The position numbers and the translations under genes are program-made. Shown here piece after piece: positions 1-64,000 of a DNA stretch of 64,000 nucleotides. Under the pieces are notes generated by a model. That model had not been told where the DNA came from. It saw only the letters and a program-made list of their open reading frames with translations, and did not search any database. Positions within the stretch are counted from its first letter, which is position 1, and every line of letters begins with the position of its first letter. This DNA comes from Actinomycetes bacterium (GTDB lineage: Bacteria; Actinomycetota; Acidimicrobiia; Acidimicrobiales; JAJYXR01), in NCBI GenBank assembly GCA_021801795.1, contig JAJYXR010000007.1, positions 5,048 to 69,047 of the forward strand, in the 5' to 3' direction.

Positions 1-1721
1 GGGTAGGCCACGAGGCTCCCCTGAGCAGAGGGGTCCACCACCGTCAGGTTCGCCACCACCGCGCTGGCGTCCGCAGGCACTCCCGCTAGGCCTGATACCT
101 GCACAGCGAGGGGGCTCGATGCAGAGAGGGTCTTTCCCTCGCAGTTCGCCAGCGCCGCGCCCGAGAGTCCCGAGGGGTTCCCAGCCCGGGTGTCGCATAT
201 GCGCGCTGGAGAGGAGAGCGCGAAGTAGGCAGGCGACGGGGCGGTGTAGCTGAACTCGGGAGCGCCCGATGAAGGCGAGGTGCCAGCCGGGGTTATCACC
301 TGCACGGCCACGCTCGTCCCGGCGATACCGGGCGGGCTCAGGGCGCTCACCTGGTCAGCCGAAACGTCCACCACATGGCTGGCGACACTGCCCCCGAAGA
401 GCACGTAGGCGGCGTTCTGCAGGTTCGTGCCGGTCAGGGTCACCGTGGTGCCGCCGCCGGCAGGCCCGGAGGTAGGCGTGATGGAGCTGACGGAAGCCGG
501 TGCCTGGAGGGGCGGCGGAACGGGGAAGGGGTCCGCGCTGTAGGCGACCGTGGTGTAGCTGCTGGAACTCGAAGAGCGCCCGACCACGTAGCAGGCGGTC
601 CCCGCGCAGGAGACGCCTGAGAGGTCCTTTATTCCAGAGGGCAGCATGCTCCCCTCGTTCGTCCAGGAGGTACCGCCATCGGTGGTGACGAAAATCTTCT
701 GATACCCATGACCCCGGTTACCGCCTCGGTCGCCGACAGCCACGCAGTCAGCCGAGCTCACGCACGACACGCTGGTGAGCCCGCCAGAGATATCGGGAAG
801 AGCAGGAAGATCGGAGGTGACCACCTGCCACGTCGATCCGTCCCATACAGCCACATACTGTGTCTGGGCATTGCCGTAGAAAGGATCATTAGGGCCGACA
901 GCCATGCAGAAGCTCGCGCTCGGGCAGTCGACCGCGTGGAAGAGCGCGTCGGCGGTCGCAGGCAGGCCATTCGAGGCAGCCGTCCAGGTCTGCCCGCCGT
1001 TCGTGCTGATCGCAGCCGCCGGAGCCGACGCGGCACCGCTCTGGCCCTTGCCGACCACCATGCAGGTGAGCCCCACGCAGGAGACCCCGCCCGTGTAGTC
1101 CATGGAGGGAGGTAGGTTCGACGTCTCGTCGACCCAGGTGGACCCAGAGTCGTCGGTGTATGCGACGGCCACGCCAGCGTCGAAGTCGCCAGTGGCCACG
1201 CAGGTCCCCTGGCTCGCGCACGAGACCGAGGTGAGCCCGTCGAACGAAGAGCTGAACGCGCTCGACAGCGCGCTCGACTCGTCAGTCCAGGTCGAGCCGT
1301 TCCAGACGTCGACCGCTCCCTGCGGACTAGAGCTCGTCCCGCCCACGGCAATGCACCAGGAGAGACCCGGCGTGCACCACACCGAGTGGATGAGGTACCC
1401 AGACAGAGTGCCCGCCGAGGACTCGTTCGTCCAGGTGGTGCCAGAGTTCGTCGTCTCGGCTGCCGCCGGATACCCGCCGGTCACCATGCAGGTGCTCTGG
1501 CTCGTGCAGGTGACTCCGTTCAGGTCACGGATATTGGGCGTGGACTGGAGCTGCCAGGTGACCGCAGCAGAGGCTGCAGAGCCGCCGAGCTGCTCTGCCA
1601 CGAAGGTCACGCCGCCCGCCAGCAGGCCGCCACAGGCTGCCGCCAGAGCGAAGCGGGCTAGACCCCGCCTCTTCCTGGAGGTGCCAGAACTTCCCCGCTC
1701 TCGGTCGCTGCTGTCTCTCAT
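1..1721 (-). CDS. Secreted 7-unit Asp-box (BNR-like) beta-propeller + IPT/TIG + 'RICDTR' module protein; the 3' end runs off the window start (partial)
   Basis: Absent from the ORF track because it has no in-window stop. Hand translation from ATG 1721-1719 (SD GGAGGA at 1728-1733, 6-nt spacer) is stop-free for 573 codons down to position 3. The N-terminus MRDSSDRERGSSGTSRKRRGLARFALAAACGGLLAGG is signal-like. Seven ~50-aa units carry Asp-box-like motifs (NSGTTW, NGSTW, DDSGSTW, TNGGQTW, DGSTW, TDGGTSW) and a Cys pair (V[ST]C...C.AVG). ITPTSGPAGGGTTVTLTGTNL is IPT/TIG-like. The last ~70 codons (PARICDTRAGNPSGL...) match the C-terminal module of the 9018-14978 protein. Confidence 0.8.
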   Translation of the reverse strand, partial: MRDSSDRERGSSGTSRKRRGLARFALAAACGGLLAGGVTFVAEQLGGSAASAAVTWQLQSTPNIRDLNGVTCTSQSTCMVTGGYPAAAETTNSGTTWTNESSAGTLSGYLIHSVWCTPGLSWCIAVGGTSSSPQGAVDVWNGSTWTDESSALSSAFSSSFDGLTSVSCASQGTCVATGDFDAGVAVAYTDDSGSTWVDETSNLPPSMDYTGGVSCVGLTCMVVGKGQSGAASAPAAAISTNGGQTWTAASNGLPATADALFHAVDCPSASFCMAVGPNDPFYGNAQTQYVAVWDGSTWQVVTSDLPALPDISGGLTSVSCVSSADCVAVGDRGGNRGHGYQKIFVTTDGGTSWTNEGSMLPSGIKDLSGVSCAGTACYVVGRSSSSSSYTTVAYSADPFPVPPPLQAPASVSSITPTSGPAGGGTTVTLTGTNLQNAAYVLFGGSVASHVVDVSADQVSALSPPGIAGTSVAVQVITPAGTSPSSGAPEFSYTAPSPAYFALSSPARICDTRAGNPSGLSGAALANCEGKTLSASSPLAVQVSGLAGVPADASAVVANLTVVDPSAQGSLVAY

Positions 1722-1844
1722 GAAAGATCCTCCAGGTTTGGAACCAGACCGGGCTACCTGCCGAGCAACGCCACACAGCGGGCCAAGGCCACCAGGCAAT
1801 GAGGTGACCGCTCGGCCAAGTAGATCACGTTACCATGTCTGCTC

Positions 1845-2981
1845 GTGGAAGACGACACAGCTCACGATTGCGCCTCGCAGGCCACCAGCCGCCGGACACT
1901 GCTAGCCTCCTTCGGGGCGCTGGGTGGGGCACTGGCCGGAGGTGCGCTGCTGGGTGCCTGCGGGACGCCCGCTGCCACGCAGCGCTCTGGCCAGAGCGGG
2001 GTCTCGGGACGGCCTTCCCATCCACATCTGGTCCGCGTTCTCGCCGCAGCCTCCATCTACGCCACGGGCGTCCTCGGATACCTGGCCGGAGGATTCGAGC
2101 GAGCCAGTGGCTACCGGGTCGACCTCGCCACCTCGGGCGACGTCCTCCATAGTGCCATGCAGGGGCGAGCCGACCTGGTGATCTGCGACTACGTATACGG
2201 GGCGATCACCAAGGGACACCCGCGGGGCCACGGCCGCGGGGCCCACCAGGGGAGTGGGAACGGCACGGGGCCCGGCACAGGTCGGGGCGTCCCGGGCAGT
2301 GGCGCGGGTCGAGGGATTCCCGGCAGCGGCACAGGTCACGGCGTCCCGGCCGGCAGCACGGCCGGCAGCACGGGCAGTGGCACGGGGAAGGGGGGCGGGA
2401 TGCAGCCCGGCATCACCACCGAGTCCTTCGTCATGGGTGGCCATGGGCTCTGGCCTGCGCCGTTCCTGTCCATCTCCGCCATGATCGCGGGGCCTCCGTC
2501 GGACCCGGCCGGGATCCGGGGGGAGCCGAGCGCGGTGGCAGCCATCCAGCGAATCGCCGCCACGGCCAGCGCCTACGTCGTCCCCGGAGACCCCCTCGCG
2601 GCCTACCTGGACCAACTTCTCTTCACTCTCGGCAACGTCACCGAGGGCTCGTGGTGGGAGCCCACCACCATGACTGGCCAGGATGCTCTCGCTCTGGCGG
2701 CTGACAGGTCGGCCTACACCATCTGGAACGGCGGACCCATACCGGCGTCCCTGGCCAAGGCGGTGTTGCCGATGGTGACCACGGACCCGCTTCTCAGGCG
2801 TGACTTCGTGTCGGTGGTGGTGAACCCCGCCCGGGTTCCGGCGGTGAACGCCCTTGGAGCGGAGGCGCTCCAGAACTATCTGGTCGAACCCGACATCCAG
2901 GCCGCTGCTTACACTTACGGTATCTCCGGTGGGATGGGGATCCAGATGCTCCCCGACGGCAGCGACGACATCGCCGTCTAG
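1845..2981 (+). CDS. TAT-signal lipoprotein, TupA-like (tungstate/molybdate-type) periplasmic binding protein with a Gly-rich insertion
   Basis: GTG start. Twin-arginine motif SRRTLL is followed by lipobox LLGAC. HLVRVLAAASIYATGVLGYLAGGFERASGYRVDL..GRADLVICDY and ..IAGPPSDPAGI.. resemble TupA/PBP-type oxyanion binders. A ~65-aa insertion (nt ~2205-2403) carries repeated [VI]PGSG. Paralog of 7696-8919. Confidence 0.7.
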   Translation: MEDDTAHDCASQATSRRTLLASFGALGGALAGGALLGACGTPAATQRSGQSGVSGRPSHPHLVRVLAAASIYATGVLGYLAGGFERASGYRVDLATSGDVLHSAMQGRADLVICDYVYGAITKGHPRGHGRGAHQGSGNGTGPGTGRGVPGSGAGRGIPGSGTGHGVPAGSTAGSTGSGTGKGGGMQPGITTESFVMGGHGLWPAPFLSISAMIAGPPSDPAGIRGEPSAVAAIQRIAATASAYVVPGDPLAAYLDQLLFTLGNVTEGSWWEPTTMTGQDALALAADRSAYTIWNGGPIPASLAKAVLPMVTTDPLLRRDFVSVVVNPARVPAVNALGAEALQNYLVEPDIQAAAYTYGISGGMGIQMLPDGSDDIAV

Positions 2982-3066
2982 TAAAGTGATGCCTTACATA
3001 TACAGTCAGACTAAGACATTGAGCTGGGCATTCGTGATGCACTACCCACGGTGACGCAAGTGCTGC

Positions 3067-3095
3067 TTGACCAGATGGACCGCCTTCGCTAGCGT
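3067..3095 (+). promoter_or_regulatory. Candidate sigma-70-like promoter (TTGACC-17 nt-TAGCGT) giving a leaderless or near-leaderless transcript for the 3104 gene
   Basis: TTGACC at 3067-3072, a 17-nt spacer, and TAGCGT at 3090-3095. The ATG at 3104 lies only 8 nt after the -10 element and no SD is present. An unusually AT-rich stretch lies upstream at 2982-3040. Confidence 0.3.
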
Positions 3096-3103
3096 GACCG
3101 GCC

Positions 3104-4231
3104 ATGACCAAGTCGCCCTCTGCCATCCGAGGCACCAGGCCATCGGCTGTCGCAGCTCGCTGGGCGAGCCTCGTGCTGACAGCCGGCCTGGTTCTCGCAG
3201 CCTGTTCGTCGGCTGCCGGCTCTGGCAGTACTCACCAGGTGAAGACAAGCCGGAGTGCCACCAGCGCACCTGCCAGAGCCGTCTCACCACGGCCTGGCAC
3301 TGCCGACGTGGCCTTCGCCGGGAGCCTGCTGGCCCTGGACAACGAGGTGATAGGCCCTGGCTTCGAGCGTGCGACTGGCTACGGCTACACGGGCCGTGGA
3401 GGAGGGTCCATCGGCCTTGCCCACGAGATAGCAGCCGGCGAGATAGCTCCCGATGTCTTCGAGAGCGTGGGGGCCTCGCCCATATCTGTCCTGGAGCCGC
3501 GTTTTGCCACCTGGTCGGTGCAGCTCGCATCGAGTCCCCTCGTGATCGCATATAACCCGCGCTCTCCCTACGCGTCGACGTTCCGCTCGGTCGCATCCGG
3601 GCACGCCCCGCTGTCGGACGCGTTCGAGGCGATGGCCTCGAAGGGATTCCTGCTAGGCCGCACGAACCCGGCCACGGATCCCCAGGGGCAGGCCTTCGTG
3701 ATGATGATGGAGCTTGCACAGAGCTACCTGCACCTGCCGGCGGGCACCGTGGAACGCATACTCGGAACGGGCATCGTGAGCGGCCAGGGCGGTAACGAGA
3801 GCCAGATCTTCTCGGAGACCTCCCTGGACGCCCACCTGGAAGCTGGCCAGCTCGATGCAGCCAGTGCGTTTCTCTCACAGGCAGTCCAGCTCCACCTCGC
3901 CTACCTGAGGCTCCCGGCGTCCATCGACCTGGGCGACCCAGCCTACGCCTCAGCGTATGCGAAGGCTCACCTGGTGGTTCCAGGCGCCACGCCGGGCACC
4001 ACCACCACGGTGCACGGGGCACCCCTGGTGATAGACGCCACCACCATCACCGAGCCAGGCCAGAGCGCTGCGGACCGCGCAGCCGCTGCTGCCTTCGTCG
4101 CCTACCTGGCCTCCGCGCCCGGTAGGTCCTCTTTCGCTAAGGAAGGATTCTCCCTGGTGCCGGAGACCATCGCGGGCGATCACCGCGATGTCCCCAGGGC
4201 CGTCACCCAGGCGGTGGACGGCGCGTCCTAA
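3104..4231 (+). CDS. Molybdate/tungstate-type ABC transporter substrate-binding lipoprotein (WtpA/ModA-like)
   Basis: Signal peptide with lipobox LAAC. DVAFAGSLLALDNEVIGPGFERATGY...GGSIGLAHEIAAGEIAPDVFESVGA and LASSPLVIAYNP follow the WtpA/ModA-like SBP pattern. It is immediately followed by the permease and ATPase genes. Confidence 0.75.
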   Translation: MTKSPSAIRGTRPSAVAARWASLVLTAGLVLAACSSAAGSGSTHQVKTSRSATSAPARAVSPRPGTADVAFAGSLLALDNEVIGPGFERATGYGYTGRGGGSIGLAHEIAAGEIAPDVFESVGASPISVLEPRFATWSVQLASSPLVIAYNPRSPYASTFRSVASGHAPLSDAFEAMASKGFLLGRTNPATDPQGQAFVMMMELAQSYLHLPAGTVERILGTGIVSGQGGNESQIFSETSLDAHLEAGQLDAASAFLSQAVQLHLAYLRLPASIDLGDPAYASAYAKAHLVVPGATPGTTTTVHGAPLVIDATTITEPGQSAADRAAAAAFVAYLASAPGRSSFAKEGFSLVPETIAGDHRDVPRAVTQAVDGAS

Positions 4232-4243
4232 GAGCCTGAGGGC

Positions 4244-5083
4244 ATGACCCCGGACGCTGCATTGCCCCCCTATGGCGCCAGCATGCAGCGTCGTGCCAGG
4301 GCATCCAACGTCGCTGCTCTGCTCGCATCGGTGGTGGTGTGGCTGGCGCTACTCGGACCGCTCGGCGCGCTGCTGGTCCACATCTCCCCCACGGCCACAC
4401 GCGAGGCCCTCGGCGCACCGGGAGCACTCACCCCTCTGGTGACCTCGGTGGAGGCCAGCCTCGTCGCGCTGGCGGTGCTGGTAGTGGCGGGTACTCCCCT
4501 CGCGTGGATGATGGCCCGGGAACGCCTGCCGCTCCCGCGCCTGGTGGAGGCCGGCGTGCTCGTCCCGCTTCTCATGCCGCCCCTCGTGATCGGCCTCCTG
4601 CTCGTCTTCTTCCTCGGCCCCGCCACGCCACTTGGCGGCGCGCTCTCGCACCTCCACCTCTCGGCCTCGAACACCTTCTTCGCTCTCGTGGTCGCCGAGG
4701 TATACGAGGCGGCTCCCTACTATGTCCTGGGTGCCCAGAGCGCTTTTGCCTCGGTGGCCGTGGAGCTCGAGGAGAACGCCGCGCTGCTCGGCGATCCGTG
4801 GCGCCGTACACTCAGGCGCGTAACGCTGCCCCTGGCCGCTCCGGGACTGGCCACGGCACTCGCCACCGGATGGGCGCGGGCCATAGGAGCCTTCGGTGCG
4901 GTCATAGTCATCGCCTACCATCCCTACGGCTTGCCCATGCAGATCTGGGTGACCCTCCAGCAGAGCGGGCTGGCTGCGGCCCTGCCATTCGCCCTGCTGC
5001 TGGTCTTGGTCTCGCTTCCCCTGCCTCTCCTGGCCTTTTCCTGGAGCGCCAGGTCCAGGGTCGGGACGCGGGTGGCGACATGA
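4244..5083 (+). CDS. ABC transporter permease (ModB/WtpB/CysT-like)
   Basis: Polytopic hydrophobic protein with an EAA-loop-like LEENAALLGDPWRRTLRRVTLPLAAPGL. It lies between the SBP and ATPase genes. Confidence 0.85.
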   Translation: MTPDAALPPYGASMQRRARASNVAALLASVVVWLALLGPLGALLVHISPTATREALGAPGALTPLVTSVEASLVALAVLVVAGTPLAWMMARERLPLPRLVEAGVLVPLLMPPLVIGLLLVFFLGPATPLGGALSHLHLSASNTFFALVVAEVYEAAPYYVLGAQSAFASVAVELEENAALLGDPWRRTLRRVTLPLAAPGLATALATGWARAIGAFGAVIVIAYHPYGLPMQIWVTLQQSGLAAALPFALLLVLVSLPLPLLAFSWSARSRVGTRVAT

Positions 5084-5090
5084 GCACGCT

Positions 5091-6287
5091 GTGCGACCGC
5101 GGGGAGCCCCTCGGGTGACCTCTGGGCTGGACGTAGACGTCCGGGTGACGAGAAGGCACTTCGAGGTCTGCGCTCGCTTCGAGGTGCCCCCAGGGGAAAG
5201 GTTCGGCCTATTCGGGCCTTCGGGGGCGGGGAAGTCGACGGTGCTCTCTGCCATCGCCGGGCTCGTCGGGATCGACTCCGGCAGGATCGTGCTCGCGGGA
5301 AGGGTCCTCTCCGCCGCTCCCGCCGCCCGGACCACGGCGCGAGCGCGGCGGTCCCGGTCGGCTGGGGCAGGTGCCTTCAAGGTGCCGCTCCACATGCGAA
5401 GGGTCGGCCTGCTGCGCCAGAACGCGGGCCTCTTCCCGCATATGACCGTGGCGGCGAACATCGGTTACGGAACGGATCCCTCCACCGAGGACTCCGCGCA
5501 TGCAGTAGGGCACGCCGCGCGACTGGTGGGGGTGGAGAACCTTCTCGACGCTCACCCAGGGGCACTCTCCGGCGGCCAGCGCCAGCGCGTGGCACTCGCC
5601 CGGGTGCTCGCCAGCCGCTTCGAGGTACTGCTCCTGGACGAGCCCTTCAGCGGCCTCGACAGTGCCCTGCGCGTACGCCTCGCATCCCTCACCGCCGAGG
5701 AGGTATCCAGCCGGGCCGTACCCGCGGTGCTGGTGACACACGACCTGGCCGAGGCCCAGTCCTTCTGCTCGCAGGTGGGCGTGATGGACAGGGGGGAACT
5801 GCTGCAGGTGGGAGATCCCCTGGAGGTCGTCCTGCGTCCGGCCAGCGTGCCAGTGGCCCGGATGGTCGGCTACCGAGCATTCGTCCCGCTGGCGACGACC
5901 CTCCCCGTGACGTTCCCTGCAGCCCCCGCCAGATCGCTCCCGCTAGGCTCGCCAGCCGCCGGCAAGCCGTTCACCAGGCCTGGCCCCAGCGCCCATTGCC
6001 TCGTCGGGCTCCACCCCGACAGGATCACCATGGTGGACGAGGCCGATGCTTCGACGGCGGGCATCTCGGGCGGGCTCCAGATAGGGGCACGGGTCGCATC
6101 CTGCAGACCCGCGGGGGCGGGGTTCGAGGTCGATGTCGCCACTCCAGACGGCTCCACCGTGCCCTGCAGGCTGCCGACCGGCAGGCAGGTGCCCCAGAAC
6201 GGCGACCCATGCACGATACTGGTCGTCGATCCGCCACTCTTCGACGGCGACGGCCGTGCCCGCCCCAGCCAGGGGATGGAGAGCTGA
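5091..6287 (+). CDS. ABC transporter ATP-binding protein with a C-terminal TOBE-like domain (ModC/WtpC-like)
   Basis: Walker A GPSGAGKST, signature LSGGQRQRVALAR, Walker B LLLDEP. The C-terminal ~120 aa form a beta-rich TOBE-like extension. Confidence 0.85.
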   Translation: MRPRGAPRVTSGLDVDVRVTRRHFEVCARFEVPPGERFGLFGPSGAGKSTVLSAIAGLVGIDSGRIVLAGRVLSAAPAARTTARARRSRSAGAGAFKVPLHMRRVGLLRQNAGLFPHMTVAANIGYGTDPSTEDSAHAVGHAARLVGVENLLDAHPGALSGGQRQRVALARVLASRFEVLLLDEPFSGLDSALRVRLASLTAEEVSSRAVPAVLVTHDLAEAQSFCSQVGVMDRGELLQVGDPLEVVLRPASVPVARMVGYRAFVPLATTLPVTFPAAPARSLPLGSPAAGKPFTRPGPSAHCLVGLHPDRITMVDEADASTAGISGGLQIGARVASCRPAGAGFEVDVATPDGSTVPCRLPTGRQVPQNGDPCTILVVDPPLFDGDGRARPSQGMES

Positions 6288-6326
6288 TGGAGGCCTCGCA
6301 GGTAACAGGACTACCGGCTCGATAGC

Positions 6327-7631
6327 GTGGCTCTCGTGAAGGATCTGAACGACACCGGTGGAGGGACCGACCCCGGGCGAGCCGACGGGACGCCATCGCG
6401 TGCAAGCCGTCTCAGGCTCGCACGCCTGGCGCGTGGCCTGTCCCAAGACCAGCTCGCCGCCATGTCGGGCGTGACACGCCAGGCCGTAGCGGGCCTGGAA
6501 GCCGGTCGTTGGGATCCTTCGCTGAAGGTGGCGCTGAGGATGGCAGCCGCGCTCGCTACGTCGGTGGAGTCCCTATTCGCGTCTCCCGGTGCTGGCGCAG
6601 AGATAGAGGCTGTGCTGATATCTGGTGGCTCGGCACCGGGAGCGCCCCATGACGGCGAAACGGGCCATGCAGCGCCGGAGGGTTCGGAGACTGGCAGGGT
6701 GCTCCTCGCCCGGATCGGCCAGAGGATCAACGCATTTCCCCTCCTCGGAGATGCTGCCACCGCGGGGGGGTTTCGCCCAGCGCATGGCTACGTAGTCTCG
6801 GGTGCCTCCCACGGCGACTCGCGTCCCAGTGGCGAAGTGGCGCCCACTGGTCCGTACAGGACCGTGGCGGTGCGCGCCAGTGGATCGGGCTCGCTGGCCG
6901 ACCCAGCTCATGGGGGGACTCCCGCCGCCCGCGTGGTCGCCATAGCGGGCTGCGATCCAGCCATACCCCTCCTGGCGGGGCCCCTCGGGACACTCGACCC
7001 CCCGGTGGAGCTCCTCTGGTGGTCCTGCTCCAGTATCCGTGCCCTCGAGCTGCTGGCCGCCGGAGCGGTGCACGCAGCCGGGATGCATGTACGTTCGGAG
7101 CCATCCCATTCGTACAACACGCCACTGGCGCGCACTCTCTTCGCGAGCGAGGGTGCCGAGGTCATCGGCTTCGCCTCCTGGCGGGAGGGTCTCGTCATGA
7201 GGACTGACCTCGCTGGTGCGGTCGAGACGGTAGCCGACATCGCCCGGCTGGAGGTCCCTATCGCCAATAGGGAGCCCGGCTCCGAAGCCCGCGCGGTCCT
7301 CGAGCGCGAGTGTGCACGCCACGGTGTCGACCCCTCGACCCTGAGCGGGTACCGCTCCACCGTACAGGGACATCTGGAGGTGGCCTCTGCCCTACGGGCG
7401 GGCCTTGCCGGTGCGGGGGTAGCCAGCGAGCCAGCGGCCAGGGTCTACGGACTCTCCTTCGTGCCCATCACCACCGAGCGCTACGACATGGTCATCAGGG
7501 CACGACAGGTCCATCTGCCCGAGGTCCAGGCCCTCATACATGCTCTCGGGGATCCCGCCCTGAGTGAGCAGCTGGACGCCTTGCCCGGATATGACGCCTC
7601 TGCCTGCGGAACAGTCTTCGACATCTTCTGA
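6327..7631 (+). CDS. XRE-type HTH regulator fused to a periplasmic-binding-protein-like (oxyanion-sensing) domain
   Basis: N-terminal LARLARGLSQDQLAAMSGVTRQAVAGLEAGRWDPSLKVALRMAAAL is an HTH_3/XRE pattern. The C-terminal ~250 aa are PBP-like (..IAGCDPAIPLL.., ..TTERYDMVI..). This architecture commonly accompanies tup/mod loci. Confidence 0.7.
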   Translation: MALVKDLNDTGGGTDPGRADGTPSRASRLRLARLARGLSQDQLAAMSGVTRQAVAGLEAGRWDPSLKVALRMAAALATSVESLFASPGAGAEIEAVLISGGSAPGAPHDGETGHAAPEGSETGRVLLARIGQRINAFPLLGDAATAGGFRPAHGYVVSGASHGDSRPSGEVAPTGPYRTVAVRASGSGSLADPAHGGTPAARVVAIAGCDPAIPLLAGPLGTLDPPVELLWWSCSSIRALELLAAGAVHAAGMHVRSEPSHSYNTPLARTLFASEGAEVIGFASWREGLVMRTDLAGAVETVADIARLEVPIANREPGSEARAVLERECARHGVDPSTLSGYRSTVQGHLEVASALRAGLAGAGVASEPAARVYGLSFVPITTERYDMVIRARQVHLPEVQALIHALGDPALSEQLDALPGYDASACGTVFDIF

Positions 7632-7695
7632 TCCCATACCGGCTCCCACCCGCTGGTGAAGGAGCCGCCACCTCGCCTGCCGGTATGCTTCCCAG

Positions 7696-8919
7696 ATGCG
7701 CCGCGAGCCCCCCGTAGCCGACCAGGTCGATCCCGGGATCCAGACCGAGGCTCCCGAGGGGGTCCCTGACGGCGACACCGGTTCGACACCGCCATGGCCA
7801 CCCAGGATCGGCCGTAGAGGCTTTCTCGGCGCCATAGGCACCACCACTGCCCTCGCAGGCCTGGCGGCAGCGTGTGGAACGGCCTCGGAGTCAGGAGCGA
7901 GCAGAACTTCGCGCAAGGCCACACCGCCCACCGACCCACACCTCGTCAGGGTCGTGAGCGTGTACACGCCTTACCAGAGCGGGCTGCTCCCTGCTCTCGT
8001 GACACCATTCGAGTCGGCGGGCACCTACCGCGTCGACATCCAGGCTACGAACGACATCTTCGAGCCCGCCATGCACGGCCAGGCGGACCTCGTCGTCTGC
8101 CATTACGCCCACCGTGGCGTTCCAGGGCGTCAGGCAGGCCATCCTGGTGCCCGCCACGGCTCCGTGGTGCCCGGAAGCGGCGAGGGCGGAGGCCACGGTG
8201 GCGGTGGTGGTGGCGGTGGCGGTGGCGGTGGCCACGGTGGCGGTGGCCACCCTGGCGTAATACCTGGCAGCGGCGAGGGCGGCGGCCACGGTGGCCGTGG
8301 CAGCGCAGAGACCTCAGCTACGGCCTCACCCGCTAAGTCCGCTGAGATGACGACGAGCCGCTTCGTCCAGGAAGGCTTCGGCGAGTGGCCGGCCGCCCTG
8401 TTCTCGAACCAGGCACTCCTCCTCGGACCGCCCTCTGATCCGGCAGGCGTCCTCGGTCTTACGAGCGCCTACGAGGCGTTCGCCCGTATCGCCTCCACCG
8501 GCCAGCGGTTCCTCGCTGCGCCCGACGAGCGGATCAGCTACCTGAACGAGCTCCTGCTCTCCCTCCCAGGCATCACGAAGGGGTCCTGGTACGTCCCCAC
8601 GACGGCCGTAGGTGCCGCTCTCCTGGCACAGGCTGCCGACGAGGGGGCATACACGATGTGGGGAGACTCGAACGCCGCCCTCGCCACCGTAGCTGGCCAG
8701 CTGGTCCCCATGGTGACCACCGATCCGCTACTGCAGCGGCTGATGGTAGCCATCGTGGTGAACCCCGACACCGTGGCCGGGGTGAACTCACCAGGAGCCA
8801 TTGCCTTACAGTCATACCTCATCTCGGCTCCCGTGCAGGCGAAGGTCTACTCCTTCCGCGAACCAGGCTTCACCACGCCGACGTTCTGGCCTGCTGGCGT
8901 GAGCGACGTCATCACCTGA
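7696..8919 (+). CDS. TAT-signal lipoprotein, TupA-like binding protein with a His/Gly-rich insertion (paralog of 1845-2981)
   Basis: RRGFLG twin-arginine motif plus lipobox LAAAC. HLVRVVSVYTPYQSGLLPALVTPFESAGTYRVDI..GQADLVVCHYAH and ..LLGPPSDPAGV.. are TupA-like. An ~80-aa insertion (nt ~8110-8353) includes GGGHGGGGGGGGGGGGHGGGGHPGVIPGSGEGGGHGG. Confidence 0.7.
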   Translation: MRREPPVADQVDPGIQTEAPEGVPDGDTGSTPPWPPRIGRRGFLGAIGTTTALAGLAAACGTASESGASRTSRKATPPTDPHLVRVVSVYTPYQSGLLPALVTPFESAGTYRVDIQATNDIFEPAMHGQADLVVCHYAHRGVPGRQAGHPGARHGSVVPGSGEGGGHGGGGGGGGGGGGHGGGGHPGVIPGSGEGGGHGGRGSAETSATASPAKSAEMTTSRFVQEGFGEWPAALFSNQALLLGPPSDPAGVLGLTSAYEAFARIASTGQRFLAAPDERISYLNELLLSLPGITKGSWYVPTTAVGAALLAQAADEGAYTMWGDSNAALATVAGQLVPMVTTDPLLQRLMVAIVVNPDTVAGVNSPGAIALQSYLISAPVQAKVYSFREPGFTTPTFWPAGVSDVIT

Positions 8920-8946
8920 ATCACTCTCGCATCTTCCTGGGGACGA

Positions 8947-8979
8947 ACGAAGGACCGGCCCGCAGGGCCGGTCCTTCGT
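8947..8979. terminator. Perfect 15-bp stem / 3-nt loop hairpin between convergent genes (candidate bidirectional terminator)
   Basis: ACGAAGGACCGGCCC (8947-8961), loop GCA, GGGCCGGTCCTTCGT (8965-8979). It lies between the stop at 8919 (+) and the stop at 9018 (-). No clear U-tract is present. Confidence 0.5.
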
Positions 8980-9017
8980 CTCACACCCCGTAGGGAGCTG
9001 AGCCTTTCGGCAGCTTC

Positions 9018-12000
9018 CTACTGGTACCAGCCCATGACGTCTGCGATGACGTCGGTGGTGCCGGAGAAGTTATAGATGGTCACCGTGCCGGTGGAGCTGA
9101 GCGTGGCGATCACCAGGTTCGCCGTCGTGGCCCCCATCGTCCAGTTCAGGTCCGAAGCCGTCGGCGGAGTACCCGTACCTGGGTAAACCGTCAGGTAGCC
9201 ACCCGTGCTGGTGTTCGTAGCCGTCACGTTCAGCACGACCGCGGTGGCCGTCTTCGGCACGTTCGCCAGACCGGCGACAGTGACCGTGATGGTCTTGCCC
9301 GATCCCACGGTACCGATCGAGGCATTCGCAGTCGGGATGGCCTCACTGGAGCAGTAGCTCGGCGCGTGGCTGGCAGCGCACCTGGTGTCTAGGATGCGAA
9401 CCGGCGCGGGCTCGGCGTTGAACTGTGCGCCGGTGGCGCTCGAGCTGGCTGCGGTGAAGTAGCCGTCGACGTCCACCAGGGCGTCGGTGGTCACATCACT
9501 CACCAGGTTGATCGTCCCGCTGGAGCTCACCGGCACGATCACCCGGTTCGGCACCGCACCCTCGCCCATGTGGAAGTTCACGTTCGATACCAGGGGAGGC
9601 GTGGTGATGCTCCCCGGGTAGGCGGTGAGGTATCCACCACTGGAGTATCCGACTGCCGTCAGGTTCAGCACCACGGCGGTCACACCCGAGCTGGGTATCC
9701 CACCGTTACCGGTGACCTGCACGCTGAGCGGCGTGTTCGGTGCGAGCGTCTTGCCATTGCACTGAGCATCCGCACCGGTGAGGTTCGACGGGTTACCGGA
9801 CCTGGTGTCGCAGATGCGGGCCGGGGCCGAGAGGCCGTTGTAGAGGCCCTGGCCGGCAGCGCTCGGCACCGAGTAGTAGCCCTCGACGTCCACGATGATG
9901 TCCGTGGAGGTGTCAGCCGAGATGGCCACCTGGCCGTTCGTGCCCACACCCACCTCCACCAGGTTGGCGACGGCGTCGCCGGCCTTGAAGTTCAGGTTCG
10001 AGGTGCTGGGCTGGCTCGCACCGGCAGGGTACACCGTCACGAATCCACCGGTCGCCTCGTTCGCAGCCGTCACGTTCAGCACGACCGCCGAGACGCCCGA
10101 GGTGGGCACACCTCCGATACCGGCGACCGTCACGTCCAGCGGGCTGCTCGACGTGAGCTGGGTTCCGGAGTTGGCGCACTGGCCGGTCACCCCAGAGGTC
10201 ACGTCACCCGTGCCACCGATGCTCGCAGCGGAGCGCGTGTCGCAGATACGGGTGGGCGTGAGGGCCGTGTAGGCAGCCTCGTAGGTGAACTGGTCACCGC
10301 TCACGATACCGCTGGTGAGGCTGTTCACGGTAACCGTGACGTTCACCGTGCCGGTCATCTGAGCAGGCGAGACCACCGTGATCGAGGTGGAGGACACGAC
10401 GGTCACGCTGGTGCCGGCCACGGTGCCGAAGTCCACCGTCGCACCCGAGCTGAACCCGGATCCGGTGATGGTCACCGTGGTGCCACCAGCAGTCGACCCA
10501 ACAGTCGGGCTGATGCTGGTCACCACCGGAGCGGGCGGCGCAGACAGGGTGTAGGTACCGCTGGTAGCTGCTATCAGGTCTGCAGAGGTGCTCACCTGCA
10601 TGGTGTCAGTACCGGCCGGCGGGTTCGTCACGCTGGCTATCGACAGCGTCACGGCCGTCGAGTCTGCTATGGCCACAGGCGTGGTGATGGTCACGGTGGC
10701 GGTGCCACCTCCGGTCACCGTCGTCGCCGCGGCCCCGGCGCCACCACTAGGCGTCACCACGTAGTCCGATGCGGCCGACGGGAACGCTGTCCCCGTCGGA
10801 CCCGCCAGGACGATGGTGCCCGTGCCTGCCACCAGCGCACCGCTGGCACTGGTGGTGAAGTCCACCGTGTAGCTGGCAGACTCCGTGCCCACTGCAGGGC
10901 TCACCGTCACGCTCGGGCAGGCCGCGACGCCGGTCGCACAGGTCGTGGTGTCCGGACCAGTCACCGTCGAACCGATGGTGTAGCTGGAGGTGGCCACAGG
11001 AGCCGTGTCCGACGAGGTGTTCACGCTCAGCGTGTAGTTACCAGACGGCGGGTTCGTGACACCGCTGATGGTGAGCGCAACCGAACCACCCGCAGCCACG
11101 GACACCGGAATGTCCACGGTCGCCTCGTTATCGGTGCTCGAGCCGTTCGTGGCACTCAGCGATGGCGTCACGGTCGCAGCGGTGCTGTTGAACACGTAGT
11201 CGCTCGCCGTGGAAGGCATGGTCGTGCCAGGAGGAGCGTCGATGGTCACCGAACCCACAGGGGAGCTGGTCGTGCTCAGTGCACCGGTGGAGCTGGTCAC
11301 GAAGTCCAGCGTGTAGACAGCGTTGGTAGCTGCCTCCGTGGCTGGAGTCGGGCTCGGCCCGGTCAGCTTGCTGATCTCACTCCCAGTCGCGAAGGTCGGT
11401 GACGCCGCAGGAACGGTGTCGGCCGAGGTCGAGACCATGAGCTCGTTCGAGGTGCTCGCTGGCGGGTTCGTGGCACCGGAGATCACGACGATCACCGGAG
11501 CGCTGTCACCCACCGAGACCGGGATGGTGATCACCGCGCTGTTACTCGTAGCGCTCACCTTCGCAGCAGCCATGCCGTTCACGGTGTAGTCGCTGGCTGC
11601 ACTCGGCATGGTCATGCCAGCAGGCCCCGTGATGGTGATGGTGCCGGTGCCCGCCACGAGCGCACCAGTGGAGCTGGTGTCGAAGCTCACCGCGTACTCC
11701 GCGGGGCTACCGCCCGCCAGCGACGGGTTCGGGTTCGTCGTTATGTAGGGGAAGCTCGAACTCCCGGACGGGAGAGCCACGGATCCCACTGACGTCCCGA
11801 TCGAGTACTCGCTCGTCGTCACCGGGTCGGCGTCAGTCGACGTGAAGAGGCTCGCCGTGTAGGTCGTACCAGACGTCGGGTTAGTCGCTCCCGTGATAAC
11901 CAGCGAGGTGGGAGTGCTCGGCGAGATGTTCGTACCAACCGTCACCACCGCACAGTCACCGCTGGTGCAGGTAGGCGTCGGGGAGCTTATGAGGCTCACG

Positions 12001-14978
12001 CTATAGGCGGCGACACCACCGACTGTGTAGTCGGTGACCGCGCTGGGCAGGGTCGTGCCGCTCGGTACCACCACGGTAACCGTGCTCGTATCGCTTACCA
12101 GGTTGTAAGTGCTGCCCGATGCAGTCGCCGAGCTCGTGGTGAAGCTGAACGTGTACTTCGCGCTCTGCGAAGCGCTGGCGGGGTTTATCGACAGATCCAG
12201 GCTGCTCACCGCGGTCGGAGTGCTCACCGTATTGAAGGGCGTCACGGCCGCAGGCGCCGGGTCGGCCGAGGTGGAGACGCCAGCGGTGTAGTCACTCGTC
12301 GCGACGGCTGGGTTCGTCGTGTCGTTCACGTTCACGGTAACCGGTGCATCCGCGTTGATCGTCACCGGGGTGGTGATGATCGCGCATGGGGTCGAGCAGG
12401 TCGACGGGTCCACCGATACGGTCGAGGCCTCGACGCCGTTCACGACGTACAGGGCGGCAGTGCTCGGGAAGATCGTGGTCGCCGTGGACGTGATCGTGAT
12501 CGTGCCATTACCCGCAGTCAGCCCACCGGTGGAGCTGGTCGTGAAGGTGAAGTCGTACTGGCCAGGGGTGAAGCCCGCGTAGTCGTTCGGCTCCTGGCTC
12601 AGCTGATCGAAGCTCACCGACGTGGTCGGCGTGCCGATCACGTAGTAGCTGCTGTCGACCACGGCGGTGTCGTCTGTGCTCGTCACCACCGTCCCGACGT
12701 AGTTCCCGGCCGAGGGGTTCGTCGATCCGCCGATGACGACCGTCACCTGACCATTAGGCGTGACGTTGGCCGGAGAGGTGATGACCAGGTCATCGGTGCC
12801 AAGCCCCGAGAGGTCGCCCGAGGGCACCGGGATCCCGTTCACCGTGACAGTCGCGCCGCTCGATCCGAGAAGCGTGCCAGCAGTAGCCGTGATGGTGATG
12901 GTGCTGGAGCCACCCACGAGGTTGTACGTGGTGTTACCCGAGGCGAACTGGCTGCTCGTGGTGAACTGCACCGTGTAGGTGACACCCGCGGCATCGGCCA
13001 GGGAAGAGCTCGGGCTGAAGCTGACGCCCGAAACCTCGTTCGACGGTGCAGCCACGATCGGGTAGTAGCTGGTGGTCGCGGTGGCCTTGTCAGACGACGT
13101 GCTCACGCTGAGCTGGTCACCCGATCCTGTGCTCGCGGCTGGGTTCGTCACGTCGTTGATCGTTACCACCACGTCGGTGGAGTTCCCGATGGCCGCAGGC
13201 GTGACGATGGTGACTTCGTTCGACCCGCCGCCGGTGACCGCCGTGGCGATCGGGGCCGCCGTGGGCGTGCCGTAGAGCGAACCCTGGCTGATCGTGTAGT
13301 CACCGGTAGAGGTGGGGAACACCGTGCCGCTCGGCGCGTCGATGCTGATCGAGCCTGATCCGGCTGCCAGTGCTCCGGTCGAGCTGGTCTCGAAGGCCAC
13401 CTGGTATACGGTCGGGGCACCGGCGATATCCGATCTCATGGTCACCGTCTGGCTCGACACGGAAGAGTAGATGGTGTAGTTGCCGCTCGTGACCGGCATG
13501 AGGTCGGACGAGGTGAAGACCGTGACGGTGTCGTCCACGCTGGACGTGGTCGGGTTCGTCACGTTGCTCACGATGAGGTTCACAGCGGTGGAGGCCGCGA
13601 TGCTCTGTGAGATCGAGACTACGGCGGTCGAGGCAGTAGAGGTTCCACAGGTCACGCTGGTGCCCGCGGAGTTCTCACAGGCCACGGAGCTCGCTGTGGC
13701 CTGGCTCACGGAGTAGTCGCTTGCCGCTGCGGGGAAGACGGTACCGGCAGGTGCCTCCACCGTGATCGACCCGACTGGCGAACTCGAGCTGCTGAGCGCC
13801 CCAGAGGCGCTGGTGGTGAAGCCGATGCCGTAGGTGGCCGTGGTGACGCCAGTGCCGTTAGGCGTGGGGTTCCCAGCCGTGGCCGTGGTGACGCCGGAGC
13901 TGGTGGCCGTGGAGCAGCAGACCACCTTCGTGACTGCGGTCGGAGCGGCCGCGATGGTGTAGGTCTCACCGCTGCCGAAGGTCTCGGTCTTCGTGTCGGA
14001 GGAGGTGCTGATGGTGAGCGAGTCGGTGGACCCGCTGGCAGTGGCGGCGGGGTTCGTCACGCCGCTCACGACCACGTCCACGCTCCCGTCCGCCGGTATG
14101 GCCACGGGGGTGGTGATCGTCGCAGTATCCGTACCGCCACCGCTCACGGTCGATGCAGCGACGCCGTTCACCACGTAGTCACTGGCACTCGACGGGAAGA
14201 CGGTGCCCGTGGGCGCTGCCACGGTGATGGTGCCGCTGGCGGCTGCTAGGGCGCCGGTGGCCGGGGGGCTGGTGACCACAGCGCTGGTGGTGAAGGTGAA
14301 TGCGTAGGTAGCCGCAGACCCTGCGTAGTCCGGGCTCGGGTTGCCAGCAGCGGGCAGGCCGGTGCTGGCACTGATCGAGCAGCACACACCGAGGGTCACC
14401 TGCCCCGGAGGGGCGGTGAGGGTGTAGGAGGGTATGACTGCCGGGACCGTGTCGGCCGAGGTGGCCACGGTGGCGGTCGTGTAGGTGCCCGGGGTCGACG
14501 GGTTCGTCACGCCGTTCACCACGACGGTGACGGCGGTGCTGGCGGCGATGCTGGCGGGCACCGTGATGGTCACGGTGCTGGCGGTGCCGACCGTGCTGGA
14601 GTTACTGACCGTGGGACTGGCACTAACCACGGTGCCGTCCACGGTGTAGGCGTTCGCGCTGGATGGGAACACCGTCCCGGTCTGTGGAGACGCCGCCTGG
14701 GGACCGGGAAAGCTGAGGGTGATGGTGCCGGTTCCACCCGCGAGCGCGCCGGAGCTGCTCGTGGTGAAGCCGACGGTGTAGACCGATGTTGCGCTGGTGG
14801 TCGCAGGGTTGGCCGCGGGGCCGCTCACGCTCGTCACCGAGGTGCCGGTGGCGAAGGCCGTACCCGCGCCGAGGAAGGGCACGACGGCCAGTGCGGCTAC
14901 GAGCGCGGTGGCGCTGGCGCGCAGAGCACGCCGGATGCCTCTGGGTGTTATGGCCGTGCGAGTGGTCTCGCTGTTCAC
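9018..14978 (-). CDS. Giant secreted Thr/Ser/Val/Ala-rich repeat protein (~1986 aa): ~10 tandem ~145-aa units, one IPT/TIG domain, three C-terminal 'RICDTR' modules; candidate S-layer or surface glycoprotein
   Basis: The longest ORF reaches 15203, but GTG 14978 has SD GGGAGGA (14987-14993, 8-nt spacer) and opens directly into a signal peptide (..RRALRASATALVAALAVVPFLGAGTAFA). Ten units share ..Y.V.FTTSS.GAL..G.GTIT...P.GT.FPS...DY.V........VTNP... The IPT/TIG domain (ISPTVGSTAGGTTVTITGSGF) lies at ~10270-10545. The three RICDTR/RILDTR modules occupy 9018-10265. Confidence 0.85.
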   Translation of the reverse strand: MNSETTRTAITPRGIRRALRASATALVAALAVVPFLGAGTAFATGTSVTSVSGPAANPATTSATSVYTVGFTTSSSGALAGGTGTITLSFPGPQAASPQTGTVFPSSANAYTVDGTVVSASPTVSNSSTVGTASTVTITVPASIAASTAVTVVVNGVTNPSTPGTYTTATVATSADTVPAVIPSYTLTAPPGQVTLGVCCSISASTGLPAAGNPSPDYAGSAATYAFTFTTSAVVTSPPATGALAAASGTITVAAPTGTVFPSSASDYVVNGVAASTVSGGGTDTATITTPVAIPADGSVDVVVSGVTNPAATASGSTDSLTISTSSDTKTETFGSGETYTIAAAPTAVTKVVCCSTATSSGVTTATAGNPTPNGTGVTTATYGIGFTTSASGALSSSSSPVGSITVEAPAGTVFPAAASDYSVSQATASSVACENSAGTSVTCGTSTASTAVVSISQSIAASTAVNLIVSNVTNPTTSSVDDTVTVFTSSDLMPVTSGNYTIYSSVSSQTVTMRSDIAGAPTVYQVAFETSSTGALAAGSGSISIDAPSGTVFPTSTGDYTISQGSLYGTPTAAPIATAVTGGGSNEVTIVTPAAIGNSTDVVVTINDVTNPAASTGSGDQLSVSTSSDKATATTSYYPIVAAPSNEVSGVSFSPSSSLADAAGVTYTVQFTTSSQFASGNTTYNLVGGSSTITITATAGTLLGSSGATVTVNGIPVPSGDLSGLGTDDLVITSPANVTPNGQVTVVIGGSTNPSAGNYVGTVVTSTDDTAVVDSSYYVIGTPTTSVSFDQLSQEPNDYAGFTPGQYDFTFTTSSTGGLTAGNGTITITSTATTIFPSTAALYVVNGVEASTVSVDPSTCSTPCAIITTPVTINADAPVTVNVNDTTNPAVATSDYTAGVSTSADPAPAAVTPFNTVSTPTAVSSLDLSINPASASQSAKYTFSFTTSSATASGSTYNLVSDTSTVTVVVPSGTTLPSAVTDYTVGGVAAYSVSLISSPTPTCTSGDCAVVTVGTNISPSTPTSLVITGATNPTSGTTYTASLFTSTDADPVTTSEYSIGTSVGSVALPSGSSSFPYITTNPNPSLAGGSPAEYAVSFDTSSTGALVAGTGTITITGPAGMTMPSAASDYTVNGMAAAKVSATSNSAVITIPVSVGDSAPVIVVISGATNPPASTSNELMVSTSADTVPAASPTFATGSEISKLTGPSPTPATEAATNAVYTLDFVTSSTGALSTTSSPVGSVTIDAPPGTTMPSTASDYVFNSTAATVTPSLSATNGSSTDNEATVDIPVSVAAGGSVALTISGVTNPPSGNYTLSVNTSSDTAPVATSSYTIGSTVTGPDTTTCATGVAACPSVTVSPAVGTESASYTVDFTTSASGALVAGTGTIVLAGPTGTAFPSAASDYVVTPSGGAGAAATTVTGGGTATVTITTPVAIADSTAVTLSIASVTNPPAGTDTMQVSTSADLIAATSGTYTLSAPPAPVVTSISPTVGSTAGGTTVTITGSGFSSGATVDFGTVAGTSVTVVSSTSITVVSPAQMTGTVNVTVTVNSLTSGIVSGDQFTYEAAYTALTPTRICDTRSAASIGGTGDVTSGVTGQCANSGTQLTSSSPLDVTVAGIGGVPTSGVSAVVLNVTAANEATGGFVTVYPAGASQPSTSNLNFKAGDAVANLVEVGVGTNGQVAISADTSTDIIVDVEGYYSVPSAAGQGLYNGLSAPARICDTRSGNPSNLTGADAQCNGKTLAPNTPLSVQVTGNGGIPSSGVTAVVLNLTAVGYSSGGYLTAYPGSITTPPLVSNVNFHMGEGAVPNRVIVPVSSSGTINLVSDVTTDALVDVDGYFTAASSSATGAQFNAEPAPVRILDTRCAASHAPSYCSSEAIPTANASIGTVGSGKTITVTVAGLANVPKTATAVVLNVTATNTSTGGYLTVYPGTGTPPTASDLNWTMGATTANLVIATLSSTGTVTIYNFSGTTDVIADVMGWYQ

Positions 14979-15130
14979 GTGGAGTGTCCTCCCTGTGTCG
15001 TTGTTCGGATACGCCTGGCGGCCCGACCCTTCGTTTATTTCCTGAGACACCGCTCGAGCCTTTCTCTCTCCGCTTCCGGCGTGCATTGACGCCCCGATCA
15101 TTGCCTGTGCGATCCCCGGATGCACGTCAG

Positions 15131-15155
15131 CCGGCTGGGAGGTCTTCCCAGCCGG
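15131..15155 (-). promoter_or_regulatory. Perfect 10-bp stem-loop in the putative long 5' leader of the giant gene
   Basis: CCGGCTGGGA (15131-15140), loop GGTCT, TCCCAGCCGG (15146-15155). It lies ~150 nt upstream of the GTG at 14978. Its role is inferred only. Confidence 0.2.
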
Positions 15156-15394
15156 TCGGCTCGATCCGGTTCCTTCTTCATTTCTATTGCCTTCGAATCG
15201 CACGTCACAACCTCAATCGTCGTGGGATGCCGGACCGTTACGACCCTGCCCCGTCTAACGCCTGTACACGTCTGCCCGCGAAGTCGCGGGATCGGCGGAA
15301 CCTTACGCGTGCCAGCAGGTCGTGTCAAGCACCGTCGGTGAAACTGCCAGCGTGGTCGTAGCGCCAGAGGCACATCCGTGCGAGAATCCCACCG

Positions 15395-16798
15395 ATGTCG
15401 CCTGGAGGATCGTCCGAGAAGTCCGCCGAGAGGTCGTCCCTGGCGGCTGGGTCCTATGGGTTCGAGCACGGCCTGGTGGCGGTGATCGGCCAGGGGCATA
15501 TCGGTCTCACGCTAGCACTGCGAGCTGCCGAGGTGGGCTTTGGCGTGGTCGGCTACGACATCGACGAGCGGTTGGTGAAGGAGCTCGGGAGCTTCGTGAA
15601 GCCTGCTGGCGGTAAGGCTTTCGAGGTGGGCGCAGATGCATCCGGAGCCCCTCGGTTCAGGGTGGCTGCAGCCCTCGACGGCGTGGACCCGGCCCGCCTG
15701 GCCGCGGTGCTCTCCTCGGGTGCCTACTCGGCGACCGCAGATCCTGGTGACCTCGAAGGCTTCGACATAGGGGTGCTCGCCGTCCCCACGCCGCTCGACG
15801 ATTCGGGTGTCCCCGATCTGGACCCGATGCGCGCAGGTGCACGCCTCCTCGGCACCCACCTGCACCCTGGGGCAGCCGTTTCGGTGGAGTCCACGCTCTA
15901 TCCTGGCGCCACCGCCTCGGTGGTGATCCCTGCGCTCGAGTCGGCCTCGGGTCTGGTCGCCGGGCGGGATTTCCATGTCGGCTACAGCCCCGAGCGCATA
16001 GACACGGCCGGTGGCGAGTTCGGGTTCGAGAACACCCCGAAGCTGGTATCCGGTATGGACGCGGCCTCCCTCGCTGCTCTCTCAGGCTTCTACCGGAGGC
16101 TCGTCGAGACGGTGGTGGAGGTTCCCGGCATGGCCGAGGCCGAGATGGCCAAGGTGGTCGAGAACACCTTTCGCCATGTGAACGTGGCCCTGGTGAACGA
16201 GCTGAACCTGGTGGCGCGCTCGCTCGGAGTGGACCTCGGCGTGGCACTCGAGGCCGCTGCGACCAAGCCGTTCGGGTTCATGCCCTTCAGGCCGGGCCCA
16301 GGTGCGGGAGGTCGCTGCCTGGCAGGGGCGGCAGGATATCTCTCCTGGGCCGCACGCGAGGCGGGCGCGGGCGCTCTGACCCTGGTGGACGCAGCGACAG
16401 CCCTGAACGAGTCGATGCCCGCCCGGGTGGCGGCGCGCGTCGAGACGGGCCTGGCCGAGCGCTCCATGACCATGGCCGGTGCTTCCGTGCTGCTCGTCGG
16501 CCTCGCGTACAAGCCCGGGGTCTCCGAGACGAGGGGCTCCGCGGCCGTGGCGGTGGCGAACCTGCTGGCAGTGGCAGGCGCCAGGGTGGCGGCGGCAGAT
16601 CCGCTGGTCGGTGACTGCCCGGGTCTGCACGACTCGGTGGAGCGGGTCGAGCTCAGCCCCGACGAGGTCGCGAAGGCCGATGCGGTGGTGCTCCTGGTGG
16701 ACCATCCCGGACTGGACCTCGACACCCTGGTCGCGAGCGCTCGGTGGCTGCTGGACACCCGAGCGAGGCTCCGGGGACCCAGAGTCGAGTACCTCTGA
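15395..16798 (+). CDS. Nucleotide-sugar dehydrogenase (UDP-glucose/GDP-mannose dehydrogenase family)
   Basis: N-terminal Rossmann motif VAVIGQGHIGLTLALRAAEVGFGVVGYDID. Central GYSPERID..ENTPKLVSG, AKVVENTFRHVNVALVNE and PGPGAGGRCL (catalytic Cys region) are typical of the family. Confidence 0.85.
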   Translation: MSPGGSSEKSAERSSLAAGSYGFEHGLVAVIGQGHIGLTLALRAAEVGFGVVGYDIDERLVKELGSFVKPAGGKAFEVGADASGAPRFRVAAALDGVDPARLAAVLSSGAYSATADPGDLEGFDIGVLAVPTPLDDSGVPDLDPMRAGARLLGTHLHPGAAVSVESTLYPGATASVVIPALESASGLVAGRDFHVGYSPERIDTAGGEFGFENTPKLVSGMDAASLAALSGFYRRLVETVVEVPGMAEAEMAKVVENTFRHVNVALVNELNLVARSLGVDLGVALEAAATKPFGFMPFRPGPGAGGRCLAGAAGYLSWAAREAGAGALTLVDAATALNESMPARVAARVETGLAERSMTMAGASVLLVGLAYKPGVSETRGSAAVAVANLLAVAGARVAAADPLVGDCPGLHDSVERVELSPDEVAKADAVVLLVDHPGLDLDTLVASARWLLDTRARLRGPRVEYL

Positions 16799-16825
16799 TC
16801 CGACCGTAAGCCGCGTCCCCAGTTT

Positions 16826-18103
16826 CTAGTCCGGGTGCCCCCGCCGGTCGTCCAGCAGCGAAGCGTAGAGCTGGGCGTGGGCGGCCACGAAGCGGTCGAT
16901 CCCGAAGCGAGCCGTCGCAGCCCTCCTCGCGGCCTCGCCCATGGACGCCGCGAGCGCCCTGTCCGAGGCAAGCCTACGGATGGCTCCTGCGAGGTCATCT
17001 GGGCTGCGGGCAGGTACGAGAAGCCCCGAGACACCCTGTTCGACGACGGTTCGCACACCACCTACGTCGGTCGCCACCACGGGCCTCCCGGCGGCGGCAG
17101 CCTCGATGAGCGCCATCGGCGTGCCCTCGCTCACGCTGGTGAGGACCACTAGGTCCAGGTCGGCCAGAGCGGCTGGCATGTCCCGCCACCAGCCGAGGAA
17201 GTGCACCCTGTCGCCGATCCCGAGCTGGTGGGCCAGTGCCCTCAGCTCGCCTTCGAGCTCGCCGTCTCCGAGCACCGCCAGATGCCAGTCGCCCATGTGC
17301 CGGTCTCCCAGCCCTGCCATGGCCGCGAACAGCGTGGCGTGGTCCTTCACCGGCACCAGCCTGCCTGTCACGCCGATAAGGACCTCGCCTGCGCCGAGGC
17401 CGATCCGGCGCCTCAGCTCACCAGGTGCCGAACGCTCCCCCAGGGGTGGGACCGCGCCGAGGGCTTCGGTGTCCACGCCCAGCTCTATGACGTGCCAATC
17501 CTCCGGCCGCCCCACGCCCATCTCGAGCAGGCTGTCGCGCACCTCGGGGCTCACCGCCACCAGCGCGTCCGAGACCTTCGCTAGAAGCCGCTCCGCCGCG
17601 AGGAAGGCTGCAGTCGCGCTGCGACCGAAGTACCCCTCCAGCACGTGCCCGTGGTAGGTGTGGACCACGACAGGGCGAGGACGGATACTGGCCGCTGCCA
17701 GCCTGCCGAGCGCCCCGGCCTTGGCCATGTGGGTATGCACCAGCGCGCTCCCTGCTAGCGCTCCCCGCAGACGCACCAGCGCGGCGAGGTCGTGTGCGGG
17801 CCTTATGGGCCTCACGAGCGGTACGCGCTGGACGACGATCCCAGGGGCATGGAGCTCGCCCTCGCCATCGGGTGCCCTGCCCGCCACCACCCGCACCTCG
17901 AAGCCCCCCGCCAGGCCAGAGCCGAGGCCAGAGGCGAGCCCCATCACGGCGCGCGTGGCACCCCCCACGTTCGGGCGGGTGAGCACCTCCGTGACCAGCG
18001 GCGCTCCAGCACCAGCGACGCCAGCTCTCTCATGCGTCTCGGACGCACCTGATGCGCCGTGGGCGGCCGACGCATCGGCCATGTCGGGAACGTCTCCCAC
18101 CAT
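16826..18103 (-). CDS. Glycosyltransferase family 4 (GT-B, Glycos_transf_1)
   Basis: N-terminal GGATRAVMGLASGL and the C-terminal hallmark SVSEGTPMALIEAAAAGRPVVATDVGG. Confidence 0.85.
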   Translation of the reverse strand: MVGDVPDMADASAAHGASGASETHERAGVAGAGAPLVTEVLTRPNVGGATRAVMGLASGLGSGLAGGFEVRVVAGRAPDGEGELHAPGIVVQRVPLVRPIRPAHDLAALVRLRGALAGSALVHTHMAKAGALGRLAAASIRPRPVVVHTYHGHVLEGYFGRSATAAFLAAERLLAKVSDALVAVSPEVRDSLLEMGVGRPEDWHVIELGVDTEALGAVPPLGERSAPGELRRRIGLGAGEVLIGVTGRLVPVKDHATLFAAMAGLGDRHMGDWHLAVLGDGELEGELRALAHQLGIGDRVHFLGWWRDMPAALADLDLVVLTSVSEGTPMALIEAAAAGRPVVATDVGGVRTVVEQGVSGLLVPARSPDDLAGAIRRLASDRALAASMGEAARRAATARFGIDRFVAAHAQLYASLLDDRRGHPD

Positions 18104-18293
18104 GGCCGCAAGCTAGCCGAGCTCCAGCCACTGCCTGTATCTCTCACCACGGCAAAGCTCCCCGCCCGCTGCATAGAGATAGCCCGCGTCGACGAAGATG
18201 GCGCTGCGGTCCATGCCGCAGATCGAGAGCAGAAGGGGCCCCCTTGCAAGAGCCACGCCGGCCATCCCAGGGCAACCGGCTCTTCAGCCTGGC

Positions 18294-20762
18294 CTATCGA
18301 GGCCGGCGCGAATAGGCAGAGCGCGCCCTGGTGTGTCCAGCGATGACCCTGTCAAGGACATGGTTCCGCACCCAGCGGACAGGCGCGCTGACGCGCCAGG
18401 AGGTGCTGGCGTATACCTCGGCCAGTTCTTCACGCAGCGCGGCTTCCTGGTCATGCACCGCCCCGAGCGCCTTCTCGTACTCGTCCGCCTGGCGGCTGTG
18501 TTCGGCTTCGATCTGCTCGACCGTGACGCGATGGTGTTCTGTGAGGGCTGCGATCCCGGCACGAAGCTCGTCCGCCTCGGCTTCGAGAATGCGGTTGGCC
18601 AGCCAGGCTGCTTCCGGCGTGGAGGCGGGCACCTCCTGAAGCATGGCACGCAGCCGGTCGGTGCTGCCCTGCCCGCATCCCTGAGCGGCCTCGAGGAACG
18701 ACTCGACCACTGCCTCGAGGCACAGGCGCTCGGCATCAAGCGTCGTAACGACGGGCTGACCCTCGGAGCCTCCGAGGACCGGGTCCAGGCCGGGACCGGC
18801 CGCCGGATCGTCCATGCCAGGACCCCCAGTTCGCGCGCGCACGCTCGGGGAATGGCTGGCGATCACCCAGGCAGAGCTGCCCTCCCCCGGCACCGTGTAC
18901 GGATCCAGGCCGAGCTGTCGCAGTATCCCCGCTGGGCCCGCTCCGGTCGTTGCCGTCCGACTCGTAGCCGTCGTGGTCGTCCCGGACGGCTGGTCGAGGC
19001 GGCAGTCGGCCACACTCCCTCCTGTGGCCACGCCGATCACGCCGGCGGGGCTGAGCCGCCTCACCCACTCAGTGAGCCAGCCGGCATCACTGCCCCGAGA
19101 CGACGACCCGAGCCAGATGAAGTCCAGCGACCCAGGCTCGAAGCGCTCGAACGGATAGCGACCTGCATCAGGGACCATCTCCACACGCTCGTGGAACGTC
19201 GCGACGCGCGCCGCGAGCTCAGCCATGTCGAGGCGATGCTCCGGCGAGTCCGCGCCGTCGTCCAGCACGACCAGCCTGCGACATCCCCAGTGGGCGAGGA
19301 TGTGAGACACGAGGCGCCCGCGCCCGGCATTCACTATCACCCCGGTCCCGTCGAGGCCCCGTGCTTCGAGGAAGTAGGGCAGCTCCTCGGGGAATGGGAG
19401 CCGGGAGGCAGGGTCCCCATAGTTCCACCTGTACCAGGGTGCAGAGAGCGGCGCGTCGGGACGCAGAGCGATAGAGCGCGTCCAGCCCCGCTCTGGCAGC
19501 GGCAGGTCCACATAGCACCCAGCAGCGCGCCTGAGCTGCACACCGGCACGAGCCAGCGAAACAACAACCGATACGCCGTCTCCATCGAGGCCGTCGCTCG
19601 CACGGAGCGCGCCGAGCGCGTCAGCGCGCTTCATGCCCACGGCGGGTAGGTCGCGCTCTGCGCCGTACAGCGAGCACGAGCCTGGCTGGAGCAGGGTTCC
19701 GTCAGCCTCCGCGCCCAGTATCTCGTCACTCCAGTAGGCCCTTGCAGCGGATGCGCCCGCGTCGAGTGCCGCGCACAGGGCGTCCAGCCAGCCGGGCCGG
19801 GGTCGCACTGCGCCGGCCAACAGGGCCACGAGCTCGTTACGAGCGCTCTCGCAGCCGACCTCCCAGGCGTCGGTGAGGCCGTAGCCGCCCGGCACGCGCC
19901 TGACGGTGGCCCCCTGTAGCGAGGCGAAGAGTCCTCCGAGTCCCGAGGCAGCGTCCACGATCACGACCTCGTCGCCGTCGGCCAGTCCGGAGTCCCCGAG
20001 CGCCGCTAGCGACGCAGCCCAGCGCTCGAAGCGTCCCGGCAGTACCGGAAGGATCACCGAGATGCCGGGGCGAAAGCTCGCCGGGTCCTCTAGAAGAGCG
20101 CCGGAGCTGGCCCGGCCCAGTGCGAAGCGCTCCGCGTAGCCCGCTATGAGCGGGGCCCTCTCCAGCAGTTCTGCCCTGGTGAAGTGCACGATGCGAGGGT
20201 TTGGGTGCGGATCGAACGCCATCGAGCACCACTCGGTGCCGAGCATCCCCACCCGGCTGGTCCATCGGGTGTCGCCGGTGAAGGCTACCTGGTCGGGCAG
20301 GCTGATGTCATAGCCGATGAGCCTCATGATCGCGGCCTGCTCCCACCAGGGATGCTCTACCAGGTCCTCGCATCCCCAGACCTCGTCGAGGAACTCCGCT
20401 GCCTCCCCACCCGCATGGAGAGCGAGCACCGCTGCACATGGCTGGCGCCCGCCGCGATAGGCATGCTCCACCATCCACAGGAAGCGCTCGGGAGTGGCCA
20501 CGTCAGCGATGTCGGCGGTGGTGTCGGCGAAGGTGGCGTCGGCATCCACCCATAGCACGAAGTCGTAGCGCTCGGTGAGGTCGCGCATGAGCAGAACCTT
20601 GCTCCACGAAACAGGTCTCTCGTGGCAGAGCGAGCGGGTCTCCAAGACGAGATCGTAGCCGTGACGGGACGCGTAATCCTCGAAGGCAGGTCCGGACAGG
20701 TCGAGGAAGCGCCGGTGCGAGCCCACTGCCAGGGAACAGAGGACCTTCCTCAGGGGAGACAT
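18294..20762 (-). CDS. Multidomain glycan-modifying enzyme: DxD nucleotide-sugar transferase + GT2-like + class-I methyltransferase-like + coiled coil with an SWRxSxPxR tail
   Basis: ATG 20762 (GAGGA 10 nt upstream) is preferred over the 20834 start. FVLWVDADATF is a DxD GT-A motif. ISVILPVLPG...DEVVIVDAASG is GT2-like. RRLVVLDDGADSPE...LDFIWLGSS is MTase-like. The C-terminal heptad-rich region ends in ASTSWRVSAPVRWV. Confidence 0.7.
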   Translation of the reverse strand: MSPLRKVLCSLAVGSHRRFLDLSGPAFEDYASRHGYDLVLETRSLCHERPVSWSKVLLMRDLTERYDFVLWVDADATFADTTADIADVATPERFLWMVEHAYRGGRQPCAAVLALHAGGEAAEFLDEVWGCEDLVEHPWWEQAAIMRLIGYDISLPDQVAFTGDTRWTSRVGMLGTEWCSMAFDPHPNPRIVHFTRAELLERAPLIAGYAERFALGRASSGALLEDPASFRPGISVILPVLPGRFERWAASLAALGDSGLADGDEVVIVDAASGLGGLFASLQGATVRRVPGGYGLTDAWEVGCESARNELVALLAGAVRPRPGWLDALCAALDAGASAARAYWSDEILGAEADGTLLQPGSCSLYGAERDLPAVGMKRADALGALRASDGLDGDGVSVVVSLARAGVQLRRAAGCYVDLPLPERGWTRSIALRPDAPLSAPWYRWNYGDPASRLPFPEELPYFLEARGLDGTGVIVNAGRGRLVSHILAHWGCRRLVVLDDGADSPEHRLDMAELAARVATFHERVEMVPDAGRYPFERFEPGSLDFIWLGSSSRGSDAGWLTEWVRRLSPAGVIGVATGGSVADCRLDQPSGTTTTATSRTATTGAGPAGILRQLGLDPYTVPGEGSSAWVIASHSPSVRARTGGPGMDDPAAGPGLDPVLGGSEGQPVVTTLDAERLCLEAVVESFLEAAQGCGQGSTDRLRAMLQEVPASTPEAAWLANRILEAEADELRAGIAALTEHHRVTVEQIEAEHSRQADEYEKALGAVHDQEAALREELAEVYASTSWRVSAPVRWVRNHVLDRVIAGHTRARSAYSRRPR

Positions 20763-20993
20763 GCCGGTCTCGTCCTCGGCGCGAGCCCTCCTGACCTCGA
20801 TGCGGACGGGGCAGCGCAGCCGCATCCCAGCCAACGGGTGCTCCCCGCTACAGGACGCGATCCACGTTCGGGTGGCCGCTCGCTCATCGCGTCAGTCTCT
20901 CCCAGGGAGACTGCTGCTGCCAGCGAGCGTCCAGCGCGCCATCCACCTCCGGGGCCTAGTCTTTGGCATCAGAACCAGACGAGCCGAGCGCAC

Positions 20994-22172
20994 ATGAGCA
21001 ATCCTGAGCAGCCTACGCACACCACCACGCCTGATCCTCGGGACCGCGTGCCAGTGGGCATGGCCGTGCCATCCCTCCGGATCGCCTATGTCACGGTCCC
21101 CAAGGCTGCCTGCACCAGCATGCTATGGGGGCTCGTTGGCCTGGCTGACGACCGCCCTGGCGTGAGGCAGGGAAGCAGCGACATCCCGGAGGTGACCCCG
21201 GAGCTCACTATCCACGACTGGCGGACCTGGCCGGAGAGCCTCACCACCCTCGATCGGCTGCCGGACTCCGTGCTGGCAGAAGGCACCGACGCTGCCGGCA
21301 TGAGCTGGCTCGTGTTCTCCGCCGTGCGAGAGCCACTTGCCCGGCTCTTCTCGGCATGGCAGTCGAAGATCCTCTGCCAAGAACCGCTCTACGTCGCACG
21401 ATACGGCGGCCAGCCCTGGTTCCCGCCACCGCCGCGAAGCACAGGCGAGGTAGCCGAAGGCTTCGCGGCATTCGTTGAAGCCCTCGGCGCTGACCGGTCG
21501 CTGGCAGTCGATGACTGGCACTGGATAAGCCAGGTTCGCCTGCTCGCCATCGACCGGGTCCGCTACGGATGCATCGCTGGCATCGACCGGGCCGAGCCTG
21601 GAACCGCCCATACCAGTGGCCTCGAGATCCAGCCTCTGGATTCCCTGGTCGCTCAGGTGAACGCCCATGTGCATGACCAGGGCAGCAGCGCAGTGTTGGA
21701 CCTCGCCAGGCGCAACGCGACCCTCCTGCCACTCTCTGCCGAGACGGTGAGCGCGAAGACCGCTCAGCTCGTGGCCGACATGTACGAGGAGGACTACCTC
21801 GCTCTTGGCTACGAGCCACCGTCGCTCGAGTCCGCGAAAGGGTTGTCCTGGGAACCGCTTCTCCGGGCAGTCCGCATGCTGGTAGATCGTCACGAGCGCA
21901 TAGCCGACCTCGCCCGGATCGCCCGCGAGCGGCTGTCCAAGATCGAGAGCCTCGAGTCGGCCAACTACCACGCTCGCCAGGAGTCTGCGGCCCTCCAGGC
22001 CCAGGTCGAGCACCTCGAGGACGAACGCACGCGGCTCGGCGAACGCTCCAGAAGCATCGAGGACGCGCTCGAAAGCCTCGTGAGGGACAGGGAGCACCTG
22101 GAGAGGATCCTCCACAGCCGGACCTGGCGCTGGAGCGAGCCGTTACGACGGATCTACGCGCGCACCAGATGA
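20994..22172 (+). CDS. Carbohydrate sulfotransferase-like protein (Sulfotransfer_2/CHST-like) with a C-terminal coiled coil and SWRxSxPxR-type tail
   Basis: The internal ATG 20994 avoids overlap with the divergent gene; the track ORF starts at 20622. IAYVTVPKAACTSMLW and FSAVREPLARLFSAWQSK fit the PAPS-binding motifs of family-2 sulfotransferases. The last ~90 aa are heptad-rich and end in HSRTWRWSEPLRRIY. Confidence 0.65.
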   Translation: MSNPEQPTHTTTPDPRDRVPVGMAVPSLRIAYVTVPKAACTSMLWGLVGLADDRPGVRQGSSDIPEVTPELTIHDWRTWPESLTTLDRLPDSVLAEGTDAAGMSWLVFSAVREPLARLFSAWQSKILCQEPLYVARYGGQPWFPPPPRSTGEVAEGFAAFVEALGADRSLAVDDWHWISQVRLLAIDRVRYGCIAGIDRAEPGTAHTSGLEIQPLDSLVAQVNAHVHDQGSSAVLDLARRNATLLPLSAETVSAKTAQLVADMYEEDYLALGYEPPSLESAKGLSWEPLLRAVRMLVDRHERIADLARIARERLSKIESLESANYHARQESAALQAQVEHLEDERTRLGERSRSIEDALESLVRDREHLERILHSRTWRWSEPLRRIYARTR

Positions 22173-22220
22173 GCGGCCGGCAGCTCGCGATCCCGTGGCG
22201 ATGCCGCCGGGCCGAGTGGG

Positions 22221-23474
22221 CTAGGCGACCACCAGAAGGGGGCCGAGCGCCTGGGCGAGGGCGGCGCGTGCGTTCTCCTCACGGTATTCGCCCACCGACG
22301 CAGATATCTGAGCCGGGTCGGCGGTCCGCGCCAGGCGGAGTCCTTCCATGATCGCGCGCCACCAGCGGGCCGGGTCCTCTCCCTCGCATAGCACCCCGTT
22401 CCTCCCGGGCACCACCACCTCGGGCGCGATGCCGATGGGGCGCGCCACCACCGGGCATCCTGCGGACAGGGCCTCCACCACCGGCAGGCAGTACGCCTCC
22501 TCCCGCGAGCACATGAGGTATACGTCAGCCTCCCGGTACGCCTGGTAGAGCTCCGCTTCGCTCAGGTAGCCGCGAAAACGAACCCCCGCCGCGCTGAGAA
22601 GCCGGCACCGGCGCGCCCTGAGCGCGGAGCGCGGCTCGGTCCCGACCACCACGAAGCGCACCCGCTCGCGTCCCGAGGCACGTTCCAGCGCAGCCCTGAG
22701 CGCCAGGCGCTCGACGATGTCCATGCCCTTGCGGTGCCACTCGTTCAGGTCCACCACCATCAGCACCTCCGACCCCCGACGCCTGCTGGCTGGCGCTGCC
22801 CCGGGGACAGGAGGGGCAGCATCGCCCACAGGAGCGGTGAGGTCCTGCGGCTCGAGGTAGCCGCCGAGCAGGCACACCCGGCTGTCTCGTGCTGAGAGTC
22901 CCGAGGCGTCCCATGCCTCGGCCTCTGCGGCGCTGTCGTGGACCACCAGGTCGGCCACCTCTGCCACGCGCGCGAGCGCGGTCGAGACCCGCTCGCGCTG
23001 TGCAGTCGACATGGGCACCGAGGAAGGCGGCTGGTAGTGGGGGAAGAACGCGAGGCGGCACCCCGCGTGCGCTTCCCTGATGCCGCATACCTCCTCGATG
23101 GCCCACGCGTTCGCCCAACCGTTCAGGACGAGGAGCAGCCTCTCCGCTTTCGTCCCGCCGGCGAGGCTGTCGAGCGCCGGCACCGCGGGATCGAGCGTGT
23201 CCTGCTCCGGGTAGCCCCTGAGAACCCTGAGCGCGGCACCCGCCTGCGCCGAGGCGCGGGCGAGCGCACCGGCGCACCTGGCGTCCCGGTCGTCGGTGAC
23301 CACGGTGAGCCCCGGCGCCTCAGCCCCGAGAACGCCTACCAGGCGCCGCAGGTGCCTGCCCAGCCCCGAGTACATCTGGGTAGGGGAGGGCACCACCAGC
23401 AGCGCCTCGCGCCTCACCTCCGGGGGAGCGACGCGGCCAGCAGGCTCGACCGGGGCTTCGCGCAGGGCACTCAA
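22221..23474 (-). CDS. Glycosyltransferase (GT-B, GT1/GT4-like)
   Basis: The C-terminal SREEAYCLPVVEALSAGCPVVARPIG matches the Glycos_transf_1 E-x7-E region. A 4-nt overlap with the upstream gene (23471-23474) indicates an operon. Confidence 0.8.
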   Translation of the reverse strand: MSALREAPVEPAGRVAPPEVRREALLVVPSPTQMYSGLGRHLRRLVGVLGAEAPGLTVVTDDRDARCAGALARASAQAGAALRVLRGYPEQDTLDPAVPALDSLAGGTKAERLLLVLNGWANAWAIEEVCGIREAHAGCRLAFFPHYQPPSSVPMSTAQRERVSTALARVAEVADLVVHDSAAEAEAWDASGLSARDSRVCLLGGYLEPQDLTAPVGDAAPPVPGAAPASRRRGSEVLMVVDLNEWHRKGMDIVERLALRAALERASGRERVRFVVVGTEPRSALRARRCRLLSAAGVRFRGYLSEAELYQAYREADVYLMCSREEAYCLPVVEALSAGCPVVARPIGIAPEVVVPGRNGVLCEGEDPARWWRAIMEGLRLARTADPAQISASVGEYREENARAALAQALGPLLVVA

Positions 23475-24955
23475 CGGCGTCGCAGGGTGCCCGCCCGCCT
23501 GGCCAGGTGGCCGGCCCGGCGTGCACGATCCCTGACCGCCCCCCAGGGAATGCCCACGCGGTCTCCCATGGCCACCACCTCGTCTGCGAGCCTGTACCTG
23601 AAGCGGTCCCCCCGGCTGGGGCCTGGCCGGGCGGCCCAGCCAGAGAGCCTCCGCATGTAGAGCAGGCGCTCCGCGGCTCGGATTCCCTCCTCCAGGCTAG
23701 GCGGACCCAGCTCGGCTGCAGCCTCGGCCAGGATCTCCTCCACGCGTGGGCCCACCACGGTCTCTAGGTCGAAGCGCTCCGCGACGACCCCCGCCGCCCG
23801 CTGGCGCATGCGTGCGAGCTGTCCCGAGCCAAGTGCAGCGTGCAGGGCTGAAGCGATGGCCTCGGGGCTGGCCCCTGGTGCCACTGGGACGTACTCCTCG
23901 GAGGCCGACAGCCACTCGGTCGCCCCGCAGGGCGAGGTCGTCACCACCGGGCATCCTGCCGCCAGTGCCTCGATGACCACCAGGCCGAATGGCTCGGACT
24001 CCGGGAGCGGCAGCAGCGCCACGTCGTAGGAGGGGAGCTCGGCTAGCAGCCTCTCGCGTGCCAGCCTTCCCCTGAAGCGCAGCCGGTCCCTGTGGCGCGA
24101 GCGCTCGGCTCTCGCCTGGAGCTCCTTGGCGAAGGGGTTCCCGACGTCCCCGAAGACGTCGAGGGTGAGGGCACCGTGGCGGTCGTTGTAGACCTCAGCG
24201 GCCCCGACGGCGCGGTCCACGCCCTTGTGCGCGAGGATCTGGCCGAAGGACACCGCCCTGATGCCTCCACCTTCCCCGGTCCTCGTGGATCTAGCTCCGC
24301 CAGTAGCGTCGTCGGCGCCAACAGCGAAAGCGCCGAGACGCAGCCAGTTCGGGAGGAGATCGACCCGCTCGAAGCTTCCGAACATGGCATTTCCAGGCAG
24401 TATGACAGACGAGCAGGATATGGCCCAGGCGCGGGCCTTGGCCGAGGCGAGCAGGCCGCGCAGCGGTTCGTCGTCACGGATCGCGTCGGCCATGGTCAGG
24501 TCCATTGCGTCCTCCAGGTGTACGACCAGCGGCACCGAGGCTGCTGCCACTGCGAGCAGGCCCACCGGGCCGCTTCCGAGCGGGTTGAACATGTAGACCA
24601 CGTCGGGCCGGTAGTCGCGGATCTCGCGAAGGAGCAGGGCAGCGCTGGCCTGGTCGAAGCCGCGATGCAGCCTGGTCGCGCCTGGATCGAAGAGCCTGGG
24701 GTTATGACTTCGCTCGAGGGCGTAGCCAACAGGGGCAGGCAGCACCTGCGCGAGCTCGTAGTCGACGCCGGGAAGCGGCACCCCGTGGTCCCGGTCCGGG
24801 GTCACCGCCTCGCGAGGTCCGTAGAGACCGCCAAGCGAGGTGAGCACGCGCACCTCGTGGCGCCCGGCCAGGTACTCGGTCATCTCCCTGCAGAGCACCT
24901 CGTAGCCGCCGAGCATCTCGGGTGGGAAGAGGTTCGTCACCACCATGATCCTCAT
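23471..24955 (-). CDS. Glycosyltransferase family 4
   Basis: The ATG at 24955 overlaps the upstream stop (ATGA at 24952-24955) and opens with MRIMVVTNLFPPEMLGGYEV, a typical GT4 N-terminus. The C-terminus has ESEPFGLVVIEALAAGCPVVTT. The track ORF extends to 25189. Confidence 0.85.
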   Translation of the reverse strand: MRIMVVTNLFPPEMLGGYEVLCREMTEYLAGRHEVRVLTSLGGLYGPREAVTPDRDHGVPLPGVDYELAQVLPAPVGYALERSHNPRLFDPGATRLHRGFDQASAALLLREIRDYRPDVVYMFNPLGSGPVGLLAVAAASVPLVVHLEDAMDLTMADAIRDDEPLRGLLASAKARAWAISCSSVILPGNAMFGSFERVDLLPNWLRLGAFAVGADDATGGARSTRTGEGGGIRAVSFGQILAHKGVDRAVGAAEVYNDRHGALTLDVFGDVGNPFAKELQARAERSRHRDRLRFRGRLARERLLAELPSYDVALLPLPESEPFGLVVIEALAAGCPVVTTSPCGATEWLSASEEYVPVAPGASPEAIASALHAALGSGQLARMRQRAAGVVAERFDLETVVGPRVEEILAEAAAELGPPSLEEGIRAAERLLYMRRLSGWAARPGPSRGDRFRYRLADEVVAMGDRVGIPWGAVRDRARRAGHLARRAGTLRRR

Positions 24956-26325
24956 AGGCTGGCCTCTCCAGAGGAGACTCTCCCCAGGGCCCCATCGGCT
25001 GCTGCCTCCGGGACCCGCGCCGGGATCCCGCTGGTAGCCCCGTCGGCATGACTGCCGGTGCCATGGTAGTTCCCGGTACCAGCGCTGAGGAACGCTAGGA
25101 CCGCGCTGGCCCAGCGCCGCCAGGAGAACTCGCCAATGCGCTCCTGGGCACCCTCCAGGCGGCTGGCCACCTCTGCCGGCTCTCCGCACATCGAGCTGAC
25201 CACGCTCTCGATCAGCCCGGCGAGGCCGGACACGTCGCCGTCGGGGTACACCCAGCCCTCCAGGCCGAGCGTCTCCATGGTCTCCGCGTAGGCGGGTATG
25301 TCGGAGGCGAGGACCGGCACGCCCAGGGCCACCATCTCCAGGATCACGAGGCCGAGCAGCTCTACTGGCCCCTCCAGGTAGCCCGAGTAGGTGATGTGCG
25401 TCGAGGGGCAGACCGCCAGGGTAGCGCTCGCCGAGACGCGCCTCAGCGCCGCGTCGGGCAGGTCACGGCGGAAGGTGACCTCAGGTCCCGAAAGCGAGGC
25501 CAGCTTGCGCAGGTGCTCCTCGTAGGAAGGGTCGCTCTCGCGGTAGCAGATGTCCACCGACCAGCCCTCGCCGAGCTGGCGGGCGGCCTTCAGCAGGTGG
25601 TCGATGCCCTTGTGCGGGAGCAGCCTTCCCACATAGAGGAGGCGCCGCTGTCGGGCCCTCGCAACCATGTCCGCTGCCGTCACCTGCTGAGCGGCCGTGT
25701 CGTCGATCCCGCCGCGCACGAGGCGCACCTCGGGGCGGTAGAAGGCCCGCATGGTGTCCTCCGCCGCCGTCTTGCTCTGCTCCAGGCAGGCCACTCGCGC
25801 GGGTGCCCAGGAGACCACCTCGTCGTAGAGTGGCCGCCTGGTGTTGTCCCCGTGGCCGCTGAAGAGGACCGGCACCCCCGAGAGAACACCGGCCAGGATG
25901 TGGAGCGTCAGGTCGTTCGCATAGGGCTGGCTCACCAGGAGCGCGAGGCAGGATGGGGCGTTGCACGCCACCACTACGTCCTCGACGCCCACGACCCTGG
26001 AAGGCAGGTCCGCTGCGGAGGCACCACCGCCCGTGCGGGAGTGCAACGGGCTGGCCCCGTGCTCGAAGTGCCCCGACCCTCCGGGTCCGAGCACCCTCTC
26101 GTAGAAGGTGAGCCCTGCCGGAACGCCATCCCGGGGATACTCGAAAGGCGCCTTGGTCGCCTGGAAGAACCTCACCTCCACCTGCTCGCCGAGCGCTGCT
26201 GCCATGCCCTCGGTGAAGCGCTCGCCACCGCCCCGGTAGCGGTCGAAGGGCGGGTACAGCGAGATCACGACGACGTGCTCGTCGCGGCCTGCCACTGCCC
26301 GCTTCAGTCCTCCTGCCTTCGACAC
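24952..26325 (-). CDS. Glycosyltransferase family 4
   Basis: HVVVISLYPPFDRYRGGGERF at the N-terminus and GPVELLGLVILEMVALGVPVLASDIPAYAE in the C-terminal GT-B domain. Confidence 0.85.
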   Translation of the reverse strand: MSKAGGLKRAVAGRDEHVVVISLYPPFDRYRGGGERFTEGMAAALGEQVEVRFFQATKAPFEYPRDGVPAGLTFYERVLGPGGSGHFEHGASPLHSRTGGGASAADLPSRVVGVEDVVVACNAPSCLALLVSQPYANDLTLHILAGVLSGVPVLFSGHGDNTRRPLYDEVVSWAPARVACLEQSKTAAEDTMRAFYRPEVRLVRGGIDDTAAQQVTAADMVARARQRRLLYVGRLLPHKGIDHLLKAARQLGEGWSVDICYRESDPSYEEHLRKLASLSGPEVTFRRDLPDAALRRVSASATLAVCPSTHITYSGYLEGPVELLGLVILEMVALGVPVLASDIPAYAETMETLGLEGWVYPDGDVSGLAGLIESVVSSMCGEPAEVASRLEGAQERIGEFSWRRWASAVLAFLSAGTGNYHGTGSHADGATSGIPARVPEAAADGALGRVSSGEASL

Positions 26326-26349
26326 TGCGTCATGGTAGCCCGCGGCCGG

Positions 26350-27141
26350 CTAGCGGGAGTCCTGGCGCAGCGCCTCGCGGGTCAGGCGCACCAGTGCTCC
26401 GGGCACCTCGGCCGGATGAGCCATGACCTGGGCCGCGATCCAGCCAGCCCGGTAGACACGCGTATGACGCTCGCGCATCTGAGCCCGCAGGCTCCGGTGC
26501 TGGGCCCTCGCCCGCCCGAGCGCCGATCCCGGTCGTCGCCTGTACCACAGGGTGGCCTCGGGTACGTACACCCCCCTGATCCCCTGGTCGAGGCAGGATA
26601 GCCAGAAATCCCAGTCCTCGTAGAGGCTGCTCACGACCTCCGAGTACCCCCCCGCGCGCTCCCAGGTGTCTCTTGGCATGAGCGCGCAGTAGGGGACGAC
26701 GTTTCCTGCCAGGAGCGCTAGCGAGTTGAACCGAGGGATCCGCCAGCGCCTGCTCACCGCGCCGAACATACGGACACCCGGGTAGGCGTAGCCCACGTCG
26801 TGGTGCTCTCCGAGTGCGGCCAGCAGGAGTGCCACCGAGTCAGGCTCCAGCCTGTCATCGGCGTCGAGGCAGAGCACGTAGTCGGTGGAGGCCGCCGATA
26901 TGCCGGTGTTACGGGCTGCGGACACCCCACGGTGCTCCTGGGCGATGACCAGGGCGCTTCCTTCTCGTTGCACGCGGTCGATGATCGAGCGCGTAGCGGG
27001 ATCGGTGGAGCCGTCGTCGACCACGACCACCGCCACCGGGACGCTCTGTGAGCATGCCGAGCCCACTGCCTCTGCGAGGACAGGACCGTCGTCGTGACAG
27101 GGGATGACGATCGTCGCCACGGCCATGGTCTCCACCACCAT
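26350..27141 (-). CDS. Glycosyltransferase family 2
   Basis: ATIVIPCHDDGPVLAEAVGSACSQS..VVVVDDGSTD...YVLCLDADD is the canonical GT2 pattern. The start is ATG 27141 or ATG 27126; the track ORF extends to 27387. Confidence 0.85.
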   Translation of the reverse strand: MVVETMAVATIVIPCHDDGPVLAEAVGSACSQSVPVAVVVVDDGSTDPATRSIIDRVQREGSALVIAQEHRGVSAARNTGISAASTDYVLCLDADDRLEPDSVALLLAALGEHHDVGYAYPGVRMFGAVSRRWRIPRFNSLALLAGNVVPYCALMPRDTWERAGGYSEVVSSLYEDWDFWLSCLDQGIRGVYVPEATLWYRRRPGSALGRARAQHRSLRAQMRERHTRVYRAGWIAAQVMAHPAEVPGALVRLTREALRQDSR

Positions 27142-27155
27142 GTCATCGTGACACA

Positions 27156-28499
27156 ATGTCTCCGATGCCAGGCGACCACTCCGAAGCCCTCGGCGTGAGA
27201 AGGTCGCTGGCCCTTCTGGCCAGGGCATCGGAAGCGTGGGAACGCTGGAGTGTCCGGGGAAGCGTCGCAGTGGAGATGGCGACGACGCACGCTGTTCGCT
27301 GGGCGAGGACAGTCGAAGTGTCCACCAGCCGGAAGGTCGCGCCGGGTGGACCTCGGACCCGGGGTAACGCACACCTTCCCGGGGCATTGTTCGTCGTACC
27401 GTGGCTGCGCGTAGGCGGTGCGGACAAGGCGGTCATCGACCTGGTGCGGCACCTGAATGGCTCGGCCATAGACGCGACGGTCCTTGCCACTCTCGGGATG
27501 AGGAATGGATGGGCTGGTGGTCTCCGGGCAGCCGGGGTGCCGGTGGTCGTGCCTCAGGACCTGCCACCTGGCTCCAGGGCACGGCGTGCAGCCATGGACG
27601 CTCTGGTGGAGGACAGGTCCATCCGCCTGGTACAGGTATCCCAGAGCCGGGCCGGTTACGGGATGCTCGAGCACCTCCGCAGGGTGCATGGCGTAAGGAC
27701 GGTCTCCCTCGTCCAGCTTCCCGACCCGAGAGCCATGGAGAGGGACTTCGTGGCTCTCTCGGCCCACCACCGCGCCTCCATAGACCGCCATGTGGCAGTC
27801 GCTCCCCACGTAGCCGAGGCGCTGGTATGCAGAGGCGTGCGAGAGGAGGACATCGAGTGCATACCGAACGGCGTGGACACCGAGCTGTTCAGGCCAGCCG
27901 ACCCAGACGCGGGCATCGAGCCCGACGGCCTGCTGGCTGGCCTGCCTGCCGACCAGCCGGTGGTGGCTTTCGTGGGCAGGCTGGTCGAGCAGAAGGACCC
28001 GATCACCTTCGTGCAGATGGTATCCAGGCTGCGCCACAGGCTCGGCTCGGGCTTCTCGGTCGTCGTGGTTGGTGGTGGGCCGCTCCGTCGCCTCACCGAG
28101 GTGATGCTCCGGGCGACCGGCCATCCTGGTCTCACGCGATGCACCGGGCCAGCGTCGGAATCAGAAGTGGCCTCTGTGCTGCCGAAGGCATCGGTGGTCG
28201 TTGCACCGTCGCGCTACGAGGGGCTCCCGCTCGTGGGGCTCGAGGCCATGGCATGCGGCGTGCCGGTCGTCGCAAGCGACGTAGATGGGTGGCGCGACCT
28301 GGTGGCGGAGGGACGGACCGGGTTCCTCTGCACTCCTGGTGACCCCGACGCCTTCGCGGAGAGGACGGCGACACTTCTAGGCGATCCGGGGCTGCGCGAG
28401 CGGATGGGCACCGAGGCAAGGTGCGTGGCAGAGGAGCGCTTCGCTCTTGGCCTGGTCCTAGCTCAGTACCGAAGGCTCTACGCGGACCTGCTCGCCTGA
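27156..28499 (+). CDS. Glycosyltransferase family 4 (start uncertain; possibly ATG 27276)
   Basis: ALFVVPWLRVGGADKAVIDL at the N-terminus and SRYEGLPLVGLEAMACGVPVVASDVDGWRDLV at the C-terminus. It is divergent from the GT2 gene, and the 27156 start would leave only a 15-nt spacer. Confidence 0.8.
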   Translation: MSPMPGDHSEALGVRRSLALLARASEAWERWSVRGSVAVEMATTHAVRWARTVEVSTSRKVAPGGPRTRGNAHLPGALFVVPWLRVGGADKAVIDLVRHLNGSAIDATVLATLGMRNGWAGGLRAAGVPVVVPQDLPPGSRARRAAMDALVEDRSIRLVQVSQSRAGYGMLEHLRRVHGVRTVSLVQLPDPRAMERDFVALSAHHRASIDRHVAVAPHVAEALVCRGVREEDIECIPNGVDTELFRPADPDAGIEPDGLLAGLPADQPVVAFVGRLVEQKDPITFVQMVSRLRHRLGSGFSVVVVGGGPLRRLTEVMLRATGHPGLTRCTGPASESEVASVLPKASVVVAPSRYEGLPLVGLEAMACGVPVVASDVDGWRDLVAEGRTGFLCTPGDPDAFAERTATLLGDPGLRERMGTEARCVAEERFALGLVLAQYRRLYADLLA

Positions 28500-28567
28500 C
28501 TGGCGAGCACGGGCACCGTCCCCCGGCCACTGATGCTCAGATCTATATCACTGAAGGTCAGGGCCCG

Positions 28568-28924
28568 CTAGAAGCCTACGTAGGCGGCTGGCGACACCAT
28601 GCCTTCGACTCCCTGCTCGTTGTAGGGGATCACCCGGTACCAGAGCGCCGAGGCCGGAGCAGTTGGGTCTGTCCAGGGTGTCGAGTCGTCCGTGGCACAG
28701 CGGTCGCAGACGGTGGACCAGGGGCCGTCGGGACCGGTGGCAGAACGCTCCACGCTGTAAGTGGCGGCGTCGGTGGTGCCGCGCCAGGCGATCACCACGG
28801 CCGACTCGGCGTGAGCGCTCCCAGATCCGGCGTCAGGCCCCGAGGAGCCACCTCGGGAGCGGGCCACACTGGTGACGAGCGGCTCGCCCGGCGGCGGCTC
28901 GCTCGGCGGAGCCGGGTCCCCCAC
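28568..28924 (-). CDS. Small fibronectin type III-like domain protein; probably the out-of-frame body of a lipoprotein whose signal peptide starts at 29003
   Basis: VVIAWRGTTDAATYSVERSATGPDGPWSTV....ALWYRVIPYNEQGVEG fits the FN3 W..Y.V.R...W....Y.YRV.A.N pattern. The upstream signal peptide (ATG 29003, MLFVVSLAGLLSSCG) is in a different frame. See the finding on this locus. Confidence 0.55.
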   Translation of the reverse strand: MGDPAPPSEPPPGEPLVTSVARSRGGSSGPDAGSGSAHAESAVVIAWRGTTDAATYSVERSATGPDGPWSTVCDRCATDDSTPWTDPTAPASALWYRVIPYNEQGVEGMVSPAAYVGF

Positions 28925-29216
28925 CTCCGCCGAGCGAACCGCCGCCCGAGCCGAGGAGTCCGCAGGAGGAGAGAAGACCGGCTAGCGACACCACGAACAA
29001 CATGTGGCGCAACGCCACGGCCGCACGGCGCGCCGAACGGTCCCGATCCTGCCCCCCATCGGGAAGCAAAGCTAGCGGGTGCAGTGGCTTGGTGCTGCGA
29101 GGACCCGCTCCTCGGGTCCGTTGTGCGCACGACTTCGACCACCACTGCAAGGAAACGGAAAGAAACGGGACGCCAGGCTGTCTGGCCCCGGACAGATCGG
29201 TTAGCGTTGGGCGGCG

Positions 29217-29787
29217 ATGAAGGCCCTCGTCACAGGCGGTGCCGGATTCATAGGCTCGCACCTGGCAGAGCACCTGCTAGCCGAGGGCCACTTCGTCACC
29301 GTGCTCGACGACCTCTCCACTGGCCGCTACGAGAACCTGGCCCACCTCATGGACCACCCACGCATGCGCTTCGAGCTCGGCTCGGTGCTCGACCACGAGG
29401 CCGTGGAGAGGGCGATGGAGGGCGCCGACAGCGTGTTCCACCTCGCAGCGGCAGTGGGGGTGGAGCTCGTGGTGGAACGCCCCCTCGAGGGCATAGCCAC
29501 CAACGTGAGGGGCTCGGAGATAGTGATGGAGCACGCCAACTTGCATCGAGCCCGGGTGCTGGTCACCTCCACGAGCGAGATTTACGGGAAGAACTCCTCG
29601 GACTCGCTCTCGGAGGACGACGACCGCATACTCGGTTCGCCTCTGAAGAGCCGCTGGTCCTACTCCGAGGCGGGCGCCGGACATCTCCAGGGTGCGTGCG
29701 CTGATCGGGTTCGAGCCCGCGGTGAACCTGGACGGCATCATCGCCAGGCTCGTCGCGTACGAACGCGGGGACCACACGGGCACGTGA
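29217..29787 (+). pseudogene. Internally deleted, frame-shifted copy of the 33185-34150 NAD-dependent epimerase/dehydratase gene
   Basis: The first ~152 codons are ~80% identical to 33185 (MKALVTGGAGFIGSHL...SRWSYSEA). The sequence then jumps at ~29672-29682 to the last ~35 codons (..ISRVRALIGFEPAVNLDGIIARLVAYERG..*), which read in another frame (stop 29785-29787). About 133 central codons, including the catalytic YxxxK region, are missing. Confidence 0.75.
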
Positions 29788-29820
29788 ACGCGCGCACCCG
29801 GGTGGATGACGCCGAGGCGC

Positions 29821-30558
29821 CTACGCTGCCCACTCGGACGGCTGAATGAGTATGACCGTGCCTCGATCTTCAGCGCGCACGGTCTCGTCGACCGACCCCC
29901 CGACCACGGCCGCCACGCAAGGGACGCCAACGGCTGCCGCCAGCAGCTCCGCACGCCGTACCGCTCGGTCGAGATCGTCCATGTGAACGCGTGCAGCTAC
30001 CTCGCTCACCACGTATGTTGCCGTGCCATCATCCCGACGCACGGCCGAATGGACCGAATCGGCAAGAAGTATGTCGTCGTGATCGGCGTCGCCCAGCAAG
30101 CCAGCATCACAGGCGTCGTCGAGCAGCGCTGCAAGGGCGCCCTTGTCCACTAGCTTCACCCTCCGGAACCCACGGCTGCCCAGGTAGGCATGGGCGTTCC
30201 TCTCCCACTTGGTCTCGAAGTGCCCACCTCTCAGGTCCGCGACATAGCCGGTCAGGCGCTCCAGGGTGGCCTCGTGGCGCTCCAGGGTGGCCTGGTGGCG
30301 CTCGGCGACCTCGAGCAGGCGGGTGAGGATCGCCTCGTGGCGCTCCAGGGTGGCCTCGTGGCGCTCCAGGGTGGCCTCGTGGCGCTCCAGGGTCTCCTCG
30401 TGGCGCTCGGAGACCTCGAGCAGGCGAGCCAGCCTGTCGTCCATGGACGCGATCCGCTCGGGCACGGCGAGCAGCTCCCGCGAGAGCACCACTGCCCTCA
30501 ACTCCTCCGCCAGAGCCGGGTTGGCCTGCATCTCCTGAATGATCTCGAGTGTGTTCAT
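29821..30558 (-). CDS. Hypothetical protein: N-terminal ERHEATL heptad-repeat coiled coil + C-terminal domain with a possible PD-(D/E)xK-like fold
   Basis: 245-aa ORF with 7-aa repeats (LERHEAT x5-6). The C-terminal region is LRGGHFETKWERNAHAYLG...DILLAD...YVVSEVAARV...AVVGG. From memory, the same architecture occurs in multi-copy uncharacterised proteins of Chloroflexi, Deinococcus-Thermus and cyanobacteria. Confidence 0.6.
   Translation of the reverse strand: MNTLEIIQEMQANPALAEELRAVVLSRELLAVPERIASMDDRLARLLEVSERHEETLERHEATLERHEATLERHEAILTRLLEVAERHQATLERHEATLERLTGYVADLRGGHFETKWERNAHAYLGSRGFRRVKLVDKGALAALLDDACDAGLLGDADHDDILLADSVHSAVRRDDGTATYVVSEVAARVHMDDLDRAVRRAELLAAAVGVPCVAAVVGGSVDETVRAEDRGTVILIQPSEWAA
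30256..30402 (-). repeat. 21-bp in-frame tandem repeats (GCGCTCCAGGGTGGCCTCGTG) in two blocks, encoding ERHEATL heptads
   Basis: Units at 30256-30276, 30277-30297, 30340-30360, 30361-30381 and 30382-30402. Each block is followed by the related GCGCTCGG(C/A)GACCTCGAGCAGGCG, so there is also a higher-order duplication. Confidence 0.9.
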
Positions 30559-30667
30559 GGCCCACCACTATGGTAGCTGGCTGTATCACTGGGCGTCCGA
30601 GTTGCGGCCGACGCTAGACGGTAGGTGCGGCGGCAACTCAGAACCCACTGGCTGAAAGCCTGGCCTC

Positions 30668-31126
30668 TCAGGCGTAGTAGCGGTAGACCACCTCCGCCAC
30701 GCAGCAAGGTTTCTCGGAGCCCTCCGCCTCGATGGTAAGCCCCAGGGTGACCTGGACTCCGCCGCCAGAGACTTCCTCCACCTTCGCCACCTCCGCACCG
30801 AGGCGTACCCGAGAGCCCACCTTCAAGGGCGCAGGGAAACGGACCCGGTTGCACCCGTAGTTCACGCCGAAGCCCATCCCCTCCACCTCGAGCACGTCAT
30901 GCAGGAGGACCGGCGCCAAGGAGAGGGTCAGGTAGCCATGAGCGATGGTGCTGCCGAAGGGACCCGCAGCCGCCCGCTCCGGGTCCACGTGTATCCACTG
31001 GTGATCGTCGGTGGCATCCGCGAAGAGGTTCACCCTGTCCTGGTCCACCAGGTGCCAGTTAGACCAGCCGAGGTGTCTTCCTTCCAATGGCTGGAAACCC
31101 TCTATGCCCTTCACCACGGTAGCCAT
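30668..31126 (-). CDS. MaoC-like (R)-hydratase/dehydratase, hotdog fold
   Basis: MATVVKGIEGF...VDQDRVNLFADATDDHQWIHVDPERAAAGPFGSTIAHGYLTLSL is the canonical MaoC dehydratase motif. ATG 31126 is preferred over the ORF start at 31189. Confidence 0.85.
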   Translation of the reverse strand: MATVVKGIEGFQPLEGRHLGWSNWHLVDQDRVNLFADATDDHQWIHVDPERAAAGPFGSTIAHGYLTLSLAPVLLHDVLEVEGMGFGVNYGCNRVRFPAPLKVGSRVRLGAEVAKVEEVSGGGVQVTLGLTIEAEGSEKPCCVAEVVYRYYA

Positions 31127-31208
31127 GGCCCGAGACACTACCGCCGAGCGAGGTCTTAAGCCATCGGCGCACACTCGACCCCGATCCATCGCATAGTCTG
31201 CGCACCTG

Positions 31209-32276
31209 GTGAGCGACCTTCCCCTCTACGCGTACCCGCTCCTCTTCCTCGGGGCGCTCGCTCTGAGTGCCCTGCTCACCCCGGTGGCCATCGGCTTCGC
31301 CACCCGGCACGGCATCCTCGATCACCCGGCCCCGGGCAAGTCCCACACGAGGGCCGTCCCTTACCTGGGCGGGGCGGCGATCGTGGCGGCGTTCTCGGCG
31401 GCGATCGTGGTCGGGGCCTTCGTGGACCCGCCCTCGGCGGGCCTCGGCCAGCTAGCGGCACTGCTCGGCCTGGCGCTAGTGCTCGCCGTCGTCGGTCTCG
31501 CGGACGACGTGCGGGACCTGCCGATCTGGCTGCGCCTCGCTGTGGAGGTGGCGGCCGGGATCGGGGTGTGGGCCACCGGCACTGTGATGCACCTGGCGGG
31601 ATTCCCGGGTTGGGCCGACGCGCTCGTCACCATCGCCTGGGTGGTGGTGGTGACCAACGCCTTCAACCTGCTCGACAACATGGACGGCCTCTCGGCAGGC
31701 GTGGCTGCCATCGCCTCGCTCGGGATATTCGGCATAGCCGCGATGAAGGGCGAGTTCCTGGTCGCGGCGCTCGCTATCGCACTGGCGGGATGCGCGGCCG
31801 GGTTCCTGCGCCAGAACTTCCACCCGGCTCGTATCTACATGGGCGACGCAGGGAGCCTCTTCCTCGGCTTCATGGTCTCGGTGCTCGCATTGAAGCTCCG
31901 CGACAACCCGGCGACGAGGGTGGACGTAGCCGCGCTCGTGGCGGTGCTAGGAGTCGCCCTCTTCGACACCGCCCTCGTCGTGCTCGCCCGGATCGCGCAC
32001 CACCGCAGCCCCTTCAGCGGGGGCCAGGACCACACGAGCCACCGCCTGGTGCACCTGGGCCTTCCGGTGAAGGCGGCAGTGGGGGTCATCTACCTAGTGG
32101 CCGCGGCGCTGGCAGGGATAGGAGTGAGCCTCGCTGATGCAGGATCGGCGGTCCACGTCGCGGGAATAGCGATCCTCGGGATCGTCGGCGTCGTGGTGCT
32201 GGCCGCGTTCTTCCTCGTGCCCGTCTACGGCGACAGCCTCGACGAGCGCATACGACAGGCGTTCACCAGGCATTGA
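31209..32276 (+). CDS. Polyprenyl-phosphate N-acetylhexosamine-1-phosphate transferase (WecA/MraY superfamily)
   Basis: About 10 TM segments. NAFNLLDNMDGLSAG and YMGDAGSLFLGF are the signature motifs of the family. Confidence 0.85.
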   Translation: MSDLPLYAYPLLFLGALALSALLTPVAIGFATRHGILDHPAPGKSHTRAVPYLGGAAIVAAFSAAIVVGAFVDPPSAGLGQLAALLGLALVLAVVGLADDVRDLPIWLRLAVEVAAGIGVWATGTVMHLAGFPGWADALVTIAWVVVVTNAFNLLDNMDGLSAGVAAIASLGIFGIAAMKGEFLVAALAIALAGCAAGFLRQNFHPARIYMGDAGSLFLGFMVSVLALKLRDNPATRVDVAALVAVLGVALFDTALVVLARIAHHRSPFSGGQDHTSHRLVHLGLPVKAAVGVIYLVAAALAGIGVSLADAGSAVHVAGIAILGIVGVVVLAAFFLVPVYGDSLDERIRQAFTRH

Positions 32277-32353
32277 TGCCCGGCGGGGACGCCCGAGGAT
32301 CGCCCGCCGTCTCCACCGGTCGCTACGACACGGTGCGACCAGCGTCGTCCGCT

Positions 32354-32803
32354 TCAGCCGTACGCGACGGCTAGGTCCCTGGCAAGCTGCGGACCCGCCA
32401 GCTGGGCGGCCCTGGTATCCGCTGTAAGCCACTGCCCACCGATGTCCTCCGCCAGGGCGACGAACGTCGCGTCGTACCCGGACAAACCGCTGCAGGCCCA
32501 GTGTGCCATGCGCCCGAGCGCCCGCTCGGAGAGGGCGAGGGTTCGCACACCGAACGCCAGGAACAACGCCAGCGCCTTGGCGACGAACTGCTCGTCACCG
32601 GCCGATTTCCGGGCGAGGACGTGGATCAGCTCCGAGTGGAGCAGGTGTGGCACCACAAAGCGCGCCGGCTCGTCGCGAAGCTCGCTCCTGAGAGCGAGGG
32701 CAGCGGGGCGCAGCAACTCGTCCTCGAAGAACCAGGCGACCACCACCGAGGTATCGAGCACGACCAGCCGGCTTGAACCGCCTGCAGGGCCGGCGTCCGG
32801 CAC
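32354..32803 (-). CDS. vapC: PIN-domain toxin (VapC-like) of a type II toxin-antitoxin module
   Basis: LVVLDTSVVVAWFFEDE provides the first acidic residue in the typical position. Size is ~149 aa. It lies 3 nt downstream of a small antitoxin-like gene. Confidence 0.8.
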   Translation of the reverse strand: MPDAGPAGGSSRLVVLDTSVVVAWFFEDELLRPAALALRSELRDEPARFVVPHLLHSELIHVLARKSAGDEQFVAKALALFLAFGVRTLALSERALGRMAHWACSGLSGYDATFVALAEDIGGQWLTADTRAAQLAGPQLARDLAVAYG

Positions 32804-32806
32804 TGC

Positions 32807-33076
32807 TCAACAGCCCGTACGCGCCAGGCGCAGGATCTCCACCGAAGGCGTGGGGTCAGCCGCCGGACGGGCCAGCGCGTCCATCTGCTCGATGAGCCGA
32901 TCACGCTCAGCGGCAGCAGCCTTCTCCACGAAGCGCTCCTCGAAGTCGCGCAGCGACACGAGCGCTGCCACCGGACGACGCCCCCGGCAGAGCAGGACCG
33001 GCTCGCCGCCCGCCTCGAGCGCGCTGACGACCTTCCCCAACGACTGGCGCAACTCGAGAGCGGTTACACTCTTCAC
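32807..33076 (-). CDS. Phd/YefM-type antitoxin
   Basis: 89 aa. MKSVTALELRQSLGKVVSALEAGGEPVLLCRGRRPVAALVSLRDFE is the typical Phd/YefM N-terminal pattern. It sits directly upstream of the PIN gene. Confidence 0.75.
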   Translation of the reverse strand: MKSVTALELRQSLGKVVSALEAGGEPVLLCRGRRPVAALVSLRDFEERFVEKAAAAERDRLIEQMDALARPAADPTPSVEILRLARTGC

Positions 33077-33184
33077 AAAAATAACGTATTAGATGTCTAC
33101 CCAGGTGTCAAGTTAGCGCCACGGAGCTGGTCGGCCACATTGCCGCCATCTCGTGCGAGCCGGATCCATTAGCGTGATGATGCG

Positions 33185-34150
33185 ATGAACGCTCTCGTCA
33201 CCGGTGGCGCCGGTTTCATAGGATCGCACCTCTGCGAGCACCTGCTGGCAGGTGGCCACTCGGTCGGGGTGCTAGACGACCTCTCGACGGGCCGCTACGA
33301 CAACATCTCGGACCTGCTGGACCATCCCGGGATGCGCTTCGAGCTCGGATCGGTCCTGGACCCGGATGCCGTCGACCGGGCGATGCGAGATGCCGACAGC
33401 GTCTTCCACCTGGCTGCCGCGGTGGGGGTGGAGCTGATCGTGGAGAGACCGCTGGAGGGCCTGGCGACGAACGTCCGGGGCTCGGAGATAGTTCTGGAGG
33501 CAGCCCACCGCTACGGCGCGAGAGTGCTCGTCACCTCCACCAGCGAGATATACGGGAAGAACTCATCGGACTCGCTCTCCGAGGACGACGACCGCATCCT
33601 CGGATCCCCGCTGAAGAGCCGCTGGTCGTACTCCGAGGCCAAGGCTATCGAGGAGATCCTGGCCTACACCTACTGGCGTTCCAGGTCTCTCCCCACTGTC
33701 ATCGTCAGGCTGTTCAACACGGTGGGCCCCCGCCAGTCCGACCGCTACGGCATGGTGCTGCCCCGCTTCGTGCGCCAGGCGTTGCTCGGTAACCCGCTCA
33801 GCGTCCATGGTGACGGTCGCCAGACGCGCTGCTTCTGCTTCGTGGGAGACGTGGTGCCTGCCCTGGTCCGCCTGATCGAGCACCCCGAGGCCTACGGGCG
33901 GGTGTTCAACGTCGGCAGCACCGAGGAGATCTCCATAGACGAGCTGGCCCACCGGGTGCTGGCCGCGACGGGCTCCTCCTCGAAGATCCGCTACGTTCCC
34001 TACGAGGAAGCCTACGAGGAGGGCTTCGAGGACATGCCGAGACGAGTTCCGAACATCACGCGGGTACGCGACCTCATCGGCTTCGAGCCCACGGTGGACC
34101 TCGACCAGATCATCCACACGCTGATCGCCCACGAGCGATCCTCGAGCTAG
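33185..34150 (+). CDS. NAD-dependent epimerase/dehydratase (UDP-glucuronate decarboxylase-like SDR)
   Basis: GGAGFIGSHL Rossmann motif, STSEIYG and YSEAK (YxxxK catalytic motif). This is the intact parent or paralog of the 29217 pseudogene. Confidence 0.9.
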   Translation: MNALVTGGAGFIGSHLCEHLLAGGHSVGVLDDLSTGRYDNISDLLDHPGMRFELGSVLDPDAVDRAMRDADSVFHLAAAVGVELIVERPLEGLATNVRGSEIVLEAAHRYGARVLVTSTSEIYGKNSSDSLSEDDDRILGSPLKSRWSYSEAKAIEEILAYTYWRSRSLPTVIVRLFNTVGPRQSDRYGMVLPRFVRQALLGNPLSVHGDGRQTRCFCFVGDVVPALVRLIEHPEAYGRVFNVGSTEEISIDELAHRVLAATGSSSKIRYVPYEEAYEEGFEDMPRRVPNITRVRDLIGFEPTVDLDQIIHTLIAHERSSS

Positions 34151-34152
34151 TC

Positions 34153-34932
34153 ATGGATGCGGACCAGCCCAACATGGACCCGGCGGGACACGAGGCACAG
34201 CGCCCGAGGAGACCTCCCGCTGGTGAACCGCCGCCCATGGACCACCACCACCGGAACATCCAGGGTGGCTGGGCGCGAGCCGCGGTCTTCGGGGTCAGCG
34301 ACGGGCTCGTCACGAACGTTTCGCTGGTGCTCGGCATGGCAGGAGCGCACCCGGTCCAGTCGATAGTCAGGCTCGCCGGGCTCGCAGGGCTCATAGCCGG
34401 CTCCTTCTCCATGGGCGCGGGGGAGTACATATCGATGCGTGCCCAGCGTGAGCTACTGGAGCGGGAGCTGGCACTCGAGCGATACGAGATACACCACCGC
34501 CCCGAGGGCGAGCGGAGGGAGCTGGTTCACATATACGAGTCACGGGGCCTCGAACCGCAGTTGGCCAGGGAGCTTGCCGACCAGATGATGCGTGACCCCG
34601 ACGTGGCCCTGGAGACTCACGCTCGCGAGGAGCTGGGGATATATCCCGGTGCCCTCGGCGTCCCGCTCCAGGCAGCGGCATCCTCCTTCCTCACCTTCGC
34701 GCTGGGCGCCCTGGTGCCCCTCCTGCCCTGGCTGTTCACCGGCGGTACGCGAGCCGAGCTCGCATCGGTGGCAATGGCCGGCCTGGCGGCTCTCGGCATC
34801 GGCTTCGCGCTGTCCTTCTACACCGGCAGGTCCCGCTGGTGGTCCTCCCTGCGCCAGCTCGGCATCTCGGCAGCCGCGGCAGCCATCACCTGGTCCATCG
34901 GGCATGCTCTCGGCGGCGGGAGCGTCACCTGA
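34153..34932 (+). CDS. VIT1/CCC1-family iron/manganese transporter
   Basis: AAVFGVSDGLVTNVSLVLGMAGA, FSMGAGEYISMRAQRE and C-terminal TM helices are typical of the VIT family. Confidence 0.85.
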   Translation: MDADQPNMDPAGHEAQRPRRPPAGEPPPMDHHHRNIQGGWARAAVFGVSDGLVTNVSLVLGMAGAHPVQSIVRLAGLAGLIAGSFSMGAGEYISMRAQRELLERELALERYEIHHRPEGERRELVHIYESRGLEPQLARELADQMMRDPDVALETHAREELGIYPGALGVPLQAAASSFLTFALGALVPLLPWLFTGGTRAELASVAMAGLAALGIGFALSFYTGRSRWWSSLRQLGISAAAAAITWSIGHALGGGSVT

Positions 34933-34978
34933 GCGCGCCGCCATGCGCCATGTGGCAGGCTGCGGGACGCTGGGCAGC

Positions 34979-35062
34979 TCAGGAGTAGTAGCGGTAGACC
35001 ACCTCGGCCACGCAGCAGGGTTTCTCGGCTCCATCGGACTCGATGGTCAGTGCGGCGGTCAT
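34979..35062 (-). pseudogene. 27-codon remnant of a MaoC-like dehydratase 3' end
   Basis: MTAALTIESDGAEKPCCVAEVVYRYYS* compared with ..LGLTIEAEGSEKPCCVAEVVYRYYA* at the end of the 30668 gene, with ~85% nucleotide identity over ~70 nt. Its ATG overlaps the stop of the 35059-37413 gene (ATGA). Confidence 0.6.
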
Positions 35063-37413
35063 CCGGCGGCCTTCAGGTCCTTCCGGACGGTAGCCAGGTA
35101 CTTCCTGAACCCCGGGTCGCGCGGATCCCAGTGCACGGCTGCCTCGGTCTCGCTCAGTGCCTGGCTCAGGTACGACCTCTGCTTCGCCGGGTAGAGGTGC
35201 GAGAGGCCCACGAGCACCTGGGCGAGCTCGTAACGGTACTGGCTGGCCTCGGGCTCGGCCCTCACGGCTGCCACCAGGTAGGTGTCTGCCTGGGAGAGGT
35301 CGGTCTGCTGTGTGCTGGCGGTGGTGGACTTGCTCGCCGCGACCGCCAGATCGACGCCCGCGGCGGCAGGGTAACGCGCTGCCCAGGGGTTCAGCACCAT
35401 GGCATGGTTCAGATCCGCGAAGTACTCGCTACCGAGATGGCTCACGGCCGAGGAGGAGGCACCGGACTTCTCCGCGTGGACATAGGCGGCCTGTATCTTC
35501 TCTGCCTGCCAGTAGTCGTGCCCTGCACGCCAGGGACCGTCGGCGCCGTAGGCGACCAGCCCACCCACCACGATGCAGGCCAGGCCGGTCAGCAGGGTGG
35601 GCCATCCCCGCCCGTCCCACCAGCCGGTGCGCCCAGGCGCAGCTCTGGTGGCCTTCGCACCTCCAGCCCCGGGGGCGCCTGGGGGCTCAGGGGTGCTGGA
35701 ACCCGAGACACCGGAGCGCACCAGCAGATCCAGGGCCCCCGCGCTCACCACGGCCAGGAGCCCGAGCAGGAGCCACCAGGACATCGAGAGGGCTATCTGC
35801 TGGATGTTGAAGACGGCCTGCACCACGTAGGCCACGAGCCCGGCTGCCACCGCCCCGAGCACCACCCGCCTGGTGGTGGCCTCTGCCGACTCGGCCACCC
35901 CGGCGCGCTCCACGCGCCGGAGCCTCATAAGGGCTCTGAGCGAGATCACCCCCGCGGCCACCACCAGTGCCACCAGTAGGGCCAGCCCGACGAAGCCGCG
36001 GTCGGCCAGGGTGTTCATGAAGATGTCGTGCGCTCCGTCTGCTGCGTATACGAAACCCAGGTACTTCGCCCAGCTGGCGCTCTCGTAGCGGGGGAAGACG
36101 TACACGAAGGTGTCCGAGCCGGTCCCTGTGAGCGGGTGGTGGGCCGCGATATGGAGTGCCGCGGTCCACATGTCGAAACGCTGTGCGACGCTGCTGGAGG
36201 GCCCGGAGCGAAAGAGGCTCGATATCTTCCCACCGACGTAGTGGGCCCCACCCAGGGCGAAGATGACCGTGGCTGCTCCTGCTGCTGCCAGAACGCCGGC
36301 AACCGGCAGCGCGGGCCGGCGGCGGATCTCCGGCCACATGACGATGGCGAGCACCACCCCAGACGCGATCACGGCCACCCAGGCACCCCGGGCCGCGCTC
36401 TGGAGCAGCTCTGCCAGCAGCGCTACCACCAGGACGCCTACGCCGAGCTGGACGAGCCGGTTCCTCGACCGCAGCCCCAGCAGCACGCAGGTGGGCAGCA
36501 CGATGGAGATGTACCCCGCGAGGTGGTTCGGGTTACCGAGGGTGGAGAAGACGTTATGGAAGGGGAGGCCCTTTATCCAGTGGACGAAGTCCCAGTGGTG
36601 GCCGTGGAGCACCAGGTCGTGGAGCTGGACCAGCCCGTACCAGGCCGCCACGCTGCCTGCGCCGAACGCGAGCGTTCCGAGCACCGCGGGCACGTCGGAG
36701 GCATCGAATGCCTCTGCAGCGGAGAAGGTGAGGGTGACGAATGCCAGCGCCGAGTAGAAGCCGTCGTAGGAGCCATGCGCCCCGAGCATGCTCAGGTGCA
36801 CGTTCACGCTGGTGAGGGAGCTCACGAGCACCCAGAGCAGGTAGGCGCCGAGCAGCCAGTGCAGGCCGTTGCGCCACCTCGGCAGGGCTCCGCTCGAGAC
36901 CGTGCCGGTGATCCACAGACCAGCCAGGACCAGGGATCCGACCACCAGCACGGTGTACTTCGGCAGGTCGAACACGTCGGTGGTGTGGGGATCGAAGACC
37001 ACTGGCACCACCAGGGCCATCGCCATCACGGTGAGGGCCCTGGCCGCCCTGAAGGGCTCCTTGCCCCGCGCCACCGAGGCCGCGGCCACCCCAGTCCCCA
37101 CGAGGGCCCCTAGGAGCACCATGAGGAACACGGTGAAGGTCCAGGAGGTGATGATGCCGCCGGCCCATGCGAGGACGAGCACCAGCCAGGCCGCCCCCAG
37201 CCAGGCCGCCACGGGAACAGGCACGCCGGCGGGCACCAGCCGCTCGAAGCGCTCCATCCAGGGGGCCAGTGGGCGTCCTGTCTCGTCGGCCACCCGATGC
37301 CCGGTGTGCCGGTTACGGTTCGCTCCCCGCGGGGCCTGGCGTGTGGCCTGCCGCTGTGCCTGGGTCACCTGGGCTTCCCGAAGTGCCCTCTTGCGCGCTC
37401 CCTCTCTCGGCAC
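35059..37413 (-). CDS. O-antigen ligase/polymerase-like (Wzy_C) polytopic membrane protein with a C-terminal soluble helical-repeat domain
   Basis: At least 10 TM helices. GAHDIFMNTLADRGFVGLALL resembles the Wzy_C/O-antigen ligase loop motif. The C-terminal ~200 aa are soluble and TPR-like. Confidence 0.7.
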   Translation of the reverse strand: MPREGARKRALREAQVTQAQRQATRQAPRGANRNRHTGHRVADETGRPLAPWMERFERLVPAGVPVPVAAWLGAAWLVLVLAWAGGIITSWTFTVFLMVLLGALVGTGVAAASVARGKEPFRAARALTVMAMALVVPVVFDPHTTDVFDLPKYTVLVVGSLVLAGLWITGTVSSGALPRWRNGLHWLLGAYLLWVLVSSLTSVNVHLSMLGAHGSYDGFYSALAFVTLTFSAAEAFDASDVPAVLGTLAFGAGSVAAWYGLVQLHDLVLHGHHWDFVHWIKGLPFHNVFSTLGNPNHLAGYISIVLPTCVLLGLRSRNRLVQLGVGVLVVALLAELLQSAARGAWVAVIASGVVLAIVMWPEIRRRPALPVAGVLAAAGAATVIFALGGAHYVGGKISSLFRSGPSSSVAQRFDMWTAALHIAAHHPLTGTGSDTFVYVFPRYESASWAKYLGFVYAADGAHDIFMNTLADRGFVGLALLVALVVAAGVISLRALMRLRRVERAGVAESAEATTRRVVLGAVAAGLVAYVVQAVFNIQQIALSMSWWLLLGLLAVVSAGALDLLVRSGVSGSSTPEPPGAPGAGGAKATRAAPGRTGWWDGRGWPTLLTGLACIVVGGLVAYGADGPWRAGHDYWQAEKIQAAYVHAEKSGASSSAVSHLGSEYFADLNHAMVLNPWAARYPAAAGVDLAVAASKSTTASTQQTDLSQADTYLVAAVRAEPEASQYRYELAQVLVGLSHLYPAKQRSYLSQALSETEAAVHWDPRDPGFRKYLATVRKDLKAAG

Positions 37414-37507
37414 GAGACGCGAGGCTAGCCGCTCGGCGCCGGGGCCGAGCGGACACAGGCTTGGTGCCCCCGAGACGATCCGGGAACGTCCGCCGGGCGG
37501 AGAAAGC

Positions 37508-38170
37508 TCAGCGGACCCGGCGGAGAAAGCCTCTCGGGTTGAAGGTCATGGCGAACTTCTCGCGGGAGGCGTCCACCTCGAAGCGGTCGTTCCTGGCGAG
37601 GAAGTCCTCTACCGCCTCGTAGGGCCCTGGCCCGAAGTCGGCTGCCACCGGGTGTCCGTTCACGTTCGTGTCCTCCACCACCAGGTAGCTCCCGAGGGTG
37701 ACCAGGGGGGCATACACCTCTAGCTCGGCGCTTACGTGGGCTGCGGAGTGGTCGGAGTCGAGGATCACCATCACCACGGTGGCGTCGTGGGCCATCTGGC
37801 GAACCCTGCCTACCATCTGGGGGTCCGTGGATGAACCATGGAGGTAGCTGATCCGCGGGTGGACGGGGCGCTCTGCGATGTCCAGGACGTCCACCGACAC
37901 CACCCTCCCGGTTCCGAGGAGGTCGCAGATCGAGGCCAGGTACAGAGCGCTGCCGCCGTGGGCGGTGCCGGTCTCCACCACCAGGTCAGGCCGTAGCTCG
38001 TACATCAGCTCCTGGTAGACCCAGAGGTCGAGCGGGCACTTCTGGGTGGGGACCCCGAGAAAGTAGGTGTCCTGCCAGGTCCGCTCGAGGCTGTCGTAGT
38101 AGAGCCGGTGGAAGTCCTCTACTACCCGAGTGTCGACCCGTGGCTGGCTGGTGGTGTCATCGCTGCTCAC
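37508..38170 (-). CDS. CmcI/cephalosporin-hydroxylase-family class I methyltransferase (sugar O-methyltransferase-like)
   Basis: FLGVPTQKCPLDLWVYQELMYELRPDLVVETGTAHGGSALYLA closely matches the CmcI-family core. Confidence 0.8.
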   Translation of the reverse strand: MSSDDTTSQPRVDTRVVEDFHRLYYDSLERTWQDTYFLGVPTQKCPLDLWVYQELMYELRPDLVVETGTAHGGSALYLASICDLLGTGRVVSVDVLDIAERPVHPRISYLHGSSTDPQMVGRVRQMAHDATVVMVILDSDHSAAHVSAELEVYAPLVTLGSYLVVEDTNVNGHPVAADFGPGPYEAVEDFLARNDRFEVDASREKFAMTFNPRGFLRRVR

Positions 38171-38363
38171 TTCCGCACCATCTGGCGCAGCCTAGTGCAG
38201 TGTCTCAGTTTTACGCGGTGACTCGATCGAGGGCGATCCGGTCGCGCATTCCTGCCATCTGGGCCCAGGGGTTGGCTCGATGAGCCGGGCCAAGGCTGCC
38301 GAGCGCCGGACTCATAGGCGCTGATGTGGGAACCCGGCTGAAGATCGCCGATGCCAGAGGATC

Positions 38364-39170
38364 TCAGAGGGCGAGGTGGGATCCCTCCCAGAGGCGGATC
38401 CCGCCGAGTATGCCCGCGGAGTTGTCGACGATGCTGACGTCATGACCGAGGTCGATGTCTATGCGCCTGGCGTTGCCACCGCCTATGTAGCAGTGGTCGA
38501 AGAAGGTGAGCGCCCGCATGGCCGCGACGGCCTTCCTGACCCTGTGGTTCCACTTCAGGTCGCCGATCAGCCGCCTGGTCGGCTCGCCGAGCTGCTCGTT
38601 ATAGGTCTCGCCCTTCCTGAAGCGCTGGTGCGCGAGCTCGAGATGGGGTAGGAGCTTCCCGTCGAAGAAGAGCGCGGTGCCATAGCCGGTGCCGAGGGTG
38701 AGGACCAGCTCGAGGCCCTTGCCGGCCACGACAGCGGCCCCCTGGACATCGGCGTCGTTCGCCACCTTCGCGGGGCAGCCGAGCCTGCTGGCCAGAGCCG
38801 CGGCCAGGTCGAAGTGGCTCCAGGCGTCGACCAGCTCGGGCCTCGATTCCGTGCCCGGTCCGGCCTCGGTGACGAAGTGGGGTGCGCTCAGGATGCGCCC
38901 GCCACGCACCATGCCGGGAAAGCCAGCGGACAGCCTGTCGAAGGCCGGTAGCGGCGCCACCAGGTCAGCCAGAACATCCACCATCCGGTCGGGGGGCATC
39001 GGGTAGGTGGTCGGCACCTTCACACGGTCTGCGACCATCCGCCCCGACGCGTCGAGCACCGAGGCCTTCAGGCCGGTACCCCCTATGTCGATTGCGAGGG
39101 TGAATGGGTGCCGAGGCGCCTCCTGGCCAGCGAGTGGCGAGCCAGTCGTGTCTCCACCGGGAGCGGTCAC
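38364..39170 (-). CDS. ppgK: ROK-family polyphosphate/ATP glucokinase
   Basis: The GTG at 39170 overlaps the upstream stop (GTGA at 39167-39170). FTLAIDIGGTGLKASVLD and GTGYGTALFFDGKLLPHLELAH match PpgK-like ROK kinases. The track ORF extends to 39350. Confidence 0.8.
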   Translation of the reverse strand: MTAPGGDTTGSPLAGQEAPRHPFTLAIDIGGTGLKASVLDASGRMVADRVKVPTTYPMPPDRMVDVLADLVAPLPAFDRLSAGFPGMVRGGRILSAPHFVTEAGPGTESRPELVDAWSHFDLAAALASRLGCPAKVANDADVQGAAVVAGKGLELVLTLGTGYGTALFFDGKLLPHLELAHQRFRKGETYNEQLGEPTRRLIGDLKWNHRVRKAVAAMRALTFFDHCYIGGGNARRIDIDLGHDVSIVDNSAGILGGIRLWEGSHLAL

Positions 39171-40423
39171 GTCCGGGTGAGCTTCCAGGTGAGCGAGGCC
39201 CCGCTCAGGCTCCCCTCGGCCACCACAGGCACGCTGGCCTGCTCGGAGCCGATCGAGACGACCAGGTTCCCCATGGGGGAGCCCTTCACGATGGGTGCCG
39301 CTACCTTCCTGGTGAGATGCAGGGTCTCGGTCACGGTGGCTCCTGGCCATGCCACCAGCGTCGCTCCCGAGGCCGCCACCAGAGGGACCGAGGAGCTGTA
39401 GGGGGCGGTGATGGTGGCCACCGTGGTCCCCTTGGCCAGCACCTGGTCCACCTGGACAGCACCTGCGGCCGCGGTGGCAAGCGAGGAGCCGACCGACAGG
39501 GCAGTGGGCAGCGGGGTCACCCCCTGCTGGCCGAGCACCGCGCCTATGACCGTCACCTTATGGGCGTCGACGGTGTGCTGGGCAGCGAACACGAACGACC
39601 CCCCACCGGCAGGCACCCAGCCGGTCTTCACCCCCACGATCCCGTTCTTTCCCAGATCTGCGTTCACGTTCGGCTGGACCCCAGCCACGGGCAGGGTCAC
39701 CTGAGCCATGGAGACGATCCCCGCGAAGACCGGGTTCGCCATGGCCGCCTCGGCGACCTTCAGCTGGTCCCTCGCAGTGGAGACGGTGGCGGGGTTCACC
39801 CCGCTGGCATCCGCGTAGTGGGTGTGGTGGAGGCCGAGAGCCTGGGCGCGCTGGTCCATACGGGTGACAAAGGCGGGCACGCTGCCGGCATCCCAGTCGG
39901 CCAGCAGCTCTGCCATGTTGTCCCCCGAGGGTATGAGGGCTCCTTCTAGTGCCTGGAGCTCCGTGATCTTCTCGCCTGGAGTGACGGCGACCACCGAGTC
40001 GCCCTCGGACTTATCGGTGAGGTACTGCTGGACGTCGGCCTGGGTGATGGTGATGGAGGGGCCGCTCTCGCCCAGGGTGAGCGGGTGGTCGTCGAGGATC
40101 ACGAGCGCGGTCATCATCTTCGTCAGGCTCGCGATCGCGTACTGCTGGTCACCACCGTAGGAGCCCATGGTCCCAGCTCCTTCGACCGCCACGGTGGCCG
40201 TGCCCATGGAGGGCCACGGAAGGCTCGGGGGACCGCCGGGGAGGGAATGGGATGCAGGAACGTCCATCGTGAGGGCCGGCGCAGGCGTGGAGCGCACCAG
40301 CTGGACCACCACCAGCACCAGCACCACGATCACCACCAGGGTGACGACGATGCGCGACATGGCCAGGGGGGCATCGGATCGTGCGGCATGGCTCGCACGG
40401 CGTGTCGTGTCGTAAGGGCTCAC
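39167..40423 (-). CDS. D-alanyl-D-alanine carboxypeptidase (serine peptidase S11)
   Basis: N-terminal TM anchor. SLTK (SxxK), SGDN (SxN-like) and KTG (GVKTGW) motifs appear in the canonical order. Confidence 0.85.
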   Translation of the reverse strand: MSPYDTTRRASHAARSDAPLAMSRIVVTLVVIVVLVLVVVQLVRSTPAPALTMDVPASHSLPGGPPSLPWPSMGTATVAVEGAGTMGSYGGDQQYAIASLTKMMTALVILDDHPLTLGESGPSITITQADVQQYLTDKSEGDSVVAVTPGEKITELQALEGALIPSGDNMAELLADWDAGSVPAFVTRMDQRAQALGLHHTHYADASGVNPATVSTARDQLKVAEAAMANPVFAGIVSMAQVTLPVAGVQPNVNADLGKNGIVGVKTGWVPAGGGSFVFAAQHTVDAHKVTVIGAVLGQQGVTPLPTALSVGSSLATAAAGAVQVDQVLAKGTTVATITAPYSSSVPLVAASGATLVAWPGATVTETLHLTRKVAAPIVKGSPMGNLVVSIGSEQASVPVVAEGSLSGASLTWKLTRT

Positions 40424-41106
40424 CGGCGAGACAGGTTAGGCGACGCCGGCACCCCCGATGGGTCGCGCAGGCCCCAGCGCTCGTGATGGACCACCGCGGA
40501 CAGGGGGAGCCTGCTCCGCCAGCCTGCCCGTTCCAGATCGGGGACCTCCTGGAGCGAGCTGACCGGACCGATGCAGAGCCATGCCACGGGCCTGATCGAG
40601 GCGGGAATCCCCAGCAGGTCCGCGAGGAAGGACTCCCGGTAGAAGGAGACCCATCCCATCCCCCATCCCTCTGCCGTGCAGGCCAGCCAGAGATTCTCGA
40701 TGGCCAGGCAGACCGAGTAGAGGCCGGCGTCGGCTATGGCGTGGCGCCCGAGCACGTTCGGTGCGCCACGGGCCGGGTCGTAGGTGACCACCACCGAGAG
40801 GCTGGCCTCGAGCACCCCGTCGATCTTTATCCCCGCGAAACGCTCCGCCAGCTCCCCGTCGAGAGCGGCGGCGAAGACCTCTCTCTCGGACTGGACGTGC
40901 TCCCAGAAGGCCTGGCGCGTGGCGCGGTCCTCCACGATGACGAAATCCCACGGCTGGGAGAGGCCGACGCTCGGGGCGCTGTGGGCTGCGGAGAGGACCC
41001 TGTCTAGGACCAGCGGGGATACGGGCTCGCCGGTGAACTCGGCACGCACGTCACGCCTGGCATGTATCACCTCGTAGAGGCCGGGTGCCGCTTCACTCGG
41101 TTGCAC
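40420..41106 (-). CDS. bluB: 5,6-dimethylbenzimidazole synthase / nitroreductase-family protein
   Basis: LYEVIHARRDVRAEFTGEPV...HSAPSVGLSQPWDFVIV matches the BluB subgroup of nitroreductases. Confidence 0.7.
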   Translation of the reverse strand: MQPSEAAPGLYEVIHARRDVRAEFTGEPVSPLVLDRVLSAAHSAPSVGLSQPWDFVIVEDRATRQAFWEHVQSEREVFAAALDGELAERFAGIKIDGVLEASLSVVVTYDPARGAPNVLGRHAIADAGLYSVCLAIENLWLACTAEGWGMGWVSFYRESFLADLLGIPASIRPVAWLCIGPVSSLQEVPDLERAGWRSRLPLSAVVHHERWGLRDPSGVPASPNLSRR

Positions 41107-41257
41107 GCACCGACCTTACCGGGTGCCGGCCCGCCCGAGCGCGGCCCGAGCGCGTGCGCAGCTCGTCCCGAGGGTGGCACGAGCGCGGGCCGAGCATGGG
41201 CCTTCAAGTGCCCGGCGGAAACGGCACCGGCTGTCCTGTGCCGGTAGCCTGTCTGCC

Positions 41258-42676
41258 GTGACCACTTCACCCTGGCTGTCGGATGCCTGCTCCCTGGTGG
41301 ACGCCTACCGCAAGGGCGAGACCACCCCGACGGAGGCCACCGAGGCCTGCATCGAGGCCATCGGCTCGTCGAGCCTGAACGCGGTGTCCTATGTGGATGC
41401 CGAGGCCGCGCTCGAAGCCGCCTCGCGGGCCGACGTGTCACTTCCCTTCGGTGGGGTCCCCATGGGCGTGAAGGAGCTCGACCAGGTGGCTGGCTGGCCC
41501 TACAGCGAGGCCTCCCTGGTGTTCGCCGACCGGAAGGCCACCGTGACGACCACGATGGTGGAGCGACTGCGGGCCGCTGGAGCCGTCATTCTGGCTCAGA
41601 CCACGGCCAGCGAGTTCGGCGGGGTGAACTGCACCAGCACCCGGATGCATGGCACCACCTCGAACCCCTGGGACCAGGAGCGCACCCCGGGAGGATCCTC
41701 AGGGGGTTCTGCTGCGGCGGTGGCAGGAGGTCTGGTGCCTATCGCCACCGGCGGCGACGGGGGCGGCTCGATACGGATCCCGGCGGGCTTCACCGGCCTG
41801 TTCGGGCTGAAGTCCACCTTCGGCCGGATCCCGAAGGGTCCCCACGCCACCCAGACCCCCCTCACCGTGACCCTGGGATGCCTGTCGAGGTCCGTAGCCG
41901 ACACTGCTCGCTGGTTCGACGTCTGCAACGGCTACGACGTTCGCGACACCCTCAGCCTCCCCAGGGTCGAGGGGTGGGAGTCGGGGCTCGGAACCCGGCT
42001 CGGCGCACTGGCCGGGAAGCGGGCCGTCATCTCGGTGGATCTCGGCACCGCCGTGGTAGCTCCTCGGGTGGCCGAGGTGGTGAGCGATGCTGCGGAGGCA
42101 CTGGTGGCAGACGCTGGCCTACGGAGGGTGGACGTAGCCATCTCGATCCCGCAGGGTGGTTTCGAGTGGGCCATGTCGAACCTGGTCACCCTCGCCGCGA
42201 CACTGGGTGACCGCTACCCGGACTGCGCGGACCTGCTGACCCCTGAGATCCTCTTCGGGATGAACATCGCCTCCCACCACTTCGACCTCACCATGGCGGG
42301 CGCGAACGAGACCTTCCGGGTGGGGCTGAACGAGACGATGGCCGAGGTCTTCGACCAGGCGGACTTCGTGTTCGCCGCGACGAACCCCGACGTGGCCTTC
42401 GCGGCAGCCGGCCCCCTCCCGACCGAGGTGGGGGGGGTGGAGCTGGCTAACTCCCTTGGATTCGAGAAGGCCCTCGCGAACAACGGCGCCCTCACCATGC
42501 CGGCGAACCTCACCGGGTGCCCCGCTGTGTCCATACCGGCCGGGCTGGTAGATGGCCTGCCGGTGGGCCTCCAGGTGATCGCCCGCCATCACAGCGAGGA
42601 GCTGCTCCTCGAGCTGGCCCTCATAGCGGAGCGGGAGCGTCCCTGGCCGCTGGTGGCACCACGCGCACCCTGCTGA
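41258..42676 (+). CDS. Amidase (amidase-signature family)
   Basis: GGSSGGSAAAVAGGLVPIATGGDGGGSIRIPA is the AS signature. GTG 41258 gives a typical N-terminus; the track ORF starts at 41123. Confidence 0.85.
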   Translation: MTTSPWLSDACSLVDAYRKGETTPTEATEACIEAIGSSSLNAVSYVDAEAALEAASRADVSLPFGGVPMGVKELDQVAGWPYSEASLVFADRKATVTTTMVERLRAAGAVILAQTTASEFGGVNCTSTRMHGTTSNPWDQERTPGGSSGGSAAAVAGGLVPIATGGDGGGSIRIPAGFTGLFGLKSTFGRIPKGPHATQTPLTVTLGCLSRSVADTARWFDVCNGYDVRDTLSLPRVEGWESGLGTRLGALAGKRAVISVDLGTAVVAPRVAEVVSDAAEALVADAGLRRVDVAISIPQGGFEWAMSNLVTLAATLGDRYPDCADLLTPEILFGMNIASHHFDLTMAGANETFRVGLNETMAEVFDQADFVFAATNPDVAFAAAGPLPTEVGGVELANSLGFEKALANNGALTMPANLTGCPAVSIPAGLVDGLPVGLQVIARHHSEELLLELALIAERERPWPLVAPRAPC

Positions 42677-44487
42677 GCCGAGTCCTGCGCACCCTGCCGG
42701 GCCGAGTCATGCGCACCCTGCCGGGCCGAGTCATGCGCACCCTGCCGGGCCGAGTCATGCGCACCCTGCCGGGCGATCATGAGGTCGTCTTCGTACCAGG
42801 GCCTGAGCGCCAGCTCGGCGGGGGGGAGGTGACCGTAGACGAGGACTCCCCGCCCCGGCTCCAGCCGGCGCATGGCGTCGGGGGCGAGTAGCCGGCTGGC
42901 CACGGGGGAGTCGGTGGTGGTGGCCATTCCCGAGGCGTCCCTGGTCATGGAGCGCTGCTCGTGCTCGGCCTCCCCTGCGAGACGGCTCACGTGCTCCAGG
43001 GTCTCGGGGTCGGCAATCCCCGATAGGAAGAGCTTGGCCCGGTGGTTGTTCACGATGCTCCCGGCGCGCGACCCATAGCGTGAGGTCACCTGCGCCAGGT
43101 CCTGCCAGATGGTGAGGAGCTGGACACCGTGACCGGCGGCAGTGGAGGCCAGCACGTCGAGCTCCGCCAGAGGCGCCACGTTCGCTGCCTCGTCGAGCAC
43201 GACGAGCAGGGGTGGGTCCAGCGGGACCCCGGCCAGGCTGGATCTCGTGTAGGCCTGCTCGATCACCTCTGAGACGAGGGAGGCGAACACCGGACGCACG
43301 AGCCTCTGGTGATGGGCTGGAGCGCAGAGATAGAGCGTGCTCTCGCCGTCGAGAAAGGATGTGGGATCGATAACGGCCCGGGAGCCCTCTGCGTTCCACC
43401 CCGATCCGGCCCTGGTGGCCGATGCGGCGACCGATGGATCTGCGAAGACCTCCAGCACCGTCTCCGCGGTCGCGTAGACGGAGCTGCGCTGGCGGGGGTC
43501 GCGGTTCCAGGAGGCCTCCGCTGCCTGGAGTGCCTCCGATGCTCCCGGGGATCCCTCCTCCAGGGCCTTGTCCAGTATCCTGCCCACCTCCGCCACCTGC
43601 TCGGTATCGAGCCAGCGGACCACGTCGGCCATGCTCAGGCCTCCGAGCGCGGCGGCATGGAGCATCGGTGCTATGAGCTTCGCCGCAGTCGCGTACCAGA
43701 AGTCCGCGTCGGCCATCGGCTGACTCGAGGAAGACCGTGCGACCTCCACCAGTGCCCTGGCTACGTGGCGGGCCCCTCCCCAGGTTCCAGAGGATTCGAG
43801 AGGAGACCAGTAGTCGCTGGCTCTGCCAGTGGAGCCTGTCGGGTCGTAGACCATCACCTGCCCGCGCGTGCTGCGCCATCCGACGGTGTCGATCAGCAGG
43901 TCGGACTTCACGGAGGCCGCCACTACGGGCCCCTCCCATTCGAGGATCGCGGGAACCGCCAACCCGGTGGTCTTGCCCGACTGGGTAGGACCGACCACCA
44001 GCACCGAATGCCCCGGCTCGGCTGCCACCAGGCGCGCCGAGCGCATGTTCCACCTGGCGATCTCCGGCCGCGCTCGGACGATCCTGCGTCGTAGCAGCGA
44101 CGGCCTGCGCCTAGCCGCCACCACTCCCAGCCCTATGCGGCCCGACTCCGGACGCGCCACCGTCAGCTCCGCGAGGTCACGAGGGCTGGCCCAGCGTGCC
44201 AGGGGCCTGGCCACCGAACCTCTGGCAGCAGGCCTCGACGACCAGGCCAGTCCCCCGAGCGCGAGACGCCTGGCTGGCGGTCGCCTGCTGGCGTTGCCGG
44301 TTACCGACGGGGAGAGAGCCCCCCTGCGCCGAGGATCGCTCCCGCTGGCTGGCCGGCCCTGGGCGCGGGGGCCATGCGCGCGGGAGCTGTATCCCGGGGC
44401 GTCGGGTCCCTCGGCCCTACGCATTGCCCAGAAGAGCGCACCGGCCAACCCTGCGCCGAACAGCGGAGCCAGCGGGTAGTAGGTCAC
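42589..44487 (-). CDS. Type IV coupling protein-like ATPase (VirD4/TraG/TraD family)
   Basis: The GTG at 44487 overlaps the upstream stop (GTGA). N-terminal TM (LAPLFGAGLAGALFWA), Walker A VVGPTQSGKTTG, then ..LLVVLDEAANVAPL.. (Walker B-like). The C-terminal repeat tail overlaps the convergent amidase gene by 88 nt. Confidence 0.8.
   Translation of the reverse strand: MTYYPLAPLFGAGLAGALFWAMRRAEGPDAPGYSSRAHGPRAQGRPASGSDPRRRGALSPSVTGNASRRPPARRLALGGLAWSSRPAARGSVARPLARWASPRDLAELTVARPESGRIGLGVVAARRRPSLLRRRIVRARPEIARWNMRSARLVAAEPGHSVLVVGPTQSGKTTGLAVPAILEWEGPVVAASVKSDLLIDTVGWRSTRGQVMVYDPTGSTGRASDYWSPLESSGTWGGARHVARALVEVARSSSSQPMADADFWYATAAKLIAPMLHAAALGGLSMADVVRWLDTEQVAEVGRILDKALEEGSPGASEALQAAEASWNRDPRQRSSVYATAETVLEVFADPSVAASATRAGSGWNAEGSRAVIDPTSFLDGESTLYLCAPAHHQRLVRPVFASLVSEVIEQAYTRSSLAGVPLDPPLLVVLDEAANVAPLAELDVLASTAAGHGVQLLTIWQDLAQVTSRYGSRAGSIVNNHRAKLFLSGIADPETLEHVSRLAGEAEHEQRSMTRDASGMATTTDSPVASRLLAPDAMRRLEPGRGVLVYGHLPPAELALRPWYEDDLMIARQGAHDSARQGAHDSARQGAHDSARQGAQDSAQQGARGATSGQGRSRSAMRASSRSSSSL
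42663..42780. repeat. 24-bp tandem repeat x ~5 (GCGCACCCTGCCGGGCCGAGTCAT)
   Basis: Units at 42663-42686 (variant, containing the amidase stop TGA at 42674-42676), 42687-42710, 42711-42734 and 42735-42758, with a partial unit at 42759-42780. On the minus strand it encodes ARQGAHDS x4 in the tail of the coupling-protein gene. Confidence 0.9.
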
Positions 44488-45761
44488 TGCCCATTCGGAG
44501 GCCGGGCGCGCATCGCGGCGTCGGTGTCCACCATCTGCTGCTCGGCTGGCGACAGGAGGTGCCTTACCACGAAGGAGCGCCCACCGACCTGCCACAGGGC
44601 GACCCCCCGGCCGAGCTGGCCTAGTAGACCTGCTTCCGTGAGGCTGAGGCCGAGCTCCCGCCTGGCCTCTGGCACCTCGCTCGGTGCCTGGCCGTAGACC
44701 ACGCGCGTCTCGGAGTCTGCCAGCAGACCCCTGGCCAGCTCCACCTGCTCGCTCCCGGCTGCTCCCGCGGAGAGTAGGTCCGAGAGCCTGTGCATGACCG
44801 CGACGTTCGCTACTCCGAAGGATCTGGCCAGCTTCCAGGAAGACTGCAGCCAGCGGGCCACGGCCAGGTTCTTCATCACCGCCCATGCCTCGTCCACCAC
44901 CACGATCACCCGTCCTGGCGCCCGGTCACCCGCGCCTGGCGCCCGGTCACCCGCGCCGAGCGCAGCCTGGAGCCAGGCGGTGGCACAGGTGATGATGACC
45001 CCGAGGGCGTCGGAGCGGTAGAGGGCAGACAGGTCGAGGACCACTAGGGGGCCGTCCAGGTCGATGCCGGGCGTGGTGTGCCCGTCGAACATCCCCCTCA
45101 GGTCGCCGGTGACGAGCCGTCGGAGCTCCAGGGCGACCTGACGCCCATCGGCGGCCAGCAGTCGCCTGGCACTGTGAAGGGAGCGGGCGGACTCCTCGGA
45201 GGGATCCAGCATGGCCTCCACCACACCGGGCAGGGTCGGTTCGCTCCCGGAGGCCTCCACGGCGAGATCGATGGCGCTTCGCTCCTCGGGGCTCACCGCG
45301 CGCCCCAGCGATGCGGAGGCCAGCGCTGCGAGCAGCTCGCCGCGACGGCGGGCCTTCTCGTTGGTGGATAGCCCCTGCGCGCTGGTCAGGGGCATGTCGA
45401 GAGGGTTCAGGCGGAGGTTCCCACCGGGAAGGAGCCGCAGGGGCGCTACCCCCCAGGCACGAGCGAGACCACCGTACTCACCTTTCGGATCGACCACCCA
45501 GGCGCGGGTGCCGAACAGGGCCTGGCGCCACAGGAAGGACTTCACGAACGCGCTCTTGCCCCGACCGATCTGACCGAGCACCAGCATGTTCGGGCTGGTG
45601 ATGACGCCAGCCGCGTAGAGCTCGAAGGGATCGAAGCTGAAGATGCCCCCGAAGACGTCGTGACCCACGACCACGCCACCACTGCCGAGCCCCTCTGCCA
45701 CCGCGAAGGGATATGCCGCTCCCAGGTGCCTGGTGGTGGCTCGGTGCGCGGGATAGCTCAC
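44484..45761 (-). CDS. VirB4 C-terminal-like / DUF87-like secretion ATPase
   Basis: The GTG at 45761 overlaps the upstream stop (GTGA). Walker A LGQIGRGKSAF, DPKGEY, Walker B VIVVVDEAW. The track ORF extends to 46265. Confidence 0.75.
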   Translation of the reverse strand: MSYPAHRATTRHLGAAYPFAVAEGLGSGGVVVGHDVFGGIFSFDPFELYAAGVITSPNMLVLGQIGRGKSAFVKSFLWRQALFGTRAWVVDPKGEYGGLARAWGVAPLRLLPGGNLRLNPLDMPLTSAQGLSTNEKARRRGELLAALASASLGRAVSPEERSAIDLAVEASGSEPTLPGVVEAMLDPSEESARSLHSARRLLAADGRQVALELRRLVTGDLRGMFDGHTTPGIDLDGPLVVLDLSALYRSDALGVIITCATAWLQAALGAGDRAPGAGDRAPGRVIVVVDEAWAVMKNLAVARWLQSSWKLARSFGVANVAVMHRLSDLLSAGAAGSEQVELARGLLADSETRVVYGQAPSEVPEARRELGLSLTEAGLLGQLGRGVALWQVGGRSFVVRHLLSPAEQQMVDTDAAMRARPPNGQ

Positions 45762-47251
45762 CTCAGGCCCCGTCCCAGCGGCAGGGTGTAGCTGAAGGCC
45801 CCTGCCTGGTCCCCGTAGCACCTTCGCAGCTCCAGGCCCGACAGGGCGGCTACCTGCTCTACCTTCTCGCAGGCCGCGGCCAGCTCCTCCAGGGACGAGG
45901 TGGTGACCGTCACGTATCCCGAGTACCTGACGAGCGCCTGACCCTCGGCGAGCTCTGCTTCCTGGCGTGCCAGGTCGTCTTCCTCCCGGCGCCTTCGTGC
46001 CGTGGCTAGGAAGCCGCCGCGGTGGCGCAGCTCTGCATCGGCTACGTCCGCTGTGCGGCGCTGCTCGACATGCCTGGCGGCCGCGGAGGCGCTGAAGGGC
46101 TCCATGACGAGGGCCACGGATCTCCTCACCCCCGATAGCACGAGGAGCGGGGCGAGCACGTCGGCACCTACCTCGAGCCGGGGCCATTCGGAGATCCAGA
46201 AGGTAGCGTGCCAGGTCGAGTCGACGCGTAGATGCTCCCATGAGGCCTTCATCGCCATCGGCCATGGCGACAGGCCCCCCGCACGTAGACCCGATGCCCC
46301 ATGGCCGCTCATCCCCGGCGGGTGAGGGCGCACGGGGTCGTATCCGCGCCTGATGGCAGCGGCCACTCCACCGGCGTCGAGTGGAGGAGAGGTCTCCACG
46401 TCTGCGGACACCAGCCTGGAGCGAAGGGCGTCCAGCTCGTCTACCAGGACCGATACACCGCCGGCGAGTCCGCCCCCGGCTGCCCTGATGGGTCTCGATG
46501 CCCGCCCGTACTGGACGCTAAGGAGCACCAGGACCTCGTGGCGGTCGGCCTCCACGGCGACGCTCTCGAGCAGATCCTCATACGAGCGGTAGGCAGGATG
46601 CGAGGGATCGAGGTGGGTGCCTCGGCATAGGTGGGCGCGCTCGGAGCCGGCCCCGTCGGGAAAGCTGCGTGCCACCCATGCCAACCGGTGCACCGATGCA
46701 GTCTCCCTGGAGCTGGCCGCCAGCACCCTGGCCCACATGTCCACCTGCCGGTCACGATCCGAGGGACCCTCCAGGACGAACCCGTTCCCGGCAGCCTGGA
46801 CCATGGCGCTGACGGTGCGGGCACGCAGATCATGGAGCACCCCGACCTCTGCCCCGGGCGCGCCTACATGGAGGATGGACAGCGCTCCCAGGGTCCCCCC
46901 CGCCAGGGCGGACCCGCTGGCGCGTGGTCCGGCCGTCATGCCGGCTGCGGGCGACGAGCTGGTAACGAGGTTCCTCCGGGTAAACCAGGCTGCTACGTGG
47001 CGGATGACATCTGGAGCCCACTCCTCGGCAGTACGCCCCTGGATCGGCCATGTAGCCGCGCCGACCGCGATCCCCAGGCATCCGAGCGCGAGCAGCGCTC
47101 CCGCCATCGAGGGCCAGGTTCGGAAAAGCCCTATCCCTGTCAGCAGTCCGGCCACCAGCGCCCCCACCTGGCCACCGCGCCAGCCGGCCACCACCCCGCG
47201 GCGTTCGAGCGCACCGAAGCGGTACCGCTGGGCCTCGACCTCTTCCACCAC
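45758..47251 (-). CDS. PrgI/VirB3-like TM hairpin fused to a soluble VirB4 N-terminal-like domain (T4SS-like component)
   Basis: YRFGALERRGVVAGWRGGQVGALVAGLLTGIGLF...AGALLALGCLGIAVGAATWPIQGRTAEEW forms two TM helices followed by a ~400-aa soluble region. The GTG at 47251 abuts the upstream TAG, with GGGAGGAG 8 nt upstream. Confidence 0.6.
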   Translation of the reverse strand: MVEEVEAQRYRFGALERRGVVAGWRGGQVGALVAGLLTGIGLFRTWPSMAGALLALGCLGIAVGAATWPIQGRTAEEWAPDVIRHVAAWFTRRNLVTSSSPAAGMTAGPRASGSALAGGTLGALSILHVGAPGAEVGVLHDLRARTVSAMVQAAGNGFVLEGPSDRDRQVDMWARVLAASSRETASVHRLAWVARSFPDGAGSERAHLCRGTHLDPSHPAYRSYEDLLESVAVEADRHEVLVLLSVQYGRASRPIRAAGGGLAGGVSVLVDELDALRSRLVSADVETSPPLDAGGVAAAIRRGYDPVRPHPPGMSGHGASGLRAGGLSPWPMAMKASWEHLRVDSTWHATFWISEWPRLEVGADVLAPLLVLSGVRRSVALVMEPFSASAAARHVEQRRTADVADAELRHRGGFLATARRRREEDDLARQEAELAEGQALVRYSGYVTVTTSSLEELAAACEKVEQVAALSGLELRRCYGDQAGAFSYTLPLGRGLR

Positions 47252-48718
47252 CTATTCACTCCTCCCTGCATCGGGCGATCTGCGCTCCAGAGGCCCCCGA
47301 GGAGGCCGGATGTCTCGGTCCCTTGCCCGCTCGTCTGGAGCGCTGTTCGAGTCAGAGGGAGAGGTAGAGAGCCTGGTCGAGGGAGAGGGCCTGGTAGGGG
47401 GCGAGGTAGAGGGCGAGCTGGCCGGCATCGGGTCCAGGGGACTACCGGGATGCACCGGCACGCTGGCCAGGCCACCTCCTGCCGGAGCACCTCCCGCTGG
47501 ACCACCTCCGGCCGGAGTACCTCCCGCTGGACCACCTCCCGCTGGACCCCGCCCAGTCCCGGGAGCGACCCCCAGCCGGCCCGCTCCGGCCAGGCCCCCG
47601 GTAGTCCCTGGAGAGGCTTGGGAGGAGCGGGATGCTGCCTTCGTGTACCAGTACTTCGCGCCTAGGGCCATGCCCTTCGCGGCATCGAGCGGCTCGATGG
47701 CTGCCTGCGTGGCGCGCCGGCGCGCGCCTTCCAGGTGCAGGATGGCTCCAGCCTCCATGACCGGCACCAGCCTGAGCACCACGAAGGGAAGGAACGCGGC
47801 CAGGACGAGAAGCGCTATGCCAGCCATGGCCGAGGCGGCGGTCCTGTAGCCACCGCCTGAGCTGCCGGCACCCGCCAGTGCCGAAGCCCCGAGGGCCAGC
47901 ACGGCCACGATGACGAACTTCGACAGCACCAGGGCCGCCAGCGTGTCGGCCAGCCGCCGGCACCAGTGGGACACGGCAGGCCAGACAAGTGCCGCGAGCA
48001 CGAGGGGCAGGAAGATGAGGGACGCGGATATCGCCGCGGAACGCACGATCATCTCCATCCACAGAGCCAGGGCGGCCGCGCTGACGATGATGCCTGCCGC
48101 GAAGAGTACGAACTGGGGGAGTCCGCTCATGGAGCCCACCGGCGACACGAAGCCTGCCAGCCCCCCGAATATCCTCTGGATGTCTGCCCCTGAGCCACCT
48201 GCCACCGCGCCCGAGAGCGCGTCGGTAAGGGAGAGCGCGAGGCGCACCAGCACCACCGCTACTCCTGAAAGCACGAGGGCAAGCGGCAGGTGCACGAGGA
48301 ATGACCGCAGGAGCTGGGAGAGGTTCTGGCGGTACACGGCCTGGATGGTGCCTGCGAAGAGCATCGGCATCACCACCGCTCCCGCGAGTGCCACCATCAC
48401 GCCTTCGTGAGAGGTGAACCACCCTGCGCTCAGGTCGGGGGCCGTGCTCATGGTCATCGCATGGCCGGTCTGGTCGAGCAGCCACACCGCGCTGGTGGCC
48501 ACCCAGGCCGCTGCCGCACCGAAGATCGCGTTGGCACCGGCGGCGCCCAGAGCTCCCCCGATACCACCCCCGGCGCCCAGTCCTGCGGCGCCCAGTCCCG
48601 CGGCGCCCAGTCCTGCGGCGCCCAGTCCCGCGGCGCCCAGTCCTGCGGCGCCGAGGCTCGCTAGCTGGGCTCCGGAGGAGGGGAGGGATCTGAGCCCTTC
48701 GGCTAGAGCCGTCTCCAT
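47252..48718 (-). CDS. Polytopic membrane protein (VirB6/TrbL-like) with an N-terminal (GAAGL)n stretch and a C-terminal Pro/Gly-rich tail
   Basis: ATG 48718 lies 14 nt after the upstream stop. At least 6 TM helices. The tail reads GGPAGGTPAGGGPAGGAPAGGG. Confidence 0.55.
   Translation of the reverse strand: METALAEGLRSLPSSGAQLASLGAAGLGAAGLGAAGLGAAGLGAAGLGAGGGIGGALGAAGANAIFGAAAAWVATSAVWLLDQTGHAMTMSTAPDLSAGWFTSHEGVMVALAGAVVMPMLFAGTIQAVYRQNLSQLLRSFLVHLPLALVLSGVAVVLVRLALSLTDALSGAVAGGSGADIQRIFGGLAGFVSPVGSMSGLPQFVLFAAGIIVSAAALALWMEMIVRSAAISASLIFLPLVLAALVWPAVSHWCRRLADTLAALVLSKFVIVAVLALGASALAGAGSSGGGYRTAASAMAGIALLVLAAFLPFVVLRLVPVMEAGAILHLEGARRRATQAAIEPLDAAKGMALGAKYWYTKAASRSSQASPGTTGGLAGAGRLGVAPGTGRGPAGGGPAGGTPAGGGPAGGAPAGGGLASVPVHPGSPLDPMPASSPSTSPPTRPSPSTRLSTSPSDSNSAPDERARDRDIRPPRGPLERRSPDAGRSE
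47472..47546 (-). repeat. 15-bp in-frame repeats x5 (CCACCTCCYGCYGGA-like), encoding P-A-G-G-x units
   Basis: Units at 47472-86, 47487-501, 47502-16, 47517-31 and 47532-46. Confidence 0.85.
48571..48660 (-). repeat. 15-bp in-frame tandem repeat x5-6 (CGGCGCCCAGTCCYG), encoding (GAAGL)n
   Basis: Units at 48571-85, 48586-600, 48601-15, 48616-30 and 48631-45, with a degenerate unit at 48646-60. Confidence 0.9.
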
Positions 48719-48732
48719 ATTCCAGGCTGCTC

Positions 48733-49044
48733 TCAGTGGACCTTCGCGCCGGTGGAGAAGAAGAACTGGACCAGCGCAGGCGCGGCTCCGACTAGCAGGG
48801 CGGCCAGGGCGGAGACGAGAACGGCCCTCCTTCCGCTGTAGGACTGGTGGTAGTTCTGGGTATGGGAGCCGAGCGCCCAGGCTGCGGCACCGACGAGCAT
48901 TCCCACCAGGGCAAAGACCAGCGCCCACCAGCCGAGTCCGTTGGTCAGGTTCTGGAGCACGGACCCGCCGGGGAGCGCGGTGGGGTCTGGATGGAAGAAG
49001 CTCGTGTAGGGCTGTGCCGCCACGAGTATCCGAGCAGCCTGCAT
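48733..49044 (-). CDS. Small two-TM membrane protein (pilin/VirB2-like topology), first gene of the T4SS-like operon
   Basis: ATG 49044 has a strong SD (GGGAGGAGGAG, 49050-49060). It encodes 103 aa: ..ALPGGSVLQNLTNGLGWWALVFALVGMLVGAAAWALG..RRAVLVSALAALLVGAAPALVQFFF. The track ORF extends to 49098. Confidence 0.55.
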   Translation of the reverse strand: MQAARILVAAQPYTSFFHPDPTALPGGSVLQNLTNGLGWWALVFALVGMLVGAAAWALGSHTQNYHQSYSGRRAVLVSALAALLVGAAPALVQFFFSTGAKVH

Positions 49045-49098
49045 GGTGTCTCCTCCTCCCGGCCCACCATCGAGGGGCCGCCTGTCTGACCAGTACAT

Positions 49099-49190
49099 GT
49101 AGTACCTGAGATGATCTTATCTGTATTTCTGGAGTCTTACAAGTAGTTTCAGTATTTCTCTATATTTGCCCTGATCTCCAATGTCCCTGA
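49099..49190. promoter_or_regulatory. Strongly AT-rich divergent control region with GTATTTCT direct repeats
   Basis: About 90 bp of AT-rich sequence in an otherwise ~70% GC window. GTATTTCT occurs at 49123-49130 and 49152-49159 (29-bp spacing), and ACATGT/GTAC elements lie at 49094-49107. It separates the T4SS-like operon from senX3. Confidence 0.4.
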
Positions 49191-49304
49191 TTGGAAAGGA
49201 AGGGCCTCCGGGGCAGAACGATGCGCGTCCGGCGCGCTCCGGGCTGTCATGCTGGAAGTGTGAGTTCGGAGTCGTTACCAGTGGCACCAGGTCGGGCGGC
49301 GGGC

Positions 49305-50588
49305 ATGGCTCACCCGTGGACCCTGCTCGCGACGGTCGCCCATGGATCTGCGAGGAGCGTCGAGGAACTGGTGGTAGTCGCCGTCGCGGGAGTTCTCGGG
49401 ATCGTCATTGCCACTGTTCTGGGAAGGCGTTCGGGAAGGCGTTCGCTGGAGCAGCGCCTGACGGCACTGGCCACGCGCATGGGGGTGGACATCCCCGAGG
49501 ACGAGCCGGGGGGGGTGGAGGCAGCACTCACCCATCTGGAGCAGGTGACCGACAGGGCCGCAGAGGCCGTGGCCGAGGCCTCCTCGGATGCCATACGCCT
49601 GCGCCGGGCCCTAGACACGATGCCCCAGGGGGTGATCGTCTGCGACGAGAACGGCGAGGTGGTGTTCCGGAACGCGCGTGCTGCCGGGCTCATGGGCGGA
49701 CGTCACGGCGATGCCCTGGCAGCACAGGCCGTGGTGGATCTCCTTGCCAGCGCGTGGTCGACTGGAATGGCGGAACGGACCCTGGATCTCTACGGCCCAC
49801 CCCGCCGGACGCTGACGGTACGGACGCAGCTGATCGACGACGGCCGGCGTACCCTCGGGGTGATAGCCATCATCGACGACGTGTCCGAGCGCAGGCGGCT
49901 CGATGAGGTAAGGCGCGACTTCGTGGCGAACGTGAGCCATGAGCTGAAGACCCCCATGGGCGCCCTGGGCCTGCTGGCCGAGACGCTGGTGGCCGAGGAA
50001 GACCGCGACATAGCCCAGCGGCTGGCCAGCCGGATCCACACAGAGGCCTTCCGGGTCAGCCGGATAATCGACGATCTCCTCGACCTCTCCCGGATCGAGG
50101 CCGAGGAGTCGCCGCCGCGCGAGCCGGTGCTGGTCAGCCTGGTGATGGCAGAGGCCATGGAACGGGTGAGGTCTGCCTCGGATCAGCGGGAGGTGAAGAT
50201 AGACCTGACCGAGCCCGACCAGCCCCTGTCGGTGCTGGGCGATCGCCGCCAGCTCGTGTCCGCGCTCTATAACCTGCTGGACAACGCGGTGAAGTACTCG
50301 CCCGAGGGCGGGACGGTCCGGTTCTACGCAGAGCAGTCGTCGGGCCAGGTGTCGATCGTGGTCGAGGACGGGGGAGTAGGCATACCCAGCAGGGATCTGG
50401 AGCGTATATTCGAGCGCTTCTACCGGGTCGACCAGGGCCGCAGCCGTGACACCGGCGGGACCGGCCTAGGGCTGTCCATCGTGAGACATGTGGCCGCCAA
50501 CCACCAGGGCAAGGTGGAGGTCGAGTCGCGCGAGGGGGAGGGCTCTACCTTCCGGTTCGTGGTACCCCTCCAGCCCCTCGGAGCATGA
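49305..50588 (+). CDS. senX3: Sensor histidine kinase (SenX3-like: TM, PAS-like, HisKA, HATPase_c)
   Basis: H-box VSHELKTPMGAL, N-box LLDNAVKYSP and G-boxes DGGVGIP / GTGLGLSIV. The track ORF starts at 49191; ATG 49305 opens at the TM region. Confidence 0.8.
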   Translation: MAHPWTLLATVAHGSARSVEELVVVAVAGVLGIVIATVLGRRSGRRSLEQRLTALATRMGVDIPEDEPGGVEAALTHLEQVTDRAAEAVAEASSDAIRLRRALDTMPQGVIVCDENGEVVFRNARAAGLMGGRHGDALAAQAVVDLLASAWSTGMAERTLDLYGPPRRTLTVRTQLIDDGRRTLGVIAIIDDVSERRRLDEVRRDFVANVSHELKTPMGALGLLAETLVAEEDRDIAQRLASRIHTEAFRVSRIIDDLLDLSRIEAEESPPREPVLVSLVMAEAMERVRSASDQREVKIDLTEPDQPLSVLGDRRQLVSALYNLLDNAVKYSPEGGTVRFYAEQSSGQVSIVVEDGGVGIPSRDLERIFERFYRVDQGRSRDTGGTGLGLSIVRHVAANHQGKVEVESREGEGSTFRFVVPLQPLGA

Positions 50589-50589
50589 G

Positions 50590-51498
50590 ATGAGCGACGG
50601 CAGGCAGGCTGGCGCCGGGGGCAGCCACGTGGAGGAGCCCGGGAGCGGCCCTTCCGAGCGCGCCGGCTCCTCCAGGATCGACGACCCGGTGAACGTGCTG
50701 CTCGCCGAAGACGAGGAGTCCTTCGTGGACGCGCTGGTGGTGGGGCTGGGAAGGGAGGGCTTCTCCGTCACGGTCGCCCGCGACGGAGCGGAGGCCCTCG
50801 ACCTGTTCGGCACCATGGACTTCGACGTCGTGCTGCTCGACCTCATGCTCCCGAAGCTCTCCGGCATCGACGTCTGCAGGTCCATCCGTGCCCGCTCCAC
50901 CGTCCCCATCATCATGGTGACCGCGAAGACCACCGAGATCGACACAGTGGTGGGCCTGGAGGTGGGAGCCGACGACTACGTCACCAAGCCCTACCGGCTG
51001 CGCGAGCTGGTCGCGAGGATGCGGGCGGTGCTGAGGCGCTCTCCCACCATGGCTGCCCCCGCCGCAGGCACCACCCGTCACCAGGCCGCGGGGCACTCGG
51101 CCGCGCATGCACCACGCGTAGATGTCCGGCCCGACAGGCCAGGAACCCGACTGACCACTGCCGGCAAGGTCCTCCATGCCGCCGGCATCGAGGTGGACCC
51201 CGACCGCCACCGGGTGTTCGTCCGCGGGCAGGAGGTGCAGCTGAGGAGAAAGGAGTTCGGCCTGCTGGAGCTGCTCATGGAGAACGCCGGGATGGTGCTC
51301 ACCCGCGACATCCTCATAGACAGGATCTGGGGTGCCGACTACGTGGGCGACACGAAGACCCTCGATGTCCACATAAAGCGGCTCCGGTCACACATAGAGG
51401 TGAACCCCTCCTCCCCGCGTATCATCACCACGGTACGTGGGGTCGGATACCGCTTCGAGGTGCCGCCACCTGGCGGTGAGTTACCCGCAGGCTGCTAG
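50590..51498 (+). CDS. regX3: OmpR/PhoB-family response regulator (RegX3-like)
   Basis: The ATG at 50590 lies 1 nt after the kinase stop. VLLAEDEESF..VVLLDLMLP..MVTAK..DDYVTKPY..VLTRD.LIDRIWGADYVGDTKTLDVHIKRLRSHIE closely matches mycobacterial RegX3. It has a 34-aa N-terminal extension and a ~27-aa longer interdomain linker. Confidence 0.85.
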   Translation: MSDGRQAGAGGSHVEEPGSGPSERAGSSRIDDPVNVLLAEDEESFVDALVVGLGREGFSVTVARDGAEALDLFGTMDFDVVLLDLMLPKLSGIDVCRSIRARSTVPIIMVTAKTTEIDTVVGLEVGADDYVTKPYRLRELVARMRAVLRRSPTMAAPAAGTTRHQAAGHSAAHAPRVDVRPDRPGTRLTTAGKVLHAAGIEVDPDRHRVFVRGQEVQLRRKEFGLLELLMENAGMVLTRDILIDRIWGADYVGDTKTLDVHIKRLRSHIEVNPSSPRIITTVRGVGYRFEVPPPGGELPAGC

Positions 51499-52364
51499 TA
51501 GTAGCCGAGGCGGTTCATGAGCTGGCTGGCCTCGGCATCGACGTCCTCCAGGTCCCCGGGGCTGAGGGCAGACAGGTACCTGCCTATGGACCCGGTGTGC
51601 GCGTAGGAGAGCTGTTCGACCAGGGTCTCCGTATCGCAGCCGACAGCAGGGGCGAGTACGCGGCCAACGCCCTGGGGATCTGAGCAGAGCTGCTCGTAGT
51701 GGAGCATCAGGGACGCCCTACCCGGAGCGGCCAGGTCCAGCGCCGCAGACACGTAGCGCCGCCAGCACCAGGCGGCCCGCCTGGCATCGGATACCTCGGA
51801 GAACTCACGCCTCCTCGATGGCTCGGTCCAGAACCGCGGAACGTTTCCCAGCTGCCAGTCGTTCACGTCGCGATCGGAGTTGGACGCAGACAGCCAGCCG
51901 TCACGCATGAGCGAGGCGGTCACATCGCGCCCGTCGCGCACTATGTGGATCACCGACACCCTCTCACCGACGTGCTTCAGCGCATGGGCCACGAACGCGA
52001 GCTCAGGTGCGTGGACTACCGGGCGCAGCATCCGGCCAGAGGGCTCCCTGTGGCCCGAGCCAGCCGGGGTATCGGCCTCCGCAGTCGGCATCTCGTGGCA
52101 AACCGGATCTCCCATGACATCGAGGATCGCCTGGCGGATCTCTGCTGCGAGAGCCCGAGGGCGCCTTCTCAACAGATCCGGGAGCTTCGGCTTGAACTCC
52201 GGCAACTCGTCGCAGTCGACGAAGCCCGGCGCCGCTGCTATGGCCCTGCCGAGGAAGGTGGTGCCCGAACGCGGGCTACCTACCACGAACACCGGCGAGA
52301 TGTCGTGGCCGCTGCCAGGACGGCGCCTGGTCATCACGAGGACAGGACGCGCGGTCACCGCCAT
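51495..52364 (-). CDS. Sulfotransferase-family protein (PAPS-dependent)
   Basis: VFVVGSPRSGTTFLG (5'-PSB loop) and IHIVRDGRDV (3'-PB motif). Its stop overlaps the regX3 stop by 4 nt (convergent). Confidence 0.8.
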   Translation of the reverse strand: MAVTARPVLVMTRRRPGSGHDISPVFVVGSPRSGTTFLGRAIAAAPGFVDCDELPEFKPKLPDLLRRRPRALAAEIRQAILDVMGDPVCHEMPTAEADTPAGSGHREPSGRMLRPVVHAPELAFVAHALKHVGERVSVIHIVRDGRDVTASLMRDGWLSASNSDRDVNDWQLGNVPRFWTEPSRRREFSEVSDARRAAWCWRRYVSAALDLAAPGRASLMLHYEQLCSDPQGVGRVLAPAVGCDTETLVEQLSYAHTGSIGRYLSALSPGDLEDVDAEASQLMNRLGYY

Positions 52365-52425
52365 AGAGCCTACGGTGAATGTCCCCAGTTCGCGCGGATG
52401 CTCCCAACAGGCGGTACCGCCCGCC

Positions 52426-52508
52426 GCGTCAGCCCGCCGCGTCAGCCCGCGGCGTCAGCCCGCGGCGTCAGCCCGCCGCGTCAGCCCGCTCGGCGGCGTC
52501 AGCCCGCC
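52426..52508. repeat. 13-bp non-coding tandem repeat x6 (GCGTCAGCCCGCS)
   Basis: Units at 52426-38, 52439-51, 52452-64, 52465-77 and 52478-90, then a 5-nt insertion, then 52496-508. The serS stop (52499-52501) lies inside the last unit. Confidence 0.9.
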
Positions 52509-53797
52509 GCGGGACGCGGCTGGATCAGGGTGGATCCTCCGAGGTAGGGCCCGAGGACCTCCGGGAGCGCCACCGAGCCGTCGGGACGACGACCGACCTC
52601 TACCAGGGCGGCCCAGATGCGGGCCCAGGCTAGGGCGGAACCGTTCAGGGTGTGCACCAGCACCGGGGAGCCACCCGAGGAGGGCCGGTAGCGTATGGAG
52701 GCCCGGCGGGCCTGGTAGTCCGAGAACCAGCTCACCGAGGACACCTCGAGCCACTGGTCGCATCCGGGCGCGTATGCCTCCAGGTCGAAGGTGCGTGCGG
52801 AGGAGGCCCCCAGATCCCCGGTGCAGAGGTCGACGACCCTGTACTCGAGACCCAGATCCTTGAGCAGCTTCTCGGCCCTGGCGAGCATCTCGGCATGGAG
52901 ACCCGGCGCCTGCTCGGGAGTGGCGAGCGCCAGGATCTCCACCTTGTCGAACTCGTGAACCCTGAGAAGACCCCTGGTGTCACGGCCTGCAGCACCAGCC
53001 TCGCGCCTGAAGCAGGCAGTGGAGGCTGTGAGCCTCACCGGCAGGTCCTCCTCGGCGAGGATCTCGCCCCGGTGAAGCGAGGTGAGGGGCACCTCGGCCG
53101 TGGGTATCGCCCAGAGGTCGTCGCGCTCTACGTGGTAGGCCTCGTCCGAGAACTTCGGGAGGTGGCCGGTGGCCACCATGGTCTCGCTGCGCACCAGCGT
53201 CGGTGGCCGGATCTCCTCGAAGGCATCCGCATGGGAGTCCAGGGCGAACGCGCTGAGTGCCCGGAGCAGTCGTGAGCCCATGCCCCTGAAGAGGGGGAAC
53301 ATGGAGCCCGAGAGCCTGGCCCCACGCTCCAGGTCGAGGATGCCCAGTTCCTCGCCGATGGTCCAGTGGGGCACCCTCTGGAAGGGCTCGTACACCCGCT
53401 GCCCTTCCGGCCAGCGCCGTATCACGACGTTGTCCTGGGGGCCGGTGCCGTCGGGTGCATCCTCCGATGGGATGTTCGGCAGTGCCAGCAGCAGGTCCCG
53501 GACCTCCGACTGTGCCCTGTCCACCTCCGCGTCGAGGACGCTCCCAGCCACGCCGAGCTGGCGACTCTCTGCCGCCAGGGCCTCGGCTCCGTGCTCATCA
53601 CCTTTCCGGCGGGCCAGGGCCACCTGGCGCGATATCTCCTTCACCCTTGCCCGCAGCTCGTCACGCTGTCCGGTAGCGAGACGGCTCGCCGAGTCGAAGT
53701 CCCCGAGGCGGTCCACCAGATCTGGGGACACTCCCCTGCGCCCCAGAGCGCGCTTTACCCCAGCAGGATCCTCTCTCACCAACCGAATGTCGATCAT
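52499..53797 (-). CDS. serS: Seryl-tRNA synthetase
   Basis: ATG 53797 gives the canonical MIDIRLVREDP N-terminus. Coiled-coil arm and class II motifs (..FRREAGAAGRDTRGLLRVHEF.KVE..). The track ORF extends to 53926. Confidence 0.9.
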   Translation of the reverse strand: MIDIRLVREDPAGVKRALGRRGVSPDLVDRLGDFDSASRLATGQRDELRARVKEISRQVALARRKGDEHGAEALAAESRQLGVAGSVLDAEVDRAQSEVRDLLLALPNIPSEDAPDGTGPQDNVVIRRWPEGQRVYEPFQRVPHWTIGEELGILDLERGARLSGSMFPLFRGMGSRLLRALSAFALDSHADAFEEIRPPTLVRSETMVATGHLPKFSDEAYHVERDDLWAIPTAEVPLTSLHRGEILAEEDLPVRLTASTACFRREAGAAGRDTRGLLRVHEFDKVEILALATPEQAPGLHAEMLARAEKLLKDLGLEYRVVDLCTGDLGASSARTFDLEAYAPGCDQWLEVSSVSWFSDYQARRASIRYRPSSGGSPVLVHTLNGSALAWARIWAALVEVGRRPDGSVALPEVLGPYLGGSTLIQPRPAAG

Positions 53798-53826
53798 GTC
53801 ATCGCCAAAGCTAGCCTGCAGCAGTA

Positions 53827-54807
53827 GTGGAAGGAACCTCTGAAGACAGAGCCGCGGTGCACTGCGAGGGCCTGGTGATGAGATATGGAACCACCCTGGC
53901 CGTCGACGGTCTGTCCTTCGAAGCACACCGGGGCCAGGTTCTGGCGATACTCGGACCGAACGGAGCAGGAAAGACCTCCACCGTCGAAGCCCTGGAGGGC
54001 TACCGGAAGCCAGAGTCGGGAACCCTCCGCATCCTCGGGTTGGATCCCCAGCGCCACCACGCCGAGCTGAGGGCTCGCATAGGCGTCATGCTCCAGCGCG
54101 CAGGGGTATACCCGGTCATGAGCGCCCGCCAGGTGCTCAGACTGTTCGCCTCCTACTACCGCGACCCAGAAGACCCCGAGGACCTCCTGGCGCTGCTCGG
54201 GCTCAGCGAGGTGGCCCGGACTCCCTGGAAACGGCTCTCGGGTGGCGAGCAGCAACGCCTCTCGCTCGCCCTGGCCCTGGTCGGCCGTCCCGAGGTGGTC
54301 TTCCTCGACGAACCGACTGCCGGCGTCGACCCCGAGGGTCGCATAGCCATCCGCTCGGTCCTCCAGGGCCTACGCGAGCGGTCCGTGGCGGTGGTCCTGA
54401 CCACCCACGAGCTCGCCGAAGCCGAGAAGGTGGCCGACCAGGTGATCATCATGGCGCAGGGGACTGCTCGCGCCCGGGGAACTGTCGACGAGCTGAGGAG
54501 GTCCTTTGCCCGCGCGCTTATCCAGTTCAGAACCGCTATCCAGATCGACGAGTCCGCTCTGGCCGCCGCCCTCGGGATACCAGCCGGTGGGGTCGCCCGA
54601 ACCCCTGGGGGAGACTACGAGGTCCTGCTCCCCCCCTCGGCTGACCTGGTCTCCCGTCTGGCTGCCTGGCTACAGGAGCATGGCGTCGAGCTGACCTCCC
54701 TATCCACCGGCGAGGGGACCCTGGAGGACCTGTACATGGAGGTGCTGGCTGGCGTGGGCCAGTCAGGGTCCTCGGCGGTGGCAGCCGCGGAGCCGGCGAC
54801 CAAGTGA
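53827..54807 (+). CDS. ABC transporter ATP-binding protein (ABC-2/DrrA-like exporter)
   Basis: Walker A GPNGAGKTST, signature LSGGEQQRLSLA, Walker B VVFLDEPTAG. Confidence 0.85.
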   Translation: MEGTSEDRAAVHCEGLVMRYGTTLAVDGLSFEAHRGQVLAILGPNGAGKTSTVEALEGYRKPESGTLRILGLDPQRHHAELRARIGVMLQRAGVYPVMSARQVLRLFASYYRDPEDPEDLLALLGLSEVARTPWKRLSGGEQQRLSLALALVGRPEVVFLDEPTAGVDPEGRIAIRSVLQGLRERSVAVVLTTHELAEAEKVADQVIIMAQGTARARGTVDELRRSFARALIQFRTAIQIDESALAAALGIPAGGVARTPGGDYEVLLPPSADLVSRLAAWLQEHGVELTSLSTGEGTLEDLYMEVLAGVGQSGSSAVAAAEPATK

Positions 54808-55568
54808 GCGACTCGAGCCATAGGGAGCCCGCTTCGTCGAGCTCGGCGGCCAGGAGGCTCGGCGCACAGACCGCCGCGGAGATCTCGATGACGCTGAGGC
54901 GGGGCGAGTCTCTGCTGCTCACGATCGGCATACCGGTGGTGCTCCTCGTGTTCTTCTCCTCGGTCCATGTGCTGCCTGCCGGTAGGCACCCGATCACCTT
55001 CCTGGCACCGGGGATAATCGCCCTGGCGATCATGTCGACCTCCCTGGTGAACCTCAGCATCGCCACCGGGTTCGAACGGGGATATGGCGTCCTGAAACGC
55101 CTGGGATCCACCCCGCTCGCCAGGCCCACGCTGCTCGCGGCAAAGGTGGCGGCCGTGCTCGTGGTGGAGCTGGCGCAGATCCTGGTCCTCGTCGTCACAG
55201 CCTACGCGCTCGGCTGGCGGATGAGTGCCGACGCAGGGGCGGCAGTCGCCGTGGTGCTGCTCGGCACCGCCGGCTTCGGCGGCATCGGGCTGCTGATGGC
55301 GGGAACGCTGCGGGCGGAGCTGAACCTGGCGGCCTCGAACGGCCTCTGGCTGCTACTGCTGCTCGTGAGCGGGATGCTGGTCCCTATCGACAGGCTCCCA
55401 CACTGGCTCGCAGACGTGGCTCGGGTCCTGCCCTCCGCTGCTCTGGCCAGCGCCCTGCACCGGTCTCTCGGCCTGGGCACCGCCGTGGGACTCGACTCAT
55501 GGGTGGTCCTCACCGCCTGGGCAGCCGGGGCAGCGGCGGCAGCAGTAGCAGCCTTCCGCTGGGAGTAA
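54804..55568 (+). CDS. ABC-2 type transporter permease
   Basis: Six TM helices and a 4-nt overlap with the ATPase gene. ABC-ctaA/ctaB synteny is typical of actinobacteria. Confidence 0.8.
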   Translation: MSDSSHREPASSSSAARRLGAQTAAEISMTLRRGESLLLTIGIPVVLLVFFSSVHVLPAGRHPITFLAPGIIALAIMSTSLVNLSIATGFERGYGVLKRLGSTPLARPTLLAAKVAAVLVVELAQILVLVVTAYALGWRMSADAGAAVAVVLLGTAGFGGIGLLMAGTLRAELNLAASNGLWLLLLLVSGMLVPIDRLPHWLADVARVLPSAALASALHRSLGLGTAVGLDSWVVLTAWAAGAAAAAVAAFRWE

Positions 55569-55635
55569 GGGCCGCCGAGACGCTCCCGGGCATCCCCTCG
55601 CCCCGGGTGGCAGCAGTAACAGCCTTCCGCTGGGA

Positions 55636-56322
55636 TCAGGAGCGGCGAGAGCTGGCCTCCAGGCGAGGGATCCAGGCCAGCAGCAGCTTCGGGGTGACAG
55701 GGCCGAGGATGGTCTTCGCGATGGTGCCGTTCGCGTAGACCAGCACGGTGCTGGGCAGCCCGCGCAGGTCCAGCAGTCCTGCCGCGACCCGGTCGTTCGG
55801 ATCGGACCCCACCGGGAAGCGCACCCGGGCGCTCCTTATGAAGGGGAGGGCGCTGGAGGCGGTGTCGTCGACGTCTATGCCGATGAAGGCCACCCGGGAC
55901 TCTCCATGCGGTGGCGGGGGGCCGCTGGCCACCCGTGCGGCCACCTGGGCGACCTTGGGCACCTCGGCCCTGCAAGGTGGGCACCATGACGCGAAGAACA
56001 CCAGCACCACCGGCCGGTCGACGCCAGCTCCGAGAGCCGGCAGCCTGATGGACTGGCCACCTCCGAGCCGCTGCAGGCTGAAGGCCGGAAGACTGCCAGG
56101 TGAGCCGCCATGCAGCTCGCGGGGGTTTCCCGAGGCTGGCGACCCTGAGCTCCCCTGGGAGCCGCCGGAGCTGAACAGCCCGGCAGCCAGGAGGCCGGCC
56201 AGGACAATGCCTACGGCGACCGAGAGCAACCGCCTGCGCCCTCGATGGTCCTTCTGGGCTGGCCTAGCGCTCTCTGGCTCGACTCCTGGTGCTGCCAGCG
56301 GAGGTGCCTGGTCGGGGTCCAC
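55636..56322 (-). CDS. Membrane-anchored thioredoxin-like thiol:disulfide oxidoreductase (TlpA/ResA-like)
   Basis: N-terminal TM and FFASWCPPCRAEVP (CxxC redoxin motif). GTG 56322 lies 7 nt after the ctaB stop. The track ORF extends to 56454. Confidence 0.75.
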   Translation of the reverse strand: MDPDQAPPLAAPGVEPESARPAQKDHRGRRRLLSVAVGIVLAGLLAAGLFSSGGSQGSSGSPASGNPRELHGGSPGSLPAFSLQRLGGGQSIRLPALGAGVDRPVVLVFFASWCPPCRAEVPKVAQVAARVASGPPPPHGESRVAFIGIDVDDTASSALPFIRSARVRFPVGSDPNDRVAAGLLDLRGLPSTVLVYANGTIAKTILGPVTPKLLLAWIPRLEASSRRS

Positions 56323-56329
56323 GACTGGA

Positions 56330-57238
56330 TCAGTGGAAGCGGACCAGCACGTCTCCGGCCATGGCGACGAAGAGCATGGTGAGGTAGGTGATGGAGTAGT
56401 GGAAGAGGCGCATGGCAGCCTTGGGGCTCTGCTCCCGCAGGAGCCGCAGGGCATTCAGGACGAAGATCGCTCCCAGCACGAGAGCGCTGGCCAGGTAGAG
56501 GATCCCCATGTGCCCGACGGGGTAGAAGACGATGGTGAGTGCGACCATGAGGACGGTGTAGGCCAGTATCTGGCGCGAGGTCTTCGCGAGCGAGGCGACT
56601 GCCGGCAGCATGGGGACGTGCGCTGCCTGGTAGTCGTCGCGGTAGCGAACGGCCAGCGCCCAGAAGTGGGGTGGGGTCCAGACGAAGATGATGGCGAAGA
56701 GCACCAGAGGCGCCCATCCGAGCCGGTCGGTCACCGCTGCCCAGCCGACCAGCACGGGCACGGCTCCCGCGGCCCCGCCGATGACGATGTTCTGGCTGGA
56801 GGTCCGCTTCAGCCAGATGGTGTAGACCAGCACGTAGAAGAGGGTCGCGGCCACGGCCAGCAGGGCCGAGAGCAGGTTCACCGCGAACCAGAGCTCCAGG
56901 AAGGCGGCCACCTCGAGGCATACGGCGAACACGCCCGCCGCCAGTGGCTCCAGCTCCCCTGTCACCAGGGGACGGTTGCGGGTCCTGTGCATTACCTGGT
57001 CGATGTCGCGGTCGATCACCATGTTCATGGCGTTGGCACCACCCGCGGCCAGGGCACCACCGGCCAGCGTCGCCACCATGAGACCCACCGATGGCACGCC
57101 CCTGCGGGCGACGAACATCGTCGGCAGGGTGGTGACCAGCAGGAGCTCGATGATCCGGGGCTTCGTAAGAGCCAGGTAGCTGCGGATCTTCGCTGAGCGC
57201 GACCTGATGCCTGCCAGTGCAGGGGCGAAGGTGGACAT
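56330..57238 (-). CDS. ctaB: Protoheme IX farnesyltransferase (heme O synthase)
   Basis: SYLALTKPRIIELLLVTT, NMVIDRDIDQVMHRTRNRPL and UbiA-family polytopic topology. ATG 57238 is preferred over 57328. Confidence 0.85.
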   Translation of the reverse strand: MSTFAPALAGIRSRSAKIRSYLALTKPRIIELLLVTTLPTMFVARRGVPSVGLMVATLAGGALAAGGANAMNMVIDRDIDQVMHRTRNRPLVTGELEPLAAGVFAVCLEVAAFLELWFAVNLLSALLAVAATLFYVLVYTIWLKRTSSQNIVIGGAAGAVPVLVGWAAVTDRLGWAPLVLFAIIFVWTPPHFWALAVRYRDDYQAAHVPMLPAVASLAKTSRQILAYTVLMVALTIVFYPVGHMGILYLASALVLGAIFVLNALRLLREQSPKAAMRLFHYSITYLTMLFVAMAGDVLVRFH

Positions 57239-57380
57239 CAACGGGAGCCTACGTCCGCTGGCACCACCCCGACAACGCGGAGCCTGACACGGACTGCGCG
57301 GGTCGCGGCCCGCCAGGAGACCCCCCATCAGGCCTGCCGCCTAGTGCAGGATCGCGCACCGCTATTAGTATTGGCTTCCA

Positions 57381-58520
57381 GTGCAAGCCGAACAGACTCC
57401 CGTATCGGGCCGCGCCGGTATAGCTGGAGGCTCCGGTGCTCCGGGGCCTGGCGGCTCGTCCGGTCCGGGGCCTGGCGGCTCATCCGGTCCGGGGCCTGGC
57501 GGCTCATCCGGTCCGGGGCCTGGCGGCTCATCCGGTCCGGGGCCTGGCCAGGTGCCAGGGGGCCGGCAGAGGTGGTATGCCCGCCCCGTAGTCGCCACCC
57601 GTCTGGCCCAGGCGGCGGCAGTGATGGTGGTGCTGAACATCGTCTCGGGTGGTTCGGTGCGGCTTTCTGGATCTGGCCTCGGATGCCCGGACTGGCCGAC
57701 CTGCTCGAAGAGGAGCATCACGCCCGCTCTGTCGCTGCACCCGATGATCGAGTTCGGGAACAGGATGGTGGTGGTCCTGCTGGTGATCGTGGCTGGGGCA
57801 GCGCTGCTGGCGGTGCTGGCACGCAGGCCATACCGCGGTGACCTCGCGTGGCTGGCATCGGGTCTGGTGGCCGGAATATTCGCGGAGGCCGGGGTGGGGG
57901 CTGCTGTGGTCTACTCCCACCTGAACCCCTACGTGGTGGCCGGCCACTTCTTCCTCGGGATAGTGCTGCTGGCGAACGCGACTGTGCTCGCGCTGCGCTC
58001 GAGCCACGCGCCGGGGAGGGGAGTCCCGAAGGTGGCCCGACGCGAGCTGCGCCTGGCAGCCATGACCCTCGCGGTGCTGGCATGTGCCATGGCGGCCGGC
58101 AGCGCGGCCACCGGAGCCGGGCCTCACGCTGGTGGACCAGGAGCCAAGCGGATACCGGTTCCCTTCGAGGACCTGGTCCGTACCCACTCGATCGTGGTGA
58201 TCGTCGCGGGCGCCATGCTTCTCGTGCTGCTCGCTGCCCTCTACCGCGCTGATGCTCCAGTCGACGTCCAGGACCGCGGCAGGATCCTGCTGGTGGTGAT
58301 GGCAGCCCAGGGCGTGCTCGGCTACACCCAGTACTTCCTCCACGTCCCCGCGGTGCTGGTGGGCTTCCACATTCTCGGGGCAGCGCTGGTGACCGTGATC
58401 GCCATCTGGTTCGTGGCATCGATGCTCTACCACCAGCCAGCTGACACCGAGGGATCGCGTCCGGGCGCACCTGAGGAGTACGTGGCATCCGCCAGGCACC
58501 TGGACCGGGTCGGCGCATGA
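57381..58520 (+). CDS. ctaA: Heme A synthase (COX15/CtaA); start uncertain (GTG 57381 or GTG 57552)
   Basis: [16 protein letters not shown], conserved His-containing TM helices (..EFGNRMV.., ..GHFFLG..) and 8-TM topology. Confidence 0.8.
57441..57549. repeat. 24-bp tandem repeat x4.5 (CCGGGGCCTGGCGGCTCRTCCGGT)
   Basis: Units at 57441-64, 57465-88, 57489-512 and 57513-36, with a partial unit at 57537-49. It lies either in the ctaA N-terminal extension (GPGGSSGP)n or in the ctaB/ctaA divergent leader, depending on the true ctaA start. Confidence 0.9.
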
Positions 58521-58843
58521 GGGTGAGGTCTGCCGAGACCTCGGGGGCACCCGCGGAGGTGATGCCGGAGAAGGTCGACGAGCCGGTAGGCGGCGAGAAG
58601 GACGTAGCCGATCGCCCCTGGCTGGTCATCGTCTGGAACGACCCCATTAACCTGATGACCTATGTCACCTACGTCTTCCAGAAGCTCTTCGGATACAGCC
58701 GCGACCGGGCGACGAAGCTGATGCTGGACGTGCACAACCGGGGCAGGGCGGTGGTGTCCTCAGGACCGAGGGAACGGGCCGAGCTGGACGTGTTCCGTCT
58801 GCACGAGCACGGGCTCTGGGCGACCATGGAGAAGTCTGAGTGA
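58517..58843 (+). CDS. clpS: ATP-dependent Clp protease adaptor ClpS
   Basis: [47 protein letters not shown] is the canonical ClpS core. It has an ATGA overlap with ctaA. Confidence 0.9.
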
Positions 58844-59451
58844 TCCTCGGGCACCGGATACATCGTCGCCGGGACGGTCGCTTCCAGATCCGCCTGACGC
58901 CACCGGAGCGCAGCCTGCTGGCAGCACTGCCTTCGCAGGCCCGTGTCCTGCTCGACATGTCCGACCCCTCGACGGTGAGGCTGTTCCCGCCCGCATACCC
59001 TGGCTCACCGGACGCCGAGGCCGACTACAGGGCCCTGATAGGTAAGGAGCTCCTGAGGCGTCACGCGGGCGGCCTGGAGATGATCGCGTCGACAGCCGAC
59101 GCGGAGGAGCTGGACGAGGAGCAGCTCCAGCAGTGGCTCGCGGGCCTTCAGGTGCTGCGGCTGGTGCTCGGCACCCAGCTCGACGTGGCAGAGGACGGCA
59201 CTGCCGGCTCCAGTCGTCGCCGGCAGGCTGCTGGCGGGGATGCAGGGCCATACGCTGACTCCTCCGCTGGCGAGCAGGGTGACGGCGCAGAGGGCGACCG
59301 GGGCTTGGAGGGCAGCGAGGAGGTCGACTCGCACCGTGCCGACGACGAGACCCGCCTGGCGGTCTACCGCTACCTCAGCATGCTCCAGGCCGAGGTGATC
59401 GATAATCTCTCCTCCCGGCTGCCCGCCAGGGGTCGCCACCAGGGCCCCTGA
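58840..59451 (+). CDS. DUF2017-like protein (conserved clpS neighbour in actinobacteria)
   Basis: It has a 4-nt overlap with clp[27 protein letters not shown]... and an acidic C-terminal half are consistent with the clpS-linked DUF2017 family, as I recall it. Confidence 0.65.
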
Positions 59452-59472
59452 GAAAGCCGCCGCGAAGGAGCG

Positions 59473-59588
59473 GTGCTGGCTGGCTATCTGGCTGGCTGGA
59501 GGCGTGTCTGTCTGGCTGGCTGTCTGTCTGTCTGGCTGTCTGGCTGGCGGCGTGTCTGTCTGGCTGGCTGTCTGTCTGTCGGCGGCGT
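59473..59588 (+). repeat. Tetranucleotide (CTGG/CTGT)n tract with a 32-nt unit duplicated at a 48-bp period; 88 nt without any A
   Basis: GGCGTGTCTGTCTGGCTGGCTGTCTGTCTGTC occurs at 59501-59532 and 59549-59580. No A is present on the plus strand from 59501 to 59588. It lies between the DUF2017 stop and tRNA-Glu. Confidence 0.85.
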
Positions 59589-59665
59589 ACCAGGAAGGCG
59601 CGGCGCAGGTGCTCGGATGGCATCGGGCGCGAAGCTGGTAACCTTCAGAAGCCCTAACCGGTCGA

Positions 59666-59738
59666 GCCCCCATCGTCTAGCGGCCGAGGACGCCGCCCTT
59701 TCAAGGCGGTAACACGGGTTCGAATCCCGTTGGGGGTG
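59666..59738 (+). tRNA. tRNA-Glu (anticodon UUC)
   Basis: GCCCCCATCGTCTAGCGGCC...CCGCC-CTTTCAA-GGCGG...GGGTTCGAATCCC...TGGGGGT folds as a cloverleaf by eye. The anticodon loop is CT-TTC-AA. Confidence 0.9.
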
Positions 59739-59762
59739 CGTAAGGTGGTGAGGGGTGATCGA

Positions 59763-59837
59763 GGTCCTGTGGTGCAGCCTGGAGTGCACGCCGGCCTGTC
59801 AAGCCGGAGGTCGCGGGTTCAAATCCCGTCAGGACCG
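59763..59837 (+). tRNA. tRNA-Asp (anticodon GUC)
   Basis: GGTCCTGTGGTGCAGCCTGG...CCGGC-CTGTCAA-GCCGG...GGGTTCAAATCCC..CAGGACC. The anticodon loop is CT-GTC-AA. Confidence 0.9.
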
Positions 59838-59848
59838 CAGCAGTTCTA

Positions 59849-59921
59849 GGTCGGGTAGCTCAGTTGGTAGAGCGCGCGCCTGAAAAGCGCGAGGTCACCG
59901 GATCGACGCCGGTCCCGACCA
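59849..59921 (+). tRNA. tRNA-Phe (anticodon GAA) with an atypical T-loop (A at position 54)
   Basis: GGTCGGGTAGCTCAGTTGGTAGAGC-G-CGCGC-CTGAAAA-GCGCG-AGGTC-ACCGG-ATCGACG-CCGGT-CCCGACC-A. The T-loop reads ATCGACG instead of the usual TTCGA.. Confidence 0.85.
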
Positions 59922-60003
59922 CCGGGAAAATACAGGTCTGGCACCCGGAGGCTTCGGGCCAGTCATCGCGCTATCCCCGCCGCTGATACAGGTCCTCGTT
60001 AGG

Positions 60004-61563
60004 ATGCCTTCCATGAGCGTCACCGGGCCGGTAGGCCCCGTCCCCAGGGGCGGGCAGGAGGCCACCGTCACGCCCCTCGCGAGCGCCAGGAGCAGGCGCC
60101 CGCGAGGCACCACGTCCACCGTGAACTTCGGCTCCGGACGCCGCGAAGGCCACGATGCCTCGGCGTTCTACGACCGGTTCGTCCCCCCGGAGATCTCGAC
60201 CGACTCGGCCATAAACCTGCCGGCCGAGCTGGATGTCATCTACCAGGCCGACGCACGGGATATGGCGCGGGTGGTGTCGAGCTCGGTCGCGCTGGTGGTG
60301 ACGTCGCCGCCGTACTTCGCCGGGAAGCAGTACGAGGAGGATCTGGGCGTCGGCGGCGTTCCGGCCGACTACTTCGAGTACCTGGAGCTGCTCCGTGGTG
60401 TCTTTGCCGAGTGCAGGCGGGTGCTGGAGCCTGGTGGGCGGATCGCGGTGAACGTCGCGAACCTGGGCCGCCGTCCCTACCGCTCGCTGTCGGGCGACGT
60501 GACGGAGATCCTCCAGGACCTCGGCCTACTGCTCCGTGGCGAGGTGGTCTGGTGGAAGGGGCGCGCCGCGGGCGGCTCCTGCGCGTGGGGCACCTTCCAA
60601 CGGCCCTCGAACCCTGTGCTGAGGGACGTCACCGAGCGCGTGGTGATCGCCAGCAAGGGCCGCTTCGACCGAGCCCTCACGCCCGCGAAGCGGCTGGAGC
60701 GGGGCCTGCCATCCACCGCCACGATCTCGCGGGACGAGTTCATGGAGGCTACGACGGACCTCTGGGAGATCTCTCCTGAGAGCGCCACGCGCGTTGGCCA
60801 TCCTGCGCCGTTCCCGGTTGAGCTGCCGAAGCGGCTGATCGAGCTCTACACCTATGAGGGCGATGTGGTGCTGGATCCCTTCATGGGCTCGGGCAGCACC
60901 GCTGTCGCAGCTCTTGGAGCGGAACGTCACTACATCGGGTTCGACACAGACGCGGGCTACCTGGCCATCGCTGAACAGCGCATCGCCGAAGAGCGTCGTC
61001 GGATCGAGGCCGCCATGGATGACGCGAACAGGAGGTTCCGGGTCGAGCTGCCAGCGGTCGGCAGCACCGGTGAGAGCCTGGACTTCCAGACCCGGGCAGT
61101 CCGCGAGGGCCGCCAGGCCCGGGAGATCGCCGAGATACTTCTCGGCGCATCCGGGTTCGAGGACATCCGGGCCGAGGTGAAGCCGCGGGGCCTCGGAATC
61201 GTGCTGAGCTTCGTGGCGAGCGACCAGTCGGGCGAGGACTGGGCATTCGATGTCTCTGGGGCCTTCACCACGAGCCGAGCGGGGCTACGGCGGGCTGAGA
61301 CTCTGTGGAGGTCTCTCGCCAAGGCCGCGGTGCTCCACGAGAGCCAGGTCCAGGCTGGCAGCGGTGGACAGCGGGGACTACGACTCGTCCTGCTCACCAC
61401 CGACGCGCCGGCCAAGGGGACTGCCGGACATCAGGCCCTCCGGGTGATGCGAGGCGAGGGACGCCCCGTCTTCGACGTCATCGAGATCCTGAACGCCGAC
61501 GACCAGGCGCGACTTCGTGCCTACGCAAGCGGGATCCGAGAACTCCCTCAAGCGCCGTCGTAG
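60004..61563 (+). CDS. Orphan beta-class DNA methyltransferase (SPPY motif; N4-cytosine or N6-adenine) with an extra ~170-aa C-terminal domain
   Basis: Motif IV LVVTSPPYF precedes motif I VLDPFMGSGSTAVAA, which is the beta-class order. The C-terminal region (..GFEDIRAEVKPRGLGIVLSFVASD..DWAFDVSG..) belongs to no family I recognise. No restriction gene is adjacent. Confidence 0.8.
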   Translation: MPSMSVTGPVGPVPRGGQEATVTPLASARSRRPRGTTSTVNFGSGRREGHDASAFYDRFVPPEISTDSAINLPAELDVIYQADARDMARVVSSSVALVVTSPPYFAGKQYEEDLGVGGVPADYFEYLELLRGVFAECRRVLEPGGRIAVNVANLGRRPYRSLSGDVTEILQDLGLLLRGEVVWWKGRAAGGSCAWGTFQRPSNPVLRDVTERVVIASKGRFDRALTPAKRLERGLPSTATISRDEFMEATTDLWEISPESATRVGHPAPFPVELPKRLIELYTYEGDVVLDPFMGSGSTAVAALGAERHYIGFDTDAGYLAIAEQRIAEERRRIEAAMDDANRRFRVELPAVGSTGESLDFQTRAVREGRQAREIAEILLGASGFEDIRAEVKPRGLGIVLSFVASDQSGEDWAFDVSGAFTTSRAGLRRAETLWRSLAKAAVLHESQVQAGSGGQRGLRLVLLTTDAPAKGTAGHQALRVMRGEGRPVFDVIEILNADDQARLRAYASGIRELPQAPS

Positions 61564-62156
61564 TCGAAGCCGAGATCGGGAGCACCGAGGACTGCCCTGA
61601 AGGGGACTCCCTGGGAACCGAGCAGGTCCCCTGCCGCGCCCCCCCGGTCGACCAGCGCGAGGGCGAGCACCACCTCTGCCCCACACTCCCTGACGGCCTG
61701 GACGGCTTCGGCGAGCGAGGTGCCACGCGTGGTGGCGTCCTCGGTGACCACCACTCTGTCACCGGCGTCGAGCGCGCCGGCTATGCGTCCCCCGGCCCCG
61801 TGGTCCTTCACCTCCTTCCTCACGCTGAAGGCCTTCAGCTCCCGACCGACACCCGATGCGTAGGCGGCGGTCACGAAGCTGACCGGGTCAGCCCCCATGG
61901 TGAGCCCCCCGATGGCGGTGGCCTCGGCGGGGATCTCGGCCAGGACCGCCCGCGCGACGAGAAGCATGCCCGGAGGACGGCAGATGGTCTGCTTCGCATC
62001 TATGAACCACGGGGACCTCCGTCCGGACTTGAGCACGAAGTCGCCCCTGCGCACGGCGTGCTCCAGCAGGTGAGCCGTCAGGGCCTCCCTGAGCTGCGAG
62101 GTCGTGAGCGCTCCGAGCTCCCGCTCGGTAGAACGCCGAGCGCCGTCTGCGCTCAC
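61548..62156 (-). CDS. pyrE: Orotate phosphoribosyltransferase
   Basis: GGLTMGADPV, FSVRKEVKDHG and VVVTEDATTRGTSL (PRPP-binding loop) closely follow actinobacterial PyrE. The GTG at 62156 overlaps the purM stop (GTGA). Confidence 0.85.
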   Translation of the reverse strand: MSADGARRSTERELGALTTSQLREALTAHLLEHAVRRGDFVLKSGRRSPWFIDAKQTICRPPGMLLVARAVLAEIPAEATAIGGLTMGADPVSFVTAAYASGVGRELKAFSVRKEVKDHGAGGRIAGALDAGDRVVVTEDATTRGTSLAEAVQAVRECGAEVVLALALVDRGGAAGDLLGSQGVPFRAVLGAPDLGFDYDGA

Positions 62157-63277
62157 CAGGAGCCTTCCAAGACCACGCCGCCCGAGGAGTCCGGGGAGTC
62201 CGGGGAACCCGGGGAGCCCGGGGAACCCGGGGAGTCCGGGGAACCCGGGGAGCCCGGGAGCACACGGCCGACCTCGGCGGTGTCGTAGCCGAGGTCCTCG
62301 AGGAGCTTCCGCACCTCGGCTGAGGCGGAGTGCTCGACGACGAGGACCATGCCGAGGCCGAGGTTGAAGACCCGCTCCATCTCGCCGGGGTCGACCGGCC
62401 CGAGCCTCTCGATCTCGGCAAAGACCTTCGGCACCACCCAGCTCCCCCGCTCGACCAGTGCCGTGCAGGAGTCGGGTATGACCCGTGCGAGGTTCCCTGC
62501 TATGCCACCCCCGGTGACGTGCGCGGCCGCGTGGAGCGCGCCGGTGGCGAGTGCCCTGAGCACCCCGGGCGCGTAGATGACGGAGGGCCTGAGCAGCTCG
62601 TCACCGAGGCTGTGGCCGGCCCCCTCCCAGGCCGGACCGGCCAGATCGAGGCCAGCTCCCTCGATGAGCACGGCCCTGGCCAGCGAGTAGCCGTTCGAGC
62701 GCAGACCGGGCGAGCCGATGCCGACCAGCAGGTCCCCTGGCTGGACGCGATCTGGACCCAGCATCTGGTCGCGCTCGACTGCCCCGATGGCGAAGCCCGC
62801 CAGATCGAACCGGCCCTCCGGCATGGCGCCAGGGTGCTCTGCCATCTCGCCGCCTAGCAACGCGCAGCCGGCCTGACGGCAGCCTTCGGCGACACCGGCT
62901 ACCAGCTGCTCCACCTCTTCGGGGTCCAGTCGTGCGGTGGCCAGGTAGTCGAGGAGGAAGAGCGGCTCGGCCCCTAGGCAGACCAGGTCGTCGACGCACA
63001 TGGCCACCAGATCCACCCCGATGGTCCCGAAGCGTTTGAGCTCCTGGGCGACCAGCGACTTCGTACCGACCCCGTCGGTCGAGGCCACGAGAACCGGCTG
63101 GCGCCACCGCGACGGCTCCAGAGCGAAGCAGCCCCCGAAGCCGCCTATGGTGCCCAGGACCTCGGGACGCGAGGTGGAGGCCACGAGGCCCCGTATCCTC
63201 TCCACTGCTCGGTCGCCGGCAGCGATGTCTACGCCCGCGGCCTGGTAGGTGACCCCAGGGTCCAACGGGTCAGGCAT
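62153..63277 (-). CDS. purM: Phosphoribosylformylglycinamidine cyclo-ligase (AIR synthetase) with a C-terminal low-complexity extension
   Basis: YQAAGVDIAAGDRAVERI, GGFGG.F, DGVGTK and GGEMAEHPG are canonical PurM motifs. About 30 extra C-terminal residues are encoded by the 9-bp repeats. Confidence 0.9.
   Translation of the reverse strand: MPDPLDPGVTYQAAGVDIAAGDRAVERIRGLVASTSRPEVLGTIGGFGGCFALEPSRWRQPVLVASTDGVGTKSLVAQELKRFGTIGVDLVAMCVDDLVCLGAEPLFLLDYLATARLDPEEVEQLVAGVAEGCRQAGCALLGGEMAEHPGAMPEGRFDLAGFAIGAVERDQMLGPDRVQPGDLLVGIGSPGLRSNGYSLARAVLIEGAGLDLAGPAWEGAGHSLGDELLRPSVIYAPGVLRALATGALHAAAHVTGGGIAGNLARVIPDSCTALVERGSWVVPKVFAEIERLGPVDPGEMERVFNLGLGMVLVVEHSASAEVRKLLEDLGYDTAEVGRVLPGSPGSPDSPGSPGSPGSPDSPDSSGGVVLEGSW
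62184..62255 (-). repeat. 9-bp in-frame tandem repeat x8 (GGGGARYCC), encoding (PG/DS)n at the purM C-terminus
   Basis: Units run from 62184-92 through 62247-55 and translate on the minus strand as GSPGSPDSPGSPGSPGSPDSPDS. Confidence 0.9.
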
Positions 63278-64000
63278 TGGCTATGGAGCGATGGCCGGCC
63301 ACAGCCAGTGCATCCGCGCCGGCGAGCCCGCCGGCTGGCAGCGGAGCCAGCTCGATGCCGGCCTCGGCGGGGACGGCAGCAGGGTAGTGACCCGTCAGGC
63401 AGGCACTGCAGAAGCCCGCGTCTGCCACTCCGGTAGCCATGAGGAGGTTCTCGAGGGTCAGGTACTCGATGGAGTCGACGCCGAGGTACTCACGGATCTG
63501 GTCCACCGTGCGGCTGGAGGCCAGGAGCTCAGATCGCGTCGGGGTGTCTATGCCGTAGAAGCAGGGCCAGCCGAAGGGCGGCGAGGAGACCCTCAGGTGG
63601 ACCTCGACAGCCCCCGCCTCCCTCAGCATCCTCACCATCGATCGGGTGGTGGTGCCGCGCACTATGGAGTCGTCGACCACGACGAGTCGCTTCCCGGTTA
63701 TGTTCTCCCGCAGGGGGTTCAGCTTGCGGCGCACGCCAGCAGCACGGGCTTCCTGGCCGGGGGTTATGAAGGTCCTCCCGATGTAGCGGTTCTTCACCAG
63801 TCCCTGACCGTAGGGGATCCCGCTGCGGAGCGCGTAGCCCTCGGCAGCGGGGAGACCCGAGTCGGGTACCCCCATCACCATGTCCGCCTCCACCGGAGCC
63901 TGGGTCGCCAGCAGCTCGCCCATGCGGCGCCGGGTTCCGTGCACCTCCCTGCCGTAGAGGCGACTGTCCGGCCGGGCGAAGTACACGAACTCGAAGATGC
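63270..64000 (-). CDS. purF: Amidophosphoribosyltransferase (5' part lies beyond the window end; partial)
   Basis: ..FVYFARPDS..GVPDSG..A.GYA..SGIPY..GLVKNRYIGRTFI.P.Q..R...VR.KLNP......GKR.V.VDDSIVRGTT are PurF hallmarks. The frame stays open to position 64000. Confidence 0.85.
   Translation of the reverse strand, partial: IFEFVYFARPDSRLYGREVHGTRRRMGELLATQAPVEADMVMGVPDSGLPAAEGYALRSGIPYGQGLVKNRYIGRTFITPGQEARAAGVRRKLNPLRENITGKRLVVVDDSIVRGTTTRSMVRMLREAGAVEVHLRVSSPPFGWPCFYGIDTPTRSELLASSRTVDQIREYLGVDSIEYLTLENLLMATGVADAGFCSACLTGHYPAAVPAEAGIELAPLPAGGLAGADALAVAGHRSIANA

Follow-up and report, generated by a model that had tools for sequence, protein, structure and literature searches.

A terminal triplet of uncatalogued beta-sandwich modules in a giant actinobacterial protein: a possible glycan-binding head for surface retention

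Introduction

What is the tail of a giant secreted protein for, when it consists of three copies of a module that has no name? The question is raised by a protein encoded in a 64-kb stretch of DNA from an Actinomycetes bacterium (the window, 64,000 nucleotides in all). The initial annotation had compared this ending with the triplets of SLH domains and had suggested a role in envelope anchoring or glycan binding. In fact, two systems of terminal triplets provide obvious points of reference. SLH triplets anchor proteins non-covalently to wall polysaccharide (PMC6081394; PMC4973711). CWB2 repeats differ from one another and are not exchangeable; they bind an anionic wall polymer whose synthesis locus adjoins the cwp genes of Clostridioides difficile (PMC4973711). 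To address the question, we followed the module from the window into its wider family, its partners, its gene neighbourhoods and its predicted structure.

Results

Two proteins of the window carry the module

In the translation of the window, the giant protein is an open reading frame of 2061 aa (9018-15203, minus strand), of which the last 417 residues form three tandem modules of ~135 aa each (9021-10271, minus strand; Table 1). A stop codon (9018-9020) directly follows module 3, whose final residue is the final residue of the protein. The modules are 42-47% identical to one another, copies 2 and 3 being 43-47% identical to copy 1, and their alignment leaves P, R, D-T-R, V.V.G, P, AVV.N.T, G and Y invariant across the three copies. 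The pattern drawn up earlier, of the type RI(C/L)DTR..., fits these residues, and the three terminal copies themselves were borne out, with boundaries within a few codons of those first proposed. An HMM built from the three copies and run against all six frames of the window recovers each copy at E ~1e-61 and finds a single further ORF, the edge-cut frame at 3-1721 (minus strand). This ORF does enter the same module, as had been claimed (E = 8.7e-19): its module begins at aa 499 (window 227) and runs past the window edge. Two genes with the module lie within 15 kb in the window. The claim that the module directly follows an IPT/TIG domain in both proteins is also confirmed by Pfam (aa 1559-1641 and aa 410-492).

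Together with the TIG domain, the stalk of the giant protein is ~1,400 residues long; it is rich in T (19%), S (16%) and A (13%) and shows a weak Pfam match to DUF2808 (E = 3e-13). Translation of the gene probably begins at the GTG at 14976-14978, preceded by the Shine-Dalgarno sequence GGGAGGA; this start would place the signal peptide RRALRASATALVAALAVVPFLGAGTAFA at the N-terminus. On inspection the sequence contains no lipobox. In the second protein the Cys-pair repeat region has sub-threshold Pfam matches only, to Sortilin/BNR, and this repeat type, S-C-x5-C-x-A/V-G, recurs beside triplets in other proteins.

Table 1. Features of the two module-bearing proteins (window coordinates; aa, residues of each protein)
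Feature	Position	Strand	Evidence
Giant protein, module 1	9867..10271	-	aa 1645-1779; three-copy HMM E = 8.7e-61; alignment
Giant protein, module 2	9450..9845	-	aa 1787-1918; three-copy HMM E = 2.2e-62
Giant protein, module 3	9021..9425	-	aa 1927-2061; three-copy HMM E = 8.9e-62
Giant protein, IPT/TIG domain directly upstream of module 1	10281..10529	-	Pfam PF01833, E = 2.5e-16, aa 1559-1641
Giant protein, Thr/Ser/Ala-rich stalk	10539..14846	-	~ten repeats of ~135-165 aa with F-T-T-S ... V-T-N-P motifs
Giant protein, probable true start and signal peptide (...RRALRASATALVAALAVVPFLGAGTAFA, then TG)	14850..14978	-	read directly from the sequence
Second protein, first 75 residues of module	3..227	-	HMM E = 8.7e-19, profile positions 2-79; alignment
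Second protein, IPT/TIG domain directly upstream of module	246..494	-	Pfam PF01833, E = 1.2e-11, aa 410-492
Second protein, signal-peptide-like N-terminus and Cys-pair repeat region (S-C-x5-C-x-A/V-G)	495..1721	-	translation

The triplet is the unit of a large family

Thousands of other secreted proteins end in the same triplet, and the module family as a whole comprises 38,856 clusters at 50% identity. Exactly three copies are present in 118 of the 120 best homologues and in 114 of 126 further top cluster representatives, the remainder carrying mostly six or nine; even in 80 loci selected with single-module patterns, three copies are found in 61 of the 77 genes called. The triplet sits at the extreme C-terminus, ending on the last residue, in 100 of the 126 proteins; otherwise it directly follows the signal peptide or is internal. 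For 565 of 609 modules, the nearest neighbour in another protein holds the same position (1, 2 or 3). The triplet, rather than the single module, is the unit, and the conserved terminal triplet is no accident of one protein (114/126; 118/120; 565/609), in line with its first description. Because modules group by position across proteins, the sequences point to an ancient triplication whose positions have become specialised. In fact, each position has its own signature: N-L-V-E-V and E-G-Y for position 1, N-R-V-I-V-P for position 2, and S-D-L-N-W, I-Y-N-x-x-G and G-W-Y for position 3. In the family profile, R11, D14, T15, R16, N62, T64, S87, N90, N99 and D124 are near-invariant polar residues. 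The Cys of 'RICDTR' aligns as a pair with a conserved Cys ~17 positions later (79% and 87% conserved), while module 3 of the giant protein has another Cys pair, at columns 17 and 30 (CAASHAPSYC).

Most of the loci belong to Acidimicrobiia or other Actinomycetota, to Dormibacterota and to Chloroflexota. Genomes carry several paralogues each, and one MAG contributes at least six of the 80 loci kept. These carrier lineages are abundant in soil, peat and freshwater; the family is also found in cultured Streptomyces, Kitasatospora and Streptacidiphilus. A 2025 preprint on S-layer evolution does not cover the phyla that carry the triplet.

In keeping with the suspicion that the module has no name, Pfam-A (2025 copy), NCBIfam 20.0 and PHROGs gave no match to it, and the ~135-residue beta-sandwich module is thus uncatalogued in the libraries tested. 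A Peptidase_C41 match (E = 0.01) fell under the family cut-off and was treated as chance. The IPT/TIG profile (PF01833) matches the domain upstream (aa 1559-1641) and none of the modules, and the C1q (PF00386) and TNF (PF00229) profiles have no match at E <= 1 in the window proteins. When PDB sequences were searched with the module, as a single and as a profile query, nothing credible appeared: an alphavirus nsP2 helicase (single query) and an archaeal flagellin (profile query), both at E = 1.5e-3, cover only the 'GVP..AVVLNVT' stretch and were put down to chance. The motif is absent from the literature under the spellings tried.

Matches to known surface domains were equally scarce. SLH (PF00395, with its W, GIIxG and TRAE motifs) has no match in the window proteins at E <= 1, nor at E <= 0.1 among the 25 families listed for the 80 triplets, and CWB2 (PF04122, including its P-I-L-L motif) matches neither the window proteins nor the 80 triplets. 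S_layer_C (PF05124) sums to 35 bits in a six-module protein (P0122) with no significant single stretch; by Pfam it is absent from the window proteins and from the 25 families listed for the 80 triplets, and kinship was rejected. So was an origin as a phage or endolysin wall-binding domain, given 0 matches in 50,697 GenBank phage records and only 3 IMG/VR loci.

The passengers are diverse and extracellular

That the module resides in secreted proteins, as first proposed, is borne out by signal-peptide-like N-termini in 84 of 125 proteins (by a crude rule) and by extracellular partners. The conserved Cys pair together with these N-termini points to an extracytoplasmic location. Partners include Ig-like or stalk domains (TIG, fn3, He_PIG, Big_3_5), proteases (sedolisin, matrixin, peptidase A4, subtilase), purple acid phosphatase, GH43, CAP, RCC1/Kelch/BNR propellers and an ice-binding-like domain. 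Few partners are glycosidases: GH43 was seen in 2 of 47 proteins, and GH16 in a single protein from a viral contig. In the 24 proteins inspected whose triplet lies off the extreme C-terminus, the last 60 residues hold no LPXTG-like motif, and no C-terminal hydrophobic tail was seen in those ends inspected. At least one related genome encodes a sortase. One relative, L081, has a single module followed by Pro/Thr linkers and then by GH16 and a phosphoesterase, in a layout like that of a carbohydrate-binding module (CBM). Among 25 single-module relatives, two (L082/P0255 and P0313) contain collagen-like G-X-Y segments, which is suggestive, and collagen-like trimerisation was rejected as a general trait of such relatives.

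Glycan genes adjoin the giant gene, and few other triplet genes

A ~19-kb glycan cluster begins 190 bp from the giant gene in the window. It encodes a UDP-glucose dehydrogenase, six GT4 and one GT2 glycosyltransferases, a sulfotransferase, a TagO/WecA-type PF00953 enzyme and an epimerase; there is no pyruvyltransferase among the annotated window genes. One homologue adjoins Wzy_C, Wzt/Wzm and glycosyltransferase genes, and two of three other loci looked up have no polysaccharide genes nearby. Glycan-assembly genes lie within 6 kb in only 11 of 80 related loci, and 7 of those matches are generic ABC ATPases; as general evidence, linkage to wall-polymer genes was therefore rejected. No neighbour gene family recurs: all-against-all clustering of the flanking ORFs returned only alternate-frame shadows of the module genes.

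The triplet is predicted to be one rigid body of jelly-rolls

The AlphaFold2 model of the triplet reaches pLDDT 93.9 and pTM 0.92, and its linkers are ordered (block pLDDT 88-89). The three modules are thus predicted to form one rigid body with a fixed arrangement, in which the three lobes may be related by threefold symmetry. Module 2 alone (pLDDT 96.2) is modelled as an all-beta jelly-roll of 8 strands and one short helix; the triplet model, too, is all-beta but for short helical turns. The best fold neighbours of one module are beta-sandwiches that are trimeric at fibre tips, among them the Bd2133 tip (8ond, 8ok3; TM 0.46-0.50); others are BclA, F-BclA, the Pgp3 C-terminal domain, phage tail-fibre, DUF2793 and C1q-domain proteins (TM up to 0.64). 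The similarity is weak throughout, with Foldseek E ~1e-4 to 1e-5, TM 0.43-0.64 and identity of 8-17% among the top ten per search. Among carbohydrate-binding folds, which the initial annotation had proposed to look for, those of the CBM6/CBM35 type match the module poorly (TM 0.29-0.38), and the fibre-tip trimers are closer. A search with the whole triplet gave nothing at TM > 0.2; its hits to the STIV A223 'triple jelly roll' (4ind), Cry, Vip3 and GH101 align poorly over long stretches and were discarded.

Discussion

To explain these results, we propose that the three jelly-roll modules fold into one rigid, three-lobed body, a single-chain pseudo-trimer in which each lobe would bear the same cluster of polar residues (R11 to D124, as listed above). 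This body would be a multivalent head at the protein's end that binds a polymer, most likely a glycan. In monoderm hosts, its most probable job would be to hold passengers non-covalently on the cell's own envelope through a wall-linked glycopolymer. The passenger would be the ~1,400-residue stalk with TIG here, and elsewhere a protease, a phosphatase, a GH43, a CAP domain or a beta-propeller. Such a strategy would be that of the SLH and CWB2 triplets, achieved with an unrelated all-beta fold. A pseudo-trimeric glycan-binding head for non-covalent surface retention has in our estimate a probability of about 40%. Both the binding to glycan and the choice of the cell's own wall as target are steps that we infer: the triplet probably holds proteins on a sugar-coated surface, and possibly that surface is the cell's own wall. 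The architecture argues for it, since a terminal triplet with diverse extracellular passengers and several paralogues per genome is typical of retention modules, and the proteins inspected show no other anchor.

How far does the likeness to SLH reach? SLH, found in Bacillota and others, also consists of three tandem, non-identical terminal repeats, and these form one body with approximate threefold symmetry, as is proposed for the triplet; it has a conserved Arg-containing motif in each repeat (TRAE, against D-T-R in the triplet module), and like the triplet it recurs in numerous surface proteins and enzymes within a single organism. However, SLH repeats are of ~55 residues, helical, and build a three-helix-bundle spindle, whereas the modules of the triplet are of ~135 residues and all-beta in the AlphaFold2 models. 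Ligand binding is proven for SLH and putative for the triplet; and unlike SLH, the triplet genes have no pyruvyltransferase or other dedicated partner gene nearby. The comparison first made thus stands in part: the triplet is position-specific, terminal, predicted to be rigid (pTM 0.92), joined to diverse passengers and, in the proteins inspected, free of visible LPXTG or membrane anchors, but kinship in sequence or fold is lacking, and the resemblance is one of functional logic only.

CWB2 comes close in other respects. Again three tandem, non-equivalent repeats act as one unit, a likeness that the triplet shares as an analogy only (114/126, 118/120, 565/609, pTM 0.92). In CWB2 proteins three repeats are obligatory. 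Again either terminus is possible, and CWB2, with 29 paralogues, is found joined to proteases, to adhesins and to enzymes that modify the wall. A polysaccharide cluster lies beside the gene in the window, as it does for CWB2, but such adjacency is not general for the triplet family, and sequence and fold are unrelated.

The closest rival sees in the triplet an outward-facing adhesin or lectin head, carried on the end of a stalk or by a freely secreted enzyme, whose ligands are foreign or environmental: glycans on other microbes, polymers from plants or fungi, detritus. Its models would be the phage tail-fibre tip, the Bdellovibrio MAT fibre tip, the BclA head and the carbohydrate-binding module. 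The fold speaks for such a head, because all recognisable neighbours are distal binding tips or CBM-like jelly-rolls (PMC10769870), adhesive ends and not wall anchors; they count against wall retention and fit an outward-facing head equally well. The Bd2133 tip is trimeric and has a pocket where its protomers meet; in related TNF-like tips, GlcNAc is bound between the protomers (PMC10769870). Like these tips, the modules are predicted jelly-roll or beta-sandwich domains of similar size, C-terminal on a long stalk, and in the tips three copies pack round an axis with ligand pockets at the protomer interfaces (PMC10769870). Fibre tips, however, are homotrimers of three chains, whereas the triplet joins three diverged copies in one chain, with no sequence-profile match to C1q or TNF, and their heads face away from the producing cell, unlike a triplet read as wall anchor.

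Other evidence is divided between the two readings. The stalk and terminal domain of the giant protein have the layout of a fibrillar adhesin, GH43 partners do occur, and L081 with its single module, Pro/Thr linkers, GH16 and phosphoesterase looks CBM-like; the existence of such single-module proteins counts against a retention triplet. So do the few glycan-linked loci (11/80) and the lack of a recurring neighbour, and the absence of a general link to wall-polymer genes speaks for an adhesin head. A sortase in a related genome means that covalent anchoring is not missing from these lineages, which likewise weighs against retention, as does the point that a secreted enzyme can do without retention. 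Jelly-roll CBMs such as CBM6 and CBM35 are, like the module, small beta jelly-rolls on secreted enzymes, sometimes with Pro/Thr linkers (as in L081), and have conserved polar and aromatic residues. Yet unlike those of CBMs, the partners are mostly not glycosidases, and a fixed, position-specific triplet is not a CBM trait; proteases, phosphatases, CAP and propellers would be unusual cargo for a substrate-targeting CBM. Moreover, an outward-facing head would leave stalk proteins without visible attachment to the cell, in view of the 24 inspected proteins without a visible LPXTG-like motif or tail and of a giant protein without lipobox. Finally, the putative binding residues are near-invariant over ~39,000 clusters and three positions, which fits one conserved ligand better than diversified tips. 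On balance we regard the adhesin head as rather unlikely, close rival though it is.

A much less probable reading makes the triplet an assembly module that engages in protein-protein contacts, by capping or nucleating fibres, oligomerising or tiling a surface lattice that displays passengers, and that binds no glycan. Jelly-roll trimers are in fact classic assembly units (capsids, cement proteins, nucleoplasmin, BclA trimer nucleation), the triplet body is predicted to be rigid and one module is common to many paralogues. A single-chain pseudo-trimer, however, would already have satisfied its own trimer interfaces, and conservation is highest at polar residues (R, D, T, N, S), not at hydrophobic patches of the kind that a protein interface would show. 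The collagen-like G-X-Y segments that might hint at assembly are confined to 2 of 25 single-module relatives, and the weak S_layer_C match belongs to one protein and does not recur in 80 triplets. Very improbable is a helper for export, folding or sorting that would be recognised or cleaved off as the protein is secreted or matures, in the manner of pre-peptidase C-terminal or sorting-system C-terminal domains. An extreme C-terminal place in ~80% of proteins and many unrelated secreted proteins per genome are hallmarks of sorting tags, and several partners are proteases with pro-domains. But no known sorting tag comes near ~400 residues in three specialised, conserved folded domains, and the triplet is also found after signal peptides, internally or with six or nine copies. 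Neither a processing enzyme nor any other gene family recurs in the neighbourhood, and the proteins carry ordinary N-terminal signal peptides.

Returning to the retention head, we would go one step further, tentatively and with more doubt than conviction. The triplet may be a third, structurally independent solution to non-covalent surface display in monoderm bacteria, beside SLH and CWB2, an all-beta, single-chain pseudo-trimer of fibre-tip-like jelly-rolls that would offer three D-T-R/N/D sites to a conserved wall glycopolymer. It would then be the main surface-display handle of Acidimicrobiia, Dormibacterota and Chloroflexota, present also in Streptomyces.

Whatever its ligand, ~39,000 clusters (50% identity) share a domain without an entry in Pfam, NCBIfam or PDB and without description in the literature searched. 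If the models are right, the triplet is also a clear evolutionary case, in which a fold of the homotrimer type would have settled into three specialised copies within a single chain. Cultured members in Streptomyces and Kitasatospora make the hypothesis directly testable. Should the triplet prove to be a retention or glycan-binding head, it would annotate the extracellular and surface proteome of Acidimicrobiia, Dormibacterota and Chloroflexota; it would imply a conserved envelope ligand, for which the module could serve as a probe of the wall polymer, and it would provide a compact, rigid, single-chain 'trimer' scaffold for surface display. On the wall-anchor reading, a list of triplet-bearing proteins would amount to the surface proteome of these lineages, most of which are uncultured.

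The module in the window

The giant protein, the 2061-residue translation of ORF 9018-15203 (-), ends in 417 residues that form three head-to-tail modules of ~135 residues each. In the alignment, identity to the first copy is 43-47% and all three carry the residue pattern that the initial annotation had drawn up. In fact, a profile built from them and searched against six frames of the whole window recovers each copy at E ~1e-61, which confirms the triplication, and it matches a single further ORF, that of the protein cut by the window edge (3-1721 (-), E = 8.7e-19). This protein does enter the same module, as had been proposed, from residue 499 (window 227), and Pfam confirms in both proteins an IPT/TIG domain ending a few residues ahead of the first module. 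Module 3 has a Cys17-Cys30 pair ('RILDTRCAASHAPSYC') in place of the usual Cys13-Cys30 ('RIC...QC'), an alternative also seen at position 2 of the triplet in a subset of homologues; from its sequence, it looks like a disulfide swapped within the same loop.

The giant gene probably starts at GTG 14976-14978 (-), with GGGAGGA 7-8 nt upstream, the listed GTG at 15203 probably lying too far upstream. This start gives a protein of ~1986 aa with a typical N-terminal signal peptide. The stalk that follows has a very high content of Thr, Ser and Ala (T 19%, S 16%), with recurrent F-T-T-S, F-P-S and V-T-N-P motifs; its sole Pfam match is a weak one to DUF2808 (E = 3e-13), matches to which are also seen in other triplet proteins.

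Features of the giant protein and of the adjoining glycan-assembly cluster
Feature	Residues	Window position	Strand	Remark
Module 1	1645-1779	9867-10271	-	giant protein
Module 2	1787-1918	9450-9845	-	giant protein
Module 3	1927-2061	9021-9425	-	giant protein; stop codon immediately after
Stalk		10539-14846	-	giant protein; ~ten repeats, ~135-165 aa each, between signal peptide and TIG
Sulfotransferase		20622-22172		glycan cluster
TagO/WecA/MraY-family PF00953 enzyme		31209-32276		glycan cluster

The edge-cut protein carries, at 495-1721 (-), Cys-pair repeats (S-C-x-S-x3-C-x-A-V-G ... W), whose Sortilin/BNR matches are all sub-threshold and which probably form a beta-propeller. Repeats of this type, which also looks uncatalogued, flank the triplet on either side in many proteins (P0125, P0129, P0135, P0144 and P0236 among the homologues) and are thus a favoured partner.

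A large family organized in triplets

The module has no match in Pfam-A (2025 copy), NCBIfam 20.0 or PHROGs, so the statement that it belongs to no named domain holds for these libraries. The precomputed Pfam column is likewise blank for homologues made of little besides the triplet, and where sources name triplet proteins, these appear as 'hypothetical protein' or under the name of the partner domain. A full-text literature search on the motif located no paper. Sequence and profile searches against all PDB chains gave two marginal partial matches only, which we judged to be chance.

Yet the family is very large: when 1.84 billion cluster representatives were scored with a single-module profile, 38,856 proteins matched at E <= 1e-3, of which 13,250 did so at E <= 1e-30. 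Exactly three copies are present in 118 of the 120 best matches of a word-indexed search and in 114 of 126 further representatives, the others having six (4), nine (2), five (5) or four (1). Loci recovered by single-module peptide patterns, a sample with less bias, still show three copies in 61 of 77 called genes, several one- or two-copy genes being cut by contig ends. In 100 of the 126 representatives the triplet extends into the final few residues of the protein; otherwise it sits right after the signal peptide or internally. Thus, the conserved terminal triplet seen in the initial annotation stands as a unit.

For 565 of 609 modules, the closest module in a different protein shares the same position in the triplet, and each position has its signature: N-L-V-E-V and E-G-Y at position 1, N-R-V-I-V-P at position 2, and S-D-L-N-W, I-Y-N-x-x-G and G-W-Y at position 3. 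Judged from these sequences, the module was triplicated long ago, and it is the whole triplet that moves between genes, as a single block.

Partner domains are of many kinds, all extracellular in type. TIG, directly upstream of the triplet, is the commonest; the others include Ig-like, stalk-type and related domains (fn3, He_PIG, Big_3_5, PKD), protease-type domains (sedolisin pro-domain, matrixin, peptidase A4, subtilase), Kelch/RCC1/BNR/NHL propellers, RHS repeats, purple acid phosphatase, GH43, CAP and an ice-binding-like domain. A signal-peptide-like N-terminus is found by a crude rule in 84 of 125 proteins, which together with the partners agrees with the original view of a module of secreted proteins. 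Two homologues (P0159, P0234) have RHS/YD repeats or a YD-repeat-like start upstream of an internal TIG and triplet, then ~320-340 more residues, which suggests that the triplet also serves in polymorphic-toxin-like proteins.

The 80 genomic loci kept comprise 31 labelled Acidimicrobiia-class, 29 from unspecified Actinomycetes/Actinomycetota MAGs, 9 Dormibacterota, 3 Chloroflexota and 8 others, several MAGs contributing 3-6 apiece. Cultured Streptomyces, Kitasatospora and Streptacidiphilus encode a signal peptide, ~200 residues and a C-terminal triplet. Phages all but lack the module, with zero matches in GenBank phage records and three loci in IMG/VR.

Proteins with a single module also exist. 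One, on a 126-kb IMG/VR contig that may be a prophage flank instead of true phage DNA (L081, 5890-8055 (+)), strings together a signal peptide, one module, a long Pro/Thr linker, GH16, a second Pro/Thr linker and a phosphoesterase (PF04185), a CBM-like layout that argues for targeting to a substrate or surface. P0255 (5812-6915 (+) of locus L082) and its relatives P0256-P0300 are small secreted proteins of Actinomycetota (Streptosporangiaceae and Pseudonocardiaceae MAGs). These ~310-345 residues hold one module, or a degenerate version, and an unassigned, Cys-containing C-terminal domain of ~150 aa (G-V-G-Q-x-W-I-N-T-K ... H-Y-D). A few have a collagen-like G-X-Y run in between, and shorter relatives just G-X-Y and the C-terminal domain; the run next to the single module of L082 is suggestive of trimerisation, but only 2 of 25 relatives have one.

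A predicted three-lobed head

AlphaFold2 models the 416-residue triplet, with 79 homologues in the alignment, at a mean pLDDT of 93.9 (linker blocks 88-89) and a pTM of 0.92. Such a pTM over three domains predicts with confidence a fixed mutual arrangement, not beads on a string. Modelled by itself, module 2 (pLDDT 96.2) is an all-beta jelly-roll that has eight strands and one short helix.

Foldseek with the whole triplet gives nothing over TM 0.2; in a library of single chains, this would be the expected outcome for a body whose counterparts are multi-chain trimers. The single module finds in the PDB the trimer-forming tip of the Bd2133 fibre of Bdellovibrio (TM 0.46-0.50, E = 4e-4) and, as further weak neighbours, BclA and F-BclA heads, the Pgp3 C-terminal domain, a trimeric phage cement protein, nucleoplasmins and small capsid proteins. 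Among predicted viral structures it matches uncharacterised phage proteins (TM up to 0.64, rmsd 3.3 Å), a DUF2793 protein, tail-fibre proteins and C1q-domain proteins. These matches are weak but consistent in direction, and we infer from the models that three modules in one chain may play the part that usually falls to three separate chains of such domains. Of carbohydrate-binding folds, CBM6 and CBM35 rank below the other PDB neighbours.

Across the 609 modules, positions 1-3 taken together, P9, R11, D14, T15, R16, P52, N62, T64, P78, P84, S87, N90, N99, G109, D124 and G127 are at least 95% conserved. An invariant Arg/Asp/Asn/Ser/Thr set in each lobe is what would be expected of three equivalent polar sites, typical of sugar binding, and for some of these residues a structural role is just as possible. 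Columns 13 and 30 form a Cys pair (79% and 87% conserved), which fits an extracytoplasmic location.

Genomic context

A glycan-assembly cluster of ~19 kb (15395-34150), in divergent orientation to the giant gene, starts 190 bp away from that gene. Besides the tabulated enzymes it encodes a UDP-glucose/GDP-mannose dehydrogenase, six GT4-type and one GT2 glycosyltransferases, an NAD-dependent epimerase/dehydratase and an 846-aa GT34-like protein; its product may be an envelope glycopolymer that is sulfated and lipid-linked. This arrangement at first resembled that of CWB2/PSII, and one homologue adjoins Wzy_C, Wzt/Wzm and glycosyltransferase genes. In fact, glycan-assembly genes lie within 6 kb at only 11 of 80 related loci and are missing at two of three other looked-up loci, and no neighbouring gene family recurs across related loci. 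We therefore do not count context as evidence for a link to a wall polymer. A relationship to S_layer_C was also dropped, the weak match in one six-module protein not recurring elsewhere.

Five ORFs of 245-483 aa (1845-2981, 7696-8919, 18198-19649 and 28421-29704, all (+), and 29821-30558 (-)) lack a Pfam match at E <= 1e-3. Two of the five flank the giant gene region, and 18198-19649, an ORF antisense to and overlapping the GT34-like one, is possibly not a genuine gene. Between the two triplet genes, with no evident link to either, 3104-7631 (+) encodes an ABC importer (SBP_bac_11, BPD_transp_1, ABC_tran), then an HTH_3 and PBP_like regulator, a layout that resembles molybdate, tungstate or sulfate uptake systems.

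Proposed role

We envision that the three modules would form one rigid three-lobed head at the protein terminus, that this head would bind a polymeric, probably glycan, ligand, and that binding would retain the secreted passenger domains non-covalently on the producer's own envelope. We put this reading, the likeliest one, at a probability of about 0.4. It is reached by architectural arguments that mirror those by which SLH and CWB2 were identified (PMC4973711, PMC6081394). Like these, the triplet is an obligatory set of three non-equivalent repeats in one predicted body, is terminal at either protein end, and is a conserved module common to many unrelated extracellular proteins and enzymes per genome. 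No other anchor is seen in the proteins inspected: in 24 proteins whose triplet lies off the extreme C-terminus, the final 60 residues contain no LPXTG-like motif. The cell-envelope anchor or glycan-binding module that the initial annotation put forward by analogy with SLH is plausible and gains from the triplet unit, the rigid model and the terminal placement, support that stays indirect.

In the main rival reading, which we judge only somewhat less likely, this head would instead point away from the cell and act as an adhesin or lectin. The structural neighbours of the module all do face outward, and the GH16 and GH43 fusions point there too, but the stalk proteins would then be left without means of attachment and the partners are mostly non-glycosidases. 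Moreover, the putative binding residues are near-invariant family-wide, a pattern more in keeping with a single conserved ligand than with the diversified tips of adhesins. Less likely than either are an assembly or lattice module, which seems improbable, and an export or sorting helper, more improbable still.

Terminal triplets shared among secreted proteins, which they tether or target, are already known as a kind; the fold, the sequence family and the single-chain pseudo-trimer design, as predicted by the models, are absent from the libraries and papers searched. Retention by a three-lobed head is a concrete functional hypothesis, easy to test, for a domain family that is very large, well-defined and structurally confident.

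Follow-up and report, generated by a model that had tools for sequence, protein, structure and literature searches.

Gene content of the locus

A Pfam scan of 47 ORFs across the whole 64-kb stretch of DNA analysed (hereafter the window) recovered every gene class that a first-pass annotation had named between positions 15395 and 38170, and independent gene calls on the public contig concurred with the ORF assignments (Table 1). The gene content of that annotation is real, but four corrections were needed, concerning the GT4 count, the GT2 count, the type of the dehydrogenase and the uniformity of the island. Only five GT-B/GT4 proteins pass Pfam (GT4a to GT4e), where at least six GT-B enzymes had been counted. 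One of the two proposed GT2-like domains also passes, whereas the other, in the 822-aa protein, lies below the cut-off of 23.3 bits. The DxD GT-A domain, the WecA-like initiating transferase (a WecA/MraY-type match), the Wzy_C/O-antigen-ligase-like protein, the CmcI-type methyltransferase and the UXS-like SDR were all found as described. The 822-aa protein consists of an N-terminal GT34-like DxD GT-A stretch, a GT2-like middle, a region without assignment, a C-terminal coiled coil and an SWRxSxPxR tail. Genes unrelated to glycan synthesis lie within the same 23 kb, encoding a MaoC dehydratase, a PIN/PhdYeFM toxin-antitoxin pair and a VIT1 transporter, and a 245-aa coiled-coil protein is also encoded there.

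Table 1 Features of the locus, in order of position in the window
Feature	Coordinates	Strand	Evidence
Giant surface protein, 2061 aa, predicted secreted; candidate acceptor or partner	9018..15203	-	TIG E 2.5e-16; DUF2808 E 3e-13
NDP-sugar 6-dehydrogenase; conserved core	15395..16798	+	All three UDPG_MGDP_dh domains match; TIGR03026 288 bits
GT4a glycosyltransferase; conserved core	16826..18103	-	Glycos_transf_1 E 1.6e-36; Glyco_transf_4 E 6e-24
822-aa multidomain protein; accessory block	18294..20762	-	Glyco_transf_34 29 bits (cut-off 23); Glycos_transf_2 16 bits, sub-threshold
PAPS-type carbohydrate sulfotransferase (Sulfotransfer_2), predicted cytoplasmic; accessory block	20994..22172	+	PF03567 E 8e-11, 43 bits (cut-off 22)
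GT4b glycosyltransferase; accessory block	22221..23474	-	Glyco_trans_1_4 E 6e-23
GT4c glycosyltransferase; accessory block	23471..24955	-	Glycos_transf_1 E 2e-18; Glyco_transf_4 E 3e-7; 494 aa on public contig
GT4d glycosyltransferase; accessory block	24952..26295	-	Glycos_transf_1 E 4e-18; 447 aa on public contig
GT2 glycosyltransferase; accessory block	26350..27126	-	Glycos_transf_2 E 1e-24, 88 bits; 258 aa on public contig
GT4e glycosyltransferase; accessory block	27165..28499	+	Glycos_transf_1 E 5e-36
SDR pseudogene copy	29195..29850	+	Repeat D2, 77% identity; alignment homology stops near 29671
WecA/TagO-type polyprenyl-phosphate HexNAc-1-phosphate transferase (initiator); conserved core	31209..32276	+	Glycos_transf_4 E 2e-31
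UXS-like extended SDR; conserved core	33185..34150	+	Epimerase E 1e-54; best solved relative human UXS1, E 1e-52
732-aa Wzy_C protein; conserved core	35059..37257	-	Wzy_C (PF04932) 62 bits (cut-off 31.7)
CmcI/rhamnosyl-type SAM O-methyltransferase; strain-specific	37508..38170	-	RMNT_CmcI E 6e-65, 219 bits

A strain-specific block lies within a lineage-wide core

Window proteins were compared by tblastn with 39 Acidimicrobiales loci around Wzy_C. Copies of the WecA-like enzyme (55-66% identity), the SDR (52-66%), the dehydrogenase (41-48%) and GT4a (48-57%) were found near Wzy_C; those of GT4a adjoin it in at least 12 related loci, and those of the dehydrogenase lie near it in many relatives. 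Together with Wzy_C, these genes form a five-gene core that is found repeatedly at the loci of this Wzy_C family in MAGs of Acidimicrobiales. The sulfotransferase, the GT34-like multidomain protein, GT4b to GT4d, the GT2 and the CmcI methyltransferase had no match in the 39 loci, and GT4e gave weak partial matches only. The supposed 23-kb glycan island is thus a composite. Its glycan genes are real, but they comprise a lineage-conserved core and a roughly 10-kb insert specific to the strain (18.3-28.5 kb) and holding the GT34-like protein, the sulfotransferase, four GT4 enzymes and one GT2, with the O-methyltransferase as an added strain-specific gene directly upstream of the Wzy_C gene and in the same direction. 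This architecture is a new result beyond the earlier gene list. The junction of the accessory block is marked by the SDR pseudogene, which retains about the first 152 codons and the last 35 or so, with an internal deletion between them. No G+C dip was seen at the variable block.

Among the core enzymes, the dehydrogenase has the UDP-ManNAcA dehydrogenase 4r16 as its best solved relative (E 3e-48). The 6-dehydrogenases for UDP-ManNAc (4r16), UDP-GlcNAc (3g79) and NDP-GalNAc (Cap5O) scored 168, 120 and 111 bits, against at most 87 bits for UDP-glucose dehydrogenases, and the profile search that matched TIGR03026 gave the same trend. In sequence, the enzyme resembles UDP-HexNAc 6-dehydrogenases more than Ugd, which makes the previously suggested UDP-GlcA/xylose-type precursor route insecure. 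The SDR is predicted to be a nucleotide-sugar decarboxylase, epimerase or dehydratase. The WecA-like protein has about 9-11 transmembrane segments and matches TIGR02380 (wecA) at E 3e-29, under the cut-off of that model.

The Wzy_C protein is a candidate O-oligosaccharyltransferase or ligase

The Wzy_C protein begins with a membrane transferase of WaaL fold, behind which come a single extra transmembrane segment and, at the C-terminus, a TPR domain (residues 574-731). Because of this extra segment, the TPR domain would be placed on the catalytic (outer) side. WaaL from Cupriavidus metallidurans (PDB 7TPG) was the best match by profile (E 1e-5) and by structure: a Foldseek search with the AF2 model (pLDDT 82) returned 7tpg_B at the top (E 2e-5; target-normalised TM-score 0.57), with TPR proteins next. 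In the large loop, H410 is invariant and R360 near-invariant, and these residues align to the WaaL His and Arg. Unlike WaaL, the protein is 330 residues longer and carries the TPR domain. Lipid A-core is not known from Actinomycetota, so the acceptor would have to differ from that of WaaL. More than 100 full-length homologs with 40-55% identity were found in Acidimicrobiales. Such order-wide conservation alongside a varying set of glycosyltransferases is more in keeping with a ligase or oligosaccharyltransferase than with a Wzy polymerase dedicated to one repeat unit.

The giant surface protein is linked to Wzy_C in the closest relatives

The N-terminus of the giant protein resembles a signal peptide. 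The protein further carries about 12 Ig-like repeats of the DUF2808 type, a single TIG domain and, in its C-terminal part, three repeats, each about 110 aa long; its gene also holds internal DNA repeats. The same triple C-terminal repeats, without family assignment, occur in a second TIG protein (3-1799). In the window itself, 20 kb separate the giant gene from that for Wzy_C, and the two are not divergent. In the five loci whose Wzy_C copies are most similar to that of the window (L008, L010, L018, L020 and L029), giant DUF2808/TIG orthologs directly adjoin Wzy_C, and L020 has a co-directional array SDR-WecA-Wzy_C-giant-giant. With low-complexity sequence masked, a giant-like gene was found within 10 kb in 15 of the 39 Acidimicrobiales loci and in none of 41 control loci (606 kb), and the similarity persisted after composition correction. 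Many Acidimicrobiaceae loci gave only short, weak matches 1.7-8 kb away, and three loci with full flanks had no giant-like gene.

The first-pass annotation had taken the ligase-like protein and the Thr/Ser-rich giant together as a sign of protein O-glycosylation. The link between the two genes is supported by their adjacency in the closest relatives and by the WaaL fold with its TPR domain. Two other points weaken the argument: the PglL_A (PF15864) motif is absent from the Wzy_C protein, even at E values up to 1, and the composition of the giant (Thr 17.7%, Ser 14.4%) stems from its dozen or so beta-rich Ig-like repeats and not from mucin-like linkers, so that it provides no specific evidence for glycosylation.

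The accessory block encodes a predicted PAPS-type sulfotransferase

The CHST-like assignment survived both profile search and motif checks. The match covers positions 8-251 of the 252 in the PF03567 profile, which was present in 60 of 60 homologs. Both PAPS-binding motifs, 5'-PSB and 3'-PB, are invariant in the homologs (P36-K37-T41 and R112-P114-R117-S120), with a His in the stretch between them. Foldseek matches to the AF2 model (pLDDT 87) were weak (E 0.24-0.38), although the top ones were nonetheless sulfotransferases; PDB sequence searches gave no match. No other protein shares more than 42% identity with it, and its homologs are encoded in glycan loci, where they neighbour GT2/GT4 genes, further sulfotransferases and sulfatases. 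An alternative start at 21054 yields the 372-aa product that is publicly called. The C-terminus forms a coiled coil of about 100 aa; such coiled coils and similar SWRxSxPxR tails are common to the sulfotransferase and the divergently transcribed 822-aa glycosyltransferase. No PAPS-synthesis genes were found within the 64-kb window.

Proposed role of the locus and alternatives

The reported absence of Wzx, Wzz and Wzm/Wzt from the island extends to the whole window, nor does the window contain an ORF of at least 10 transmembrane segments that lacks an assignment. The sole ABC-2 pair in the window (53827-55568) is of the DrrA/DrrB type.

In this uncultured member of the Acidimicrobiales (Actinomycetota), we tentatively read the gene content as a composite cell-envelope glycosylation locus whose Wzy_C core would attach a glycan to the giant neighbouring surface protein, and we favour this protein O-glycosylation with a probability of about 0.45. 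Judging from its family, the WecA-like enzyme would transfer HexNAc-1-P onto Und-P at the cytoplasmic face, and soluble glycosyltransferases would extend the chain. The PAPS-dependent sulfotransferase and the SAM-dependent methyltransferase are both predicted to be soluble, with neither a signal peptide nor a transmembrane segment, and for this reason they probably decorate the chain while it is cytoplasmic. The lipid-linked glycan would then cross the membrane through an exporter encoded beyond the 64 kb. Synteny, fold and the TPR domain suggest that, at the outer face, the Wzy_C-TPR enzyme may transfer the glycan en bloc, with Ser/Thr residues of the giant protein as the likeliest acceptor, as for the O-oligosaccharyltransferases WsaB/WsfB and PglL. 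C-terminal TPR motifs occur in WsfB and PglL, and the S-layer gene sgsE adjoins its slg cluster (PMC2943079); PglL genes frequently adjoin their target genes (PMC3643930).

The main alternative, which we regard as less likely, is a teichuronic/SCWP-type secondary cell-wall glycopolymer. Here the WecA/TagO-type enzyme would start a linkage unit, the glycosyltransferases would extend an anionic polymer with uronic acid and sulfate, and Wzy_C would either polymerise this material or join it to an acceptor in the wall, in the way suggested for Bacillus anthracis WpaA/WpaB. The giant protein would be unglycosylated and held at the wall by its three C-terminal repeats binding the polymer, which would account for the synteny. 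The initiator and the UDP-ManNAcA-dehydrogenase-like enzyme in the core are consistent with such a polymer, order-wide conservation of the core is what an essential wall polymer would be expected to show, a sulfated polymer would act as an anionic wall component, and the triple repeats of the giant and the TIG protein could be wall-binding modules. SCWP loci of B. anthracis and Paenibacillus alvei likewise combine a TagO/WecA initiator with a membrane protein of the Wzy/WaaL clan, to which WpaA/WpaB belong, and lie near genes for S-layer-type proteins, as in P. alvei (PMC6030368). However, unlike those loci (TagO, TagA, CsaB, WpaA/WpaB), the 47 ORFs scanned include no TagA (GT26), CsaB, SLH domain or LCP (LytR-CpsA-Psr) ligase, and the match is to PF04932 with a WaaL fold, not to the PF13425 of WpaA/WpaB. 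The module adjoining the giant gene in the closest relatives consists only of SDR, WecA and Wzy_C, which is insufficient for a polymer, and the TPR domain suggests a protein partner.

A free or capsular sulfated exopolysaccharide of the Wzx/Wzy type, with Wzy_C as polymerase and Wzx and a co-polymerase encoded elsewhere, appears improbable. The locus does resemble the synechan cluster xss of Synechocystis PCC 6803 (two sulfotransferases and eight glycosyltransferases) and the predicted wps-1 of Actinoplanes missouriensis in joining many glycosyltransferases and sulfotransferase genes in a single locus; wps-1, also actinobacterial, has two sulfotransferases and a methyltransferase and, like the present locus, joins a CHST-type sulfotransferase to a SAM methyltransferase (PMC8205485, PMC13390465). 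The Wzy_C Pfam family also includes many Wzy polymerases. Yet xss and wps-1 encode Wzx, Wzy and Wzz/PCP and yield free exopolysaccharide (PMC8205485, PMC13390465), while Wzx, Wzz/PCP and OPX are all absent from the 64 kb, which hold instead a WaaL-fold, TPR-fused transferase linked to a giant surface-protein gene. Polymerases co-vary with the repeat unit, whereas this Wzy_C is an order-conserved core member and the glycosyltransferase set is not, and its best structural match is a ligase whose Arg and His it keeps. Modification of a glycolipid, like the mycobacterial glycopeptidolipids or sulfolipids, with no protein or polysaccharide target, is highly improbable. It would suit the methyltransferase, since the rhamnosyl O-methyltransferases of mycobacterial glycolipids belong to the CmcI/RMNT family, and sulfated lipo-oligosaccharides are the classical products of bacterial sulfotransferases (PMC8205485). 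Nevertheless, the methyltransferase scores 187 bits with NF045824, far under the equivalog cut-off of 400, the window has no PKS, NRPS, acyltransferase or MmpL-type genes, and the WecA-type initiator with the Wzy_C transferase indicates a polyprenyl-linked pathway.

Comparison with known protein O-glycosylation systems

Under the favoured reading of protein O-glycosylation, the PglL/PilO oligosaccharyltransferases share with the Wzy_C protein the Wzy_C domain, the loop Arg and His common to WaaL and PglL, and, in the closest relatives, a presumed acceptor gene adjoining that of the enzyme (PMC3643930). Unlike in those systems, PglL_A is not detected, the host is of the Gram-positive type, an extra transmembrane segment and a full TPR domain follow the transferase, and an Ig-repeat protein of 2000 aa, not a pilin, is presumed to be the acceptor.

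The slg clusters of Geobacillus stearothermophilus NRS 2004/3a and P. alvei (WsaB/WsfB) also belong to monoderm hosts. There, as in the present locus, a cluster of cytoplasmic glycosyltransferases adjoins or lies near the gene for a large surface protein, strain-specific glycosyltransferases are central with conserved functions at the edges, and a Wzy_C-domain transferase, with a TPR element in WsfB, is predicted to move a lipid-linked glycan to Ser/Thr/Tyr; O-methylation is a further shared glycan modification (PMC2943079). In contrast to slg, the locus has no wzm/wzt in the window, no rml genes and no G+C dip at its variable block, and its initiator is WecA-type, not WbaP-type. It also differs in its actinobacterial host and its PAPS-type sulfotransferase. 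The earlier remark that sulfated bacterial surface glycans are uncommon agrees with the literature, in which glycan loci bearing a sulfotransferase are rare outside cyanobacteria (PMC8205485, PMC13390465).

Conserved core and strain-specific block of the island

ORFs in the window (G+C 65-72%) were chosen by third-position G+C, and 47 of them were scanned with Pfam. The gene classes named in the first-pass annotation were all found in place, in agreement with independent gene calls on a public contig; ENA and NCBI metagenome contigs carry genes identical to those described here. The number of glycosyltransferases (GTs) had been overestimated: five GT4-type GT-B proteins pass Pfam, not at least six, and of two proposed GT2-like domains one passes and the other stays below threshold (16 vs 23.3 bits). 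A 427-aa ORF at 28421-29704, candidate for the sixth GT-B, was rejected as a gene because it has no Pfam match, its translation is rich in Arg, Gly and Pro, and its codon-position bias is poor. The description of the locus as a single 23-kb glycan island was too simple, since MaoC, PIN/PhdYeFM and VIT1 genes, a coiled-coil protein and an SDR copy with an internal deletion lie in the same span.

Features of the locus and of its surroundings (window positions; for the multi-transmembrane protein, positions within the related loci L030 and L009)
Feature	Position	Strand	Basis
NDP-sugar dehydrogenase	15395-16798		Pfam
822-aa protein with GT34-like DxD stretch	18294-20762		Pfam
Coiled coil and tail of the 822-aa protein	18294-18700	-	
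Sulfotransfer_2 enzyme	20994-22172		43 bits, cut-off 22
Coiled coil and tail of the sulfotransferase	21850-22172	+	
GT2	26350-27126		Pfam
SDR copy	29195-29850		
245-aa protein	29821-30558	-	
Tandem repeats of the 245-aa protein	30234-30426		
MaoC gene, 3' end	30651-30739		
WecA/MraY-type transferase	31209-32276		Pfam
UXS-like SDR	33185-34150		closest solved relative human UXS1, E 1e-52
MaoC 3' fragment	34962-35050		
Wzy_C protein	35059-37257		Wzy_C, 62 bits
CmcI-type methyltransferase	37508-38170		Pfam
Giant protein	9018-15203	-	
C-terminal repeats of the giant protein	9018-10300	-	
C-terminal repeats of the second surface protein	3-500	-	
Second sulfotransferase	51495-52364	-	Sulfotransfer_3, E 2.5e-14; Sulfotransfer_1, E 1.3e-7
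PAS histidine kinase/OmpR-type regulator pair	49191-51498		
Conjugation/T4SS-like module	42589-48928	-	
558-aa membrane protein	47252-48928		
ABC-2 pair	53827-55568		
tRNA-Glu/Asp/Phe cluster	59666-59923		
N6/N4 DNA methylase	60004-61563		
Lipoprotein-like paralogs	1845-2981; 7696-8919	+; +	
modABC-like transporter and HTH+PBP_like regulator	3104-7631		
Multi-transmembrane protein	L030 3148-5022; L009 12426-14363; ~15 more loci	-; -	

More than 100 full-length homologs of the Wzy_C protein, sharing 40-55% identity, were found, almost all of them by genome scan in MAGs of Acidimicrobiales/Acidimicrobiaceae, which places the window in an uncultured member of Acidimicrobiales. The window proteins were compared by tblastn with 39 related loci, each extended by flanks of at most 10 kb per side. 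Around Wzy_C, the relatives carry the WecA-like transferase (55-66% identity), the SDR (52-66%), the dehydrogenase (41-48%) and GT4a (48-57%). Matches to the sulfotransferase, the 822-aa GT, GT4b, GT4c, GT4d, GT2 and the CmcI methyltransferase were found in none of the 39. Because the core genes recur near Wzy_C and the block genes match no related locus, we read the island as a core conserved in the lineage that has received a strain-specific insert (18.3-28.5 kb). The block shows no G+C anomaly that would signal horizontal transfer, and no tRNA lies beside it, the sole tRNAs of the window being at 59.7-59.9 kb. This layout of a core plus a variable block suggests how surface glycan diversity in Acidimicrobiales may originate.

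The SDR copy is ~80% identical to the SDR across the upstream region and the first ~152 codons, followed by an internal deletion, with the C-terminal ~35 codons recognisable out of frame. The other remnant, an 89-nt fragment, matches the MaoC 3' end at 82% identity. Both look like rearrangement scars, and their joint presence suggests that an SDR...MaoC segment was rearranged or underwent segmental duplication at the margin of the accessory block. The SDR pseudogene is separated from MaoC by the gene of a 245-aa protein that matches no family; the centre of this protein is a predicted coiled coil made of 21-nt (7-aa) tandem repeats (ERHEATL). A multi-transmembrane protein of ~620-645 aa (mutual identity 42-94%) is conserved as the direct neighbour of Wzy_C in at least 17 Acidimicrobiaceae loci; it has no Pfam match and no counterpart in the window, and could add another envelope-glycan enzyme to the Acidimicrobiaceae core.

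The Wzy_C protein resembles WaaL and, in close relatives, is encoded beside a giant surface protein

The family profile of the Wzy_C protein matches the WaaL ligase 7TPG (E 1e-5), and two residues, R360, conserved to at least 90%, and H410, invariant in the family, align with the loop Arg and His of WaaL; the loop residues common to WaaL and PglL have been listed (PMC3643930). WaaL was also the best structural match (E 2e-5) of the AF2 model (pLDDT 82, pTM 0.85). The WaaL-like part is followed by a basic linker, one more transmembrane helix and a TPR domain (residues 574-731, TPR-protein matches at probability 1.00). Since WaaL ends in the cytoplasm three helices past its catalytic loop and an extra helix follows here, the TPR domain is predicted to lie outside the membrane, on the same side as the catalytic loop. 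No PglL_A motif (PF15864) was detected in the protein, even at E values up to 1. This absence places the protein outside the PglL subfamily as judged by profile; an oligosaccharyltransferase (OTase) function stays compatible with it, since PilO also lacks the motif (PMC3643930). Throughout the order the protein retains 40-55% identity even as GT repertoires change, a pattern that fits a putative ligase or OTase with a fixed acceptor, unlike a repeat-unit-specific Wzy polymerase. Two MAGs contain pairs of Wzy_C-TPR paralogs (L011/L020 in YP4.bin77 and L013/L029 in TL1-4.bin29), and in each of them only one copy has SDR, WecA and giant surface-protein genes around it. As only one paralog per MAG is associated with a giant protein, these pairs suggest a split of the family into functionally distinct copies.

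At 2061 aa, the giant protein consists of a signal-peptide-like N-terminus, ~12 DUF2808-type Ig-like repeats, a TIG domain and three C-terminal repeats of ~110 aa; its Ser+Thr content of 32% is due to the beta-rich repeats. Although the giant and Wzy_C genes are 20 kb apart in the window itself, an ortholog is directly adjacent to Wzy_C, at 0.5-1.8 kb, in the related loci L008, L018, L020 and L010/L029, those whose Wzy_C most resembles that of the window. The giant proteins of L008 and of the window share 44% identity across 1241 residues. L020 has the order SDR-WecA-Wzy_C-giant-giant on a single strand, L009 encodes three tandem secreted proteins of ~820-866 aa with the repeat of the giant upstream of Wzy_C, and several further Acidimicrobiaceae loci show single repeat matches in similar places. 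With low-complexity masking, a giant-like gene was found within 10 kb in 15 of the 39 Acidimicrobiales loci and in none of 41 unrelated control loci (606 kb).

The C-terminal repeats (ARICDTRSG...VVLNVTA...GYLTVYP...SNLNF...DV.GYY) belong to no Pfam family and are not accompanied by an LPXTG motif. A second surface protein, which runs off the window start, carries the same repeat type after its TIG domain. These repeats may represent an undescribed wall-anchoring or wall-binding module.

A very divergent putative carbohydrate sulfotransferase

The sulfotransferase call held up in profile searches: the match to PF03567 exceeds the cut-off and runs along profile positions 8-251 of 252, and all 60 homologs retrieved from 5.8 billion proteins contain the same domain. 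The sequence includes VPKAACTS and VREPLARLFS. In an alignment of 34 homologs, P36, K37 and T41 of the 5'-phosphosulfate loop (P-K-x-x-x-T/S) and R112, P114, R117 and S120 of the 3'-phosphate motif (R-x-P-x-x-R-x-x-S) are invariant, as is H176. H74 (TIHDW), between both PAPS motifs and at least 90% conserved, is a candidate catalytic base by position only. We assign the enzyme to PF03567, with a putative activity of the CHST/HS2ST type, PAPS-dependent carbohydrate sulfotransferases. In the AF2 model (pLDDT 87), a helix of 88 residues (286-373) comes after a globular domain; heparan-sulfate 2-O-sulfotransferase and SULT1C2 ranked highest in Foldseek, below significance, and a sequence search against the PDB gave no match. 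Because neither a signal peptide nor a membrane segment was detected, a cytoplasmic site of action is expected.

HMMER, run exhaustively against 1.84 billion cluster representatives, returned 497 relatives at E<=0.001 and 37 at E<=1e-30, with a maximum identity of 42% to any representative; the enzyme is a very divergent outlier. Its homologs are found in glycan settings, with GT2 and GT4 genes, additional sulfotransferases and sulfatases. A coiled coil and a similar tail are common to the sulfotransferase (SRTWRWSEPLR) and the divergently transcribed 822-aa GT (STSWRVSAPVR), and the consensus of the sulfotransferase homologs also displays an S..W....LR pattern. The shared tail may be an oligomerisation or membrane-docking element. 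A second, unrelated sulfotransferase with no NCBIfam match is encoded 13 kb outside the island, between the kinase/regulator pair and serS.

Nucleotide-sugar enzymes and the search for an exporter

Among solved structures, human UXS1 is the best match of the SDR (183 bits, runner-up 150); all NCBIfam equivalogs score below their cut-offs. The dehydrogenase had been taken to point to a UDP-GlcA/xylose-type route but is nearer to UDP-ManNAc, UDP-GlcNAc and GalNAc 6-dehydrogenases than to Ugd: its scores are 168 bits to UDP-ManNAcA dehydrogenase, 120 to NDP-GalNAcA dehydrogenase and 111 to Cap5O, and at most 87 to UDP-Glc dehydrogenases, and NCBIfam-type profiles give 67 bits for TuaD vs 176 for ManNAc dehydrogenase. 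It fits poorly as the UDP-glucose 6-dehydrogenase of a Ugd plus UXS route (UDP-Glc -> UDP-GlcA -> UDP-Xyl).

The lack of Wzx, Wzz, Wzm and Wzt, reported initially for the island, extends to the whole 64 kb. Neither a Wzx flippase nor a Wzz/PCP protein was found in the 47 ORFs scanned, no Wzm/Wzt exporter lies in or beside the cluster, and no unassigned ORF in the window has 10 or more transmembrane segments. Beyond the right end, only purM, purF and a PHP-domain gene were found. Two candidates were rejected. The ABC-2 pair scores as DrrA/DrrB family and sits 16 kb off by serS, ctaA and ctaB; the 558-aa membrane protein, considered as a flippase, has 6 transmembrane segments, belongs to the T4SS-like module and carries TrbL_3 in the public call. 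The GTs all lack transmembrane segments, and the 822-aa GT ends in a coiled coil. Soluble cytoplasmic GTs and coiled-coil modifying enzymes are a trait of ABC-transporter-dependent pathways (slg/O-PS type). Coiled-coil-bearing terminating enzymes are known in such pathways, and the tails of the sulfotransferase and the 822-aa GT (SWRxSxPxR) are reminiscent of them.

Possible fates of the glycan

We propose that the WecA-like enzyme would prime Und-P and that core and accessory GTs would assemble on it a cytoplasmic oligosaccharide or polysaccharide, to be decorated in the same compartment by the soluble sulfotransferase and the CmcI methyltransferase. An unlinked exporter would carry the product over the membrane, and the Wzy_C-TPR enzyme would pass it to the giant surface protein. 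We give this complete chain a probability of roughly 0.45. Published OTase precedents fit, by analogy, a ligase/OTase role of the Wzy_C protein: Gram-positive S-layer glycosylation clusters encode the Wzy_C proteins WsaB and WsfB, TPR motifs occur in WsfB and PglL, and the slg cluster adjoins the S-layer gene sgsE (PMC2943079), and PglL genes often neighbour their targets (PMC3643930). A broader version, in which OTase-dependent O-glycosylation of giant Ig-repeat S-layer-like proteins (by a WecA-type initiator, an SDR and a TPR-fused WaaL-fold transferase) would be lineage-wide in Acidimicrobiales, with a glycan sulfated and methylated here through an acquired GT/sulfotransferase/methyltransferase block, we regard as rather doubtful.

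By analogy with SCWP/WpaAB systems (PMC6030368), the product could instead be a wall-linked anionic polymer bound by the C-terminal repeats of the giant protein. We consider this, the main rival, unlikely, since TagA (GT26), CsaB (pyruvyltransferase) and LCP (LytR_cpsA_psr) genes are absent from the scanned ORFs of the window, where the TagO/WecA-like gene is the only gene of such a pathway, and the minimal module of close relatives is too small for a polymer. A free Wzy-dependent exopolysaccharide fits less well and seems quite improbable; the co-variation expected of a polymerase and its repeat-unit GT set is not seen, Wzy_C being order-wide and the accessory GTs being confined to this locus among those compared. 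A glycolipid, which also fits less well, is very improbable.

Acidimicrobiales are an abundant, almost uncultured order with an essentially undescribed cell envelope, and a literature search on the Acidimicrobiia cell surface (S-layers, glycosylation) found no relevant paper. The conserved Wzy_C-TPR/giant pairing offers a testable candidate for OTase-type O-glycosylation or surface-protein anchoring in this order. To our knowledge, PMT-type O-mannosylation is the only established kind in Actinomycetota, so that an OTase system, if true, would be the first; sulfated surface glycoproteins are so far known from haloarchaea, and the one proposed here would be bacterial.

Sulfotransferase glycan clusters and Wzy_C OTases beside surface-protein genes are already known. 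What is new is the combination of a sulfotransferase cluster with a Wzy_C/surface-protein pairing, the host lineage and the order-wide synteny of a TPR-fused WaaL-like protein with giant surface proteins. Bacterial sulfated glycans have been viewed as nearly confined to cyanobacteria (PMC8205485). Sulfotransferase-bearing glycan clusters include that of synechan (PMC8205485) and the actinomycete wps-1, which is predicted only (PMC13390465); the present locus would add a second actinobacterial lineage with a predicted one, via a very divergent enzyme.

Other genes in the window

Just downstream of the locus, the T4SS-like module encodes a VirD4/TraG coupling protein, an AAA_10/TraG-type ATPase, an EccE-like protein and the 6-transmembrane TrbL_3 protein, and may be an integrative conjugative element. 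The DNA methylase gene follows the tRNA cluster. Two paralogs with lipoprotein-like N-termini, each with a Gly-rich low-complexity insert and no Pfam match, flank the modABC-like transporter and its neighbouring regulator.

Follow-up and report, generated by a model that had tools for sequence, protein, structure and literature searches.

Proteins A and B, encoded by two divergent, adjacent genes in the window (the whole 64-kb stretch of DNA analysed), carry one common, widespread module that so far has no name. The module is found thousands-fold in bacterial polysaccharide enzymes, the E. coli chain-length "ruler" WbdD included. The initial annotation had described A and B as glycan enzymes sharing a coiled-coil-like tail and a short C-terminal motif. 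In a six-frame translation of all 64 kb, the pattern [ST]WR.[ST].P.R matched exactly twice, both times after a long helix and against a chance expectation roughly estimated at 0.02 in 128,000 translated positions. The copy in A lies at nt 18375–18401 on the minus strand (..YASTSWRVSAPVRWVRN..) and the copy in B at nt 22122–22148 on the plus strand (..HSRTWRWSEPLRRIYARTR, followed by the stop). The motif is therefore C-terminal as described in B, whose stop follows 7 residues further on, but does not form the very end of A, whose stop is 26 residues away. Both C-termini consist of a long predicted helix, then S-x-[ST]-W-R-x-S-x-P-[VL]-R, then a basic tail, and neither protein has a transmembrane segment. 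The proposed coiled-coil propensity was borne out by long AF2 helices and by a crude heptad score, which exceeded the 98th percentile of shuffles in the tails only (residues 724–790 of 822 in A and 291–365 of 392 in B). BLASTP aligned the two tails over just the 20-residue stretch that surrounds the motif (45% identity, E = 0.002); judged by sequence, there is no homology between the coiled coils themselves.

Protein A (18294..20762, minus strand, as are all its parts) comprises 822 aa from MSPLRK, a start set by aligning it with six homologues; the publicly annotated version, P0061, starts 21 codons upstream and has 843 aa. Its parts are, in order, a GT-A domain, a GT2-like domain, a methyltransferase-like domain, a linker, the stalk, the motif and the basic tail. 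The N-terminal GT-A domain (20109..20762) is GT34-like (Pfam PF05637, E = 8.5e-6), with an invariant WVDADA (DxD) in which D73 and D75 are unvarying across the homologue alignment. A Bradyrhizobium protein (L044) consists of a GT34-like GT-A domain and the tail, with nothing else. The central GT2-like domain (19503..20075) is weak and atypical, matching PF00535 at 16.5 bits (E = 0.008, under the cut-off) and the MftF-like TIGR03965 at E = 1.7e-8. The Methyltransf_24-like domain (19023..19391) is assigned from PF13578 as recorded for the distant homologues P0064–P0067; the Pfam search did not detect PF13578 in A itself. The DFVYLDARHD of these homologues aligns with DFIWLGSSSRGSD in A, and this domain, with that motif lost, is probably degenerate. 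Of the glycosyltransferase/GT2/methyltransferase architecture first assigned to A, the glycosyltransferase part stands, GT2 weakly so, and the description of A as methyltransferase-bearing is weakened. The helical stalk (residues ~716–785; 18408..18617) is delimited by the heptad score and by an AF2 helix, modelled on a shallow alignment over residues 716–813 with low confidence (pLDDT ~50–78). Its length varies among orthologues, being about 29 residues shorter in P0062. The junction motif S-T-S-W-R-V-S-A-P-V-R (residues 786–796; 18375..18407), located by pattern search and alignment, is conserved in the orthologues P0062 (STSWRVSAPIR) and P0063 (STSWRLTAPLR). With the basic C-terminal tail read from the ORF, WVRNHVLDRVIAGHTRARSAYSRRPR (18297..18374), it has a net charge of +8.

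ORF positions and homologue alignment confirmed the divergent arrangement around the intergenic region at 20763..20993, beyond which protein B (20994..22172, plus strand, as are its parts) runs for 392 aa from the ATG at 20994. A second form of B on record, of 372 aa, starts at the GTG at 21054. The order of parts in B is sulfotransferase, stalk and motif. The reading of B as sulfotransferase-like was upheld by a Pfam match of its catalytic domain (21072..21812; AF2 pLDDT 89) to Sulfotransfer_2 (PF03567, E = 7.9e-11), with retention of the PAPS-binding motifs PKAACTS and RxPxxRxxS and a conserved His; K17, T21, R92, R97, S100 and H156 are invariant in a 32-sequence alignment. The 88-residue stalk (21849..22112) is modelled as a single unbroken helix (residues 266–353 in the 372-residue numbering, pLDDT 88–97), about 13 nm long if straight; the heptad score supports the stalk, as do low-scoring Pfam matches to the coiled-coil families XRCC4_CC, Leu_zip and Tropomyosin. 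Past this helix the model shows a break at H354-S355, then RTWRW as a short helix, a second break at S361 and a final helix. The junction motif S-R-T-W-R-W-S-E-P-L-R (22116..22148; pattern search, alignment and AF2) and the basic C-terminal tail RIYARTR (22149..22169; ORF) together have a net charge of +5 and a hydrophobic moment of 0.54. The AF2 models are monomers and carry no information on oligomers or membranes.

A 40-residue search profile built from the tails matched 6,419 protein clusters among 1.84 billion representatives (threshold E <= 1e-3), with tandem copies (2–4) common and a consensus of SxSWR[ILV]TAPLR. The exact peptide STSWR[VLI]TAPL occurs in more than 600 stretches of species-representative genomes, against about 1 expected by estimate, in Pseudomonadota, Actinomycetota, Acidobacteriota, Spirochaetota, Planctomycetota and Melainabacteria. 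The earlier suggestion that an SWRxTxPLR-like tail recurs in polysaccharide enzymes was therefore sound. Among the best 147 of the 6,419, at least two copies are present in 65, with a modal spacing of 44–46 residues, and in 108 no more than 30 residues separate the last copy from the C-terminus. Carriers include GT2 and GT4 glycosyltransferases, many methyltransferases, RgpF, WbsX and two unrelated sulfotransferase families. In 69 long matches, GT2 was found in 25, GT1/GT4 in 10 and methyltransferase families in many, beside RgpF, WbsX, WsaF (one protein) and a glycerophosphotransferase; annotated carriers on plasmids bear names of similar kinds. On two Rhodobacterales plasmids the tail is borne by sulfotransferases from an unrelated family, encoded in loci that also contain ABC export genes. 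Within both enzyme families, those of A and of B, the tailed members keep the motif and the others lack it, which marks the module as a modular add-on. None of the Pfam models, NCBIfam models or PDB chains covers the motif. Conservation reaches 99% at S(-3), 96% at S(-1) and 84% at T(+3); the search pattern itself prescribed W, P and R(+7). The mean charge is +4.3 over the 18 residues from the Trp onward versus -0.7 over the 22 preceding residues, and the helical hydrophobic moment of those 18 residues is 0.48 versus 0.32 when shuffled.

The initial annotation had invoked WbdD as an analogy, and the tail profile gave this a basis in sequence similarity. In a two-sequence search with WbdD of E. 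coli O9 and WbdA, it matched WbdD at residues 574–599 (27.7 bits, E = 1.4e-10), the membrane-proximal end of the ruler coiled coil, and did not match WbdA. In E. coli HS the region reads ..EIEKIHR-SRSWRMTKGYR-YLGLQIHLLRQYGF.., with the motif at residues 592–602 diverged from A-P-L to K-G-Y. WbdD is the methyltransferase-kinase chain terminator and ruler of the ABC-transporter-dependent O-antigens of E. coli O9/O9a and K. pneumoniae O3/O5. Its trimeric coiled coil is the ruler, and its C-terminal region contains an amphipathic membrane-locating helix and the site that recruits WbdA (PMC3447403, PMC5082667, PMC11231755). Like WbdD, B combines an end-modifying catalytic head, a long coiled coil closed by the junction motif and a C-terminal membrane-proximal region, without a transmembrane segment. 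The two differ in the head, a PAPS-type sulfotransferase in B, in the shorter stalk (88 versus ~140 residues) and in what follows the motif (7 versus ~106 residues); unlike WbdD, B adjoins neither Wzm/Wzt nor a WbdA-like mannosyltransferase polymerase.

On balance, we consider it somewhat probable that the module forms a stalk with a foot near the membrane. A coiled-coil stalk would lead through the junction S-x-S-W-R-[ILV]-T-A-P-L-R into a short cationic amphipathic helix, and we lean, with similarly modest confidence, towards the same element ending the WbdD ruler before its membrane-binding region. We infer docking to the membrane or a complex, an oligomeric state, chain-end sulfation and an effect on chain length: the stalk would oligomerise and keep a soluble catalytic head at a distance fixed by its length. 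In A and other glycosyltransferase carriers the module may act as a tether into the assembly site, while end-modifying enzymes such as B would adopt a WbdD-like geometry. Chains would then be sulfated by B only if their length allowed them to reach a head ~13 nm off the membrane, and this sulfation perhaps terminates the chain. Short C-terminal cationic amphipathic helices target the soluble proteins MinD and FtsA to membranes, and the module resembles them in its position at the extreme C-terminus and in a binding strength expected to depend on oligomerisation. However, the MinD and FtsA sequences are poorly conserved and lack the invariant S-x-S-W-R..T.P.R core, the long preceding coiled coil and the tandem arrays of the module. 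Several observations count against the stalk-and-foot arrangement, among them the lack of Wzm/Wzt near the A/B cluster and within 10 kb in 57 of 80 loci, and the divergence of the WbdD copy. The polar S, S, T and R are conserved more strictly than a generic membrane-binding helix requires, which suggests a specific contact, and B has only 7 post-motif residues where the membrane-binding region of WbdD has ~100. WbdD cut at residue 600, just past the motif core, is soluble when expressed (PMC3447403), so the motif by itself is probably not membrane-binding.

Part of the original proposal, that such tails mark chain terminators, fits B, whose enzyme, coiled coil and foot follow a terminator-like order and which is a candidate sulfating terminator. 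The module is not terminator-specific, as polymerising glycosyltransferases bear it too, and it can be repeated in tandem or stand N-terminally or centrally in a protein.

Instead of a lipid-facing foot, the junction motif could be a peptide that docks onto a dedicated partner protein (a polymerase, exporter or scaffold), to which every motif-bearing pathway enzyme would be recruited. We regard this as a tentative alternative, less probable than not. The near-invariant polar residues at -3, -1 and +3 resemble a specific recognition surface, the membrane-proximal region of WbdD recruits WbdA (PMC11231755, PMC3447403), and two or more tailed enzymes are encoded in 13 of 80 loci as well as in this window and at L084. 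Yet WbdA lacks the motif, and clustering of 1,107 neighbouring proteins returned no conserved partner family other than Wzt/Wzm. These exporters lie within 10 kb of the module in 23 of the 80 loci, with none at that distance in the other 57. The commonest neighbours were NDP-sugar epimerases (23), Wzt-type ATPases (23) and Wzm permeases (15), in line with the expected enrichment in glycan loci; the enrichment beside Wzm/Wzt favours the WbdD analogy. Within the 64-kb window neither Wzm nor Wzt accompanies the A/B cluster, and the sole ABC-2 pair (53815–55568) is DrrA-like and adjoins ctaA/ctaB; the A/B cluster contains a Wzy_C protein in their place.

A specific, matched pairing of A with B, as a coiled-coil hetero-oligomer that jointly caps a glycan and sets its length, had been suggested at the outset and now appears improbable. 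Beyond their gene arrangement and shared tails, both have the minority Ser at +3, and their stalks are of similar length (~70–98 residues in A, 88 in B). Against this, the P0063 locus (39% orthologue of A) keeps the GT4/GT2/GT4/GT4/GT4 synteny without the sulfotransferase, and the tailed partner at the P0062 locus (62% orthologue) is a GT1-like protein. Identity at variable positions was no higher within a locus (0.29) than between loci (0.33; p ~0.95), and the tails are therefore generic rather than matched. The confinement of A–B similarity to the motif region and the apparently inactive methyltransferase-like domain of A also argue against a pair.

It is quite improbable that the module serves homo-oligomerisation only, as a coiled coil whose conserved end caps the helix, without a role in targeting to a membrane or complex or in length control. 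In the AF2 model of B, the helix breaks fall at S-x-[ST]-W-R and [ST]-x-P in the manner of capping boxes, hydrophobic residues at +2, +6, +9 and +13 extend the heptad pattern with a shift of one residue, and a WbdD fragment without the C-terminal helix is monomeric (PMC3482155). This would leave unexplained the near-exclusive link with membrane-linked glycan assembly enzymes, the cationic amphipathic tail and the fact that in WbdD the motif closes the ruler on its membrane-proximal side. Chance or low-complexity similarity, or a C-terminal sorting or secretion signal, was rejected as having almost no likelihood: the motif is short, lies near the C-terminus and precedes basic residues, a layout known from some sorting signals, but the thousands of significant profile matches and the exact peptide matches contradict chance, and tandem and internal copies, the cytoplasmic donors of the carriers (nucleotide sugars, SAM and PAPS) and the lack of a hydrophobic transmembrane stretch past the motif contradict a signal.

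Multi-module coiled-coil proteins are also known from ABC-dependent O-antigen assembly in K. pneumoniae, namely WbbB (O12), ORF6 (O7) and ORF7 (O4) (PMC11231755). In these, as in A, a single polypeptide holds a coiled coil together with several modules for glycosyl transfer or modification; in the K. pneumoniae proteins the terminator and the polymerising modules lie at opposite ends of the coil, whereas all catalytic-like domains of A are N-terminal to the stalk. The S-layer glycan pathway of Geobacillus stearothermophilus employs the methyltransferase/rhamnosyltransferase WsaE, WsaF, the Wzy_C oligosaccharyltransferase WsaB and Wzm/Wzt. It differs from the A/B cluster in having this exporter. 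The points of possible likeness are the WsaF-domain protein among the tail carriers and the gene content of the window, which encodes a Wzy_C protein, a WecA-like initiator, a CmcI-type rhamnosyl O-methyltransferase, many glycosyltransferases and a Ser/Thr-rich surface protein of very large size.

The window as a whole has a GC content of ~68% and a glycan-biosynthesis cluster at its centre, and the pattern [ST]WR.[ST].P.R occurs only twice in the six-frame translation of the 64 kb, once in A (822 residues, 18294-20762, minus strand) and once in B (the sulfotransferase, nt 20994-22172, plus strand), exactly the two proteins in which the initial annotation had described S-W-R-x-S-x-P-x-R tails. 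The C-terminal end of A, whose start at MSPLRK (nt 20762) is backed by an alignment with six homologues, reads ..EELAEVYASTSWRVSAPVRWVRNHVLDRVIAGHTRARSAYSRRPR, and that of B reads ..LERILHSRTWRWSEPLRRIYARTR. The core of the module was defined, counting from the Trp, as S(-3), S/T(-1), W, R/K, a hydrophobic residue, T/S(+3), x, P, L/V/I and R, and the junction cores of A (S-T-S-W-R-V-S-A-P-V-R) and B (S-R-T-W-R-W-S-E-P-L-R) both agree with it. The motif is followed by 26 residues in A and by 7 in B, and both proteins carry the cationic post-motif segment of the module, with a net charge of +8 and +5 over motif and tail together, respectively. Both also have its upstream heptad helix, with heptad peaks and long AF2 helices; a crude heptad score exceeded the shuffled null in the two tails only, consistent with the coiled-coil propensity expected from the initial annotation. 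The AF2 model of B, of high confidence (pLDDT 89; numbering of the 372-residue form), comprises a sulfotransferase core followed by a single 88-residue helix; interruptions occur at H354-S355 and S361, and short helices flank the motif. In A the predicted helix spans residues 716-813, in a model weaker than that of B because its alignment held 7 sequences only. BLASTP aligned the two tails over no more than 20 residues around the motif, and no transmembrane segments were found in A or B.

A 40-column profile of 15 tails, with those of A and B among its seed members, was run against a library of 1.84 billion representative proteins and matched 6,419 clusters at E<=1e-3, 36 of them at E<=1e-10. 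Many of the matches contain 2-4 matched stretches. Among the best 147 of the 6,419 matches, the usual motif is SxSWR[ILV]TAPLR, at least two motif copies are present in 65, most commonly spaced 44-46 residues apart, and the last copy lies within 30 residues of the C-terminus in 108. Some carriers have N-terminal or central copies with glycosyltransferase domains downstream. Across 200 copies, Ser occupies position -3 in 99% and position -1 in 96%, both outside the search pattern; Leu/Ile recurs at -20, -16, -13, -9 and -6, hydrophobic residues at +2, +6, +9 and +13, and Arg/Lys at +11 and +14 to +17. The mean net charge is +4.3 over the 18 residues from the Trp on versus -0.7 over the 22 before it, and the helical hydrophobic moment of the same 18 residues is greater than in shuffled controls. 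Among 69 long carriers, GT2 domains were found in 25 and GT1/GT4 domains in 10, alongside many class I or FkbM methyltransferase domains as well as RgpF, WbsX, WsaF and one glycerophosphotransferase. An SWRxTxPLR-like tail thus does recur in polysaccharide enzymes, as the initial annotation had stated.

Chance similarity was rejected in view of the thousands of profile matches and more than 600 exact-peptide stretches. A C-terminal sorting signal of the LPXTG, PEP-CTERM or similar type was likewise rejected, since the tail lacks a transmembrane-like stretch, occurs in internal and tandem copies and is carried by cytoplasmic enzymes. Some of the tandem carriers examined (P0084, P0086 and P0082) contain three consecutive units of stalk and motif; P0084 has no recognisable catalytic domain, and P0086 has its three units at the N-terminus, followed by WbsX, GT4 and GT2 domains. 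Such arrays are not explained by a simple model of a C-terminal foot. Searches of Pfam and NCBIfam with seven short or tandem carriers (E<=10) gave nothing significant, the weak matches being for the most part to coiled-coil or unrelated families. Against PDB sequences the tail profile retrieved designed coiled coils only, with no PDB chain for the motif; a word-indexed protein search with the 40-residue profile matched only 7 short fragments, and a full-text literature search for the motif strings returned nothing relevant.

The genomic context of carriers was surveyed with the exact peptide STSWR[VLI]TAPL, taken from the 15-sequence alignment and searched in contigs representing one genome per species. 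At least 600 stretches were recovered, of which 358 were confirmed and 80 loci kept. The carriers belong to the Alpha-, Beta- and Gammaproteobacteria, several actinobacterial orders, the Acidobacteriota, Treponema, Phycisphaeraceae and Melainabacteria. Clustering of the 1,107 proteins of these loci placed NDP-sugar epimerases/dehydratases (23/80 loci), Wzt-type ABC ATPases (23/80) and ABC-2 Wzm permeases (15/80) as the most frequent neighbours, followed by GT2, RmlA and RmlC, and no further candidate partner family emerged from it. Two or more tail-bearing proteins occur together in 13 of the 80 loci, for example GT2+GT4 with a GT4 next to Wzt, GT2+Methyltransf_24 with Methyltransf_23, or Methyltransf_23 with Methyltransf_24. 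Carriers on annotated plasmids are named as glycosyltransferases, GH99-like proteins, FkbM or class I methyltransferases and sulfotransferases. Tail-bearing sulfotransferases lie on two Rhodobacterales plasmids, where the surrounding genes include those for an ABC permease, an ABC ATPase and a 'sugar transporter'. The catalytic domains of these sulfotransferases are not related to that of B, indicating that the tail was joined independently to two sulfotransferase families.

Both enzyme families of the window carry the tail as a modular addition. In about 15 of 60 homologues of B, a coiled coil leads into S-x-S-W-R-[YLV]-T-[AR]-P-L-R with a basic end; the rest either end sooner or have an unrelated domain at the C-terminus. 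For A, the tail is confined to the closest three of seven homologues (identical, 62% and 39% identity), across which STSWR[VL][ST]AP[VIL]RW is kept, and the four more distant ones terminate directly past the methyltransferase domain. The motif is therefore conserved in orthologues, as the initial annotation had anticipated, and stalk length differs among the homologues of both proteins, the stalk of the 62% orthologue of A being shorter by ~29 residues.

The catalytic domain of B matches Sulfotransfer_2 (PF03567) with 43 bits against a curated cut-off of 22. Its 5'-PSB (PKxxxT) and 3'-PB (RxxxxRxxS) motifs are intact, and K17, T21, R92, R97 and S100 are invariant in a 32-sequence alignment. 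Foldseek comparison of the B model with the PDB gave no significant match, and the top matches were sulfotransferases. An insertion of ~15 residues in this domain (IDRAEPGTAHTSGLE; window ~21630-21675, plus strand) is missing from all 31 aligned homologues, and AF2 confidence is lower there. For A, Pfam detected a GT34-like N-terminal domain and a weak GT2 domain. The initial annotation regarded A as methyltransferase-bearing, an assignment that is weakened here: the Methyltransf_24 domain (PF13578) of its distant homologues has no Pfam match in A at E<=1, and the VEVG and LDARHD motifs of the distant tail-less homologues P0064-67 are replaced by VIVN and LGSSSR. Judging from these substitutions, the methyltransferase-like domain of A looks inactive or degenerate. 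Within this domain (19023-19391, minus strand; A residues ~458-580), VEVG/LDARHD are lost in both A and its 62% orthologue, and are retained in the 39% orthologue and the tail-less homologues.

In E. coli HS, WbdD, the chain terminator with a coiled-coil ruler, is a 708-residue product of the O9 antigen cluster. Its sequence ..NENQQLRQEIEKIHR-SRSWRMTKGYR-YLGLQIHLLRQYGFVQRCKHFIKRVLRFVFSFMRKH.. contains the heptad segment of the module and then S592-x-S-W-R-M-T-x-x-x-R602. The tail profile matched WbdD residues 574-599, a short and diverged segment, with 27.7 bits and E=1.4e-10 in a search of two sequences, and did not match the polymerase WbdA. The motif is retained in a WbdD variant at 89% nucleotide identity. 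At the sequence level, WbdD 592-602 is a diverged copy of the junction motif, and the window tails are copies of the element that closes the WbdD ruler. Published work describes WbdD as a trimer (PMC3447403, PMC5082667, PMC11231755); no structure has yet shown the motif, because the solved constructs end at residue 556. The WbdD gene (L087, the O9 antigen locus, 7967-10093, minus strand; NC_009800 2147966-2150092) carries only the RefSeq name 'class I SAM-dependent methyltransferase'.

The profile match gives the WbdD analogy drawn in the initial annotation more behind it than architecture, and the analogy extends unevenly over the cluster. B resembles WbdD in having an end-modifying head and, between this and the membrane-proximal end, an extended coiled coil, its 88-residue helix. 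A does so in part only, with a stalk present but a degenerate methyltransferase-like domain. Unlike the WbdD pathway, the cluster has no Wzt-type ATPase or Wzm permease nearby within the 64-kb window, and to this extent, as for the methyltransferase-like domain of A, the analogy is weakened. The sole ABC-2 pair in the window (53815-55568) is DrrA-like, lies 32 kb off and stands beside ctaA/ctaB, for heme A/O synthesis. Hydropathy analysis of the unannotated ORFs revealed no flippase or exporter besides the Wzy_C protein. The cluster includes a WecA-like initiator and this Wzy_C protein (35059-38191, minus strand), which has 828 residues, at least 11 transmembrane segments and an O-antigen ligase-like domain. 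The start of its gene is overlapped by that of a CmcI-type rhamnosyl O-methyltransferase, and the two could together carry out transfer and end-methylation in the same pathway. The ABC importer encoded at 3098-6287, considered as a sulfate supplier for the sulfotransferases, proved molybdate/tungstate-like instead (WtpA/ModB); with the HTH regulator behind it, which has a periplasmic-binding-protein-like domain (3098-7631, plus strand), it is irrelevant to glycan export.

The initial annotation went further and proposed A and B as a possible terminator pair, a reading that comparison of loci disfavours. At the locus of the 39% orthologue, a syntenic run of GT4, GT2, GT4, GT4 and GT4 genes leads directly to the A orthologue, with no sulfotransferase gene in between. 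At that of the 62% orthologue, the tail-bearing neighbour is a different one, a 680-residue GT1-like protein ending ..IEGSTSWKLTAPARIITDLGR... Tails matched to each other within a locus were also rejected, as similarity at variable positions was 0.29 within versus 0.33 between loci (p ~0.95; 18 within-locus pairs). The overall interpretation is therefore partly supported, with the WbdD analogy backed by sequence and the specific pair not supported. Downstream of the glycan genes, the locus of the 62% orthologue (L084, 2876-10056) contains a PIN-domain gene, an IS200-like Y1 transposase and a TnpB/Cas12f-like gene, which suggests rearrangement by mobile elements.

Coiled-coil rulers and scaffolds are an accepted means of setting glycan length in ABC-transporter-dependent pathways; to our knowledge, they have so far been recognised by generic coiled-coil prediction only. 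In the proposed mechanism, the stalk would oligomerise and set the distance of the catalytic head, which we estimate from the AF2 model at ~13 nm for the 88 residues of B if the helix is straight. In A, stalk and tail would serve as a tether into the assembly site. Since B has the geometry of WbdD with a sulfotransferase head, it is a candidate sulfating end-modifier. That the polar motif residues are so strictly conserved suggests a specific contact. The lack of transmembrane segments and the cationic amphipathic tail are indirect signs of a possible peripheral membrane association through the C-terminal region. The motif alone would not be a sufficient membrane anchor, given that only 7 residues follow it in B and that WbdD cut at residue 600 is soluble (PMC3447403). 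A bolder and, in our judgement, unlikely reading is that the junction is a universal 'address' at the stalk base, with a specific ligand such as the undecaprenyl-linked acceptor, bound through its diphosphate, or a conserved surface on the assembly/export machinery. If this were true, all junction-bearing enzymes of a pathway would be measured from one origin, and B would be the first sulfating chain terminator and ruler; a literature search for a sulfotransferase combined with a coiled coil and chain termination found no such enzyme described.

Coiled-coil stalks with a membrane-proximal end are known from glycan assembly enzymes; the junction motif, its breadth, the copy in WbdD and the sulfotransferase fusion are absent from the family libraries, structures and papers searched. 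The signature common to the WbdD prototype and to thousands of glycosyltransferases, methyltransferases and sulfotransferases across phyla would serve genome annotation as a specific marker of coiled-coil rulers and scaffolds, and would tell which end of a stalk faces the membrane. The junction would also be a small, mutable target for questions of anchoring and assembly, and its occurrence on sulfotransferases suggests that a stalked architecture may also deliver sulfation, a chain-end modification so far undescribed for it.

A 2061-residue Ser/Thr/Ala-rich protein (9018-15203, minus strand), with many similar units of ~100 residues, a TIG domain and a DUF2808 match, adjoins the glycan cluster and may be a glycosylation target, either S-layer-like or a surface glycoprotein. 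A second TIG protein (1-1829, minus strand) runs past the window start. Thirty kilobases from B, at 51495-52454 (minus strand), lies a second, unrelated and tail-less sulfotransferase (Sulfotransfer_3/Sulfotransfer_1). Genes for a TraG/VirD4-like coupling protein, an EccE-like protein and a 635-residue membrane protein occur together at 42589-49159 (minus strand) and may belong to a conjugative or type VII-like element next to the glycan genes.
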